Positions 1-64,000 of a stretch of 64,000 nucleotides of DNA are shown here, piece by piece. Origin of the DNA: Eledone cirrhosa (taxonomy: Eukaryota). A program made the position numbers and the translations under genes. The notes under the pieces are model-generated. The model ran no database searches and had not been told where the DNA came from. It saw only the letters and a list, made by a program, of their open reading frames with translations. The DNA lies in contig OZ024742.1 in the NCBI GenBank assembly GCA_964016885.1, positions 196,540,001-196,604,000 on the forward strand. The letters run 5' to 3'. Numbering within the stretch: the first letter of the stretch is position 1; every line of letters begins with the position of its first letter.

Positions 1-122
1 GGACTGAGTTCAAATCCCGCCGAGGTTAACTTTGCCTTTCATCCTTACGGGGTCGATAAAATAAAGAACCAGTAATACACTGGAATAATTGCTGGCCTTG
101 TGCCAAAAGTAGAAACAGTTAT
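1..122 (+). mobile_element. Nin/Deu-domain SINE, 3' part
   Basis: B-box-like GAGTTCAAATCC followed by TTTGCCTTTCATCCTTACGGGGTCGATAAAATAAAG (Nin-domain-like) and tail GGCCTTGTGCCAAAAGTAGAAAC; related copies at ~52702-52845 (-) and ~53835-53938 (+). Confidence 0.7.
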
Positions 123-869
123 TGCTGTTTACGCAGTTGTTTTCATATATATATATATATATAACGAAGGAAATGTGGTAAGGAACCAGGTGGACCATAA
201 CGCACCAAAGTACTCAATACTTGAGGTAGTAGAGTGGGTAATAGGAACCAGTAAGACCCCGACAGCTGAGCTCAAGCCGTTTCGACGGCTAATTCTGGAC
301 GATATGTATATATATATATATATATATAATGTATATATATATATATATACATTACTGACCAATTTTCATCAGCAGGATGTTATTGATGTCTGATGAATTT
401 GGGCTTTATATTAATATTTGATGATGCGGTAATACAGATGCTTAAGCGAAGATTTTATCAGAGGTTAAGCTTAACTTAAGGAGATAATCTATTTTAGTGT
501 GTTACTAGTTAGTCTATGTCTTTTACCTTCTATATAGTGTAGTGTCAGTTAATGTATGTCTTTATGACTGCAGCTGTTACAAGGAAAAACACATTATTCC
601 TGAGATTCTGTGTTAATGTTGCAAATACGACATCAGCAACCTTGCAACAATTCAATATATATATATATATATACAGATCAGAGCAAACAGCACGGACACT
701 CTATCTCAAAATTATTTTTGAAAAGCATTTAGAAATGCGCAACCGGTAAAAACTTAAAAACTTAAAACCACAACTGAATACTAACCCATACAATCACTAA
801 TACTCTTTTATTCCTAATTAAACCATTTTTCAACTGTGAACAATTTGTCAGCATTTTCTATTCCGTTTA

Positions 870-927
<58 letters not shown>

Positions 928-943
928 CATACACACATGCACG

Positions 944-985
<42 letters not shown>

Positions 986-1025
986 AATATATATATATAT
1001 ATATATATATACTGTATATATATAT

Positions 1026-1188
1026 CATCATCCTCATCATCATCATCATCATCATCATTTAACGTCCATTATTCCATGCTAGCATGGGTTAGATCGGTTG
1101 TCCCATTAGAGGCAAGTTGGGTCAGATGACCGTGTCTTGCTCATGTATGACTGTTTCTGACTAGATTTCTATGGCTGGATGCCTTTCT
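1026..1188 (-). mobile_element. Truncated SINE or RTE 3' end with (GAT)n tail
   Basis: Minus strand has GGCATCCAGCCATAGAAA module, ACCCATGCTAGCATGGAATAATGGACGTTAAA and (GAT)n, like other copies in the window. Confidence 0.65.
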
Positions 1189-1370
1189 TATATATATGTG
1201 ACAAGTTACTGGTTAAGACCAGTCAGACTATTATTCAATTTAGTATTCTATCTATACTTACAAGACGTAGAGTAAAATATTACAAGGATTTTCTGCTTTA
1301 TGGTTAAACTTTTACCATTTCAATTGCAAATTTTTCATTTGCTATTGAAACATTAAGAGCATACCAGTAG

Positions 1371-1472
<102 letters not shown>

Positions 1473-2827
1473 TGCTTGTGTCTGTATTTATGCCCTTTAA
1501 TATATATATATATACATATATATGTGTGTGTGTTTGCGTCTGTATGTGTAGGTATCCTTCCCACCAAAGCCCCTAGCCCACACTGTTAGGTGGTCGTGTA
1601 GATGTCATGAAAAAAAAGCACCCAATACTCATTGTATATGTGGTTGGTGTTAGGGAGTGCATCCATCAGTAGGAACGTAGCCAAAATCGGTTCTCTATGA
1701 GCAAGACATGATCATTTGACCCCGACTTGACTCAAATAGAACAACTCTTTCCATGATGATTATCATATATATATATATATATTTATGTTTATGTGACTGT
1801 CTGCCCATAAACTGTGGGCTTCTGTAGTTTCTGTTAACAAGTTCCACTCACAAGACAGTACTCAATAGGATGCCATAGTAGAAGACACATACCCAAAATT
1901 CCACACAGTGGGACAAAACCCAGAACCATGAGGCTGTAAAGCAAACTCCTTTACCACATAGACATGCCTACACTTCATGCATTGCTTGATATGAGACAGT
2001 TTTTTGCAATGCATTGCATGGCTGGCCAAAGGCAAATCCCAAGCAGGACTAAAACGCCACGTCAGTGATACTCATGCTTAAGTATCAAGATGACATTACT
2101 CAAAATCGAGTTGCAGCCATCATCATCATCATCATCATATATATATATATATATATATAGTATTAAGGATACTATTTATGGTTATGTATATGCTAAAACC
2201 TTTTATGGTTATATATATTTTAAACCTTAAATAGTGAAAGACAGTAATTTATTACTACCTTATTACCAGTAAGATAAATAGCTCAATGTAATAACATCAG
2301 TTGTTCTACAGAACAGTTATATAGAAATTACATGAAATCTCTATATTACGTTTCCTGGATTGTGAAAATGGTGGTGTATACGAAAACCATAACATTGTTT
2401 TACTTCTCATTTTTAATATTTTTAATATTTCTCTACACACAAGCTTCTATATCATACATATAAAAAAATACTTTACCAATACAACCCCCATAATACTCTT
2501 GATTGCCCGCTTAAAGTGCTTGTATTACATATAACACCCTGCCGCACTATAACCTTATATAAATAAAACACACGTGCATGCCCCACGTGTAACTATTGCA
2601 TACACTAACTACTTCAAACTATCCTCTTGCTTTATCTTCGTAAACTGCCAATGTTGTATTTTAACTTTAATTTTGTTTTCTTTAATATGACTTTAATCTT
2701 TGAATGTAAATTGCCATGCTAAAATATTATAATGGATGTCAACCCACTGTGCATCAATATATACATATGTTTCTGTATGTCTCTTGTGTTGAAAAGGAGG
2801 TCATGTATGTAAACAATCATTGAAAAA

Positions 2828-2876
2828 TTGCTCCGAAGACACCAAACCTCGGTTTGGAAGAAACAATTGTAAGCGA
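2828..2876 (+). ncRNA. Degenerate minimal type I hammerhead ribozyme
   Basis: ttgct-CCGAAGA-ca-ccaaacc tc ggtttgg-aa-GAAA-caattg(palindrome)-TA-agcga; core has C where U4 is expected. Confidence 0.6.
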
Positions 2877-2971
2877 ATAAATGGTTTAAACAGAACTTTG
2901 ATTCATGTAATTTCTATATATATATATATACATATTAGTATTGGTGCTCTGAAATAGTGATGTATACATGA

Positions 2972-3279
2972 ATGTATGTATAGTATATTTGGCAATATAC
3001 TGTATGTTTAATTAAAAACATTTTGAAGACTATTTACCATGAGTTTTAAAGTAGTGACAATGTCACTTACTTATTCTCGGCAAAAGCAAGAGAGTGATAA
3101 ACGCTAACGAGCGAGAAACAGGACTGTTGATCACTCTCTTTTGTTTTTGCCAAGAATAAGTTTGTTTTTACCAAGAATAAGTAAGTGACATAGTCACTAC
3201 TTTAAAACTCATAGCGAATGGTTTTCAAAACGTTTTTAATTAAACATACAGTGTATTGCCAAATATACTATACATGCAT
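2972..3279. mobile_element. Fold-back MITE (long imperfect inverted repeat, ~130-bp arms)
   Basis: ATGTATGTATAGTATATTTGGCAATATACTGTATGTTTAATTAAAAAC... is the reverse complement of ...GTTTTTAATTAAACATACAGTGTATTGCCAAATATACTATACATGCAT. Confidence 0.8.
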
Positions 3280-4451
3280 CCCAAAACTGTAATAATAGGA
3301 ATCGGGTTGACTACCCTCTATCCGGGAAATGCCTCTCCAGTAACATTGTCTACAAATGTAAGGTCGAAACGCCCACCACCCGTAGGGCCTACATAAGGCT
3401 AACCGCCAATAGATTCAAACAGCGTTTTTACATGCACACCCATTCTTTTCTTAACCCTTTAAGAAGGAATATGATGTCTCTTTCAGCTTATATCTGGAGT
3501 CTAAAAGACAACCACACCCAATATAGGTTACATTGGGAGATCCTAGCTAAGGTTAGATTGTATAACGGAAATAAAAGATCATGCGATCTTTGCGCCGCTG
3601 AAGCTCTGGAAATACTCTACGCCAATGACCACATCTTATACAAAAAATCTGAAGCAATTTCGGCTTGTAAACATAAATTGCATAAAACTTTCCTGTATTA
3701 CAGCCCCACATTATCCCCTAACGGATAGTACGATCTATACGCGGATAATTTACGTCTTGATGTGGTAGCTAAGTATATTTTATGTTTATACCATTAGTTA
3801 TTTGTATAGGTAAGTATACCTTACCCGTATGTTTTGTGAAGGTACATATACTTTCTCGTACGTATATTTGTTTGTATTTTTTATAGGTGTATATATTATA
3901 TTATATATACTGGTACATGTGTATATGGTTATGTGTATATGTGTATTTTGTGTTTGTGTGTGTATTCGTGTTTGCACGTATGTAAGGTGTGTATATGTGT
4001 ACTTTGTGTTTTTGGTTGACGTACGTTTAGTGAACATATGTGTATTTACCTGTAGGTATGTGTGTGTGTGCGTTATTTACGTATTTATGTGTGTATATTT
4101 ATATACGTTTATATAATTATATGTATACACACATGCGTGGATGCGTGTATGTATATATTTAATTATTGTTGATTTCAATAACCTCTGTCATTTTCGTTCT
4201 ACTAATTTATTTACATTATTCTTAACTTTGAAGCCGAGAATCATTCGGTTTCGTAAATAGATTATTAGTCTACGACTTCATTTATACCATAAACGTGGTT
4301 TTGTCTTTGCGTGTAATTGTTATCATCGAACCACATAATGACGTATCATCTTCGCTTTTTTCCGTTCATTGCCAGGGAACGTCTCCACGAACCAAAGTAT
4401 CGTCTTCCTGTTTTTCGAAATATTTACTTCTGCGTACACAGATTGATTTTT

Positions 4452-4506
4452 TTTTGTTTCAGAAGATCCCGTTAAGGGTGAAAGCAGCGATTCTTTGCTT
4501 AAATTT
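4452..4506 (+). ncRNA. Hammerhead-like motif with variant CAGAAGA core in PLE terminus
   Basis: ttt-CAGAAGA-tccc gttaa gggt-GAAA-gca..tgc-TT-aaa; second copy near 16240-16292 has the same core. Confidence 0.4.
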
Positions 4507-4653
4507 AATCTGTTATTTTAATAAATATTTGCTCTAGGGTTCTTCTATATTTGATATATTTTTCCTTATCGAGCCCTCTTTGGATTTTAGTCTATTTTAT
4601 TATTATTACTATTTGGCTCCCTCGGTTGAGCACTCTATTGACTTATATTCATC

Positions 4654-6732
4654 ATGCAGAAAGAACATCTGAATATTTCTACAAAGAACATACCCGTACC
4701 AAGCAGGAATACATACCTAAAACTCCCGATACAGAAAACGGACTCGTTCCTTAAAAGGTTACGTTGGCGTGCCTTTTATTTCGATAATCAGGAAAAAGCG
4801 GACAATAAACAGGTTAAATTTGGGTTTAAAACTTATAATAACCCTCCGAATAACCCAGCATTTCTACCCTTCGAAACCGATGTCTTGGAACTCATACGTA
4901 GTATCAAATTTTGGAATAGGAGTAATTCCTTCCAGCAGGACCTGAAGAATAGAATTCGATCTATTAAGGATTCTACTGCCGTGCACGTCCACTCCGACAA
5001 AACTGGAAATCTATATCAAGTGGAGCGCAGTACTTACCATCAACTGCTACATAATGCTGTAACTAAGGATTACCGGAAAACTAATCGGAGTGTTATTAGT
5101 GACATCAACGATGCTGGGTTTAAAATCACCTCTGAACTCAATATCCAGGACCGGACTGAACCTCTGGACCCTATTTAACCCCACTTTACCCGAAGGATCA
5201 CAAACCCAATTTCGCCAACACCACTCTATTCGGTTTATTAACCCTACGAAGTCCGATTTAGGTAGACTTAGTAAAAGGATTTTAGATAGAATTATACCTG
5301 AAATTAGAAGCTTGGCTCCTCTTGCACAGTGGAACAATTCTTTCGCGGTGATTGATTGGTTCAATGGCATTTGCAACAAGGAATATTGCCGTTTTATCCA
5401 ATTCGACATCAATAACTACTACTCCTCCATCAATTTACCACTTCTTCTTAGAGCTATCAATTTCGCCAAAATACTCACGGTGGTTAAGGATTTCGAAGTT
5501 GATGTCATCCTCAATGCCCGTAATTCGGTGACTAATTTCGACGACTCTATTTGGATTAAAAATTCTAATAGTACCCCATTCGACGTGAGTATGGGCGCCA
5601 GCAATTCGGCGGAGGTTACTGATCATATCGGCCTTTTCTTTCTTTTCTCTATCAAGGAAGAATTCCCCAATGTGGGCGGTGGTTTGTACCGTGATGACGG
5701 TCTTTTGACTATGCCAAAGTGCGGTCCACGCGCTTGTGACAGGTTCAGAAAAGAACTCACAGCCTTCTTTAAAGGCTTCAACCTCACCATACAGGTTGAG
5801 GCCAACTTCTCGGTCGTTAATTACCTCGACGTTACCCTCAATTTATCGAATGGCTTGCACTACCCGTATAGAAAGCCGAATGATACGCTTAATTACATAA
5901 GTAAGCACTCTAACCATCCTGCCATTATAACCAAAAACCTGGTAAGAGACGTTTCTTTGAGGCTTTCTCGTCTATCTACAAACTAGCATATTTTCACCGA
6001 CCATTCCACATATTACAATGAAGCTCTTGCTCGGAGTGGATTTGTCGATAAGGTAGGATATACTAAATATGAGCATAGACCAACGAAAATAGATCCCTAC
6101 ACATTATATGGTATAGCCCACCATATAATATGGAGGTGGCCACACCATTAGCTAAGATCTTTCTCTCCCTAATTAAGAAGCATTTCCCTTCAGCACATAA
6201 ATATAATAAAATGTTTAATAGAAATACCATTAAAATATCTTACTCTACGATCCCTAACCTTGCACATAACATCACTGCTTCAAATTTAGCTAAATTACCT
6301 AGCCATAGGAACACGTGCAACCCTGTAGCTAGTACTAACTGTAATTGTAGGAATCGGATTGACTGTCCTCTATCCGGGAAATGCCTCTCCAGTAACATTG
6401 TCTACAAATGTAAGGTCGAAACGCCCACGCCCCGTAGGGCCTACATAAGGCTAACCGCCAATAGATTCAAACAGCGTCTTTACATGCACACCCATTCTTT
6501 TCTTAACCCTTTAAGAAGGAATATGATGTCTCTTTCAGCTTATATCTGGAGTCTAAAAGACAACCACACCCAATATAGGTTACATTGGGAGATCCTAGCT
6601 AAGGTTAGATTGTATAACGGAAATAAAAGATCATGCGATCTTTGCGCCGCTGAAGCCCTGGAAATACTCTACGCCAATGACCACATCTTATACAAAAAAT
6701 CTGAAGCAATTTCGGCTTGTAAACATAAATAG
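4654..6732 (+). pseudogene. PLE polyprotein: reverse transcriptase plus GIY-YIG endonuclease, disrupted
   Basis: ORFs 4654-5178, 5090-5986, 6130-6732: SDKTGNLY, FIQFDINNYYSSI, MGAS, GLYRDDGL, NYLDVTLNL, YRKPN, SNHP, CNCRNRIDCPLSGKC, IVYK..AYIR, CDLC. Confidence 0.9.
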
Positions 6733-7539
6733 CATAAAACTTTCCTGTATTACAGCCCCACATTATACCCTAACGGATAGTACGAACACTACGCGGATAA
6801 TTTACGTCTTGATGTGGTAGCTAAGTATATTTTATGTTTATACCATTACTTATTTGTATAGGTAAGTATACCTTACCCGTATGTTTTGTGAAGGATCGTA
6901 TACTTTCTCGTACGTATATTTGCTTTTATTTGTTATAGGTGCATATATTATATTATATATACTGGTACATGTGTATATGGTTATGTGTATATGTGTATTT
7001 TGTGTTTGTGTGTGTATGCGTGTTTGCACGTATGTAAGGTGTGTATATGTGTACTTTGTGTTTTGGTTGACGTACGTTTAGTGAACATATGTGTATTTAC
7101 CTGTAGGTATATGTGTGTGTGCGTTATTTACGTATTTATGTGTGTATATTTATATACGTTTATATAATTATATGTATACACACATGCGTGGATGCGTGTA
7201 TGTATATATTTAATTATTGTTGATTACAATAACCTCTGTCATTTTCGTTCTACTAATTTATTTACATTATTCTTAACTTTGAAGCCGAGAATCATTCAGT
7301 TTCCTAAATAGATCATTAGTCTACAACTTCATTTATACCATAAACGTGGTTTTGTCTTTGCGTGTAATTGTTATCATCGAACCACATAATGACATATCAT
7401 CTTCGCTTTTTTCCGTTCATTGCCAGGGAACGTCTCCACGAACCAAAGTATCGTCTTCCTGTTTTCCTTCGGTTGCAACGTTTTTCGAAATATTTACTTC
7501 TGCGTACACAGATTGATTTTTTTAGTTAAGGGTGAAAGG

Positions 7540-7737
7540 AACGATCGACATTCATCAAATTGGACCGAGGAAACAATGTTTCCATTGGTCTTTCCAATTG
7601 CTAATACAATGTATCGGTCGCATCTCTGGGTAGAAGGAGCAACGTGAAATAAAGTGTCTTTCTCAAGGACATAGCGCATCGACCGGTCCGGGAATCGAAC
7701 TCACAACCTCACGATTGCGAATCCAATTCTCTAACCA
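7540..7737 (-). mobile_element. tRNA-derived SINE (same family as 12760-12970)
   Basis: Minus strand: TGGTTAGAG..GTTGTGAGTTCGATTCCC (A/B boxes), TGTCCTTGAGAAAGACACTTT core, tail GGAAACATTGTTTCCTCGGTCC. Confidence 0.8.
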
Positions 7738-8609
7738 CACACACACACATATATATACATATATATATAAGAACTAGAAAATAAGTTCCGACTATGGAAA
7801 CAGAATTTTTAATCAAAAGCTCTGAAAGTAAACTTAGAAAAAAGTAAAGTGCTATTGAGTAGGAGAGAAGATAAGACCCAGATTCCTTCAGGGAAGTTGC
7901 TCTGTTCAATATGTAAAAGGGTGTAGGCATAAACTCCATACGACATACACAATATAAATCTTGGGTACACAAAATATGTAGTGGGATAACGGGTAGACTA
8001 ACAGGAAGGTGGTAGGAGAGGGTGGGGAGTGGGATGGGTGGAGGTCATTGGTTGATAGAAAATAGAATTCATTAAAAGCTAATTCTTTAAAGCTATAATT
8101 TATATTTAGGGTAACAAAGGCAGAAAGAATTCTATAAACAAGTTCAGAATGGGGTGCCACTCAATATTTTTAAGTTTCTCTTAAGTTAACAATGCCTATA
8201 TTTCAGGTGTCTATAAGATCGTTGGGGGTCGGTCATGGTTGATGGATTTAAAGAAAAGGGAAATTCTTTAAAAGCTAATTCTTTAAAGTTCTACTTAGGG
8301 TGACAAAGGCCTAGAGAATTCTATAGACCAGTTCAAAATATTGAGTGTCTATCATACAATTATCTTCTAGTTTCTCTTAAGCTATATTCTAGGTGTCGAC
8401 AGACACATTCACAAACACACACACGAGCCCCCCCCCCCACATACATATATATATATATTTTTTTTTAGTATATGTTGGTTGTATACCAACACCTCATTAT
8501 GCAGATTGGAGCACTCGACGAAGTGCGCAGGTTGGTTTGGTTACTCCGGAGTAATGTAAAATAAAATAAAATAAATAAGTCAAATGTTTAAAATTTGGCT
8601 TCGTTTATT

Positions 8610-8664
8610 ACTGCTATATATATTTCGGTGACAGCCATTTTTGGCTGTGACCTCTTCAGGCAGT
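8610..8664 (-). ncRNA. Type I hammerhead ribozyme, intact core
   Basis: actgc-CTGAAGA-ggtcacagcc aaaaat ggctgtcacc-GAAA-tatata-TA-gcagt. Confidence 0.85.
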
Positions 8665-8726
8665 CCGAATTAGTGTGGTAGAGACGAGTACACATGTTGT
8701 TGAGGTGTATAACTTTGTCAATACTC

Positions 8727-10540
8727 AATTTTTAGCGATGTCCAATACGGACCTAACTCGAGAGGAGGTGAGCATCATACACGCCGCAAGAAAGACCTTA
8801 ATCCGTTTCGATGGAGACCTTTGGACCAGGAGTGATTGGCAAAATAAATTTGACATCACGATGGGCTCCAGTGACTCAGCACAGGTAACGGACCTGGTTG
8901 GGCTCTTCCTGCTGAAGCAGATAAAAGACGAAATCCCCTGCCTGGGCGGCGGATTATATCGTGACGATTCTTTCTTCACAGTATATGACCACAGCACCAA
9001 TATATTAGAGGGAATGAGGAGGCGTATTCGCCATTTCTTTAAGAACCAGGGGCTCAGTATCGAACTAGACCCAAATAGAAAGGTAGTTAACTTCCTAGAC
9101 ACCACCCTAAACCTGAACACCGAACAATACTACCCCTACCACAAGCACAACGAAAAACTCGTGTATGTTAACGTCAAGTCAAACCACCCTAGATCCATAA
9201 CGAAGGCCGTAGTGAAGAGTGTCTCGGACAGGATCACCAGCCTGTCCGCAAGTAAGGAAATCTTCGATAACAACGCGGAATATTACAACGCAGCTCTAAA
9301 TAAGGCGGCACATGGCCAAAATATAACATATAGTCCGAAACGCCGGGATGGGGATGGCCCAACGGACACCCATACCCGCGTTGTCCAGGGGAGGGGGGGG
9401 GGGCGAACCCTAACAATACAGGCAGAACAGAAACAAATAGGCACCATGAGCCCGACACCACACGGGCGTTGGTGACGAGTACGCTTAACCATGAGATGAA
9501 ACCCAATATGAGTAGCAGTCTCAGGGGTGATGCTAACCACCCCAGGCCCGACGACCCCAACCACAGGACACGTGGGGGGTGGGGGCAACGGGGACCACCC
9601 CACGGTAGATCTCCCAGCGCGGGCAACGACTACCTCACAGATTCGGGCCGTGAAGATAGCAAAACGTATAGCGCCCAAAGGGGAAGCAACAATGCGGGAA
9701 CCACCAGCAACCCAACAAATCTCCAACAACTCACGACGCCCCCGACCCACACAAATAGGAGGGGACACAGAAAAATCACGTGGTACAACCCACCCTACTC
9801 AGCGGCCCTAAAGAACAGCTTAGCCCGATCATTCTTTGGAGCACTTGATAAATGCTTCCCGAGGGACAATAGATACCCCAAGATCTTCAACAGACACACT
9901 GTGAAGCTCTCGTATTCCACCACGAGAAATCTGGCCCAACACATAGCTAGCATCAACAGGAGTAGGCTTAAAAACCACACACAACCAGAAGATGGCAATA
10001 CAAGCACTCAGCAGAACCATGTGAAACCCAAACAGACATGGGGACCCCGCACCGTGCCTGGGGGAAGACCGCCACGTAACACCTAACGGAAACCCCAATC
10101 TAGGCACGCAGAGGTCGACCACCCTCTGCAACTGCAGAAACCCCGGATCATGCCCCCTTGGTAATGAATGCCTTAAGAAGAACCTAGTATACGGTTTTAG
10201 GGTTAAAACCCCCAACTCCGAACACCTCTACATAGGAACCACATCAACGAGCTTTAAAGACCGCTGGTATAACCATCGCCATTCCTTCAATAAAGAGGCC
10301 AAAAGGAAAAGTACGGCTCTCTCCGACCTGATCTGGAAGCTTAAGCTGGACAGGACCCCGTACTCTCTGGCCTGGTCCATAATCAGGAAAGTACCACCCG
10401 ATAAAGGGGGATCTTGCATATGCAAACTATGTCTGAAAGAGACCCTCGAGATACTAAGAGGTGGAAGCGGCCTGATAAACCTCAGAACCGACTTCTTCGG
10501 GACATGCAGACACCTCAGGACCTTCCTCAAGATATATGAA
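8727..10540 (+). pseudogene. PLE RT C-terminal half plus GIY-YIG, frameshifted
   Basis: FDITMGSSDSAQVTDLVGL, GLYRDD, NFLDTTLNL, SNHP, ITWYNPPYS, KIFNRHTVKLSYS; from 10127 in another frame CNCRNPGSCPLGNECLKKNLVY..LYIGTT..FKDRWYNH, CKLC. Confidence 0.88.
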
Positions 10541-11924
10541 CAGTAGCAACACAATAAGATGTGAACTCCCCTCAAGCTATAGGGACTTCTCCAGAACATG
10601 TAGACACCTCTCGGCCAAACCTCCCTCAAGCTATATGGGCAGTAACAACACCATAGGTTGGGAACTCCCCTCAAGCCATAGGGACCAACCCAGGCTGAGC
10701 AGACACCATGATAGCCTAGAGATTGATTCTGACACAGCCTTTATAATTTGGCCAACATCTTTATAACACACACACACATTTTACTTTACTTGATTTTTGA
10801 TTTTTCATTTTTGATTTCTCATTATTCATTTGTTATTTGTTTTCTGTTTTCTTCACTTTATCACCTTATATTTATATTTATATTTATATTTATATTTAAG
10901 TTGAGATTGGTTATAACACACACACATTTTATTTGATTATCCTATTTCGCTTTATTCTTTTACCATCTTGTTCCTCCTACCACTTTATCCAACATATTTC
11001 TGACCTTGAGATTGGTTATAGCACACACACATTTTATCTTATTTTATTTGAATCTTCATTTTTATTTTTCACTTTTCATTTTCATTTTTCATTCTCCATT
11101 TTCATTTTTCATTACTTTTTCATTACTTTTTCATTACTTTTTCATTACTTTTTCATTAATTTTTCATTTATTCTTTATTCTCTATTTATTATTTATTTTC
11201 TGTTTTCTTCATTTTATTACCTCTATTTCTTCATATACATGGCAGAACCCCCACCACCAACACCATGGGAGATGGTGGTAGGAGGGATGAAGAAACACAC
11301 ACACAGATACTTCTAAATTGTCAGCAGCAGCAAGACATAAGCTGACCACAACACCAACAACACTACCAAAATAAGGGTAGAGGTCAGATGTACTTAACAA
11401 TAGCAAACACAAACATTACATGGAGCCTCACCCCAGAAAGAATTTCTATAGACTTTGGACTGAGGAATGCTCTCAAAACTGACCAATAGGAAGAGTGACC
11501 TTACAAATCTTTATAACATTTGATGGGTATAACACACACATTTTATTCGATTATTTTATTTTATTTTGTCCTTTTACCATCTTATTCCTTCTACCACTTT
11601 ATCATTTTTTTTAGCTGACTCCAACAACAACACCACTACCAACATAAGAATAGAGGTCAGATGTACCTAACAATAACAAGAACAACAATTACAGATTGGC
11701 TTGCCTCAGAACGAATTTCTATAGACTTTTGACTGAGGAATGTTCTAACAACTGGCCAATGAGAGGAGAAGAGGCTCTTTGACGCTGGATTTCGTTTGTT
11801 TAAATTCATATGATTCCAGTTCCTCAGTGAAATAACAACCCAACCAGGAACTGGGCATACCAGAGTATTGACAAAGTTATACACCTCAACAACATGTGTA
11901 CTCGTCTCTACCACACTAATTCGG

Positions 11925-11979
11925 ACTGCCTGAAGAGGTCACAGCCAAAAATGGCTGTCACTGAAATATATATAGCAGT
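11925..11979 (+). ncRNA. Type I hammerhead ribozyme in PLE 3' terminus
   Basis: actgc-CTGAAGA-ggtcacagcc aaaaat ggctgtcact-GAAA-tatata-TA-gcagt, sense to the PLE ORF. Confidence 0.85.
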
Positions 11980-12035
11980 AATAAACGAAGCCAAATTTTA
12001 AGCATTTGACTTATTTATTTTATTTTATTTTACAC

Positions 12036-12072
<37 letters not shown>

Positions 12073-12073
<1 letters not shown>

Positions 12074-12421
12074 CATCATCATCATCATCATCATCATTTC
12101 ATTTTACGTCCGCTTTTCCCTGCTTGCAAGGTTGGGACAGGAACTGATTCTGGCTTGATTTCTACAGCTGGATGCACTTCCTAATACCAACCTCATTTAC
12201 AGTGAGTGCTGGGTGCTTTTTGCCGTGGCGCCTACACGACCACTTTGGAGTGGAATGATATGGACCCCAGTCCCTATCATCTCATTTCTACAGCTGAGTG
12301 AACTGGAGCAATGTGAAAGAAAGTGTCTTGCTCAAGGCAACAACACATCACCCGGTCTCAGAATTGAACTCACAACCTTTCGATTGCAAGGCCAATGCTC
12401 TAACCACTAAGCCATGTGCCT

Positions 12422-12423
<2 letters not shown>
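12073..12423 (-). mobile_element. Full-length tRNA-derived SINE with RTE-type 3' tail
   Basis: GGAGGCACATGGCTTAGTGGTTAGAGC (A box), GAGTTCAATTC (B box), GGAAGTGCATCCAGCTGTAGAAA module, tail matching the RTE 3' end at 34957-35012, (GAT)n. Confidence 0.85.
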
Positions 12424-12468
<45 letters not shown>

Positions 12469-12625
12469 CATACATATACATATACATATATATATACATA
12501 TATACATATATATATACATATACATACATACACACACATACACATATATACACATATACACACATATATACATATACACATATACATATATACACACATA
12601 TACAGATATACATACATATACATAC

Positions 12626-12672
<47 letters not shown>

Positions 12673-12759
12673 CATATATATATACATATACATATACATA
12701 TACATATATATATATACACACACAAACATTTATATATATACACACACACACAAATATAT

Positions 12760-12969
12760 AACTGGTTAGAGAATTGGATTCACAATGTTAAGGTTGTGAG
12801 TTCGATTCCTGGACCGGGCGATGCGTTATGTCCTTGGGCAAGACACTTTATTTCACGTTGCTCCTTCTACCTGGAGTTGCGACCGATAGATAGTACTAGC
12901 AACTGGAAAGACCAACGGAAACATTGTTTCCTCGGTCCGATTTGACGAAAGTCGATCGAAAGAAAAAAA

Positions 12970-12970
<1 letters not shown>
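12760..12970 (+). mobile_element. tRNA-derived SINE with A-rich tail
   Basis: B box GAGTTCGATTCC, TGTCCTTGGGCAAGACACTTT, distinct tail ending AAAGAAAAAAAA. Confidence 0.8.
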
Positions 12971-13007
<37 letters not shown>

Positions 13008-13070
13008 GCACATACATACACACATACACACACATATACATACACACACACATATATACACACACACATC

Positions 13071-13163
<93 letters not shown>

Positions 13164-13164
13164 C

Positions 13165-13277
<113 letters not shown>

Positions 13278-13284
13278 ATATAAG

Positions 13285-15801
13285 ATCAAAAGATTGTTAA
13301 AAGAGTTCCAAGTATTTTATTATGCGCATTTCAAAAACAAATATCATCATGGGATGATATCTGCGTTCTCATCAGATAAAATAGGGATACATGATATGAA
13401 GCTTAAAAAACACTTGTGAATAGTGAAGTTTTAAATCAACATATGAAAAATAATTTAAGATTGATGTATGAGATTGGGAAAAAGTGAGTGGGGGTTGGAA
13501 AAGGTAAGGAAGAGGAGGAGATGAGAGTAAAGAATGGTGGGGGAGGAGTATAAGAAGGAAGGATGAGAAAGGAGGAGAGATGAGTGATAGAGAGAGAGAG
13601 ACAGCCTTTACAACTGAGAAAAAAAAATATTTTCTCACAGAGATAAGTTAAAAAGCCGTTGGAAGATAATAGATAATTTAAAAGAATTTGAAATTAAAGT
13701 TAATGAGGTTTATGCATGAAGAGAAAAAGGAATTAAGAATAATATTAAATTAAGGTTTGTATATTGAAGGGTTTAATAATATGTGCGAGGAAAAGAAATT
13801 ATTAATATGTATTATTAAAATAAAAATATTAATGTTATTAAGGATATAATGTGAAAAGGAGAAGAATGAATGAGTTATGAATTTAGAGGAATTAGTTAGG
13901 GTTTAAATTTGTGTTTATGTAATGTAATATGTGTACGTAATATGTGTACGCAAATAGTTTGTTTAAAAATGACCGCAGAAGGCAAAGAAGAAAAGAATGT
14001 TTAAGGAAGAAAATATCTAACATCAAAAAATATATATGTTTACGAAATATTTTCTAATGGTAATAATATAATATATTAAAAGAAATTAGTTAGGGTTTAA
14101 GTTTGTTTTTATGTATTGTAATATGTAAAAGTCAAACGAGCATGAAAGGATGAGATAAGAGAAATTTAAGGAAGAAAAATCTAACGTAAAAAAAAATGTT
14201 TATGTTTACGAAGGACTATTAAAGGTAATACTATAATGTATTATAAAAATAATAATTTTTAATGCCAATGATATGAGGAAAGATGGAAGAATGGATAATG
14301 TTGTGGTGAGTAATAATAAGAATTGAGAAGTAGTTAGGAAGAAAAAGTACAGATTAGAGGTTAGAAATTAAATAGAAAAGAGGAAGAAAGGAAAGTGATA
14401 AAGAGGAATGATATAGAATGAGTAACTTGTATTATATAATATATAATAAATAATATTGAAATAAGGTAGAAAGATGGGTATATTTTTAAAAGATATATAA
14501 GCCTTTGAGAAAAAGGATTTTAAACTAGTAAGGTATTAGATATTAGCTGTATACTTTATGGAATGTTCTGTGGAATTTATGCAAGCAGAGAGAAAATAAA
14601 TCCGTGCGTCTATTTATTATAGAATTGAAATTAGATATAATGGTAAATTTCTCAGCTAGGCAAAGATTACATGTTCAGGATAGGGAGGCATTCAAGTAGG
14701 GAGAGGCAGAACAAACTTTTCTCCAAAGATGTTATAGTTAATATTTTTGTCTTTCAAGGACCATATGAGTTCTGAGAGTGCCGTGTTAGTTCTTTTAAGT
14801 TGGTATTTAAAAGACGAATTGTGATTATAAAATCTAGCTTTGAAGGAGGTGGAAGTGGAACCGAAATAGGTAAAGGAATTGGTACCAGTTATAACCTTAC
14901 ATTCATAGACTAAGTTTTTATCAAGACAATGTTATTGAGAGGACATTTAGTTCTAACAGGGCAATTACAATTACGATTAGAGAAATTATCAGAGTTATTA
15001 ACAAGTAACCTAGTGTTATTTATAGGCGGAATTGGATTGGAGAAGTTATTTACGATAGGAATAATAGTTTCCTGATTTAGATTGGTATTATGAACATTCA
15101 ACGAAGTTACGTTTGACGTCGTATTTGAGTTGACAGAATCTAGCCTAGAGTTAACAATGACGTCGGGAGTACTACTGCTATTATTATGACGCTCAGTGTT
15201 GGAAGGATGTGATTTAATATTTAATATTTTATTGTTGTGTTTAGAGATAATGCTAGAGATGTTGGAAGAGGTGGAATAAGAAAATGTTATTGTATGTTTG
15301 TTAAAGATTTTACTATAGATATGTGAGGGAGGGAAGCATTTATCTAAGGCCCTAAAGAATAGGTTAGGAATATTATTATTAATAGAAATAGAGAAAGGAG
15401 CATTATAGCAGATTATATTTTTGTATCTAGGTCTTTTATTTAAGTTATTGGAATAATCATAATTGATTATTTTACTGTAAGACCTTCTAGGATGGTTTCT
15501 TTACTGTATTTAATTTTATCAGGATAACCGGCTTTAGAAAGCGTATTATTATAGTAATTGGCGTTAGCATCGAAGATATTTTTATTAGAGGATAGGTTTG
15601 ATATTCTTTTTCCAATATTACTGACTATAGCATTTTAAAAGTTAGTGGGGTGGTTAGATTTAAAATTAACATAATTTAGATTCTCATTGTTTTTATGGTA
15701 AGGGTAATATAGGCCAGTGTCAAGATTAAGGGATATATCCAAGAAGTTAGCTAGTTTGACGTTGTTATCAAATTCAATTTTAAGGTTATGTTGCTTAAAG
15801 A
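13285..15801 (-). mobile_element. Degenerate 5'-truncated AT-rich Penelope-like element (Naiad-like)
   Basis: Minus-strand translation gives NFLDISLNL, YPYHK, CYNAPFS, KIFNKHTI, CNCPVRTKCPLNN, YFGST..FKARFYNH, CNLCLAE; long pyrimidine-rich 3' UTR ending in a hammerhead. Confidence 0.8.
13313..13383 (-). ncRNA. Type I hammerhead ribozyme with long stem II
   Basis: tattttat-CTGATGA-gaacgcagatatcatc ccat gatgatatttgttttt-GAAA-tgcgca-TA-ataaaata; downstream of the minus-strand PLE ORF. Confidence 0.85.
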
Positions 15802-16778
<977 letters not shown>

Positions 16779-16860
16779 CAGTGTAACATGCAGTTACTGT
16801 AGGTTCACCACAGCAAAGGTCCAACAGCTTTTGATTCCAGATTCAGGCCAGATCGATACA

Positions 16861-16905
16861 GATTGAATCTGAAGCTGCTCAATAGCGAAACGCACGTCAC
16901 CAATC
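16861..16905 (+). ncRNA. Degenerate minimal hammerhead
   Basis: gattg.aat-CTGAAGC-t-gct caat agc-GAAA-cgcacg-TC-ac-caatc; core and stems partly eroded. Confidence 0.45.
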
Positions 16906-16953
16906 AATAAACTTAATGAAGACATAACAAATCAACCTTTTATTATTATATTA

Positions 16954-16984
<31 letters not shown>

Positions 16985-18265
16985 TTCGTTTCTGAATTTG
17001 TTAAGCAAGATTATTTATCTGAAAACGTGTGTTGAAACCGATATTTTTATGCTTTGGGAGGGTCATGTTGCCAATAAGAAACACACGCACCAGTTGCTTT
17101 CACTCCAATTTATTATAAATTAAATTTATAAATTTAAGAATTTATAAATTTCCGGTTGGTTGGTTGGTTCCACAACCAGACGATTGTTCATATATTGTCA
17201 AAGTTCATTCGTCACACATTCTGTGACCTCTTCAGTGAATGGGGATTGTTTTCTTTGTTTTTTATGCCACTCCTTTGTTCTGTCCTACGCCATCTTGTTT
17301 TTGTGTGTGTTGTGTGCTTAGTTTGCGCATGTGTTACATCCGGGTGTCTGTGTGTGTTTATATTTGTTTATTTAATATGTTTATTTACATGTTACTGGTT
17401 GGTTGTTTGTTCTATGTGCGTGTGTGTTTCATTTTGTCCTTAATTGTAAGTTGTGATGTTGCTATTCCATTCATGTTTTCTATTTAATTTTGGTTGGAGT
17501 TCATTTATGTTTATTGCCTCTGATTTGTCTTTTCTGACTGTAGATTCTATTTTTATTTCTATGTTCTTTAATTTACCCTTATGTTCTATTTTAGCATGTT
17601 GGTAGAGTACAGATGATTCTTTACTATCTTGAAGCTCTCGCCAGTGTTCATTTATCCGTTCTCCTATACTACTAGCTGTCTCACCTATGTACACTATATT
17701 TTTGTCTCTACATTGTCCTTCAGTACATTTTATGCTATACACTACATTTCTAGTTTTACAGTTAATATGGGGGCTTAGTTTACAGATTATACATTTCTTA
17801 TCTATACAGGGAGGCCTTTGAAAAGAGTATGTATTGCTAATAAGTGTTTTTATGGAGGTACCTGGTCTTTCTACTATCTTAATATTGAGTTTATGTTTAT
17901 CTAGGGCCCTTCTAAATTTGTAAGCTAATTCACCTCTAGGGGTTGTATCGATGAACATTACACTCTGGTATTTATTGCTATCATACCATGAGTTTATTCT
18001 ATTAACCTTATTCCTAGTTCTTTCTATTCCAAAATTTGCTTCTATACAAGGGGCAGGTCCCATTTGTATCATTATTTACCATTTTTTGCCATTTGATTCT
18101 GGCTCCTCTATACACTCTGATTTTATCTCTCTGATTGTAACCAGAGAACTGCATACGGTGGATGAAGTGTTGTATGTGTCTCTCTAGTTCTTTGGGGTTG
18201 CACATGCGGGACACGTTTCTCATCACCCATACCAAATCCGCAATCAGACCCTCCCAAAGCATAAC
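16985..18265 (-). mobile_element. 5'-truncated Penelope-like element of a different subgroup (Cys-rich linker plus GIY-YIG)
   Basis: ORFs 18014-18262 and 17440-18072: RMQFSGY, CIDKKCIIC..CKTRNVVYSIKC..C..VYIGET..RINEH..EAININELQPKLN; CTGAAGA plus GTCACA/TGTGAC hairpin near 17205-17240. Confidence 0.85.
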
Positions 18266-18300
18266 AATATATATATATACATATATATATATACATATAC

Positions 18301-18369
<69 letters not shown>

Positions 18370-18432
18370 GAATATATATATATATATGAATATATATATA
18401 TATATGAATATATATATATATATATATATATA

Positions 18433-18475
<43 letters not shown>

Positions 18476-18860
18476 GTATATATATATATATATAAAGTAT
18501 GTATGTACGTATTTATGTACATATGCATTTTTTATGTATGTTTCTCATTAAACATTTATATTTAAAGACTTACTTTGTAAGAGCAATTTTTGAATTTTGT
18601 TTTATCTATTAAAAAAATATTTACAGACAATTTTCAAGTGAATTTATTCAGCAGCTACTTCCAAAGTGTTTATACATTCAACTTAAATACTAAAGGTTGT
18701 GAAGAAAAAAACCTAAATATTTTATTGATTTTTTCTGCAATTTTACCCATCAAAAACACTCCATTTCAAATATTGATCTGTCTCGTGTGTGTTATTGACA
18801 ATTTATGTCTTGGCCAAGTCAATGGAGTAGCAATTTCAAATGATCCCTTTTTCAATTTAA

Positions 18861-19081
18861 CCCTTTAGCATTCACATTACTCTATATTTACTATTAGATG
18901 TTCATGGTAAAGGCTTTCTCCTACATAATTATCTCACATAATATTGAATTTATGAGATTTTGCTATTATTTTTTCTGAGAATAACACCTTAACATCAGTA
19001 TGAGTGGCTGGTTACAGCCGGTTTGAACAGAAAAAAGTGAGAGAATTTTGGCCAGATACAACCGGTTTAAATGCTTATGGG
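18861..19081. mobile_element. piggyBac-type MITE
   Basis: TTAA-CCCTTTAGCATT...AATGCTTATGGG-TTAA; second copy at 19862-20081. Confidence 0.75.
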
Positions 19082-19359
19082 TTAACTCTCTTCTTACCAA
19101 GCCTTTGGCTCTATGAAACAAAACCTCCAATTTTAAAGAGTTTCTATTTGAAATAAAATCTTCCACACTGATAAATTAGATAACTAAGCCATTCTCACCT
19201 TCCCTTTCTTAAATTGATTGTAATTTACCAGTAATTTATGACTAGCTGCCAATCTTATATGTCTTCATATGTTTTATGTAATAAATATATTAAATGTTGG
19301 TAGAGATGCACAGATGCATGGCAACAGAGTCACTATGCCTCACCCGTTAAAATGCTGAC

Positions 19360-19858
19360 ACACACATAAAAATGTTGCTACATGCACACACACACAAAAT
19401 GTTGCCACACTCTCAGAACAAAATGTGGCTATACGCACACACAATAAAATGTGTGGCCACACAATCAGTTTTGCCTCACACATCAAAACATTTCCACACA
19501 GACACACACATACACACACCAAATTGTGGCCACACACACAGAATAAAATGTGGTTATACACACACACACACACACAATAAAATGTGTGGCCACACAATCA
19601 TAGTGTTGCTTCACACATCAAAATTCTGCTACACACACACACCAAAATATTGTCACACACATCAAAATGATGCTACATACACACACACACCAAAATGTTG
19701 TCACACACATCAAAATGCTGCTACACACACACACACACAAAAATGTTGTCACACACATCAAAATGCTGTTACAAGCATCATAATGTTGTGTCACACACCC
19801 GAATGTTCTCACACACACCACAGTGTTACTACACACACAAAAATGTTGTCACACACCA
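19360..19858. repeat. Degenerate CA-rich minisatellite (CACACACACAAAATGTTGC-like)
   Basis: Recurrent ~19-22-bp unit. Confidence 0.8.
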
Positions 19859-19861
19859 TAA

Positions 19862-20081
19862 CCCTTTAGCTTTCACATTACTCTATATTTTCTATCATAT
19901 TTTCATGGTGAAGGCTTTATCTCACATAATATCTCACATAATATCGAATCTATGTGATTTTGATGATATTTATTTTGAGAACAATACCTTAACATCAGTA
20001 TGAATGGCCAGTTACATCCAGTTTGAATAGAAAGAGTTGAGAGAATTCTGGTCGGATATAGCCGGTTTAAATGCTAAACGG
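19862..20081. mobile_element. piggyBac-type MITE, second copy
   Basis: ATAA-CCCTTTAGC...AATGCTAAACGG-TTAA; colinear with 18861-19081. Confidence 0.75.
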
Positions 20082-22257
20082 TTAAAATGTTGCTACACAT
20101 ATCAAAGCGTTGCGGCGCAGTAGCCTTAAAATATTCCCACTGTATCTTTGAATTAAATAATTTTATTCAAAGCATTCTGCTCACTGGTTGAAATAAATTA
20201 AAGAGAGCATTAGTTGTAAGCTTAAGAATTCATCATCACAGAATAAGTCAGTATTCAATACCAACCACTGAGCTCTAACTTTACAGGGTGAACTGGATAT
20301 TTTTCATAACACCAGCACTAGAGAGATTATTATGTCATGACTGAAGAATCCTCTTAACCCTTAATGACATAGTTTCTATGGCTGAAAGCTATTCCTAATA
20401 TTAACTGCTTTACAGAATGTACTGGTTGTGTTTTATCATTTTAGCTAAATCATGAGCAGGCTACAACTGGGGATAATATGGAATTAATTTGGGATTATTT
20501 CATTGTAATAAAGCCCAGAGCCTACCCACTAAGGCTAAGCTCTTTCACCTAGAATGTAATAAACCCCACCCGGAATCTAAATACTAGGCTAAGCTCCTTT
20601 ACTAGGAATGTAGTAAAACCCAAAGTCTAACTAGTAGGCTAAGCTCTTTCACCAAAAATGTAATAAAGCCCACACAGAGTCTAACTACTAGGCTAAGCTC
20701 CTTTATTAAGAATGTAATAAAGACCAGAAACTAACTACGAGGCTAAGCTACTTTACTATGAATGTAATAAAGCCCAGAGTCTAATTACTAGGCTAAGCTC
20801 CTTTACTAGGAATGTAATAAAGCCCAGAGTCTAACTACTAGGCCAAACTCCTTTGCTAGGAATGTAATAAAGCCGAGAGTCTAACTACTAGGCTAAGCTC
20901 CTTTACTAGGAATGTAATAAAGCCTGAAGTCTAACTACTAGGCTAAGCTCTTTTACTAGGAATGTAATAAAGCCCAGAGTCTAATTACTAGGCCAAACTC
21001 CTTCACTTGGAATGTAATAAAGCCACCTAAAGTCTAACTACTAGGCTAAGATCCTTCACTAGGAATGTGATAAAGCACAGAGTCTAACTACTAGGCTTAG
21101 CTCCTTCACTACAAATGTAATAAAGCCTAAACTCTAACTAGTAGGCTAAGCTCCTTTACTAGGAATGTAATAAAGCCCAGAGTCTAACTACTTGGCTAAA
21201 CTCCTTTACTAGGAATGTAATAAAGCCCAGAGTCTAACTACTAGGCTAAGCTCCTTCACTAGGAATGTAATAAAGCCCAGAGTCTAATTACTAGTCTAAG
21301 CTCCTTTACTAGGAATGTAATAAAGCCCAGAGTCTAACTACAAGGCAAAACTCCTTTACTAGGAATGTAATAAAGCCCAGAGTCTAACTACTAGGCTAAG
21401 CTCCTTCACTAGGAATGTAATAAAGCCTAAGGTCTAACTACTAGTCTAAGCTCCTTTACTAGGAATGTAATAAAGCCCAGAGTCTAACTACTAGGCCAAA
21501 CTCCTTTACTAGGAATGTAATAAAGCCCAAAGTCTAACTACTAGGCTAAGCTCCTTTACTAGGAATGTAATAAAGCCCAGAGTCTAACTACTAGGCTAAG
21601 CTCCTTCACTAGAATTGTAATAAAGCCTGGAGTCAAACTACTAGGCTAAGCTCTTTTACTAGGAATGTAATAAAGCCCAGAGTCTAACTACTAGGCCAAA
21701 CTCCTTTACTAGGAACGTAATAAAACCCTGAGTCTAACTACTAGGCCAAACTCCTTCACTTGGAATGTAATCACCTAAAGTCTAACTACTAGGTTAAGAT
21801 CCTTCACTAGGAATGTAATAAAGCCCAGAGTCTAATTACTAGGCTAATCTCCTTTACTAGGAATGTAATAAAGCCGAGAGTCTAACTACTAGGCTAAGCT
21901 CCTTTACTAGGAATGTAATAAAGCCGAGAGTCTAACTACTAGGCTAAGCTCCTTTACTAGGAATGTAATAAAGCCGAGAGTCTAACTACTAGGCTAAGCT
22001 CCTTTACTAGGAATGTAATAAAACCCAGACTCTAACTACTTGGCTAAGCTTCGTTACTAGCAATGTAATAAAGCCCAGAGTATAACTACTAGGCTAATCT
22101 CCTTTACTAGGAATGTAATAAAGCCTCGAGTCTAACTACTAGGCTAAGTTCCTTTACCAGGAATGTAATAAAGCCCAGAGTTTAACTACTAGGCTAAGCA
22201 CCTTTACTAGGAATGTCATAAAGCCCAGAGTCTAACTATGAGGCTAAGTTCCTTTAC

Positions 22258-22697
22258 TAGTTTAGGAGAGATGGTCACCATTTTCGAAGGCTGCAGTGTT
22301 TGTATGATTTAGAGGGGAGTTCGTTACCCTAGCTTGGCTGGTAGAACATCTCTACTATTTGTTGTTAGGTGTAGGTACACAATTAAGCAAAAAAGAACAT
22401 ACCTCGAGATTATATGTACATGAGCATTATAATCAGAGAAATTAACAAAACAGGTTATCATATCAGTTGTTCCTAGGTTGGTAATTCGTAATTATCATTA
22501 ATTGGATGTCTTCAATTATCACATGATCGCATGGTTTGCTATCGCATTTTCGCCACTGTTAAACACATCTGTTCGCCTCAAGAGACAAAAGTCGAAGAGA
22601 GAGTTTATGCAGCTACTGGCGTCAGAACGTGACGCCAAAACTAAGGGCAGTTAATTGACTACCTCCAAAGTCAAAACTAGGTGGCGTGATCTTCTAT
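22258..22697. mobile_element. ~440-bp non-coding insertion in the satellite
   Basis: Non-satellite sequence; diverged second copy at ~23353-23752. Confidence 0.6.
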
Positions 22698-23352
22698 ACT
22701 AGGAATGTAATAAAACCCAGAGTTTAACTACTAAGCTAAACTCCTTCACTAGGAATGTAATAAAGCCCAGAGTCTAATTACTAGGCCAAACTCCTTTTCT
22801 AGGAATGGAATAAAGCCAAGAGTCTAACTACTCGGCTAAGCTCCTTCACTAGGAATGTAATAAAGACCTGAGTCAAACTACTAGGCTAAGCTCCTTCACT
22901 AGAAATGTAATAAAGCCTGGAGTCTAACTACTAGGCTAAGCTCTTTTACTAGGAATGTAATAAAGCCCAGAGTCTAACTACAAGGCCAAACTCCTTTACT
23001 AGGAACATAATAAATCCCTGAGTCTAACTAGTAGGCTAAGCTCCTTTACTAGGAATGTAATAAAGCCCTGCGTCTAACTACTAGGCCAAACTCCTTCACT
23101 TGGAATGTAATAAAGCCCAACTAGAGTCTAACTACTAGGCTAAGCTCCTTCACCAGGAATGTGATAAAGCCCAGAGTCTAACTACTCAGCTAAGCTCCTT
23201 CACTAGGAATGTAATAAAGCCCAGAGTCTAACTACTAGGCTAGCTCCTTCCCTAGGAATGTAATAAAGCCCAGAGTCTAACTACTAGGCTAAGCTCTTTT
23301 ACTAGGAATGTAATAAAGCACAGAGTCTAACTACGAGGATAAGTTCCTTTAC

Positions 23353-23752
23353 TAGTTTTGGAGAGATGGTCACCATTTTAGAAGGTTGCATTGTTTTTAT
23401 GATTTAGAGGGGAGTTCATTACCCTAGCTTGGCTGGTAGAACATCTCTATAAGCAAAAAAGAACATACCTGGAGATTATATGTACATGATCATTTTAATC
23501 AGAGCAATTAACAAAACAGGTTATCATATCAGGTTGGTAATTCGTAATTATCATTAATTGGCGGTCTTCAATTATACCGTGATCGCATGGTGTGCTATCG
23601 CGGTTTCGCCACCGTGAAACACATCTGTTCGCCTCAAGATACAAAAGTCAAAGAGAGAGTTTATCCAGCTACTGACGTCAGAACGTGACGCCAGAACTAA
23701 GGGCAGTTAATTGACTACCTCCAAAGTCAAAGCTAGGTGGCGTGATCTTCTA
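23353..23752. mobile_element. Second copy of the satellite-embedded insertion
   Basis: Colinear with 22258-22697 with two internal deletions; same position within the 50-bp unit. Confidence 0.6.
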
Positions 23753-26700
23753 CACTCAGAATGTAATCAAACCCAGAGTTTAACTACTAATCTAAGCTCC
23801 TTTACTAGGATTATAATAAAGCACAGAGTGTAACTGATAGACTAAACTCCTTTACTAGAAATGTAATAAATCGCAGAGTCTAACTACTAGGCCAAACTCC
23901 TTCGCTCGGAATGTAATAATGCCCATAATCTAAATACTCGAGTAAGTTCCTTTACTAGGAATGTAATGAATCCCAGAGTCTAACTACTCGGCTAGGCTAC
24001 TTCACTAAGAATGTAATAAAGCACAGGTGTCTAACTACTAGGCTAAGCTCCTTCACTAGGAATGTAATAAAGCCCAGAGTCTAACTAATAGGCTAAATTC
24101 ATTCACTAGGAATGTAATAAAGCCCAGAGTCTAACTACTAGGCTAAGCTCCTTCACTAGGAATGTAATAAAGCCCAGAGTCTAAATACTAGGCTAAGCCC
24201 CTTTACTAGGAAAGTAATAAAGCCTAGAGTCAAACTACTAGGCTAAGCTCCTTCACTAGGAATGTGATAAAGACCATAGTCCAACTACTAGGCTAAACTC
24301 CTTTACTAGGAATGTAATAAAGCCCACACAGAGTCTAACTACTAGGCTAAGCTCCTTTACTAGGAATGTAATAAAGCCCAGAGTCTAACTACTAGGCTAA
24401 ATTCCTTTACTAGGAATGTAATAAAGCCCAGAGTCTAACTACTAGGCTAAGCTCCTTCACTAGGAATGTAATAAAGCCCAGAGTCTAAATACTAGGCTAA
24501 GCTCCTTTACTAGGAAAGTAATATAGCCTAGAGTCTAACTACTAGGCTAAGCTCCTTCACTAGGAATGTGATAAAGACCATAGTCCAACTACTAGGCTAA
24601 ACTCGTTTACTAGGAATGTAATAAAGCCTAGAATCTAACTACTAGGCTAAGCTCCTTTACTAGGAATGTAATAAAGCCCAGAGTCTAACTGCTAGGCTAA
24701 ACTCCTTTACTAGGGATGTAATAAAGCCCAGAGTCTAACTACTAGGCTAAACTCCTTTACTAGGAATGTAATAAATCCCAGAGTCTAACTACTCGGCTAA
24801 GCTACTTCACTAGGAATGTAATAAAGCACAGGGTCTAGCTACTAGGCTAAGCTCCTTCACTAGGAATGTAATAAAGCCCAGAGTTTAACTACTAGGCTAA
24901 GCTCCTTTACTAGGAAAGTAATAAAGCCTAGAGTCTAACTACTAGGCTAAGCTCCTTCACTAGGAATGTGATAAAGACCATAGTCCAACTACTAGGCTAA
25001 ACTACTTTACTAGGAATGTAATAAAGCCTAGAATCTAACTACTAGGCTAGGCTCCTTTATTAGGAATGTAATAAAGCCCAGAGTCTAACTACTAGGCTAA
25101 GCTCCTTTACTAGGAATGTAATAAAGCCTAGAGTCTAACTACTAGTCTAAGCTCCTTTACTCGGAATGTAATAAAACCCTTAATGTAACTACTAGGCTAA
25201 ACTCCTTTACTAGGAATGTAATAAATCCCAGAGTCTAACTACTCGGCTAAGCTACTTCACTAGGAATGTAATAAAGCACAGGGTCTAGCTACTAGGCTAA
25301 GCTCCTTCACTAGGAATGTAATAAAGCCCAGAGTTTAACTACTAGGCTAAGCTCCTTTACTAGGAAAATAATAAAGCCTAGAGTCTAACTACTAGGCTAA
25401 GCTCCTTCACTAGGAATGTGATAAAGACCATAGTCCAACTACTAGGCTAAACTACTTTACTAGGAATGTAATAAAGCCTAGAATCTAACTACTAGGCTAG
25501 GCTCCTTTATTAGGAATGTAATAAAGCCCAGAGTCTAACTACTAGGCTAAGCTCCTTTACTAGGAATGTAATAAAGCCTAGAGTCTAACTACTAGTCTAA
25601 GCTCCTTTACTCGGAATGTAATAAAACCCTTAATGTAACTACTAGGCTAAACTCCTTTACTAGGAATGTAATAAATCCCAGAGTCTAACTACTAGGCTAA
25701 GCTCCTTCCCTAGGAATGTAATAAAACCCAGAGTCTAACTACTAGGCTAAGCCCTTTCACTAGGTATGTAATAAAGCCTGGAGTCTAACTACTAGGCTAA
25801 GCACTTTTACTAGGAATGTAATAAAGCCCAGAGTCTAACTACTAGGCCAAAATCCTTTACTAGGAATGTAATAACGCCCTGCGTCTAACTACTAGGCCAA
25901 ACTCATTCATTTGGAATGTAATAAAGCCCACCTAGAGTCTAACTACTCGGCTAACTTCCTTCCCTAGGAATGTAATAAAGCCCAGAGTCTAACTACTAGG
26001 CTATACTCCTTTACTAGGAATGTAATAAAGCCTAGAGTTTAACTACTAGGCTAAGCTCCTTCCCTAGGAATGTAATAAAACCCAGAGGCTAACTACCAGT
26101 CTAAGCTCCTTTACTAGGAATGTAATAAAGCCTAGAGTTTAACTACTAAGCCAAACTCCTTCGCTCGGAATATTATAACGCCCATAATCTAAATACTAGT
26201 GTAAGCTCCTTTACTAGGAATGTAATAAGGCCCAGAGTCTAACTACTAGGCTAAACTCCTTCACTAGGAATGTAATAAAGCCCAGAGTCTAATTACTAGG
26301 CCAAACTCCTTCACTAGGAATGTAATAAAGCCTAGAGTGTAACTACTAGGTGAAGCTCCTTTACTAGCAATATAATAAAGCCCAGAGTCTAACTACTAGG
26401 CTAAGTTCCTTTACTAGGAATGTAATAAAGCCGAGAGTTTAACTACTAGGCCAAACTCCTTCGCTCGGAATGTAATAATGTCCATAATCTAAATACTCGG
26501 GTAAGTTCCTTTACTAGGAATGTAATAAATCCCAGAATCTAAATACTAGGCTAAGCTCCTTCACTAGGAATGTAATAAAGCACAGAGTCTAACTAACCGG
26601 CTAAGCTACTTCACTAGCAATGTAATAAAGCCCAGAGTCTAACTAACAGGCTAAACTCCTTTACCAGGAATGTAATAAGCCCAGAGTCTAACTACTAGGC

Positions 26701-28607
26701 TAAGCTCCATTACTAGGAATGTAATAAAACCCAGAGTCTAACTACTAGGCTAAGCTTCTTCACTAGGAATGTAATAAAGCCTAGAGTCTAATTACTAGGC
26801 TAAGCTCCTTCACTAGGAATGTAATAAAGCACAGAGTCTAACTACTAGGCTAAGCTCTTTTCCTATGAATGTAATAAAGCCTAGAGTCTAACTACTAGGC
26901 TAAGCTCCTTCACTAGGAATGTGATAAAGACCAGAGTCTAACTACTAGGCTAAGCTCCTTCACTAGGAATGTAATAAAGCCTGGTGTCTAACTACTAGGC
27001 TAAGTTCTTTTACTAGGAATGTAATAAACCCCAGAGTCTAACTACTAGGCCAAACTCCTTTACTAGGAATGTAATAAAGCCCGGTGTCTAACTACTCAGC
27101 CAAACTCCTTCACTTGGAATGTAATAAAGCCCACCTAGAGCCTAACTACTAGGCTAAGCTCATTCACTAGGAATGTGATAAAGCCCAGAGTCTAACAATT
27201 CAGCTAAGCTCCTTCACTAGGAATGTAATAAAGCCCAGAGTCTAACTACTAGGCTAAGCTCCTTCACTAGCAATGTAATAAAGCCCAGAGTCTAACTACT
27301 AGGCTAAGCTCCTTCCCTGAGAATGTAATAAAGCCCAGAGTCTAACTACTAGGCTAAACTCCTTTACTAGGAATGTAATAAAACCCTTAGTGTAACTACT
27401 AGGCTAAACTCCTTTACTAGGAATGTAATAAATCCCAGAGTCTAACTACTAGGCTAAGCTCCTTTCCTAGGAATGTAATAAAGCCCAGATTCTAACTACT
27501 AGGCTAAAGTCCTTCACTACGAATGTAATAAAGCCCAGTCTAACTACTAGGCTAAGCTCCTTTACTAGGAATGTAATAAAACCCAGAGTCTAACTACTAG
27601 GCTAAGCTCCTTCACTAGGTATGTAATAAAGCCTGGAGTCTAACTACTCGGCTAAGCCCTTTTACTAGGAATGTAATAAAGCCCAGAGTCTAACTACTGG
27701 GCCAAAATCCTTTACTAGGAATGTAATAAAGCCCTGCATCTAACTACTAGACCAAACTCCTTCATTTGGAATGTAATAAAGCCCACCTAGAGTCTAACTA
27801 CTTGTTTAAGCTCCTTTACTAGGAATGTAATAAAGTTTAGAGTTTAACTACTAGGCTAAGCTCCTTTACTAGGAATGTAATAAATCCCAGACTCTAACTA
27901 CTAGGCTATACTCCTTTACCAGGAATGTAATAAAGCCTAGAGTCTCACTACTTGTTTAAGCTCCTTTACTAGGAATGTAATAAAGCCTAGAGTTTAACTA
28001 CTAGGCTAAGCTCCTTTACTAGGAATGTAATAAAACCCAGAGTCTAACTACCAGGCTAAGCTCCTTTACTAGGAATGTAATAAAGCCCAGAGTCTAATTA
28101 CTAGGCTAAACTCCTTCACTAGGAATGTAATAAAGCCCAGAGTCTAACTACTAGGCTAAGCTCCTTTACTAGATTTGTAATAAAGCCTAGAGTCTAGGCT
28201 AAGCTCCTTCACTAGGAATGTAATAAAGCCCAGAGTCTAACTACTAGGCTAATCTTTTTTACTAGGAATGTAATAAAGCCCGGAGTCTAACTACTAGGCT
28301 AAGCTCCTTTTCTCGGAATGTAATAAAGCACAGAGTCTAACTACTAGGGCCAACATCCTTGAAAAGGTATCTCTGTGACCAAGATAAATTTTCTACTCAC
28401 TGTTGTAGAATCTTCAACAGAAATACCAGAATATGGATACCATGAGGTGACTAGTAATCAATGACCACAGTAGCTAATGGCAGCTTAGTCACAATTTGAT
28501 TACCGCTTGGTCAAACATTGGTCACAGCTTGACCACAGAATGGTCAAAGAAGGGCTCCATTTTGCTCAATGAATGGCTACAGTCTTGTAACACCTTGGTC
28601 ACAGAAG

Positions 28608-28785
28608 TGCCACAGCCTGGCCACAGCCTGGCCACAGCCTGGCCACAGCCTGGCCACAGCCTGGCCACAGCCTGCCAACAGCCTGGCCACAGCCTGGCCA
28701 CAGCCTGGCCACAGCCTGGCCACAGCCTGGCCACAGCCTGGCCACAGCCTGGTCACAGCCTGGCCATAGCCTGGCCACAGCCTAG
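28608..28785. repeat. 11-bp minisatellite (GCCACAGCCTG)n
   Basis: Direct; degenerate flanks extend to ~28490-28975. Confidence 0.92.
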
Positions 28786-29188
28786 CAACTGCTTGGTCAT
28801 AACTTGGTCACAGCTGGGTCACAGCTTGACCGCAGTTTGGTGACAGTTGGAGCACAGCTTGACTACAGCTTAGCTACAGCTTTGCCACAACTTGGTTACT
28901 GTTGGACGACAGATTGACCACAGCTATATCACAGCTTGGTCACAGCTTGGTCACAGGTTGACCACAGCTTAACCACGGCAGCTGAGAACAGAAACCTGTG
29001 GATGAAATCAATTCCCTTCCCATTGAATGACTCAAGATACTTCATATAGACATTCATTTATTTGCTACAGGGTTGATCAAATAAAGTTCCAGTAAAATAC
29101 ACTAGTTGATATAATCGAATTCCTATTGCTGGCCTTGTGCCTAATTTAGAAATTATTACTGACTATATATGAACTGATTATGATGATG

Positions 29189-29227
<39 letters not shown>

Positions 29228-29435
29228 CTGGACGTTACATTCCCTTAATATATATAAATATATATATCATATATATATTATGTGTGTGTGTGTGTGTGAG
29301 TGTGTGTGTGTATGCACGTGTTTAAGGGTGTATGTGTGTATGTATGTAAGTATGTATTTATGTATGCATGTACCTATGTAAGTATGCATTTATGCATGCA
29401 TGTATATATGTATATGTGTATGTATGTGTGGTCTA

Positions 29436-29477
<42 letters not shown>

Positions 29478-29482
<5 letters not shown>

Positions 29483-29535
29483 GTAAGTATGTATGTATAC
29501 GTACATACATATATGTATACAGACGTACAGTAGCA

Positions 29536-29571
<36 letters not shown>

Positions 29572-29901
29572 CAGGTACACATACATATATGCACGCATCA
29601 GTTTAGCGGACGCTTATTATAACGCCGCTTTGTTCGTTTGTCAACAAACTGAACAGCCTGAATTTATGCCATACGGTGTTAAGGCAACCACGTCACCTTT
29701 TTGTTCAACACTGACACAGGAACGATGTACTAGTTTCAAGCTTGTTAGCTATCATCAGCACCGTTTACCCATCTGCCAGATAGTTGAACGTTCGAAAGTA
29801 TATACTTTCCTTATGAAAATTAACGGCTGAGCAGCCTAATTTGCATATTGAGTGAGTTAAATCGGTCAGGCATACCGAAAACGATAAGTTGAAAAAAACT
29901 G

Positions 29902-29953
<52 letters not shown>

Positions 29954-30011
29954 TGCTACTGTACGTCTGTATACATATATGTATGTACGTATACATACAT
30001 ACTTACATTTA
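29478..30011. mobile_element. Small non-coding element with ~65-bp inverted termini carrying a hammerhead
   Basis: TAAATGTAAGTATGTATGTATACGTAC...GTACAGTAGCATGCAT is the reverse complement of ~29945-30011; part of the terminus recurs at ~47985-48030. Confidence 0.6.
29721..29765 (-). ncRNA. Minimal type I hammerhead ribozyme, intact core
   Basis: aacggtg-CTGATGA-t-agct aaca agct-t-GAAA-ctag-TA-catcgtt; 7-bp stem I, GUA cleavage triplet. Confidence 0.85.
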
Positions 30012-30216
30012 AGTAAGTGCCATACTAAGAGTGAGAAATGAAATTTCGTTTTCATTTTTTCAACTTATATATATATATATACATACATATATGTATGTAT
30101 GTGTATATGCATGTGTATCTATTCTCATTATAACGTTTATACAGGTGTTGCAATAGGTTTGCATTGTGATTATCATATAACATTACACATGTTCCACACA
30201 GAGGGGTAATACACGT

Positions 30217-30357
30217 TTATGTCGTTGCTGGTGAACAGATGTTTGAATTTATGGCTGTCCAGGATAATGTTTGCTGATCACCAGATAATGTCTTCTTCGT
30301 GAAACCAAAAGCCAGATATTGAGTTTTGCTCCGAGGAGGAACATTTCTATTGATATT
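30217..30357 (-). CDS. Putative terminal exon of an unidentified host gene
   Basis: Acceptor CTTCCTGACAG, phase 0, NINRNVPPRSKTQYLAFGFTKKTLSGDQQTLSWTAINSNICSPATT-TAA; phase-compatible with 39116-39251. Confidence 0.4.
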   Translation of the reverse strand, partial: NINRNVPPRSKTQYLAFGFTKKTLSGDQQTLSWTAINSNICSPATT

Positions 30358-30399
30358 CTGTCAGGAAGCTCACATTGCTTCCATATTGAACTACTCTAT

Positions 30400-31095
30400 G
30401 GAACTCTCTCCTTACCAGTTTGAACCATACCTTTACCATGCTGAACACTCCCTTTACCACTCTGAACACTCCCTTTATCTCCTCTTACCACTGTACTAAA
30501 CTCTCCCCTCACCACTCTCAACACTCCCCTCACCACTCTCAACTCTCCCCTCTCACTCTCAACTCTCCCCTTGCCACTCTCAACTCTCCCCTTACCACTC
30601 ACAACTTGCCCCTTACCACTTTGAACTCTCCCCTTACCACTCTTAACTCTCCCCTTACACCTCTAAAGAACTCTCCTATTACCACTATTACTCTCCACTC
30701 ACCACCCATACTCTCCTCTTACTAAGCTACTGAATTCTCCCCTTACAACTCTTACTCTCCCCTCACCATTCTGAACTCTCCCCTTACCACTTTGAGCTCT
30801 TCCTTCTCACACTCAACTCTCTCCTCACCACTCACAACTCTCCCCTTACTATTCTCAACTCTTCCCTTATCACTCTGAACTGAACTCTCCCCTTGCCACT
30901 CTTAACTCTCCCATTTCCACTCTCAACTCTCCCCTCATCACTCTGAACTCTCCTCTTACAACTCTCAACTCTCCCCTCACCACTCTCAACTCTCTCCTAT
31001 CCACTCTCAACTCTCCCCTTACCACTCTCACCCCCCCCCCCCCTTACCACTCTTAACCCTCCACACCCCACCCAACCCCCCTTACCACTCACAAC
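30400..31095. repeat. ~21-bp pyrimidine-rich minisatellite (AACTCTCCCCTTACCACTCTC)n
   Basis: Direct. Confidence 0.9.
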
Positions 31096-31219
31096 TGTGA
31101 GGTATTTAGTGGAATATAGAGAGGTGTAAAGGATTTGGTGGTCTAGTGAGAGATAGAAAATTGTGAGCGAGAGTGAGGTACGTAGTGGGATATAGAAAGG
31201 GCAAGAGTCCCGTAAGACG

Positions 31220-33285
31220 ACCTCACTAGTGCTGGGTGGCACGAATAAAAGTACCTAGTCTATGCTGTAAAATGGAGGAGTAAAGAGGTCCCCTGAGTCC
31301 AGTAAGACAACTTCTCTAGTACTGGTGGCACGAATAAAAGCACCCAGTCCATGCTGTAAAGTAGTGCTGGTGTTAGGAAGGGTATCCAACCAGTATATAT
31401 ACTACTGCCAAAAACTATGAGCACAACGAATGAGATTTGCAACAACTGCGTAAACAGCAATAACACTAACCATGTTAGGGCTGCGCACGGTAGTGGGGTG
31501 GCTGATGAGGCCATGTGCGAGAACCCGCCGACCGTCATCAAGCAATCGCACAACAGGCAAAAGAACAAGATGTCGCATCTCAGAGTTTCCACACATAATG
31601 TTGGCCCTCTAACAGGTAGATCTGGTAAGATAGTGGAGATGCTGGAGAGAAGGCATGTAGATGTGTGCTGCGTGCAAGAGGTGAGATGGAAAGGTGCCTC
31701 TGCAAGACTAATCGCAGGCAAACATCTTAGTTATAAGCTTTTCTGGGTGGGTAATGATGATGGGAAAGGTGGGGTAGGCATATTACTGGTTGAGAGATGG
31801 ATCGATAAAACAATAGAGGTAGTTAGAGTTAGTAATAGAATAATTAAGCTTAGATTAGTTGTAGGCAAGAGACTACTGACAATCATCTCTGCCTATGCTC
31901 CCCAGGCAGGCCTGTAGCGAGATCTGTCCACGCCTTGAACCTTGGGTGACACCTAAAAGTCAAACTCTAGGTCACTAACCTTTTGGTGTGAACAGGTTGA
32001 TGCGTGAGCGATCCCTTGAGGTGGGAGACAGAAAGCAACAGGTATATAAAGCCTGTATATCCCACCTTACAACAGAGAGTTCGGAGCACCACGATACAGA
32101 CAAATTATGTGAAAGATTCACCACTACTTTCAGGCCCCAGAGTCTACAGGCATCAATCAGAGCAGTACACTATTACAAGTTATGTGAAAGATTCACCACT
32201 ATCTACAGGCCACAGTGGTCTACAGTCAACTACAGACCATTCAGAGGTCTACAGAATTGAAGGAGTGTGGTTTCTTGAATTTTGTGATGCAAGTACACTA
32301 ACCATTTGCAACACTAACTTCCAGAAACCTACCAACCACCTAATAACCTACAAATTAGTCGAGCACATAAGCCAGATTGACTTCCTGCTAGTAAGACAGC
32401 GAGACAGACAGATGGTGTCAAATACTAAGGCATACCCCAGGAAAGAATGTACCCCACAGCATAGGTTAGTCGTTAGTGGCATCTCAATAAGCAAGAAAAA
32501 GAATGAGACATACAGGAAGGTGTGGAAAAGAAAAGTCTGGAAGCTAAAAGACTTTTCATTGCAAGGCAGTGTGTCAGTGCAAATAAGTATGTTGTTGGAT
32601 ATAAGTGTGTCCGGAATGATGCCGGTGTACTTAGTGTCACGAATAATCAAAGAGGCCTGGAAATGTCATTATGAGAGACTGATGAATGTGGAGAACGAAT
32701 GGGAGAGAGAAAAATTACCCCCGGTAGACCCGTCAGAGGGACCAGCTATTGAGATTGACGAATATAGGGTACAAGAGGTAATTAAGGAAATGAAGAATGG
32801 TAAGGCTGCTGGACCATCGGAGATAGTTGCTGAGATGCTGAAGGCATCAGAAGAAGTAGGCACTAAACTGGTTGCACACATCATCAATCAAGCTATATAT
32901 GGTGGTGTCATACCCAAAGACTGGTGCAGCAGTATTCTCATAAATTGCTACAAAGGTAAAGCGGATGTTCTGGATATAAGAGGGATAAGTTGTGGTGTGC
33001 AGGAAAGAAGACTGAGAGGGTATGGACATGTGATGCGCATGGAGGATGACCGCTGGGTAAAGAAGTGCCAAGAAATGCCAGTAGAAAGAAGATGCAGTAG
33101 AGGAAGACCACGAAAAACATGGGCAGAGGTGGTAAGAGAAGACCTCAGATCACTGAAACTCACGGAGGAGATGACGAAGGACCCTGACAAGTGGAAGGAT
33201 GCTGTTCTGAATAGGACCCATCCCACCCTTGCAAACAGGGAAAAGTGGATGTAAAATGATGATGAAATGATGATGATGATGATGA

Positions 33286-33288
<3 letters not shown>
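31220..33288 (+). mobile_element. RTE-clade LINE, internally deleted
   Basis: APE motifs (STHNVGPL, CVQEVRW, GGVGIL, SAYAPQ, SQIDF, QHRLV), RT N-terminus (GKAAGPSEI), C-terminus (YGHVMRM..RGRPRKTW), (GAT)n tail. Confidence 0.9.
31913..32253 (+). mobile_element. Possible solo-LTR-like insertion in the RTE endonuclease region
   Basis: TGT...ACA ends, TATATAAA, internal direct repeat TTATGTGAAAGATTCACCACTA; no TSD seen. Confidence 0.35.
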
Positions 33289-33349
<61 letters not shown>

Positions 33350-35012
33350 TCATTAAGGAAATGAAAAATGGTAAGACTGCTGGACCATCGGGGATAGTTG
33401 CTGAGATGCTGAAGGCATCAGGAGACGTAGGCACTAAACTGGTTGCATGCATCATCAATCAGGCTATATATGGTGGTGTCATACCCAAAGACTGGTGCAG
33501 CAGTATTCTCATAAATTGCTACAAAGGTAAAGGGGGTGCTCTGGAGAGGAGCAATTATAGGGCTATGAAACTGATGGATCAGGTTATGAAAGTGGCAGAA
33601 AGGATATTAGCACAACTAATTAGAGAAAGGGTCAAACTAGATGAGATGCAGTTTGGTTTTGTGCCTGGGAAGAGTACAACAGATGCCCTCTTCTTGGTGA
33701 GACAATTACAAGAGAGGTTCTTAGAGAAAAATAAGCCACTATACTTAGCCTTTGTTGACCTAGAAAAGGCCTTTGATAGGGTACCCCGATCTGTCATCTG
33801 GTGGTCCCTAAGGAAACTAGGTGTTGAGGAATGCCTTGTGAGGACAGTGCAAACTTTGTACAGAGGTACTGTCAGTAAAGTCAGGGTAGGAATGGAGTTT
33901 AGTGAGGAATTCCAGATACAAGTAGGAGTACATCAAGGTTCGGTCCTCAGCCTGCTCTTATTCATTATAGTCCTCCAAGCCATAACAGAGGAGTTTAAGA
34001 CTGGCTGTCCATGGGAACTTCTCTATGCTGATGATCTGGTTCTTATAGCAGAATCAGTAGAGGAACTAGAGAATAAATTTTGGCTATGGAAACACCAGTT
34101 GGAAGCAAGAGGACTGAGAGTGAACCTAGCTAAGACAAAAGTGTTGATGAGTAGAAAAGAGGACAGAACTCTGATTCTGTCAGAGAAATGGCCATGTTCG
34201 ATATGCAGAAAAGGAACTGGCATAAATTCTATAAATTGCACACAATGCAGATCCTGGGTACACAAGAGATATAGCGGGATAGCAGGCAAACTAACAGGTA
34301 GGGAGAAATACATATGCAGTAGATGTACAGGGAAATTAGACAGTAGAAGTCGCATTGATAGACACATTTTTCAAATGCAGGCGGGTGCTATAGAAGTGGT
34401 GGATAGCTTCCGGTACCTAGGAGATCAGATTAGCATGGTAGGGGGTGTTCCGAGGCCATAGTATCTAGAATAAGGACGGGTTGGAAGAAGTTTAGGGAGC
34501 TGCTTCCTCTGCTGACGAAGAAGGGTTTCTCCCTGCGTACGAAAGGCCGGTTATATGATGCCTGTGTGAGGAGTGCGATGCTGCATGGTAGTGAGACATG
34601 GGCAGCAACTGCAGAGGATATGCGACGGCTGGAGAGAAATGAGGCAAGCATGCTCCGTTGGATGTGCAATGTCAATGAGCGTGAACGACCCAGCATGAAT
34701 GGGTTGAGAGAGAAACTGTGTCTGAGAGGGATAGAATGTAGTGTACGGGAGAGGAGACTGAGGTGGTATGGACATGTGATGCGCATGGAGGATGACCGAT
34801 GGGTGAAGAAGTGCCAGGAAATGCCAGTTGAAGGAAGACGTGGTAGAGGTAGACCACGAAAAACATGGGCGGAGGTGGTGAGAACAGACCTCAGATCGCT
34901 GAAGCTCATGGTGGAGATGACAAAGGACTGTGACAAGTGGAGAGATGCTGAATAAGACCCGTCCCACCCTTGCAAGCAGGGAAGAGCGGACGTAAAATGA
35001 TGATGATGATGA
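33350..35012 (+). mobile_element. 5'-truncated RTE LINE (RT plus PHD-like finger)
   Basis: ORFs 33361-34461 and 34566-34955: QFGF, FVDLEKAFDRV, GVHQGSVLS, LLYADD, CSIC..CTQC..H..CSRC, FRYLG; (GAT)n tail. Confidence 0.92.
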
Positions 35013-35387
35013 TGATCATCATCATCATCATCATCATCATCTTCATCATCATCATCGTCATCACCATTTTATGTCCATTTTACCATGCTTAGACAAGTTG
35101 TCCAATGTGAGCCCTACCAAAGCAGATGACCATGTACTGCTCACATTGGACCAATTGAGGCATAGTTTCTATGGCTGGATGCCCTTTCTAACACCAACCA
35201 CATTGGCAGTATGTACTGAGTGCTTCAAGACTACTTTACTGTGTGGGCTAAGCGCTTTTTGTCATGACACCTACACAATCACTTTACAGTGTGGACCAGG
35301 TGCTTTTTGTATATATATATATATATATATATGCCTGTGCGTATATGCATGCACACATACACACACATTTGTTCATCTTACAACTAC

Positions 35388-35548
35388 TCTGTTGCCAAGG
35401 TAACTAATTCTATCATTCTATCACACTGACTGTTGCCAAGGTAACTAATTCTATTACACTGCATTACACTACATTGTTGCCAAGGTAACTGATTCTATCA
35501 CACTAAATTATACTACACTGTTGCCAAGGTAACTGAACCTATCCCACT
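35388..35548. repeat. Short tandem repeat (TGTTGCCAAGGTAACT core, 4 copies)
   Basis: Direct. Confidence 0.8.
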
Positions 35549-35727
35549 ACTTTACAGTCAAACGGGATCACATCATCATGTGACTAATGAAGCAATCGTT
35601 ATTAATGTTAGTTTAAATGGTACTTTTTAATGAAATACTTTGATCTGCATCACATATATGGATTCAGACACACTAACACACACATACACCACATATATGT
35701 ATGTGTGTGTGCACGCATGTGTGTATG

Positions 35728-35818
<91 letters not shown>

Positions 35819-35830
35819 ATATATATATAT

Positions 35831-35861
<31 letters not shown>

Positions 35862-35877
35862 GTATATATATATATAC

Positions 35878-36115
35878 ATCATCATCATCATCATCATTTT
35901 ACGTCCGCTTTTCCCTGCTTGCAAGGGTGGGACGGGAACTGATTCTGGCTTGATTTCTACAGCTGGATGCCTTTCCTAACACCAACCTCATTTACAGTGA
36001 GTGGCACCTCCATGACCACTTTGCAGTGGAATGATATGGACCCCAGTCCTATCATCTCATTTCTACAGCTGAGTAAACTGGAACAATGTGAAATAAAGTG
36101 TCTTGCTCAAGGAAA
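35878..36115 (-). mobile_element. SINE of the 12073-12423 family, 5'-truncated
   Basis: Colinear body and RTE-type tail. Confidence 0.8.
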
Positions 36116-36268
36116 CAAATATAAATGATTATAAATCATTTGCATACTCATCTTAATAAGTTGAAATATCTGACTTTTCTTCTCTTATCCCTTCAGTATT
36201 CCAAGGAAAACTTGAACCGTTAAGGTATCTTTTTGTTGGTTATGTCAAAATTTATAAAACAAACTTTG

Positions 36269-36329
36269 TATTTTATCTGATGAAAGCGTACCAAAGTTTT
36301 GGTACCCTTGAAATATATATAATAGAATA
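36269..36329 (+). ncRNA. Type I hammerhead ribozyme with no adjacent ORF
   Basis: tattttat-CTGATGA-aag c gtacc aaagtttt ggtac c ctt-GAAA-tatata-TA-atagaata; 8-bp stem I. Confidence 0.82.
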
Positions 36330-36377
36330 AATATGGTTTTATAAATATAGTTTCCATTTATTTAATATCATTATTCA

Positions 36378-36757
36378 ATGACACACGACCGTGACTTCTG
36401 GCGTCACGCAGTAATACAGGGTACCCGACCTCCCATGGGTACATGCTGAAGCATATAAACAATATGCCCCCCCCCCCCCCCACCGCAAGGTGGTCGTGGA
36501 GGTGCCACGGCAAAAAAGCACCCAGCCCACACTGTAAAGTGGACGTGTAGGCGCCACGAAAAAGCACCCAGCACTCACTGTAAATGAGGTTGGTGTTAGG
36601 AAGGGCATCCAGCTGTAGAAATCAAGCCAGATCAGTTCCTGTATGAGCAAGGCATGGTCAGCCGACCAGACACTGCCCACAACAGGACAACCCGTCTAAC
36701 CCATGCTAGCGTGGAAGAACGGACGTAAAACGGTGATGATGATGATGATGATGATGA
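36378..36757 (+). mobile_element. RTE 3' end (family of 38141-38922)
   Basis: Closely similar to 38508-38922. Confidence 0.8.
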
Positions 36758-36763
36758 TATATA

Positions 36764-37472
36764 TTATAGCTCTGGTTTATCCAAACTATTGAGCACTTTG
36801 CCACACATTTCGAAGATTGTGTTTCGTTATTTCGTGGGCCGAGGTTCCGATTCTCGATAATTTATTTGTATTTATTTCCAGTCTCTAGCTATTGATCAGT
36901 TAATTTTATTGATTTTTTAGTTGATCCTATTGACTGATGAATAGCGCATGTTAATTTTAACCCGTCTGTTGAGAACTCTAATTCGATATGTGATATTTTG
37001 TATTTTTACAATAATATACACTACTGAATTCATTCACCTAATATAGGGGTTCCCTCCCTTGCTAGTCCCACGTGTATTTAGTAACGGGTTCCCTTGTATT
37101 TTTGAACTAAACGCCTGTTGAAGAAGTGGTTTCCTCGTTCATCATCTTACCAGAAGCCGGATATTTTTTTATGTAAGCTGACAGTAACTGATTTAGGAGC
37201 CGCAGAAACCCAAATGCTGGAATTTACCATCTTTCCAGGGGGTCCGGGTAAATTTTTCATTCATATATATTTTTATTTGTCTGACCCCAATTTTCTTGGT
37301 CGTGTTTTCAGCTGTGCGAATGATTGTTTAAGAATCGTCTCAGTGTGTTAGTATTAAACGTTAGTTATAGCTCTGGTTTATCCAAACTATTGAGCACTTT
37401 GCCACACATTTCGAAGATTGTGTTTCATTATTTCGTGGGCCGAGGTTCCGATTCTCAATAATTTATTTGTAT
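36764..37472. repeat. ~600-bp non-coding unit with ~108-bp terminal direct repeats
   Basis: TTATAGCTCTGGTTTATCCAAACTATTGAGCAC...TTTATTTGTAT at 36764-36871 and 37365-37472. Confidence 0.85.
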
Positions 37473-37489
37473 ATATATATATATATATA

Positions 37490-38922
<1,433 letters not shown>

Positions 38923-39115
38923 TGCCCTCAGCTGGACTTTTTAGTTTTAGGATGGTTAGAATTCTATAATTTAATACCTGTATGTATAATGCCTTTTCAA
39001 TTCTAATTACTTGCGTCAAGTTAACTTTCGTATATAAAATTAGGGGTGGGTGGGTGGTGGCTTGCTGTGTATTCTAATTGTTTGTGTATGAGCCCCCCCC
39101 CCTCGACGCCCCAAC

Positions 39116-39251
39116 CTGAAGTGCTCTGGGCCCTCTCCAAGGTCTAAGTACAACACTGGGTAGGTGGAAGCTGTTTTGAAGTCCATTGGGTGGATTGTAC
39201 CAGTAATTCAAATAGTCAGATTTGTTATACACTGTGTCATACTGAATCTCC
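39116..39251 (-). CDS. Putative internal exon of an unidentified host gene
   Basis: Acceptor TAATTCTCAG, donor CAG|GTTGGG; open frame EIQYDTVYNKSDYLNYWYNPPNGLQNSFHLPSVVLRPWRGPRALQ in non-repeat sequence. Confidence 0.5.
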
Positions 39252-39589
39252 CTGAGAATTACATTAAGAGGACATGTGATAGTGGAATGCTTAGCCACTT
39301 ATACATTCATTTCATGAGCAGGCTGTTCCATTGATCAAACAGCCATTTTCAGTCACTTTTAGGCCAGCAATTTAACATAAGGTGTATGTAATAAAATTAA
39401 CCCCAATATTTAACAGGTACTTTATTTTATTGAGCCAGAGGAGTGAGAGACAAAGTTGACTGTGGTGGGATTTGAACTCAAAATGTAAATCACCAGAATA
39501 TATACCAGAAAGTACTTTGTCCAAAAGTCTAACAAATCTGTCATATCATGTTGAAAACACTGAACTAATGTCAAGTCTAGTTAGTACTT

Positions 39590-40030
39590 ATCACAACAAA
39601 AAGCACCCAGCCGACACTGTAAAGTGGTTGTGTAAGTGCCATGACAAAAAGCACCCAATCCACACTGTAAACTGGCCGTGTGGGTGCCATGACAAAAAGC
39701 TCTCAGCCCACATTGTAAAGTGGTTGCGTAGGTGTCACGACAAAAAGCACCCAGCACATACTGTAAATGTGGTCATGTAGGTGTCATGACAAAAAGCACC
39801 CAGCACATACTGTAAATGTGGTCGTGTAGGTGTCACAACAAAAAGCACCCAGCACATACTGTAAATGTGGTTGGCATTAAGAAGGGCATCCAGATGTAGA
39901 AACCAAGCCAGAAATAGTTCTGTATGAATAAGACATGGTCAACTGACCCGACTTGCCTCAAACGGGACAACCTGTCTAACCCATTATAGCATAGAAAATA
40001 AATGTTAGACGATAATGATAATGATGATGG
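39590..40030 (+). mobile_element. SINE or RTE 3' segment with tandemly amplified ~48-bp module
   Basis: About six AAAAAGCACCCAGCACATACTGTAAA..GTGTCA units, then GAAGGGCATCCAG and (GAT)n tail. Confidence 0.75.
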
Positions 40031-40616
40031 ACATCCATTTGGGAAACCTAGGTATTGTAAACATCTTTCCTTTCACTCTGTAAAGTGGTTGAAGTTAGGA
40101 AGGGCATCCAGCTGTGAATGCTATGTCAAAACTGTGACATATGTTGTTGTGATGTGACCTCTGACCTGTCTAGGTTAGTAGCTTCAGTTAAAGGTCTATA
40201 ATACTTATCTAACACATACACAAGCATAGAAAAGCAGATGTAAAATGATGATGATGATTTGGATGATGATGATGGTGGTGGTGGTGTTTGTGATTATTGT
40301 ATGAAAAAAAAACAGCAAATAATAAAATTCTTAGACCAGAACTCCTGGAAGAAACAAATTGAACACACTAAATATATATAGAGAGAGAGAGCAATGAAGG
40401 ATAGAGAGAAAAAATTATAAGTGAAGATGATTTTATATTTAAAGAAAAGACAGATCAATAAATCAATAAGTAACAACATTTATTAAACAATATTCTCACA
40501 GCTATCGATAATATACAGGCATTTGCTTTCACACTGAATGTGAAATAACATGCGGAAGCTAAACAAATTTTATATAACGGTAAAATAATATTTATACATC
40601 AAGATAAATTGCTTAA

Positions 40617-40817
40617 CCTCTTTTGATACCAAACTGGCTGAGGTCACCAAACACTTCTGATAACAAACCACTGGAAGCCATTTCTCATATAATACAAGAC
40701 TGATTGTTTTAAAATGTTTATATATTTATCTAAAAATCTTCCGTCGTAATTCTTGATTATTTTCAAAATTATTTGAAAATCACAGACAGTGTTCATAAAA
40801 CTATGATAACGAAAGGG
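40617..40817. mobile_element. Probable piggyBac-type MITE
   Basis: TTAA-CCTCTTTTGATACC...GATAACGAAAGGG-TTAA. Confidence 0.5.
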
Positions 40818-42560
40818 TTAAAGTGTTTGTGTTTATCAAAAAACCTTCCATCATAAGTTTATGTAAGAATCGATATTAAGTTGTGTTCCAAACACCAAAT
40901 TTAATAATGAGAAAGTTAGTGATATTACTAAACCTTTCCAATTTTTTTTATTTATTTTCAAAATCATAGGAAAATCATAGCTTTATATTAACACTATGAT
41001 CACAAAAAGGTTAACCCCTATTAACATATACTCTCTCCCTTAGAGCTTACCAAACTTTTCACAGTTACCATATATACTTGAATATAAACAGAGGAATATG
41101 TGACCAAAAAGTCGATGGTAAAATGGAGGGAGAGGTCAGTTTATATTCGGGGTCAATATTTTGATGATTTTCACCAACTTCAAATTCTACACAAATTAGG
41201 TGCTAAAATATCTGGAGTGATTATTTCACAATGAAACACTGTTTTTTCTACATTTACTCTATCATCAAAAGTTTTATTTATGCATTTCCTTGAAAACATT
41301 CTGAACAAATTTTTATTATTTGAACATTTTAATACATAAATATATGCATACATGCATGCACACACTCACACGGGCACATACACACATGCACATGTGTGTC
41401 GACTGTTTTTCTCTGTGACTTAATTATACATTAACTTTCAATTTTGAATTATATCATCAATTTTCTTCCATAGCTCATCATTATTTTGTTCCTGTAACTG
41501 GTGCAGCCAGTTGTTGGGGTGACACTCAAGATGCTTTCACAATCCAAGAACAGGAAAGACTGATATAGAAAGTACCAGCCCATTACTGGTGCAGCTCTCT
41601 ATCTCCTTCCACTTGTCAGATCCTGGATGTTCCATTGGATCAAAGGAGGGGGGATCAAGAGAGTGTCTCTATCTGCTCATGATTACACAGGTAGTGAAAA
41701 CCCTTATTAAAAGCAACATACATACTATCAAGTCATATTTAAATGTTAGAGCACTATTCCGCCTGAGAAACCGACATCACAGTCTTTAGTCCTAAATAAA
41801 ACTATCCTGAAACATTAAGTTGCAAATATTTATTAAATGCATCAAACATAACCTACTTTAAAAAACTTAATTTGAAAGCTAAATTCAGAAAAATTGTGAA
41901 AAGAAATAATATAAGGAAACTCAAACTCCTATATTCAACCAACAATGAAAAGTCTCAAAGCTAAAAATCATTGAAGTTAACCTAGTTAAAACATTAAACA
42001 ATACATGTCTAAATATAAAATACTAACTAGGAAATATTCTGAAATAATTCAAATTGCTAACTAAATAATTAAATAGACTTGCATAAATGAAATAAACATT
42101 AAATTTAAGCGAATTAAAATTAAATAAATTCCCTTAAATAATTAAAACAAATTATCAAACAAAAATAGAATAGAAAATTAGTGAAAATGAATTTAAAAAA
42201 TCTTCTTATTTAACACATGCTCACATCTCGACTGACTTGAAAAACTAACTTATAGTAAGAGTAGACTAAGGGGACTGAACTATGCCCTCTTCCTCATTTT
42301 ACAAAAGAATTCATCATCTAAATCCTTCACCTTACAGAGTCATCAACCACATAAAAAACTGAAAATGTCAGGGCCTAAAAATCACATGTTTACAAAGAAA
42401 TAGAGTTAAGCACTAATCGAAAACAAATATCTACTAATTCAATCAAATGTACTAACAGTGTATGTAATCCATGAATGAATTTTTCTATGCCAGCGGCCTG
42501 TTAGTGGGGATCTCTGGTGACAGTGTCAAGATAGGACATGAATATGTGCAAATAAAAGTG

Positions 42561-42640
42561 TTAAGGATAAGGTTAGGGTTATGGTTAGGTTTAGAGTTAG
42601 GGTTAGGGTTAGGGTTAGGGTTAGGGTTAGGGTTACGGTT
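42561..42640 (+). repeat. Interstitial telomeric (TTAGGG)n
   Basis: Six perfect units at 42597-42632 plus degenerate flanking units. Confidence 0.9.
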
Positions 42641-42917
42641 ATATATATTAACATGATATAGGTATCTATTATAAATATAACATATTCTTGTAATTGTATT
42701 GCTGCACAAAAGTATTAAAGTTTATTTTACTGCTTCTAAAACTGCTTTTGATTACACCTTGTGTTGCTTTTAGATATAATAATGCTTGGCATGGTGTTTT
42801 TTAATATGATATGAGTCTAATCTGTATTATGAAGTTACTTTTTGCATACTTTTATGTTGATGCTTATGGCAATATTTGTATTCCTGAAGATGTGTAGACC
42901 AGCAGACTTTTATTATA

Positions 42918-44512
42918 CAGTGCTCTGCAAAAGTTTACAACACATTAGGAAAAACGCAGTTTTAGGTATTTTTAATAAAGTTAGGGTAATGAAAATTTAA
43001 CTACTGATAGAACATATAATGAGGCATTTAATGATACAATCATATTTTTAAAAAAATAACAAGGAAATAACTCATGAAGAAAAATCAATATTTTTATAAC
43101 GCAAAAGTTTACAACACATTTTATATTTATCGCTTTTTTTCAAGAAAATTCTTAAATTTTCAGATTTAAAATTCAGTAGAATGTTCTAGATTAGGTTTAA
43201 GGTAACTTCTAAGGACTATTAAAAACATTACGTCATTATTTGTCTGACAACCATCCTGTAAACATTGACAACCGTCCTGTAAACATTGACAATATGGGGG
43301 AAAATAAACTGATTGATCAAGACCTCTGTAAACGCATTGTAGACCTTCATACAAATGGTGTTGGTTATAGAAAGATATCTTGTCAGTTAAATGTGCCATT
43401 GAGTTCAGTTGGTACTATAATTCGTCACTGGAAATCTCATCATTCCATCTGTCCTCTAATTAGTTCTGGTCGTCCTAGAAAGATAACGGAACGTGCAGCT
43501 CGGTTATTGACGAGAAAGGTTGGCAACAAACCCCGGTGTACTCTTAAAAATATTCAGGATGACCTAGAAGAAAGTGGAGTAAAAGTGAGCACAGATACAA
43601 TTAGTCGTTCACTACATCGATATGATATCTTCTCGAGGTCTCCAAGGAAAACACCACTTCTTACGAGGAAACACGTTCTTCGTCGATTAAACTTTGCAAA
43701 TGAGCATCTCATCAAACCTGCGTCATTTTGGGAAGATGTACTTTGGTCGGACGAAACAAAAATTGAACTTTTAGGTCGAAATGCTGTGGCAAAAGTCTGG
43801 AGAAAGAAAGGTACTGAATATTCGCCGAAGAATACTATTCCAACTGTAAAATTTGGAGGTGGATCAGTCATGGTCTGGGGTTGCTTTAGTGCCACAGGTG
43901 TAGGAAATATTGAAATAATAGAAGGAAGAATGGGTGGCGCTTATTATAGAGGTATTTTGCAAAGGAATTTACATCAAAGTGCACATTCTCTCAGCTTAAA
44001 GCCAGTTTGGTTTTTTCAACAAGATAACGATCCAAAGCATACTGCAAAGCTAACACAATCTTGGTTAAGTACGAATGGAATAAATGTTCTAAAATGGCCA
44101 AATCAGTCTCCAGATCTTAACCCGATCGAAAATTTGTGGAGAGAATTCAAAAAAGGAAACCCCAAAATATCCCTGAACTAAAGAAAATTTATGAATGGAT
44201 AAATATTAGCCAAGAAACATGCAAGAAGTTTGTAGGAGGCTACTTCAAACGCCCTACAGACTGTAATTAGCAACAAAGGTTACGCTACGAAATATTAAGA
44301 GATGATTTAATAAATGTGTTGTAAACTTTTGCATTATAAGAATATTGATTTTTCTTCATGAGTTATTTCCTTGTTATTTTTTTAAAAATATGATTGTATC
44401 ATTAAATGCCTCATTATATGTTATATCGGTAGTTAAATTTTCATTACCCTAACTTTATTAAAAATACCTAAAACCGCATTTTTCCTAATGTGTTGTAAAC
44501 TTTTGCGGGGCA

Positions 44513-44515
<3 letters not shown>
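42918..44515 (+). mobile_element. Tc1-family DNA transposon, IR/DR type
   Basis: TA|CAGTGC...GCACTG|TA; ~200-bp TIRs each carrying two GCAAAAGTTTACAACACATT direct repeats. Confidence 0.95.
43294..44181 (+). pseudogene. Tc1 DD34E transposase, C-terminus disrupted
   Basis: SGRPRK, VLWSDETK, GGGSVMVWGCF, FQQDNDPKH, WPNQSPDLNPIENLW; normal C-terminus (..NKGYATKY-stop near 44298) is separated from the ORF. Confidence 0.9.
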
Positions 44516-44591
<76 letters not shown>

Positions 44592-44594
<3 letters not shown>

Positions 44595-47320
44595 TCATCA
44601 TCATCATCATCATCAAGGTTTAGCGTCCGTGTTCCACGCTTGCATGGGTTTGGATGGGGGTTTTCCCACTTGAGGCAAGAGTGGTTGTCTTGCTCGCATA
44701 GGACTGTCTGGCGGGTTTTCTACAGCTGGATGCCCTTCCTAACACCAACCACATTTACAGTGTGGGGCTGGGAGGTTTTTACCGTGTTGCCTACACGGCC
44801 ACATTTACAGCGTGGACTGTGTGTTTTTTTGTCGTGACACCTACACGATCTCATTTGTTTCGGCCTGGATGTTGTGGCACCAACATAACTTTACATTGAA
44901 AGGGGCGGTGTGGATGGGGTGGGGGTGGTGGGACGGGGGTGTGTTTTGATAGAGATGCCTACTGACTGTAGTAGGTTTTACTTTGTATTTAGGTAAGGCG
45001 GGTCTTCTCTATTACTGAGTACCGCCAAAGGTCTCGGTCCAGTGACATTGTCTTGGAGAGGTGTAAGCGTGTGAGGTCGGAATTTATCATGTCGTCCCAG
45101 GTTTTTCTGGGTCTGCCTACTCCGTGGCTACCGTCTATCTTTATTGCCCTGCACTTTGTTATACAGCTGTCGTCTTTCATGCGCATCACGTGACCGTACC
45201 AACGTAGCCTTCTCTCGAGTAAACAACATCTGATCCCTCTTATTTCTAATTTTTTCCTTAGTTCGTTTATGCTTAGCCGTTCACGTATATTACTATTGCA
45301 CATCCAGCGGAGCATGCAAGCTTCGTTCCTCTCTAGTCTGCGTATATCCTCTGCACACAATGCCCAGGTCTCACTGCCATGCAACATTGCTGTTCGTATG
45401 CAAGCATCATACAACCTGCCTTTCATTTTTAGGGAGAACCCTTTAGCGGCTAATAGTGGTATAAGCTCTCTGAACTTTTTCCATCCAGTTCTGACTCTAG
45501 CTACTGTACTTTCAGAGCACCCTCCCCCACTGCTGATTTTGTCACCCAGGTAACGGAAGCTGTCCACTATTTCTATAGAACCCTCTGCGCAATTGAAAGA
45601 GCTAGTATTTTGTGGGCACTTGCTGCTACTTATTGCACCAGAGCACCGGCCACATGTAAAATCTATGTTCTTAGTTAGCTTACCTGTGATCCCACTACAT
45701 CTTTTATGCACCCATACTTTGCATTTGGGACATAAAATGGAGTTTCTACCTACGCCTTTCCTACACACTGAGCATGGCCATTTCCCGGAAGGGACCGCCG
45801 CCTTATTTTCTTTCCTACAAACTAGAACTTTAGTCTTAGCCAGGTTAATTTTAAGGCCTTTTGATTCTAGGCCGTGCTTCCATGTTTGGAATTTCTTCTC
45901 TAGTTCAGTCATTGATTCAGCTATGAGCGTTAGATCATCTGCGTATAGGAGTTCCCATGGGCAGCCGGTCTTCAACTCCTCTGTTATAGCATGAAGGGCA
46001 ATAATAAATAGTAGGGGGCTAAGAACAGAGACCTGATGGACACCAACTTTTACGCTAAACTCTTCACTATATTCGTTGTTAATTCTAACCTTGCTGACTG
46101 TTTCTTTATACATGGCTTGTATAGCTCTCACAAGCCATTCGTCAACACCTAGTTTTCTAAAGCCCACCAGATAATGGAACGGGGGACTCTGTCGAAGGCT
46201 TTCTCCAAGTCAACAAAAGCTAAGTATAGGGGTTTACTTTTAGCTAGGTACTTCTCCTGTAGTTGTCGTACAATGAAAAGAGCGTCTGTGGTACTTTTGC
46301 CTGACACAAACCCGAACTGCATTTCATCTAGATCAATTCTCTCTCTGATTAGTTGCGCTATTACTTTTTCCGTGACCTTCATGACCTGGTCGATTAATTT
46401 AATGCCTCTATAGTTACACCTATCTAGGGCATCTCCTTTACCCTTGTAACAGTTAATGATGATGCTGCTATGCCAGTCCTTCGGAACAACCCCATTCTGT
46501 ATGACTTGGTTTACTATCTGGGTGACCATGGTGCGTCCCACCGTTCCAGAGGCTTTCAGCATCTCAGCAACTATTTCCGAAGGCCCAGCCGCCTTACCCG
46601 TCTTTATATCTTTGATTGCCTTACTTATTATACTACCTTCGACTAACACTGCTGGTCCCTCTATTGGGTCGATGTGGGGGAGACTGTCTTTCTCCCATTT
46701 GTTCTCCTCATTTAGAAGCCTTTCGTAGTGACACTTCCAAGCTACCTTCTTATCAGCGTCAGTGATGGCAAGTATGCCATCATCATTAAGTACACAGTTC
46801 TCCCCGACAATATCACGGTTTTCCTTGACACATTGCCTAGCAATCCTGAACACCTCACGTTTTTGGTCCTCACGTTGTAGAACATGCTTGAACTTTCTTT
46901 CCTCTGCTTCCCTTCTTGCGAAGTACACTTGTCTCCTAGCTTCCCTCCTGGCCACTTGATAGTCTTCTCTACTTCCCCCATCCCGCCATACTTTCCAAGC
47001 CTGCTTTTTGGCCTAAATTGACTCCTCCACCTTAATGTTCCACCACCATGTTACTCTCCTCCTACCTACAGGCCTGCTCCAGCCACAGACTTCGTCTGCC
47101 GCCGTCAGCAGGTTTGCTTTCAGGAATTCCCACTGTTCCTCTATATTATACGACTCTAATTGCTCTTCCTTACTGTCGAAAGCATCAAGTAATATGCTTT
47201 GAAATTTATTTCTGGCTATGGGGTCCTTTAGCTTCTATATTTTTCTCCTGAGGATAGTCCTCTTCTGCTGTCTAGTACGTCTCGTCCTGACTATGAGGTC
47301 GCTAATTATCAGTCTATGTA
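44592..47320 (-). mobile_element. 5'-truncated RTE LINE with long 3' UTR
   Basis: ORFs 46149-46955 and 44989-46167 with all RT motifs and CSVC..CPKC..HKRC..CGRC finger; (GAT)n tail. Confidence 0.93.
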
Positions 47321-47379
47321 CATAATCAGTACAATCGAAGGAATATATTAGGTTAACGCTTGAAATAGCAGGAAGAGGG

Positions 47380-47415
47380 TCTTAACGTTTTGGACGCTAT
47401 TCCTTCATCAGAAGA
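47380..47415 (-). ncRNA. Degenerate minimal hammerhead
   Basis: tctt-CTGATGA-a-gga atagcg tcc-AAAA(for GAAA)-cg-TT-aaga. Confidence 0.5.
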
Positions 47416-48034
47416 AAGAATGAGAAATTAGATAGATGGAAGGGACAGATGGGGTGGAATTGGAAAAAATGTTTTTAGATAAAAATAACAGGTCCATTCA
47501 TGTTGCCATCTCTTGGAAATATATATATAACCCTAACCATAACCATAAGAACTTTGATGGTCCTACTTTCTTATTTACACATATTCATGTCATATCTTGA
47601 TGATGTGTTGACTGAGATCTCTGCTATTATATATGGATGGGCTTACTTACATATGATCCTGGTAGAGTGCAGGATCATATGTAAGCAAGATGCAGGCTCT
47701 CAGCAACCCTGCTTGAATACTGACCCATCCAAACCTTGCTAGAAGAGAAAACAGGTATTAAATAATGATGAGGACGAGGATGGTGATATATATATATATA
47801 TATGTATATATGATAGGCTTCCACACAATTTCTGTCTACCTAATTCTACTTACAAGACATTGATCAACCCAAAGCTACTCAACAGACTCTTGCACAATGT
47901 GTAAATCTTTGTGACTGAACCCAAAACCATGGTGGTTGCAAACAAACTTCTTAACCATGCAGTTATATAATGAACTAAAAATATAAGTATGTATACGTAC
48001 ATACATATATGTATACAAACGTACAGTAGTATTT

Positions 48035-48252
48035 TTCATTTCATTTCATTTTACGTCCACATTTCCCTGCTTGCAAGGGTGGGACGGGAACCGATTCTGG
48101 CTTGATTTCTACAGCTGGATGCCCTTCCTAACACCAACCTCATTTACAGTGAGTGCTGGGTGCTTTTTTGCCGTGGCACCTCCACGACCACTTTGCAGTG
48201 GAATGATATGGACCCCAGTCCCTATCATCTCATTTCTACAGCTGAGTAAACT
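48035..48252 (-). mobile_element. SINE of the 12073-12423 family, 5'-truncated
   Basis: Colinear body and tail. Confidence 0.8.
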
Positions 48253-48638
48253 GTATATATATATACATAGTTTCTTATCAATTAGAATTACACGCCTGTA
48301 ATGAAATGAGATACCATTAACATTAATGATTGATAATACTTGTCAAGAAAGCCAAGGGAGACAATTTTTAATTAGCTTAATCTAGTATGAAATAATTAAT
48401 GTTAGGCTATTATTTTGTGTTTGTGTTTCTGCTTGTTACAACAGTTGTAACCTTTACTGCCAAATGTCTTCTTGACATTTACAAATAAAATAGATTCTTT
48501 TTTAGGTTTTCATTGCTATTTCTTTTTATTTAAATCACTCCATAAATTAATATTTTACAAGGAAAGAAAGAAAAAAAATCAAACTTATGATGGAATACAA
48601 ACATATATACATGTGTATGTGTGTGTTTGTGTGTAAAC

Positions 48639-48670
<32 letters not shown>

Positions 48671-48732
48671 GGAGAAGGAAAACTCTGATATAACACCTGC
48701 AACCCTGATGGTATCCAATGATGTTGACTTAC

Positions 48733-48799
48733 TCTTCTTTTTGGTAAATATCATCTTGGTTAAGAGAGTGGGACTGGCTTTGTGCAGTGCCTTTGCTCA
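48733..48799 (-). CDS. Putative exon of an unidentified host gene
   Basis: SKGTAQSQSHSLNQDDIYQKE-GA|GTAAGT strong donor, phase 2, joins in frame to the exon starting at 39251; acceptor weak. Confidence 0.35.
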
Positions 48800-48854
48800 C
48801 TATAATGGTGTATGTTACGCAAATGGTGTATGTTATGTGCGTGTATGTGTACAT

Positions 48855-48912
<58 letters not shown>

Positions 48913-49040
48913 GTAATCTGAGTTTTTCGAATATTGATTATAATATTCGATTTGTTTGCAATTATGCAAATAGCCTCTTTTATAAGCTATGTCAGTAGAA
49001 TGAGCCCCTCATTCTCACTCTTGTGTTGGCATGCAAACAG

Positions 49041-49089
49041 AACTGCAAACACTAATGTTTCTGGGTGATTACCCTTCATCAGTGCAGTT
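49041..49089 (-). ncRNA. Type I hammerhead ribozyme
   Basis: aactgca-CTGATGA-a-gggt aatc accc-a-GAAA-cattagtg-TT-tgcagtt. Confidence 0.8.
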
Positions 49090-49197
49090 TAATGATTATC
49101 CGTTTACTGCTAATATGCAAATCAGGCCAATCAGTCACTGTATATTTCAGAAAATATCATATTTTCACTAGCTCTGACAGTTAGTAGGTAAGCAGTA

Positions 49198-49250
49198 AAC
49201 TGCACTCACTGATGAAGGGTAATCACCCAGAAACATTAGTGTCTACAGTT
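49198..49250 (+). ncRNA. Type I hammerhead ribozyme with weakened stem I
   Basis: aactgca-ctca-CTGATGA-agggtaatcaccca-GAAA-cattagtg-TC-tacagtt; GUC triplet, 4-bp insertion next to the core. Confidence 0.7.
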
Positions 49251-49416
49251 CTGTTTGCATGCCAACACAAGAGTGAAAATGAGGGGCTCATTCTACCGAC
49301 ATAGCTTATAAAAGAGGCTGTTTGCATAATTGCAAACAAATCGAATATTATTATTAATATTTTAAAAACTCAGATTACATTTATCGTATTCAGCCATGTA
49401 GAGCGATAACTAGTTG

Positions 49417-49495
<79 letters not shown>

Positions 49496-49540
49496 TATAT
49501 ATACACACATACACACCTATATATATATATATATATATAT

Positions 49541-50382
49541 AATAAAATATAGAGAAAAATACTGCAAGTAGCACATGGATAACATGTAATAAAATGAGTC
49601 CCTCATCAGTGATTTGCCGACGATCATCGATATTTCATTGCATTAAAAATCATATACCTCACGTCGGTACAATAATAACCAAAATAAGTTATTAGGACAA
49701 TTGAAACGCGTAAAGCGAGTGAGACAGGAGAACAACACAGAGTATAGCTAACCGTAGGGGAAAGAAACAAGCTTCAAAATTATTCTGTTTAGCATAAGCT
49801 AGGTGAATGAGGTATATGATTTTTAATGCAATGAAATATCGATGATCGTCGGCAAATCACTGATGAGGGACTCATTTTATTACATGTTATCCATGTGCTA
49901 CCTGCAGTATTTTTCTCTATATTTTATTACATATATTTACCACTGCGATTCTGTGTTTTTTTCTCTCTCTCTCTTACTGCTTCCCCAGTCTCTCTGTTTC
50001 TCCCCCTCTGTCATGTCAGTTAACTCTTCCTCACACTTTCACTCACTCACTGTTTCTCTTCTCTTCATTTCATCCTGTACACCACGAAGGCTATTTTTCT
50101 CTCTTCTCACATGGCCAGAGTTCGTGTCAGGTCTGTTTTCTAAAAGCGCTCATATATTCACCTAGCTTATGCTAAACAGAATAATTTTGAAGCTTGTTTC
50201 TTTCCCCTACGGTTAGCTATACTCTGTGTTGTTCTCCTGTCTCACTCGCTTTACGCGTTTCAATTGTCCTAATAACTTATTTTGGTTATTATTGCACCGA
50301 CGTGAGGTATATGATTTTTAATGCAATGCAATATCGATGATCGTCGGCAAATCACTGATGAGGGACTCATTTTATTACACGT

Positions 50383-50394
<12 letters not shown>
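49541..50394. mobile_element. Non-coding element with PLE-like inverted plus direct terminal repeats
   Basis: 49808-49895 repeats directly at 50303-50394 (495-bp period); 49541-49807 is an inverted copy spanning the unit junction. Confidence 0.65.
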
Positions 50395-50419
<25 letters not shown>

Positions 50420-50424
<5 letters not shown>

Positions 50425-51290
50425 CGTGGTGTATCAGCATTATTGTCATGTGTTAAAAGGGCAAAGGAGATACACTAGAAAGATGAAAGTGCAGAAGCAT
50501 GAAATTGTTGGATCGGGTTATGAAGGTTACAGAATGAATGATAGCAAAATTGATTAGGGACACAATTAATCTTGATCAGATAAAGTTTGGCTTTATGCTG
50601 GAGAGAAGCACTACTGATGCTATCTTTCTTGTGAGACAACTGTTGGTGAATTATTTAGATAAGAATAAGCTTCTATACTTATCATTTTTCAACCTGGAAA
50701 AGGGGGTCTGATAATATCCCACACTCTATAATTTTGTGGTCACTTAGGAAGCAAGGGACAGATGAATATCTTGTGAGAGCTGTGCAAGCTATGTACAGGG
50801 GGACAACCAGTAAGGCTAGAGTATGCACAGCAATGAATTTAGTGAGTGGATAGAAGTCCACCAATGCTTAGTTCTCAACCCCTCCTGTTTATAATAGTCC
50901 TTTAGACTATAACAGGAATTCAAGACTAGTTGCCTGTGGTAGCTTCTTTATGTTTATGCTTTAGCTCCCATTGCTGAAATGGTAGAAATTCCAGACATGG
51001 AAATAGAATCTAGAATCAAAGGGCTTCAAAGTGAACCTAGGAAAGACTAAAGTTTTAGTGAGTAGGAAATAGTACAGGACTCAGATACCATCAGAGAAAT
51101 GGCTATGCTCAATATGAATAAAAGAGGTCTATGGGAATGGCATACCATGTACCAACTGTGGACAATGAATGCACAAGCAGTGTAGTAGAATCACAAATAG
51201 GATGATATGTGAGAGGTGTAGTCAACAGTAACATTCAGAAATAAATTCCTTCAAATGCTCAGAAGGCTCACTAACAACATTTCTTCTGAG
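50420..51290 (+). mobile_element. Old degraded RTE RT fragment
   Basis: Broken translation FGF..RSTTDAIFLVRQL, SLRKQG, VRAVQAMY, KGFKVNLGKTKVL. Confidence 0.75.
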
Positions 51291-51443
51291 CATTGGTGAG
51301 GCTAAGTGCACCTGTGTCATTCCAAACATGACATCCTGATTCAAACTAAAAGACAAGATGGAGTAAATAGAACAAGATGAATACACAAAGGAGCAAGAAT
51401 AGTTATTGAGAAGGTCACAGAATGTGTGATGAAAGTGTTTTCA

Positions 51444-52623
51444 TCTATATTATAAAGCTGACGGCGGTATGTATGTCACAAACTTTTCGCTAAACGGCTG
51501 GACCAAAAAGCTCCAAATTTGCACCAGAGATGTAACTTTTTCCAAGTAAGAAAGTGGGGGTATTTTTGTCTTCTAAATTTCGTTAAAAGATTAAAGATAT
51601 TTTATCGTTTATTTAAATATTCACTTCTTTAAAATTTTCAAATGTCAACACTTCCGGTTATACGGCATTCCTCTCGCTTTCTTAGTCTGTCTTTTTAAAT
51701 AGATACATAGCTATAACGTCGCACCCTTATAATATGTCTCTGTATGTCTGGCTGTCTGCATTAGATACATAGCTATAACGTTGCACGCTTATAATATCTG
51801 TCGGTCTGCCTGTCTGCATTGACTTCGCTTTTAACCAACTTTTAATTAATTCAGTGCAAAGATACTGGATATAGTAATAATAATAATAGTTATACTTATA
51901 TATATAATATATATATATATATAATTATAAATTATACGGGTAATATTGTGTATTACCCAATTACCCATAAGATTATTAGCTCAATGTAAAATATCAGATA
52001 TACTATAGAGCAGAAATAACACTTCACAACTATAGATATTACCATTTTCTACATAAACTTTATGACTAACATTATAAAACTTTTCACCTAAATCTTTTCG
52101 CCTATAACTAATATATCTTATAATACTTATAACACCTATATGTATACTCTCACTACACAATTGTCTTACATTTATTGCATATTTTCTGCTATTATTTATA
52201 TTCTTGCTATAATGTTTCATAAGTAATTGAGTTAGAGCATTGGCCTTGCAATCGAAAGGTTGTGAGTTCAATTCTCAGACTGGGTGATGTGTTGTTTCCT
52301 TGAGAAAGACACTTTATTTCACTTGCTCCAGTTTACTCAGCTGTAGAAATGAGATGATAGGGACTGGGGTCCATATCATTCCACTGCAAAGTGGTCGTGG
52401 AGGTGCCACGGCAAAAAAAGCACCCAGCACTCACTGTAAATGAGGTTGGTGTTAGGAAGAGCATCCAGCTGTAGAAATCAAGCCAGAATCAGTTACCGTC
52501 CCACCCTTGCAAGCAGGGAAAAGGCGGACGTAACATGAAATGATGAAATGATGATGAAATGAAGTAATATAAACATGCCAATCTATGTTTAGAATCCCAA
52601 GCAACGCCGGGCCATTCTGCTAG
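51444..52623 (+). mobile_element. Non-autonomous Helitron containing a SINE
   Basis: A|TCTATATTATAAAG 5' end, 3' GC-rich CCCAAGCAACGCCGGG followed by CTAG|T; AT target, no TSD. Confidence 0.75.
52228..52563 (+). mobile_element. tRNA-derived SINE with RTE tail, inside the Helitron
   Basis: Reverse-complement match to 12073-12405. Confidence 0.85.
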
Positions 52624-52701
52624 TAATTAATATGACAACTCAACTAAATAAAGAAACTAATCTAGAAACTAATCTAGAAATGAATTAATCATGTGAATAA
52701 T

Positions 52702-52845
52702 AATTGTTTCTAATTTAGGCACAAGGCCAGCAATTTGAAGGGAAGTCGATTAAATCGACCCCCAATACGTTATTGATACTTTATTTTATCGACCCCCGTA
52801 AGGATGAAAAGCAAAGCTAACCTCGGTAGGATTTGAACTCAGAAT
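52702..52845 (-). mobile_element. Nin-domain SINE fragment
   Basis: Reverse complement similar to 1-122. Confidence 0.7.
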
Positions 52846-53087
52846 ATAAAGGTCTATAACTCTGTGCCAGTCATGTAAGTAATAATAAAACTGATGTGAA
52901 ACTCAACTGGTGTGTGTATATTCATTGGCAGCAAAACCTTCCCAAAATATAACAATATCTGGTTCAACACACAGTATCACATAAAAATCTTGCAAAACAA
53001 ATACAAAAATGAAGTATATATATAAATATACACATTTTTAATATATTGACATGCATTTCCTTATAAATTGAAAAAAAAATTATGGAC

Positions 53088-53132
53088 ACCGTTAATCGAT
53101 TTTCAGATTTAGTTGAGTTTTCATCAGAAGGT
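53088..53132 (-). ncRNA. Degenerate minimal hammerhead
   Basis: acctt-CTGATGA-aaactcaactaaatct-GAAA-atcgat-TA-acggt; palindromic stem III, stems I and II mismatched. Confidence 0.5.
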
Positions 53133-53834
53133 CTAAACAACCACAAGGAAACATGTATTTGATGGGCTTATATGCCCATTCACTCATAGTAATATTCTGA
53201 AATGGACGTACTAATGTGTGTGTGAGCATGTATGCGTGTGTGTGTATATCATCATTGTCATTTTAACAACCGCTTTCCCTGCTAACAAGGGTTGGACGGG
53301 TCTACATAGACCAAGTCAGTACTGAAATGGTGGCCACAGATCTCCCAGACAAGCATATGATGATGATATCATCATCATCATCATTATCATCAACACTGTT
53401 TAGCGTCCATTTTTCTATGCTTGCATGAGTTAGACAGGTCGTCTACATCGGGAGACAAATCTAGCCAGAATTGGCCACACTGTACCTTGCTCCGACGGGA
53501 CTGTAAATTTGGCCGGGGACTTTACAGCTGGATGCTCTTCCTAACACCAACCACTTATACAGTGAGGAACTGGATGGCACCATTATGAGGAGGGACAGGA
53601 TAGGTAAGCACGCCGAACCCATCGCACAGTGGAGCCAATGGTTTTGGAGCCCAGTATTGGATGACACCGTTATGAGGAAGGACAGGATAGTTGGCTGCAC
53701 CGAACCCATCTCACATGAGACCTTTTACAGTGGAACCACAGTCCGGTAGCTTGGGACTGGGTGGCGCCACTAATTGAGGAGGGACAAGCCAGTTGGCTGC
53801 GCTGAGCCCTTCTCACAACAGAGCCATGCAAATG

Positions 53835-53938
53835 CCGCCAAGGTTGACTTTGCCTTTCATCCTTACGGGGTCGATAAAATAAAGTACCAGTAATGCACTG
53901 GGTGATTGTTGGCCTTGTGCCTAAAGTAGAAACAATTA
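53835..53938 (+). mobile_element. Nin-domain SINE fragment
   Basis: GACTTTGCCTTTCATCCTTACGGGGTCGATAAAATAAAGTACCAG..GGCCTTGTGCCTAAAGTAGAAAC. Confidence 0.7.
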
Positions 53939-53975
53939 TATGTTGGATATTCACGTGTTGGAAAAATATTTTCAT

Positions 53976-54240
53976 TTCTTCTTCTTCTTCTTCTTCTTCT
54001 TCTTCTTCTTCTTCTTCTTCTTCTTTTCCCACTTATTCCTGAGAGGGTCGTGGGGGGAAGAGTCCTCAAACACTCCTTCCAGCTGGTCCTGTCAGAAGCA
54101 CCCATCTCCAACTGATCTGGCTGGATCCCCAAACGTGATCAGCCAAGCTCATGAATGTTATCCAACCATCTTGCTTGGAGTCTACCTCCGAGTCTTTTGC
54201 CAGTTAGTTTTGTCTGTAAAGTCTGTATAAAATCATTTAT
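53976..54240 (-). mobile_element. Old LINE 3' fragment with (GAA)n tail
   Basis: GKRLGGRLQARWLDNI resembles the RTE C-terminal G.R..GRP..RW.D motif. Confidence 0.4.
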
Positions 54241-54304
54241 ATTCCATTGGGAAAAAAAGGAATCCTATGAGGAATCCAAAGCGTTGTTCAGGAAAGAAGA
54301 CTGC

Positions 54305-54563
54305 GTTGTTATGGGCATGTGATGTGCAGGGACAATGATTGCTGGGTGAAGAAGTGCCAGTAAATACTAGTCACAGTAGAGATAGACCAAGAAAGACCTG
54401 AGCAGAGGTGGTGAGAGCTGATATCAAATCGCTGAGACTGGCAGAGTAGATGACAAAGAAACATGAGTGGAGAGATCCTGTGTTGGAAAGGACCTGTCCA
54501 AACCATGCAAGCCTGGAAAAGTGGATGTAAAAACGATGATGATGATGATGATGAGGATGATGA
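54305..54563 (+). mobile_element. Degraded RTE 3' end
   Basis: YGHVM..WVKKCQ remnant, ACCATGCAAGCCTGGAAAAGTGGATGTAAAA and (GAT)n. Confidence 0.7.
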
Positions 54564-54709
54564 TCTCATAGAATTTGTTATGCCAGTTATGTTAGAATCA
54601 CTACTCACGATATTTCATTATTTTATTTAACCTGTGCAACACTGGGTACTTCTGTCAGTGTGTATATAAATATATATATATATATAATTTATATATATAT
54701 ATATATATT

Positions 54710-54750
<41 letters not shown>

Positions 54751-55197
54751 GATCGATGTAGATATATTATGTACAGATTACTGAAGAGAAGCAGTTGTGT
54801 GTGACATGATGAATATAGAATATAGAGAATCTCAGACAGGATTAAACCCAACAATTATCAGAAAAATGAGACCTTTATCCAGCTAATCAGTCTAAATTTA
54901 GTTACCCACCCATCCATTGCTATTACATGACAGAACAAATAACACAACCCATGATTCCACTTTGTCATTGAACCATTTACCATAAGCATTAGATTACAGG
55001 AATAGTTCAGTTGTTATTGGATGGGGAGATTTACCATTGTACTAAGATTTGGGAGTGGGTGGGCAGTCCGTTCATTAATATTGGTCTGAGAGATTTCATT
55101 TAACTAGACAGTATTAGAATAATTGAAGATATTGTTAGTGGTTTAATCTCATGATTTTTTAATCTTCCATTTGTTGAGCATATATCTATCTATCTAT

Positions 55198-58100
55198 GTT
55201 GTTTTACTTGAGACGTGTGCCAGTTCGCTGGTAAGTTTTCGTTGATTTTCTAAGTTAGAAATCAAATATTTATTGTTAAATTTAATACTATTTTATAGCT
55301 TGACCCCACGTCTGGACTTTCAGACGGTGGGTCAAGTCATCTTCACCCCTCCCTGGGATGAAATTTTCGTTTGAAAAAATTTCGGTGAAAAAAAAATTGT
55401 AATGTTGCATTCAGTCATGAACGCTGCGTCCAGTACTAGAAGTGGTGGAGAGGCGGTAAGAGTGTTAAGCTCGCACGCATCTCCTCTCACCACCACATTG
55501 AAAGACGTCGAAAATGTCGTCAGTTTTGAAAACACGATGTCGAACGTTGACTGTAACATCAACACTAACACAAACACCAATAACATGCAAATTATAAACA
55601 ACACCAACCAGAACAACAACAACAATAATGACAACAAAACAACAAGAACAACAGCAACAATGATAACAACAACACCACCAATAACAACAGCAACACAAAC
55701 AACTCCACAAACAAGGAAAAGATTTCCTTTGCCCAAACTGCGAAAAAAAACCTTGAATACCTGCCAGTAGACATAAGCAACGCTAAGGAGCTACTGGCAG
55801 AAGCCAAAAAATACATAGTATACGGGGAAAATGGATCATTTTCGATTTCTCCCCCCCCCCCCCCCCAAAACTAAAAAGTCAGAGACTCCTAAACACAGTG
55901 ATGTTTAGGACAGTGTTAAATAAAACGAAAAGACCAGCTCAACCATCACAGAGTGAGATAGAGCTGGTCTTAAAAGATGTAATGAAAGACATTCTGTTCA
56001 TAAAAAACGATAGACTCTATGGGAGTCTATCCATTCTCATGAAGGACCAGGATGCGGCAAAAAAACTTTCGGTAAAACCTATTACATCCACCGCATACAC
56101 CTTCTACCCTACGTACATGGGTAGAAGGACGCAGAAATAAAAATACACACCATTCTTCCAATTATGGACATATGGTGGGTGTTAACAGGTTTTCTTGACC
56201 TGAACGATGACATTAATATCCATGGAAAAGGCATCGGGTGACGCGTTCAGTGGAACGGGCCTCGAACTTTTAGTTCATATGAGGCCCGAAAGGATCACCC
56301 AGATCCCTGAACGCGTCATACTGGATGACCAAACTTTTATAAACATTACCGTTGAGGGTAGGCGGCCCTCGTGTTACCTCTATGGAACCAGAGGTCACCA
56401 GAGGACTGTCTGTCCTCAATTTAAAAAGAAAACTCCAATTCTGCCCTCACCACCAACAACCAACACAATCACCACCACCACCACTACAAAAACAACAACC
56501 ACAAGTTAACACAAAACAAAACACTGCCCCCCCCCCCACACACACTAAAAAACAATTTCCAAAACACCCGCACCGCAAACACTACCCAAAAATTTACCCC
56601 TCCCCTCCAACACGGAAGACGACCCCCGTTCGTCATCAGACGAGGGGGAACATTTCCAAAAAGTTAAAAGAAAGAAAAGAAAACACACCTCAGACACACA
56701 AATATAAACAACCCCTCCCCAAAACATAACACAGACATCAACACAAAAAAACACACAACAACAAAAATATGCATACACATACATAAACACAAGAAACAAA
56801 AAACTGTTAAACAGTATTTATAATAACAATTTGGTAAAAACCGAAGGGCCTAACTTCACCCAGGCAGGTGATTTCCCCCACCTCAAAATGATAAAAGCCC
56901 CAATGGACATTTACAACACGTTAAAAGACACTTTTAAAGAGGAGTGTGCCCCTCCGCGTCAGACCCATTAACTGTGTCCTCCTACCCCCCCCCCCCCGAA
57001 ACCCACACAACTCCAAACACCCCAACCCCACCACACACTGATTCCCCTACACTTCCACAAACTACCACCCCACCCAACAATCCCTCCCTCACCCCCATGG
57101 AAATTGTGCTGCCGGTCCCCGGGACGCAGAGAGGTAAGTACCTTGTCTCTTTACCACCAACATATACTTCTAAATTACCTCAGGTCACAATGTATAAATG
57201 TGATGGTCATTTGCGAGGCCCGGATCAGCAGTGAGCGACAGCTTGCCCCCACCTTTGATGACTTTGAGATGCACGCATCTCTCTGTCAGCTCGGAGGTGG
57301 GGGTGGGTTTGTCGTTCTGCTGCAAAAACATCTGGGTCTCGCCACACAGATAGTTCACTTGGACCCAGGGTGTCGATTGGTGGTGCTGGACCTTGGCAAT
57401 GATGAAGGTGGAGCCTTTAGGCTGGTAGCCTCATATGCCCCTTTTGGGACAGAGCGGCCCGACTTCTTCCAGCGTCTGGAGTCTTTTCTAGGGGGGACTG
57501 GAATGGTATCCTGGATGCATGTTGGGACTATGCAGGGGCATGTCCAAATAGAGAGGGGTGTAACAGCCTCAAGGAGTTACTCGGCCGATTTGACCTGGCC
57601 GATAGATTTCGACTAGATTTTCCGACTGCCAAACTGGTCTTGGTCAAACCGCAGCGGTCAATCTAGATCGTACCTAGATAGGTTCTTAGTTAGAAATAAG
57701 GACAGGGACTTTTTAAGTTGTCTAGAAATGCTCATGGTTGGCTATTCAGACCACAAGTTAGTGACCTGCATGGTCAACCTTGATAGAACGCATAGACAGG
57801 GTCCTGGTTACTGGAAGCTGAACTTGTCCCTACCGGCAAGTAAAGCTTACAGAAACCGGATTAGTACGTTAGTTAAGGAGCGGTTGACTGGAGCGATCGT
57901 CAACAGCAGGTGGTGGGTATCTCTAAAGAGAGAGATTAGATTAGTCTCAATAGAATTTAGTAAAGTTTTAGCTGCGGATAGGAATAGGAAGGAAAAGGAG
58001 CTGATAGACAGAGTAGAAGAGGCTATTAGAAGCGGTGACGTGGCCAGAGTGCTAGCGTCGAGAACGGCTTTGAGCCAGTTTTTCGACGCAAAGCACGAAG

Positions 58101-60760
58101 GCTGCGTTGCCCGAAGTAAAATACGTGCTCTAGGAAACGAGGAGACCAAAGCTGTTAGCTGGGCCCGCGTGACAGAAGCCAAGAGTGGAATTAAATCCAC
58201 CATCCGGTCTTTGCGAGACCAGGATGGACGGGCGATCCTTGAACCTAAGCAGATGTGTGAGGCCTTTCAAAAGCACTTTGCCAGATTGTTCGGAAGGGGC
58301 GGGAAGCCGGTTGGGGAAGTGGACTTCGGTCCATACCTCGACGGCCTACCGCGTCTTTCGGACGAGGAGGCGAAGTCCTGCGAGGAGCCGATTTCAGCCG
58401 CTGAGATAGAGGACGTGCTGAGCCAATGCGGCAAACGCAAATCCCCGGGTCTCGATGGTCTTCCATACGAACTATATCTAGCTATGCCAGACTTGTTCCC
58501 CGATCTCCTCGAGGCGGTCTACTGCAACTGGCAACAGAACGGGAGAATTACCTGTTCTGTGACCAAGGGCGTAGTCACGCTAGTGAGGAAGGACGAGAAT
58601 AAGGGGTACGAAATAAGTAACTTCAGGCCCATAACTCTGCTAAATGCAGAGTTACAGATTTTGGCCAAGGTGTTTGCAAAGAGGTTGGCGCTTGTCGTGG
58701 GAAACCTGGTGGGAGATGCGCAGACATGTGCTATCCCGTCCAGGTCCATCCACGACAACCTCCACCTCATGCGATACATCATAGAGAGGGTTGGGAACGA
58801 ACCCGGCTTTGGTGGGGCCCTGATCAACTTGGATCAATCTAAGGCATTCGATAGGGTTGACCATGGTTACCTGGATGCAGTGCTAGCGGCGGCAGGCTTC
58901 GTTTTCAGGGGCTGGATCACTGCTATGCACAACAGCAACATCTGCTCAAGGGTTAGGGTGAACTGCTACCTCTCGGAGCCGTTCCATATCATGCGATCCA
59001 TTCGACGGATGCCCTCTCTCCTCCCTTCTGTATGTATTGACTCTCGAGCCACTACTGCGGAAGTTGGAGTTGTTGCAGGGCATCCCTTTGGAACCGGGAT
59101 TCCGGAAAGCGGTGTCGGCCTACGCCGATGACGTGACAGTAATGGTGTCGACGGCCTCGCAAATCGGGGTGATCGGCACCTTACTGGAGGAATACGAAAG
59201 GTTTACAGGGGCTAAGCTGAACCGGGACAAGTCGATCGGTTTGCAGCTCGGCACATGGAGGGGCAAACCGATGCCCTCTGATGGCGTCGTCGGACGCTGG
59301 ACGAAGGGCTTGAAGTTACTTATTTCGTCCCCCTTATTCTCGTCCTTCCTCACTAGCGTGACTACGCCCTTGGTCACAGAACAGGGAATTCTCCGAAGAA
59401 CTGGGGTGCGGTTACGAACAGGGTGTTTGCACTGACCCAGAAGTGGGCCAGTTGCAAACTATCCCTGAAAGGTCGGGCGGAGGTGGCGAACACCTATATA
59501 GCGTCCGTCATGTACTACCACCTGACCGTTGTGCCTTGCCCAAGGGAAACCTTCGCCAAGATGGAGCGCGTACTCTTCCAATTCCTTTGGAAGAAGCGGG
59601 CTCCTTTGGTGAGGAGATCCATCTGCTGTCAACACTCTTCGAAAGGAGGGCTGGGGATGCCGTGGCTAATGATGCGTAAACACGAATTAAGGCTACGGCA
59701 CCGCCACGTATTCTTCACCGGTCAACCGGTGTGGGCCCCGTTTGTGAGACGAACCTTTCCCAGACTCGTCTCACTCACCGAGCTGCAATCCTGGGTCAAG
59801 CAAAGACCGAGAAAACTGGGCGCCTGGCACACTGAGTGTGCCCAGGCGCTCACGGCCCTCTGGCAAGCGGACCCGGTTATCAGTGGAGACTCCACCTCGA
59901 CATTCTATAGAGGGCTGGTACGCAGCAGGTGTAACGACGCCCTTGGAGAAGCCCTAGACATGGAGGAAGACGAACTGGCCAGCCTGTTCGGTAGGACATT
60001 CAGCCCGGGAGCTATGGACAACTTCCAAAAGTCTCTAGCCTGCCAGTGCTACCGAGGAGCTCTACCCGTTCGAGAAAAGCCCTACAGACACGGGCGCCCG
60101 GGTAGGGACCCCGCCAAAAGGATCTGTCCCAGATGCGTGTGCGACGAGGAAACCATTGCACACGCATTGGTACACTGCTCGGGCGTAGCCGATCTGTGGG
60201 GCTATGTCGAACAACTGCTGTCACGGGTGGGACCGATCCAGTTGAACACCGAAGCCATTGTAACGATTAAGCCGCCTCCCCCTTTCAAAAATGAAGGAGA
60301 GGCGGTGTTTCTGTGCGTAATAGCCATGGCGAAAGAGGTTGTATGGTGGACGCGTCTGAATGGACTGAGGTCAGGCACCTTTCTCTCTGGTCCGTTTCTT
60401 CCGATATCATTTCGGAAGAAGGATCAGGATGGAGAGAGATGTGCTGCACCCCAGTCGTTTTTATGAAAGGTGGATGAAAGTGGTGAGAATGGCCCGTGTG
60501 AATGGGCCTTCTCTCTACATCAGCATGTAGATGGAAAAGATGAAGGAACGAGGGAGCACCCTCTCTCTGTGCTCCTGAGGAGAAGGGTTGCACACTTTTT
60601 TCGGGGGTGTGTGCGATCCCCCAAAACGCCTCCTCCCTATTGAGGACTTTATTGTTAATTTTATATTTGTTATTTGTTTTCTTTTCTCGCCTTTTTGTGT
60701 AAACTCCCCCCTTGTATTTGTCCCCTTCTTTTGCGCCCTCGTGGCAATAAATAGAAATGT
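55198..60760 (+). mobile_element. Near full-length L1/Tx1-clade non-LTR retrotransposon, frameshifted
   Basis: ORF1 remnants with degenerate zinc knuckle CYLYGTRGHQRTVC; ORF2 APE (ICEAR, SYAP, SDH, GPGYWKLN), RT (KSPGLDGLP, FRPITLLN, LDQSKAFDRVDH, AYADD), CPRC..ETIAHAL.HC; AATAAA; flanked by ATCTATCTAT. Confidence 0.9.
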
Positions 60761-60770
60761 ATCTATCTAT

Positions 60771-60872
60771 TATTGTTATTTATTAATGTTAAAGTTATTT
60801 ATATGTAAAATCCCCGCCGTCACGTCTTGTAATGTCACATTTTTGTACGCCCATGTGGCAAATAAAGAAAGA
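60771..60872 (+). mobile_element. Short 3'-end fragment of a related L1/Tx1 element
   Basis: Ends GTGGCAAATAAAGAAAG then (ATCT)n, paralleling GTGGCAATAAATAGAAA then ATCTATCTAT at 60741-60770. Confidence 0.55.
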
Positions 60873-60896
60873 TATCTATCTATCTATTTACCTATG

Positions 60897-63800
60897 ATGA
60901 GCCCTCCGTTGGAAGGGTGTTGGCAGCAGATGGATCTTCTCACCAAAGGAGCCCGCCTCTTCCAAAGGAATTGGAAGAGCGCGCGCTCCATTTTGGCGAG
61001 CGTTTTGGCTGGAGAAGGCACGACGGTCAAGCGGTAGTAGATGGCGGACGCTAAAAAAGTGTTCGCCACCTCCGCTCGACCTTTCAAGGATATTTTGCAC
61101 TCGGCCACTTCTGGGTGAGTGCAAACACCTTGGCCGACACCTCGTTCCAGTTCTTCTCCACCTGGAGGTCTGGACCAAACCAGACCCCGAGCAGTTTTAC
61201 TGGTCCTTCCGTCCAGCGTCCGACGACGCCATCGGAAGGCATCGGTTTGCCTCTCCACGATCCGAGTTGCAAACCGTGGACTTGTCCAGGTTCAGCTTCG
61301 CTCCTGTGAACCTTTCGTATTCCTTCAGTAAGGTGCCGACTTCCTCGATTTGCGAGGCGCTCGACACCATTACTGTCACGTCGTCGGCGTAGGGCGACGC
61401 CGCTTTCCGCAGTCCCGGTTCCAGAGGGATGCCCTGCAATAGCTCCAACTTCCACAGTAGTGGCTTGAGAGTCAGTACGTACAGAAGGGAGGAGAGAGGG
61501 CATCCCTGTCGAATGGACCGCATGATATGGAACGGCTCCGAAAGGTAGCCGTTCACCCTAACCCTTGAGCAGATGTTGCTGTTGTGCATTGCAGTAATCC
61601 ATCCCCTGAACACGGGTCCGAAGCCTGCCGCCTCGAGCACCGCATCCAGGTAACGATGGTCAACCCTATCGAAAGCCTTAGACTGATCCAAGTTGATCAG
61701 GGCCCCACCGAAGCCGGGTTTACACCCTACCCTCTCTATGATGTATCGCATGAGGTGGAGGTTGTCGCGTATGGACCTGGTCGGGATTGCGCATGTCTGC
61801 GCTTCTCCCACCAGGTTCCCGACAACAAGCACCAGCCTCTTTGCCAACACCTTGGCCAAAATCTATAACTCTGTGTTTAGCAGAGTTATGGGCCGGAAGT
61901 TGCCTATGTCATCCCCCTTATTCTCGTCCTTCCTGACTAGTGTGACTACGTCCCCGGTCACAGAACTGAGAATTCTCCCGTTCTGTTGCCAGTTGCAGTA
62001 GACCGCTTCCAGGAGACCGGAGAATAAGTCCGGCATTGCTACGTAAAATTCGTAGGGTAGACCGTCGAGACCTGGAGATTTGCCTTTGCCGCATTGGCTC
62101 AGCGCGTCCCCTATCTCAGCAGCTGAAATCGGCTTTTCACAGAACTTTGCCTCGCTGTCCGAGAGTCGCGCTAGGCCGTCGAGGTATGGACCGAAATCCA
62201 AAGCCCCTCCCGGCGCGCCGCCCTGACAGAACAGTTGAGCAAAGTGCCGCTGAAAGGCCGCACACATCTGCTTCGGCTCACGTATCACGCGTCCGTTTTG
62301 GTCCTTGAAAGACCGAATCGTGGACTTGTTGCCACTTTTTGCCTCCGTCACTCGGGCCCAGCTAATAGCTTTGGCTCCCTCGTTTCCCAGAGCACGTATT
62401 TTGCTTCTGACAACACAGCCCTCATGCTTTGCGTCGAAGAACTGGTCCAAGGCCGTTCTCGTTGCTAGAACGCTGGCTACGTTGCCACTTCTAATTGCCT
62501 CTTCTACTTTATCTACCAGTTATTTCTCGGTTCTATTTCTATCTAACGCTAATTCTTTACTAAAAACTAACGAGTCTAATCTAACTGCCCTCTTGAGAGA
62601 GTACCACCATCTGTTGTTGACAATGGCCTCTGTCAAGTGCTGTTTAACTAAAGTGCTAATCCGTCTACTGTAGGCTTTGCATGTCGGTAACGACAAGTTC
62701 AGCTTCCAGTAGCCGGGTCCTTGTCTATGGGTTCTATCAAGGTTGACCATGCAGGTCACTAGTTTGTGATCTGAATAGGCAACCATGAACATTTGTGGAC
62801 AGCTTAACATGTTCCTATCCTTATTTCTAACTAGAACCCTATCTAGGAACGATCTAGATGTTCCGCTAAGATTAGTCCACGTCCACAGTGGCACAGTCGG
62901 AAAATCTAGTCGATATCTATCGGCCAGGTCAAATCGGCCGATTAACTGTTTGAGGCTGTTACGCCCCCCTTTATCGGGACATGCTCTCACATAGTCCCAA
63001 CGTGCATCTAGGATTCCATTCCAGTCACCCACTAAAAGCAAGGAGCGGGACGTTCCCAGAAAAGTCTCTAGACGTTTGAAGAAGTCTGGCCGCGGTGTCC
63101 CGGATGGGGCATATGCGGCCACCAACCTTCACTACCGTCAACGTCTAGGACCACCAGTCGACCCTCCGGGTCCAGATGTACCGTCTGTGTTACGAGGCCC
63201 AGGTGTTTCCGCAGCAAAACGGCAACCCCGCCCCCACCCCCCCGGCAGATAGAGAGATGCGTAGATCTCAAAGTCATCAAAGATGGGGACCAGCTGTCGT
63301 TCACTGTGGATCCTGGACTCGCAAATGGCTACTACATCCATACTGTGCGACCTGATGTCGTTTAAGAGTTTGCCCTGTTTCCAGGGCATCCCCAGGCCGG
63401 GTACATTTACACATCCAACTCTTATATTGACTATGTTGGTTTTTGAAAAGTTAAAAGAGGAGAAGAAAACACTCACCTCTTCGTCTCCCGGGGATCAGAC
63501 CGCACGGTTTCCATGGAGGTGTTAGAGGGGTTGTCTGGGTGGGTGGTGGTTTCCGGCGGGGTGGGGACGGAGATGTTTGGTGGGGTGGAGGTATCTAGGG
63601 TGGGGGTGTCTGTGGTGAGGGTGAGGAAAGTTTTCCTTTAAAGACTTATAGGTGTCCGTAGGGACCCTAATCATCTTTAAATTAGGTTTGTCTACACAGT
63701 TCGAAAAAGTTTTCCCTTCGGTTTTCACTGAAGAGTCGTTGGAGATGACCTCCATTAAAGTTTTGTTTTTACTGTTTATGTATGTGTAATGTTCTTGTTG

Positions 63801-64000
63801 TGTTGCGGTGGTTTTTGTCTGTTGTTCTTGTGGGAGCTTTCGTTTTGTTGTAGGTATTTGTGTTTGGAGTGATGTCGTGGTTCTGTTTTCGGGACGGGGG
63901 GGTTTTGTTTGTAATGTTTGTGTTGTTTGTGTTGGTGGTTGTATGTTTGTAGTGATGTTTGTTGTTTTTTTGTTCTTGTGGTGTATTTTCTTTTTCGTTT
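60897..64000 (-). mobile_element. Second L1/Tx1 element, inverted, ending inside ORF2 and continuing past the window
   Basis: ORFs 63138-63476, 62520-63125, 61863-62450, 61197-61859, 60884-61258: GCVNV, VGDWN, SDH, KSPGLDG, RQGCPLS, YADD, GGL. Confidence 0.9.

Follow-up and report, generated by a model that had tools for sequence, protein, structure and literature searches.

Penelope-like elements (PLEs) with a one-sided tail and inverted 5' arms have been described (PMC8557442), and a self-complementary stem III is known as a signature of dimer-type hammerhead ribozymes (PMC4209133, PMC3088659). cDNA synthesis by the Anolis enzyme begins at two neighbouring sites, and both strands of the target are extended (PMC11167929). 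Retrozymes have already been argued to be non-autonomous PLE derivatives (bioRxiv 10.64898/2026.07.22.740005), and what moves and what transcribes animal retrozymes is called open in PMC7229834 and in the same preprint. Newt satellite 2 carries a snRNA-type polymerase II promoter (PMC2220036). PLE hammerheads and non-LTR retrozymes are both established kinds; what the 64-kb stretch of Eledone cirrhosa DNA analysed here (the window) and a sample of the same genome offer is an unusual scale and new detail. We consider it probable that two kinds of insertion are present, namely truncated PLEs of the Hydra and Neptune clades, and ORF-less retrozymes of 340-470 bp which are likely mobilised by PLEs and likely driven by snRNA-type promoters.

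Hammerhead motifs in the window and in the genome

A preliminary description of the window had listed 11 motifs as about ten minimal hammerheads from unrelated families, with pairing kept, and had proposed a comparison with shuffled sequence and a scan with the Rfam hammerhead profile. We scanned both strands with a strict type I descriptor (CUGANGA, GAAA, UH, stem I of at least 4 bp and stem II of at least 3 bp), and 30 dinucleotide shuffles in 200-nt local blocks served as the null. Core starts were located at 2833+, 8659-, 11930+, 13375-, 29758-, 36277+, 47411-, 49082-, 49209+ and 53127-; the positions listed earlier for the minus strand are the low end of each motif and not the core start. 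The strict descriptor matched at six of the 11 sites (8659, 11930, 13375, 29758, 36277 and 49082) and at no further site in the whole window, as compared to a mean of 0.03 and a maximum of 1 in shuffled sequence. Allowing one core change raised the number to eight, adding 2833 (U4C) and 47411 (G12A), with a mean of 0.7 and a maximum of 3 in the shuffles. The cores at 49209 and 53127 are kept but their stems are broken, and site 16861 fails every descriptor and belongs to a family (11 relatives) without CUGANGA. Pairing of stems I and II is thus kept in the strict six but not throughout, and the count of about ten real hammerheads stands for six motifs strictly, or for eight with one change. 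The description as unrelated was overstated: 8659 and 11930 form one family and 49082 and 49209 another, which leaves nine families in total. The earlier list had also passed over 17235-, a damaged motif that belongs to the 3' end of a PLE of Neptune-like type. The motifs are best regarded as real type I hammerhead sequences whose cleavage is predicted.

Rfam 15 gave no hammerhead match in the whole window; on short stretches, HH9 matched weakly at 29758 (18.5 bits, as compared to a gathering threshold of 52), and no match was obtained around 49082 and 36277. As Rfam misses nearly all these motifs, ribozyme counts for such genomes are likely to be far too low.

The inner pairs of stem III are not demanded by the descriptor. 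Stem III was nevertheless fully self-complementary in 15 of 18 families, where about 4 were expected, which bears out the palindromes noted earlier and makes dimeric cleavage through stem III plausible. In the four ORF-less families that were modelled, stem I is extended and bulged and stem II is compact, unlike most PLE motifs, and the term minimal therefore suits the PLE motifs but not the ORF-less ones.

Density was determined in 99 evenly spaced 10-kb stretches (990 kb) of the 3.0-Gb assembly. These contained 79 strict motifs, while three shuffles gave 0, 0 and 0. The resulting density of about 80 per Mb (bootstrap 48-123) extrapolates to about 240,000 strict motifs in the genome (145,000-370,000) and confirms that the genome holds many ribozyme-bearing elements, as had been supposed. 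The window, at 94 per Mb, is therefore no hotspot. A single array supplies 17 of the 79 motifs, and merging of neighbours leaves 53 insertions. Published counts allow a rough comparison, since methods differ: 126,247 motifs in axolotl and more than 6,000 in a coral (PMC7229834), and 235 Rfam hammerhead matches in the giant squid (PMC6962438). The word 'ribozyme' is absent from the accessible portion of a 2026 octopus repeat annotation (PMC13282606).

PLEs and their truncated copies

Six of the 11 motifs derive from PLEs of the Hydra or Neptune clade and mark their 3' ends. The PLEs and PLE-like insertions of the window are:

2137..2936, plus strand: young Hydra-type PLE, 5'-truncated copy; inverted 5' arm, tail of about 150 nt, then the 3' end
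3285..7523, plus strand: broken Hydra-clade PLE in partial tandem; ORF pieces 4642-6732
8486..8726, minus strand: inverted 5' arm of PLE_B with tail; hammerhead 8610-8664, core 8659
8726..12034, plus strand: PLE_B, Hydra-clade, 5'-truncated; RT and GIY-YIG pieces to 10546; hammerhead 11925-11979, core 11930
13270..15808, minus strand: PLE_C, Hydra-clade, 5'-truncated; hammerhead 13313-13383, core 13375
16766..16954, plus strand: short, old family whose 3' end is fixed and tailed as in PLEs; motif 16861 (16868)
16986..18247, minus strand: PLE_D, Neptune-like, 3' part; GIY-YIG 18075-17443; hammerhead 17235 with GAAT for GAAA
36136..36372, plus strand: 3' tip (237 bp) of a Hydra-type PLE; hammerhead 36269-36329, core 36277; RT-EN relative in L143
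47320..47519, minus strand: 3' tip (200 bp) of a Neptune-type PLE; minimal hammerhead, core 47411

Broken PLE ORFs lie at 4642-6732, 8651-10546, 15808-14546 and 18075-17443. The first three (PLE_A, PLE_B and PLE_C) carry Hydra-clade motifs as defined in PMC8557442: DKT and RWR were located in PLE_A, CxCX5C in all three, and CxxC and CxH in PLE_A and PLE_B. YRDD was seen in the RT pieces of the window, and its GIY-YIG domain gave a weak Pfam match (E 3.5e-4) below the cut-off. RT is followed by the endonuclease in the genomic copies L143 (36277 family) and L154 (a near-full PLE_C copy). Protein search with PLE_A returned 32 homologues, and that with PLE_D for longer forms returned none. A linker of the Neptune/Nematis type, CX2-5CxxC, precedes GIY-YIG in the L112 translation for the 47411 family and at 18075-17443 of the window for PLE_D, and both names fit. 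The 2833 and 36277 families are assigned to Hydra from tblastn similarity only, with the firm link of the 2833 family covering its endonuclease part.

Motifs with no PLE ORF beside them had been taken as a pointer to retrozymes. This criterion misleads, since three of the eight ORF-less motifs (2833, 36277 and 47411) are truncated PLE tips: they look ORF-less because the window copies are 5'-truncated, and long copies carry an endonuclease 0.45-1.5 kb upstream. Their relatives share a fixed common 3' end and form a ladder of 5' truncations. The endonuclease was found about 1.5 kb upstream in 4/4 long copies fetched for the 2833 family, upstream in both long copies of the 36277 family, and 445-516 nt upstream in 3/23 copies of the 47411 family, as against a background rate of 2.7% for an endonuclease equally close; some of the matches come from unrelated neighbours and lie at odd distances. 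For 36277, a reading as a retrozyme was given up upon finding that longer genomic copies carry a PLE ORF. Long copies of the 11930, 13375 and PLE_D families also have the endonuclease upstream, that of 13375 (PLE_C) lying in the window itself, 1.2 kb upstream. Within PLE_B, the arm with core 8659 is inverted relative to the 3' end with core 11930, and the two are 98.8% identical.

The state of the ribozyme varies among these families. The 2833 family, with 2203 candidates and an identity of 98-99%, is young; its window motif (hammerhead 2828-2876) has the core CCGAAGA, and 13 of 14 copies have the motif, all 13 with U4C, a change that reduces hammerhead activity in vitro (PMC3088659). The PLE at 3285..7523 has a degenerate hammerhead-like CAGAAGA...GAAA near 4455, which was not in the earlier list. 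The 47411 family reads GAAA-CG-UU; the G12A of the window copy falls at a CpG and occurs in 5/12 copies, which matches the expectation of neutral decay. The 16868 family keeps stem II, GAAA and a palindromic stem III around the family core CTTGAG; it is not a canonical hammerhead by its sequence.

The 3' ends of the RT products are fixed and lie 50-320 nt beyond the ribozyme. Copies truncated to 200 bp therefore still hold the motif, and this retention accounts for the motif density.

ORF-less retrozyme units, their ends and their predicted promoters

Four motifs (29758, 49082, 49209 and 53127) lie in three ORF-less insertions with units of about 340-470 bp:

29478..30068, minus strand: young 473-bp retrozyme insertion; direct arm 29898-29478, inverted arm 29900-30068 with a 59-nt tail
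48907..49420, no single strand: older retrozyme of about 410 bp, two-armed insertion; core 49082(-) on the inverted and core 49209(+) on the direct arm
53016..53218, minus strand: old retrozyme of about 340 bp, decayed 5'-truncated copy; core 53127

On sequence alone, these units are non-LTR retrozymes. The proposal of retrozyme-like RNAs thus holds for four of the 11 motifs, in three insertions; the eight motifs with no ORF of their own family beside them also include the three PLE tips and one non-hammerhead.

The 29758 unit measures 473 bp and contains an internal (TA)n tract, and the sequence upstream wraps into the unit. Its window copy has the hammerhead at 29721-29765 and an octamer 88 nt upstream of the core. 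Many identical copies are present on many chromosomes (40 scored candidates), and one array of this family holds 15 ribozymes head to head, ten minus and five plus, with a 470-477-bp period and no ORF. A fold z-score of -8.45 for the unit was set aside because of self-pairing within the (TA)n tract. Wrapping of the 49082/49209 family was seen in L048 and L168, with a unit of about 410 bp; its window insertion has a 35-nt tail on the direct arm, an octamer at about 49115 and a U1/U2-like element at about 49131. A query from upstream of one 49082-family copy led to an unrelated hairpin family of about 110 bp. The 53127 unit also wraps, at about 340 bp. Consecutive complete units were seen in the 29758 family and in the L177 array, and the 49082 and 53127 families show copies longer than one unit. 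L059 and L177 (a 310-bp array) are two further ORF-less families in the genome samples. Genome searches for the 29758, 49082 and 53127 families scored 40 of 426-2769 candidates, and the copy counts are not independent because arrays and best-match copies are included.

For the 29758 family, the ends of 32 terminal copies fall mainly at two sites 59 nt apart, the first with 15 copies and the second with 12, and (TA)n follows nearly all of these; the other 5 copies have different ends. (TA)n likewise adjoins both Hydra-type and Neptune-type PLE ends. Exactly one arm bears a tail in 9 of 11 arm pairs scored, the exceptions being L036, which has no tail, and the L147 pair, which consists of inner units and was mis-scored. 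The same one-sided asymmetry is seen in the window copies of 49082/49209, PLE_B and 2833. These retrozyme end signatures match PLE tails and two-site initiation, from which we infer a PLE protein as the copier. Retrozymes are thus likely to have been copied into (TA)n sites by a Penelope enzyme, for which the young Hydra-type PLEs of the same genome are candidate helpers.

The host's own U1, U2 and U6 genes served as promoter reference, with 9 distinct promoters for U1/U2 but only 3 for U6; seven further U6 loci contributed none, six being without a start tag and the seventh without a promoter. The octamer ATGCAAAT occurs 80-92 nt upstream of the core in 8/11 members of the 29758 family and 2/3 of the 49082 family, at a background rate of 0.5%, and in no member of the PLE-linked families. 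Ten of the 12 octamer 11-mers in the 990 kb fall in retrozyme families; the 310-bp L177 retrozyme has no octamer. TCA(G/A)T is present at -56 to -58 in 9/9 distinct host U1/U2 promoters. A matrix built from these nine scored 17.9 upstream of 49209, a value reached by 0/4000 random windows, and 9.8-18.6 at -72 to -79 in 10 direct arms of the 49209 family; the scores were -1.7 for the 29758 family and -12.6 for L059. An upstream module is common to the 49209, 29758 and L059 families (z 4.5-9.2, 0/200 shuffles).

The 53127 family has another layout. In the host U6 promoters (n=3), TATA is at -30 and the octamer lies between -76 and -78, with 46-48 nt from octamer to TATA; the octamer-to-TATA distance was 47 nt in all 10 octamer-bearing copies among the 12 of the 53127 family. 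A G lies 77 nt past the octamer in most copies, and the exact composite U6 pattern was present in 3/12. A T-run follows 48 nt after the core, at which polymerase III should stop before completing the unit. Taken together, retrozymes are likely to be transcribed from predicted snRNA-type promoters within the unit. External promoters of the snRNA-gene type would be lost in ordinary retroposition.

Explanations and comparison with known systems

In the mechanism that we propose, a promoter inside one retrozyme unit would drive transcription of the next, and the multimeric RNA would be cut by its hammerheads, probably in dimeric form by pairing of the palindromic stem III, after which the RNA may circularise. 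A PLE protein would then use the nicks in both target strands to start cDNA at two set positions of the RNA, so that the insertion has two arms, one of them tailed. Most of the dispersed single copies are likely to be inert. More tentatively, and with odds slightly below even, we suggest a radiation of SINE-like retrozymes that carry U1/U2- and U6-type promoters in a circularly permuted unit and are mobilised by Hydra-clade elements through such two-strand, two-site priming.

All the motifs could instead be pLTR fragments of autonomous PLEs, the ORF-less units being pLTR multimers of an unsampled parent. This holds for six of the 11 motifs, and the searches scored only 40 candidates of each large set. 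We consider it unlikely for the whole set, however, as an endonuclease was found upstream in 0/62 copies of the 29758 family and 0/21 of the 49209 family (for the 53127 family just 3 copies remained after filtering), the sequence upstream wraps into the unit, unit length is constant across chromosomes, and the ORF-less ribozyme architecture and promoter module are unlike every PLE family seen. The preliminary description had read most ORF-less motifs as independent non-autonomous RNAs. ORF-less families do supply 27/79 of the sampled strict motifs, and 17/79 have no family assigned; this reading is quite unlikely, since PLE-linked motifs make up 35/79, or 29/53 insertions as against 10/53 for ORF-less families, and 17 of the 27 ORF-less motifs come from one array. 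Amplification of the units as satellite DNA, seeded once by a PLE end and with no current RNA step, would fit the alternation of A and B units in array L147, an order that DNA-level amplification could also yield, and the perfect 310-bp period of L177. We find it very improbable as a general account, given identical copies on many chromosomes and two fixed ends beside (TA)n, often with inverted arms, though DNA-level amplification may explain the growth of single arrays. Chance matches in AT-rich repetitive DNA deserve almost no credence: one core mismatch in the 990 kb added 19 real matches as compared to 9-13 in shuffles, but the strict counts and the undemanded palindromes refute chance for the strict set.

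Thus the two kinds of insertion, truncated PLEs and putatively PLE-mobilised retrozymes, remain our preferred reading. Our literature search, made mostly in the main texts of openly available papers, returned nothing on these families, no report of comparable hammerhead density, no PLE end signatures described on retrozymes, and neither a U6-type promoter in a retrozyme nor a module that resembles the host's own U1/U2 genes. With its identical copies, fixed ends and candidate promoters, the young 29758-type family makes the questions of mover and transcription testable, and the spread of families whose core is changed (U4C; degenerate) is relevant to the question of whether the ribozyme is needed by PLEs. 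If the SINE-like radiation is true, no genome reported so far would be richer in hammerheads, and the movement of animal retrozymes could be tested in it directly.

The window PLEs resemble those of the Hydra clade (Craig et al. 2021, PMC8557442) in the C-terminal GIY-YIG, DKT, CxCX5C linker, CxxC and CxH, and in (TA)n targets, a hammerhead near the 3' end, inverted 5' arms and tails. They differ in that RWK is replaced by RWR in PLE_A, tails are 35-150 nt instead of 30-40 nt, U4C is present in one young family and the core of another is degenerate. As with the minimal hammerheads of metazoan PLEs (Cervera and de la Pena 2014, PMC4209133), many families occur mostly as single truncated copies, with close inverted pairs and a palindromic helix III; about 2,000-9,000 motifs per genome were given there, as compared to the extrapolated total of about 240,000 here with a different descriptor. 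The in vitro work on Anolis Poseidon PAc (Frangieh et al. 2024, PMC11167929) is alike in that two adjacent RT starts account for the tail, the enzyme cuts and extends each of the two target strands, and targets are AT-rich, but PAc is an autonomous element of another clade, and its hammerhead is assisted by protein and not required for insertion in vitro.

Tandem ORF-less units that span a few hundred bp, carry type I hammerheads and coexist with PLEs are a feature shared with the metazoan non-LTR retrozymes (Cervera and de la Pena 2020, PMC7229834; Li et al. 2026, bioRxiv 10.64898/2026.07.22.740005), for which both descent from PLEs and movement by them have been proposed before. In the accessible portions of these two sources, the link to PLEs is supported by co-occurrence and pLTR similarity and no promoter is described, whereas here PLE end signatures are found on the insertions and promoters are predicted. 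Newt satellite 2 and schistosome SM-alpha (PMC2220036, PMC6765202) are likewise hammerhead repeats with an internal promoter that needs tandem copies to propagate. In contrast to those repeats, three related families here share a predicted octamer module, one of them matching host U1/U2, and a fourth family has a predicted U6-like octamer-TATA layout.

Unit order in ORF-less retrozyme arrays and host snRNA promoters

The array of the 473-bp retrozyme family at L147:5759-9600, elsewhere in the same genome, carried two microsatellite variants in alternating units (A/B/A/B), and its minus arm and first unit represented a different variant from these units. This alternation, together with the divergent first unit and minus arm, suggests that the array was copied from a dimer template with template switching. 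A fourth ORF-less family was found at L177:3850-9330, where the repeat period of 310 bp was perfect and the ribozymes lay head to head (12 plus and 5 minus). The octamer, an element of the predicted snRNA-type promoters of other ORF-less retrozymes in this genome, was absent from this family. A foldback without a ribozyme at 2957-3285 of the window resembled, by eye, part of the 310-bp unit. Among the host U1, U2 and U6 genes (L238-L308), the U6 promoters had the octamer at about -77, with the start unusually near, and the U1/U2 promoters shared TCAGT at -57, TATATA at about -30 and AATTA at about -90.

Tail hairpins and other repeats

An ACTC...GAGTGCT-like hairpin, a candidate RT-binding signal, was common to the tails of the 11930, 13375 and 36277 families (Hydra-type PLEs) and the old, short 16868 family, just beyond the first 3' end. 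The tail of the ORF-less 49082 family showed a weaker likeness to it. The window also harboured:

20504-28348, two or three blocks of a satellite with a 50-bp unit (well over 100 copies, matching at about 86%)
43213-44181, Tc1/mariner transposase ORF (322 codons, stop to stop)
31360-34955, 44989-47012 and 56972-63128, broken LINE copies

The LINE copies included an RT with a PHD finger. Also among them, two L1/Tx1-like elements lay as an inverted pair (57171-59307 vs 63364-61205, 82%).

Partial and degenerate hammerhead-like cores

At two places in the window (about 4455 and 16250), copies of the family of PLE_A, a broken Hydra-clade PLE, contain CAGAAGA...GAAA, which is hammerhead-like but degenerate. 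This is a second family that spreads with no canonical hammerhead core. One further element had core-like motifs:

49530-50385, element in three pieces, inverted or direct

CTGATGA lay about 25 nt before the element end, and the opposite strand carried GAAA-CGCG-TA. A similar end was seen at L151. The window element resembles the 'half core' cases described in PMC8557442.
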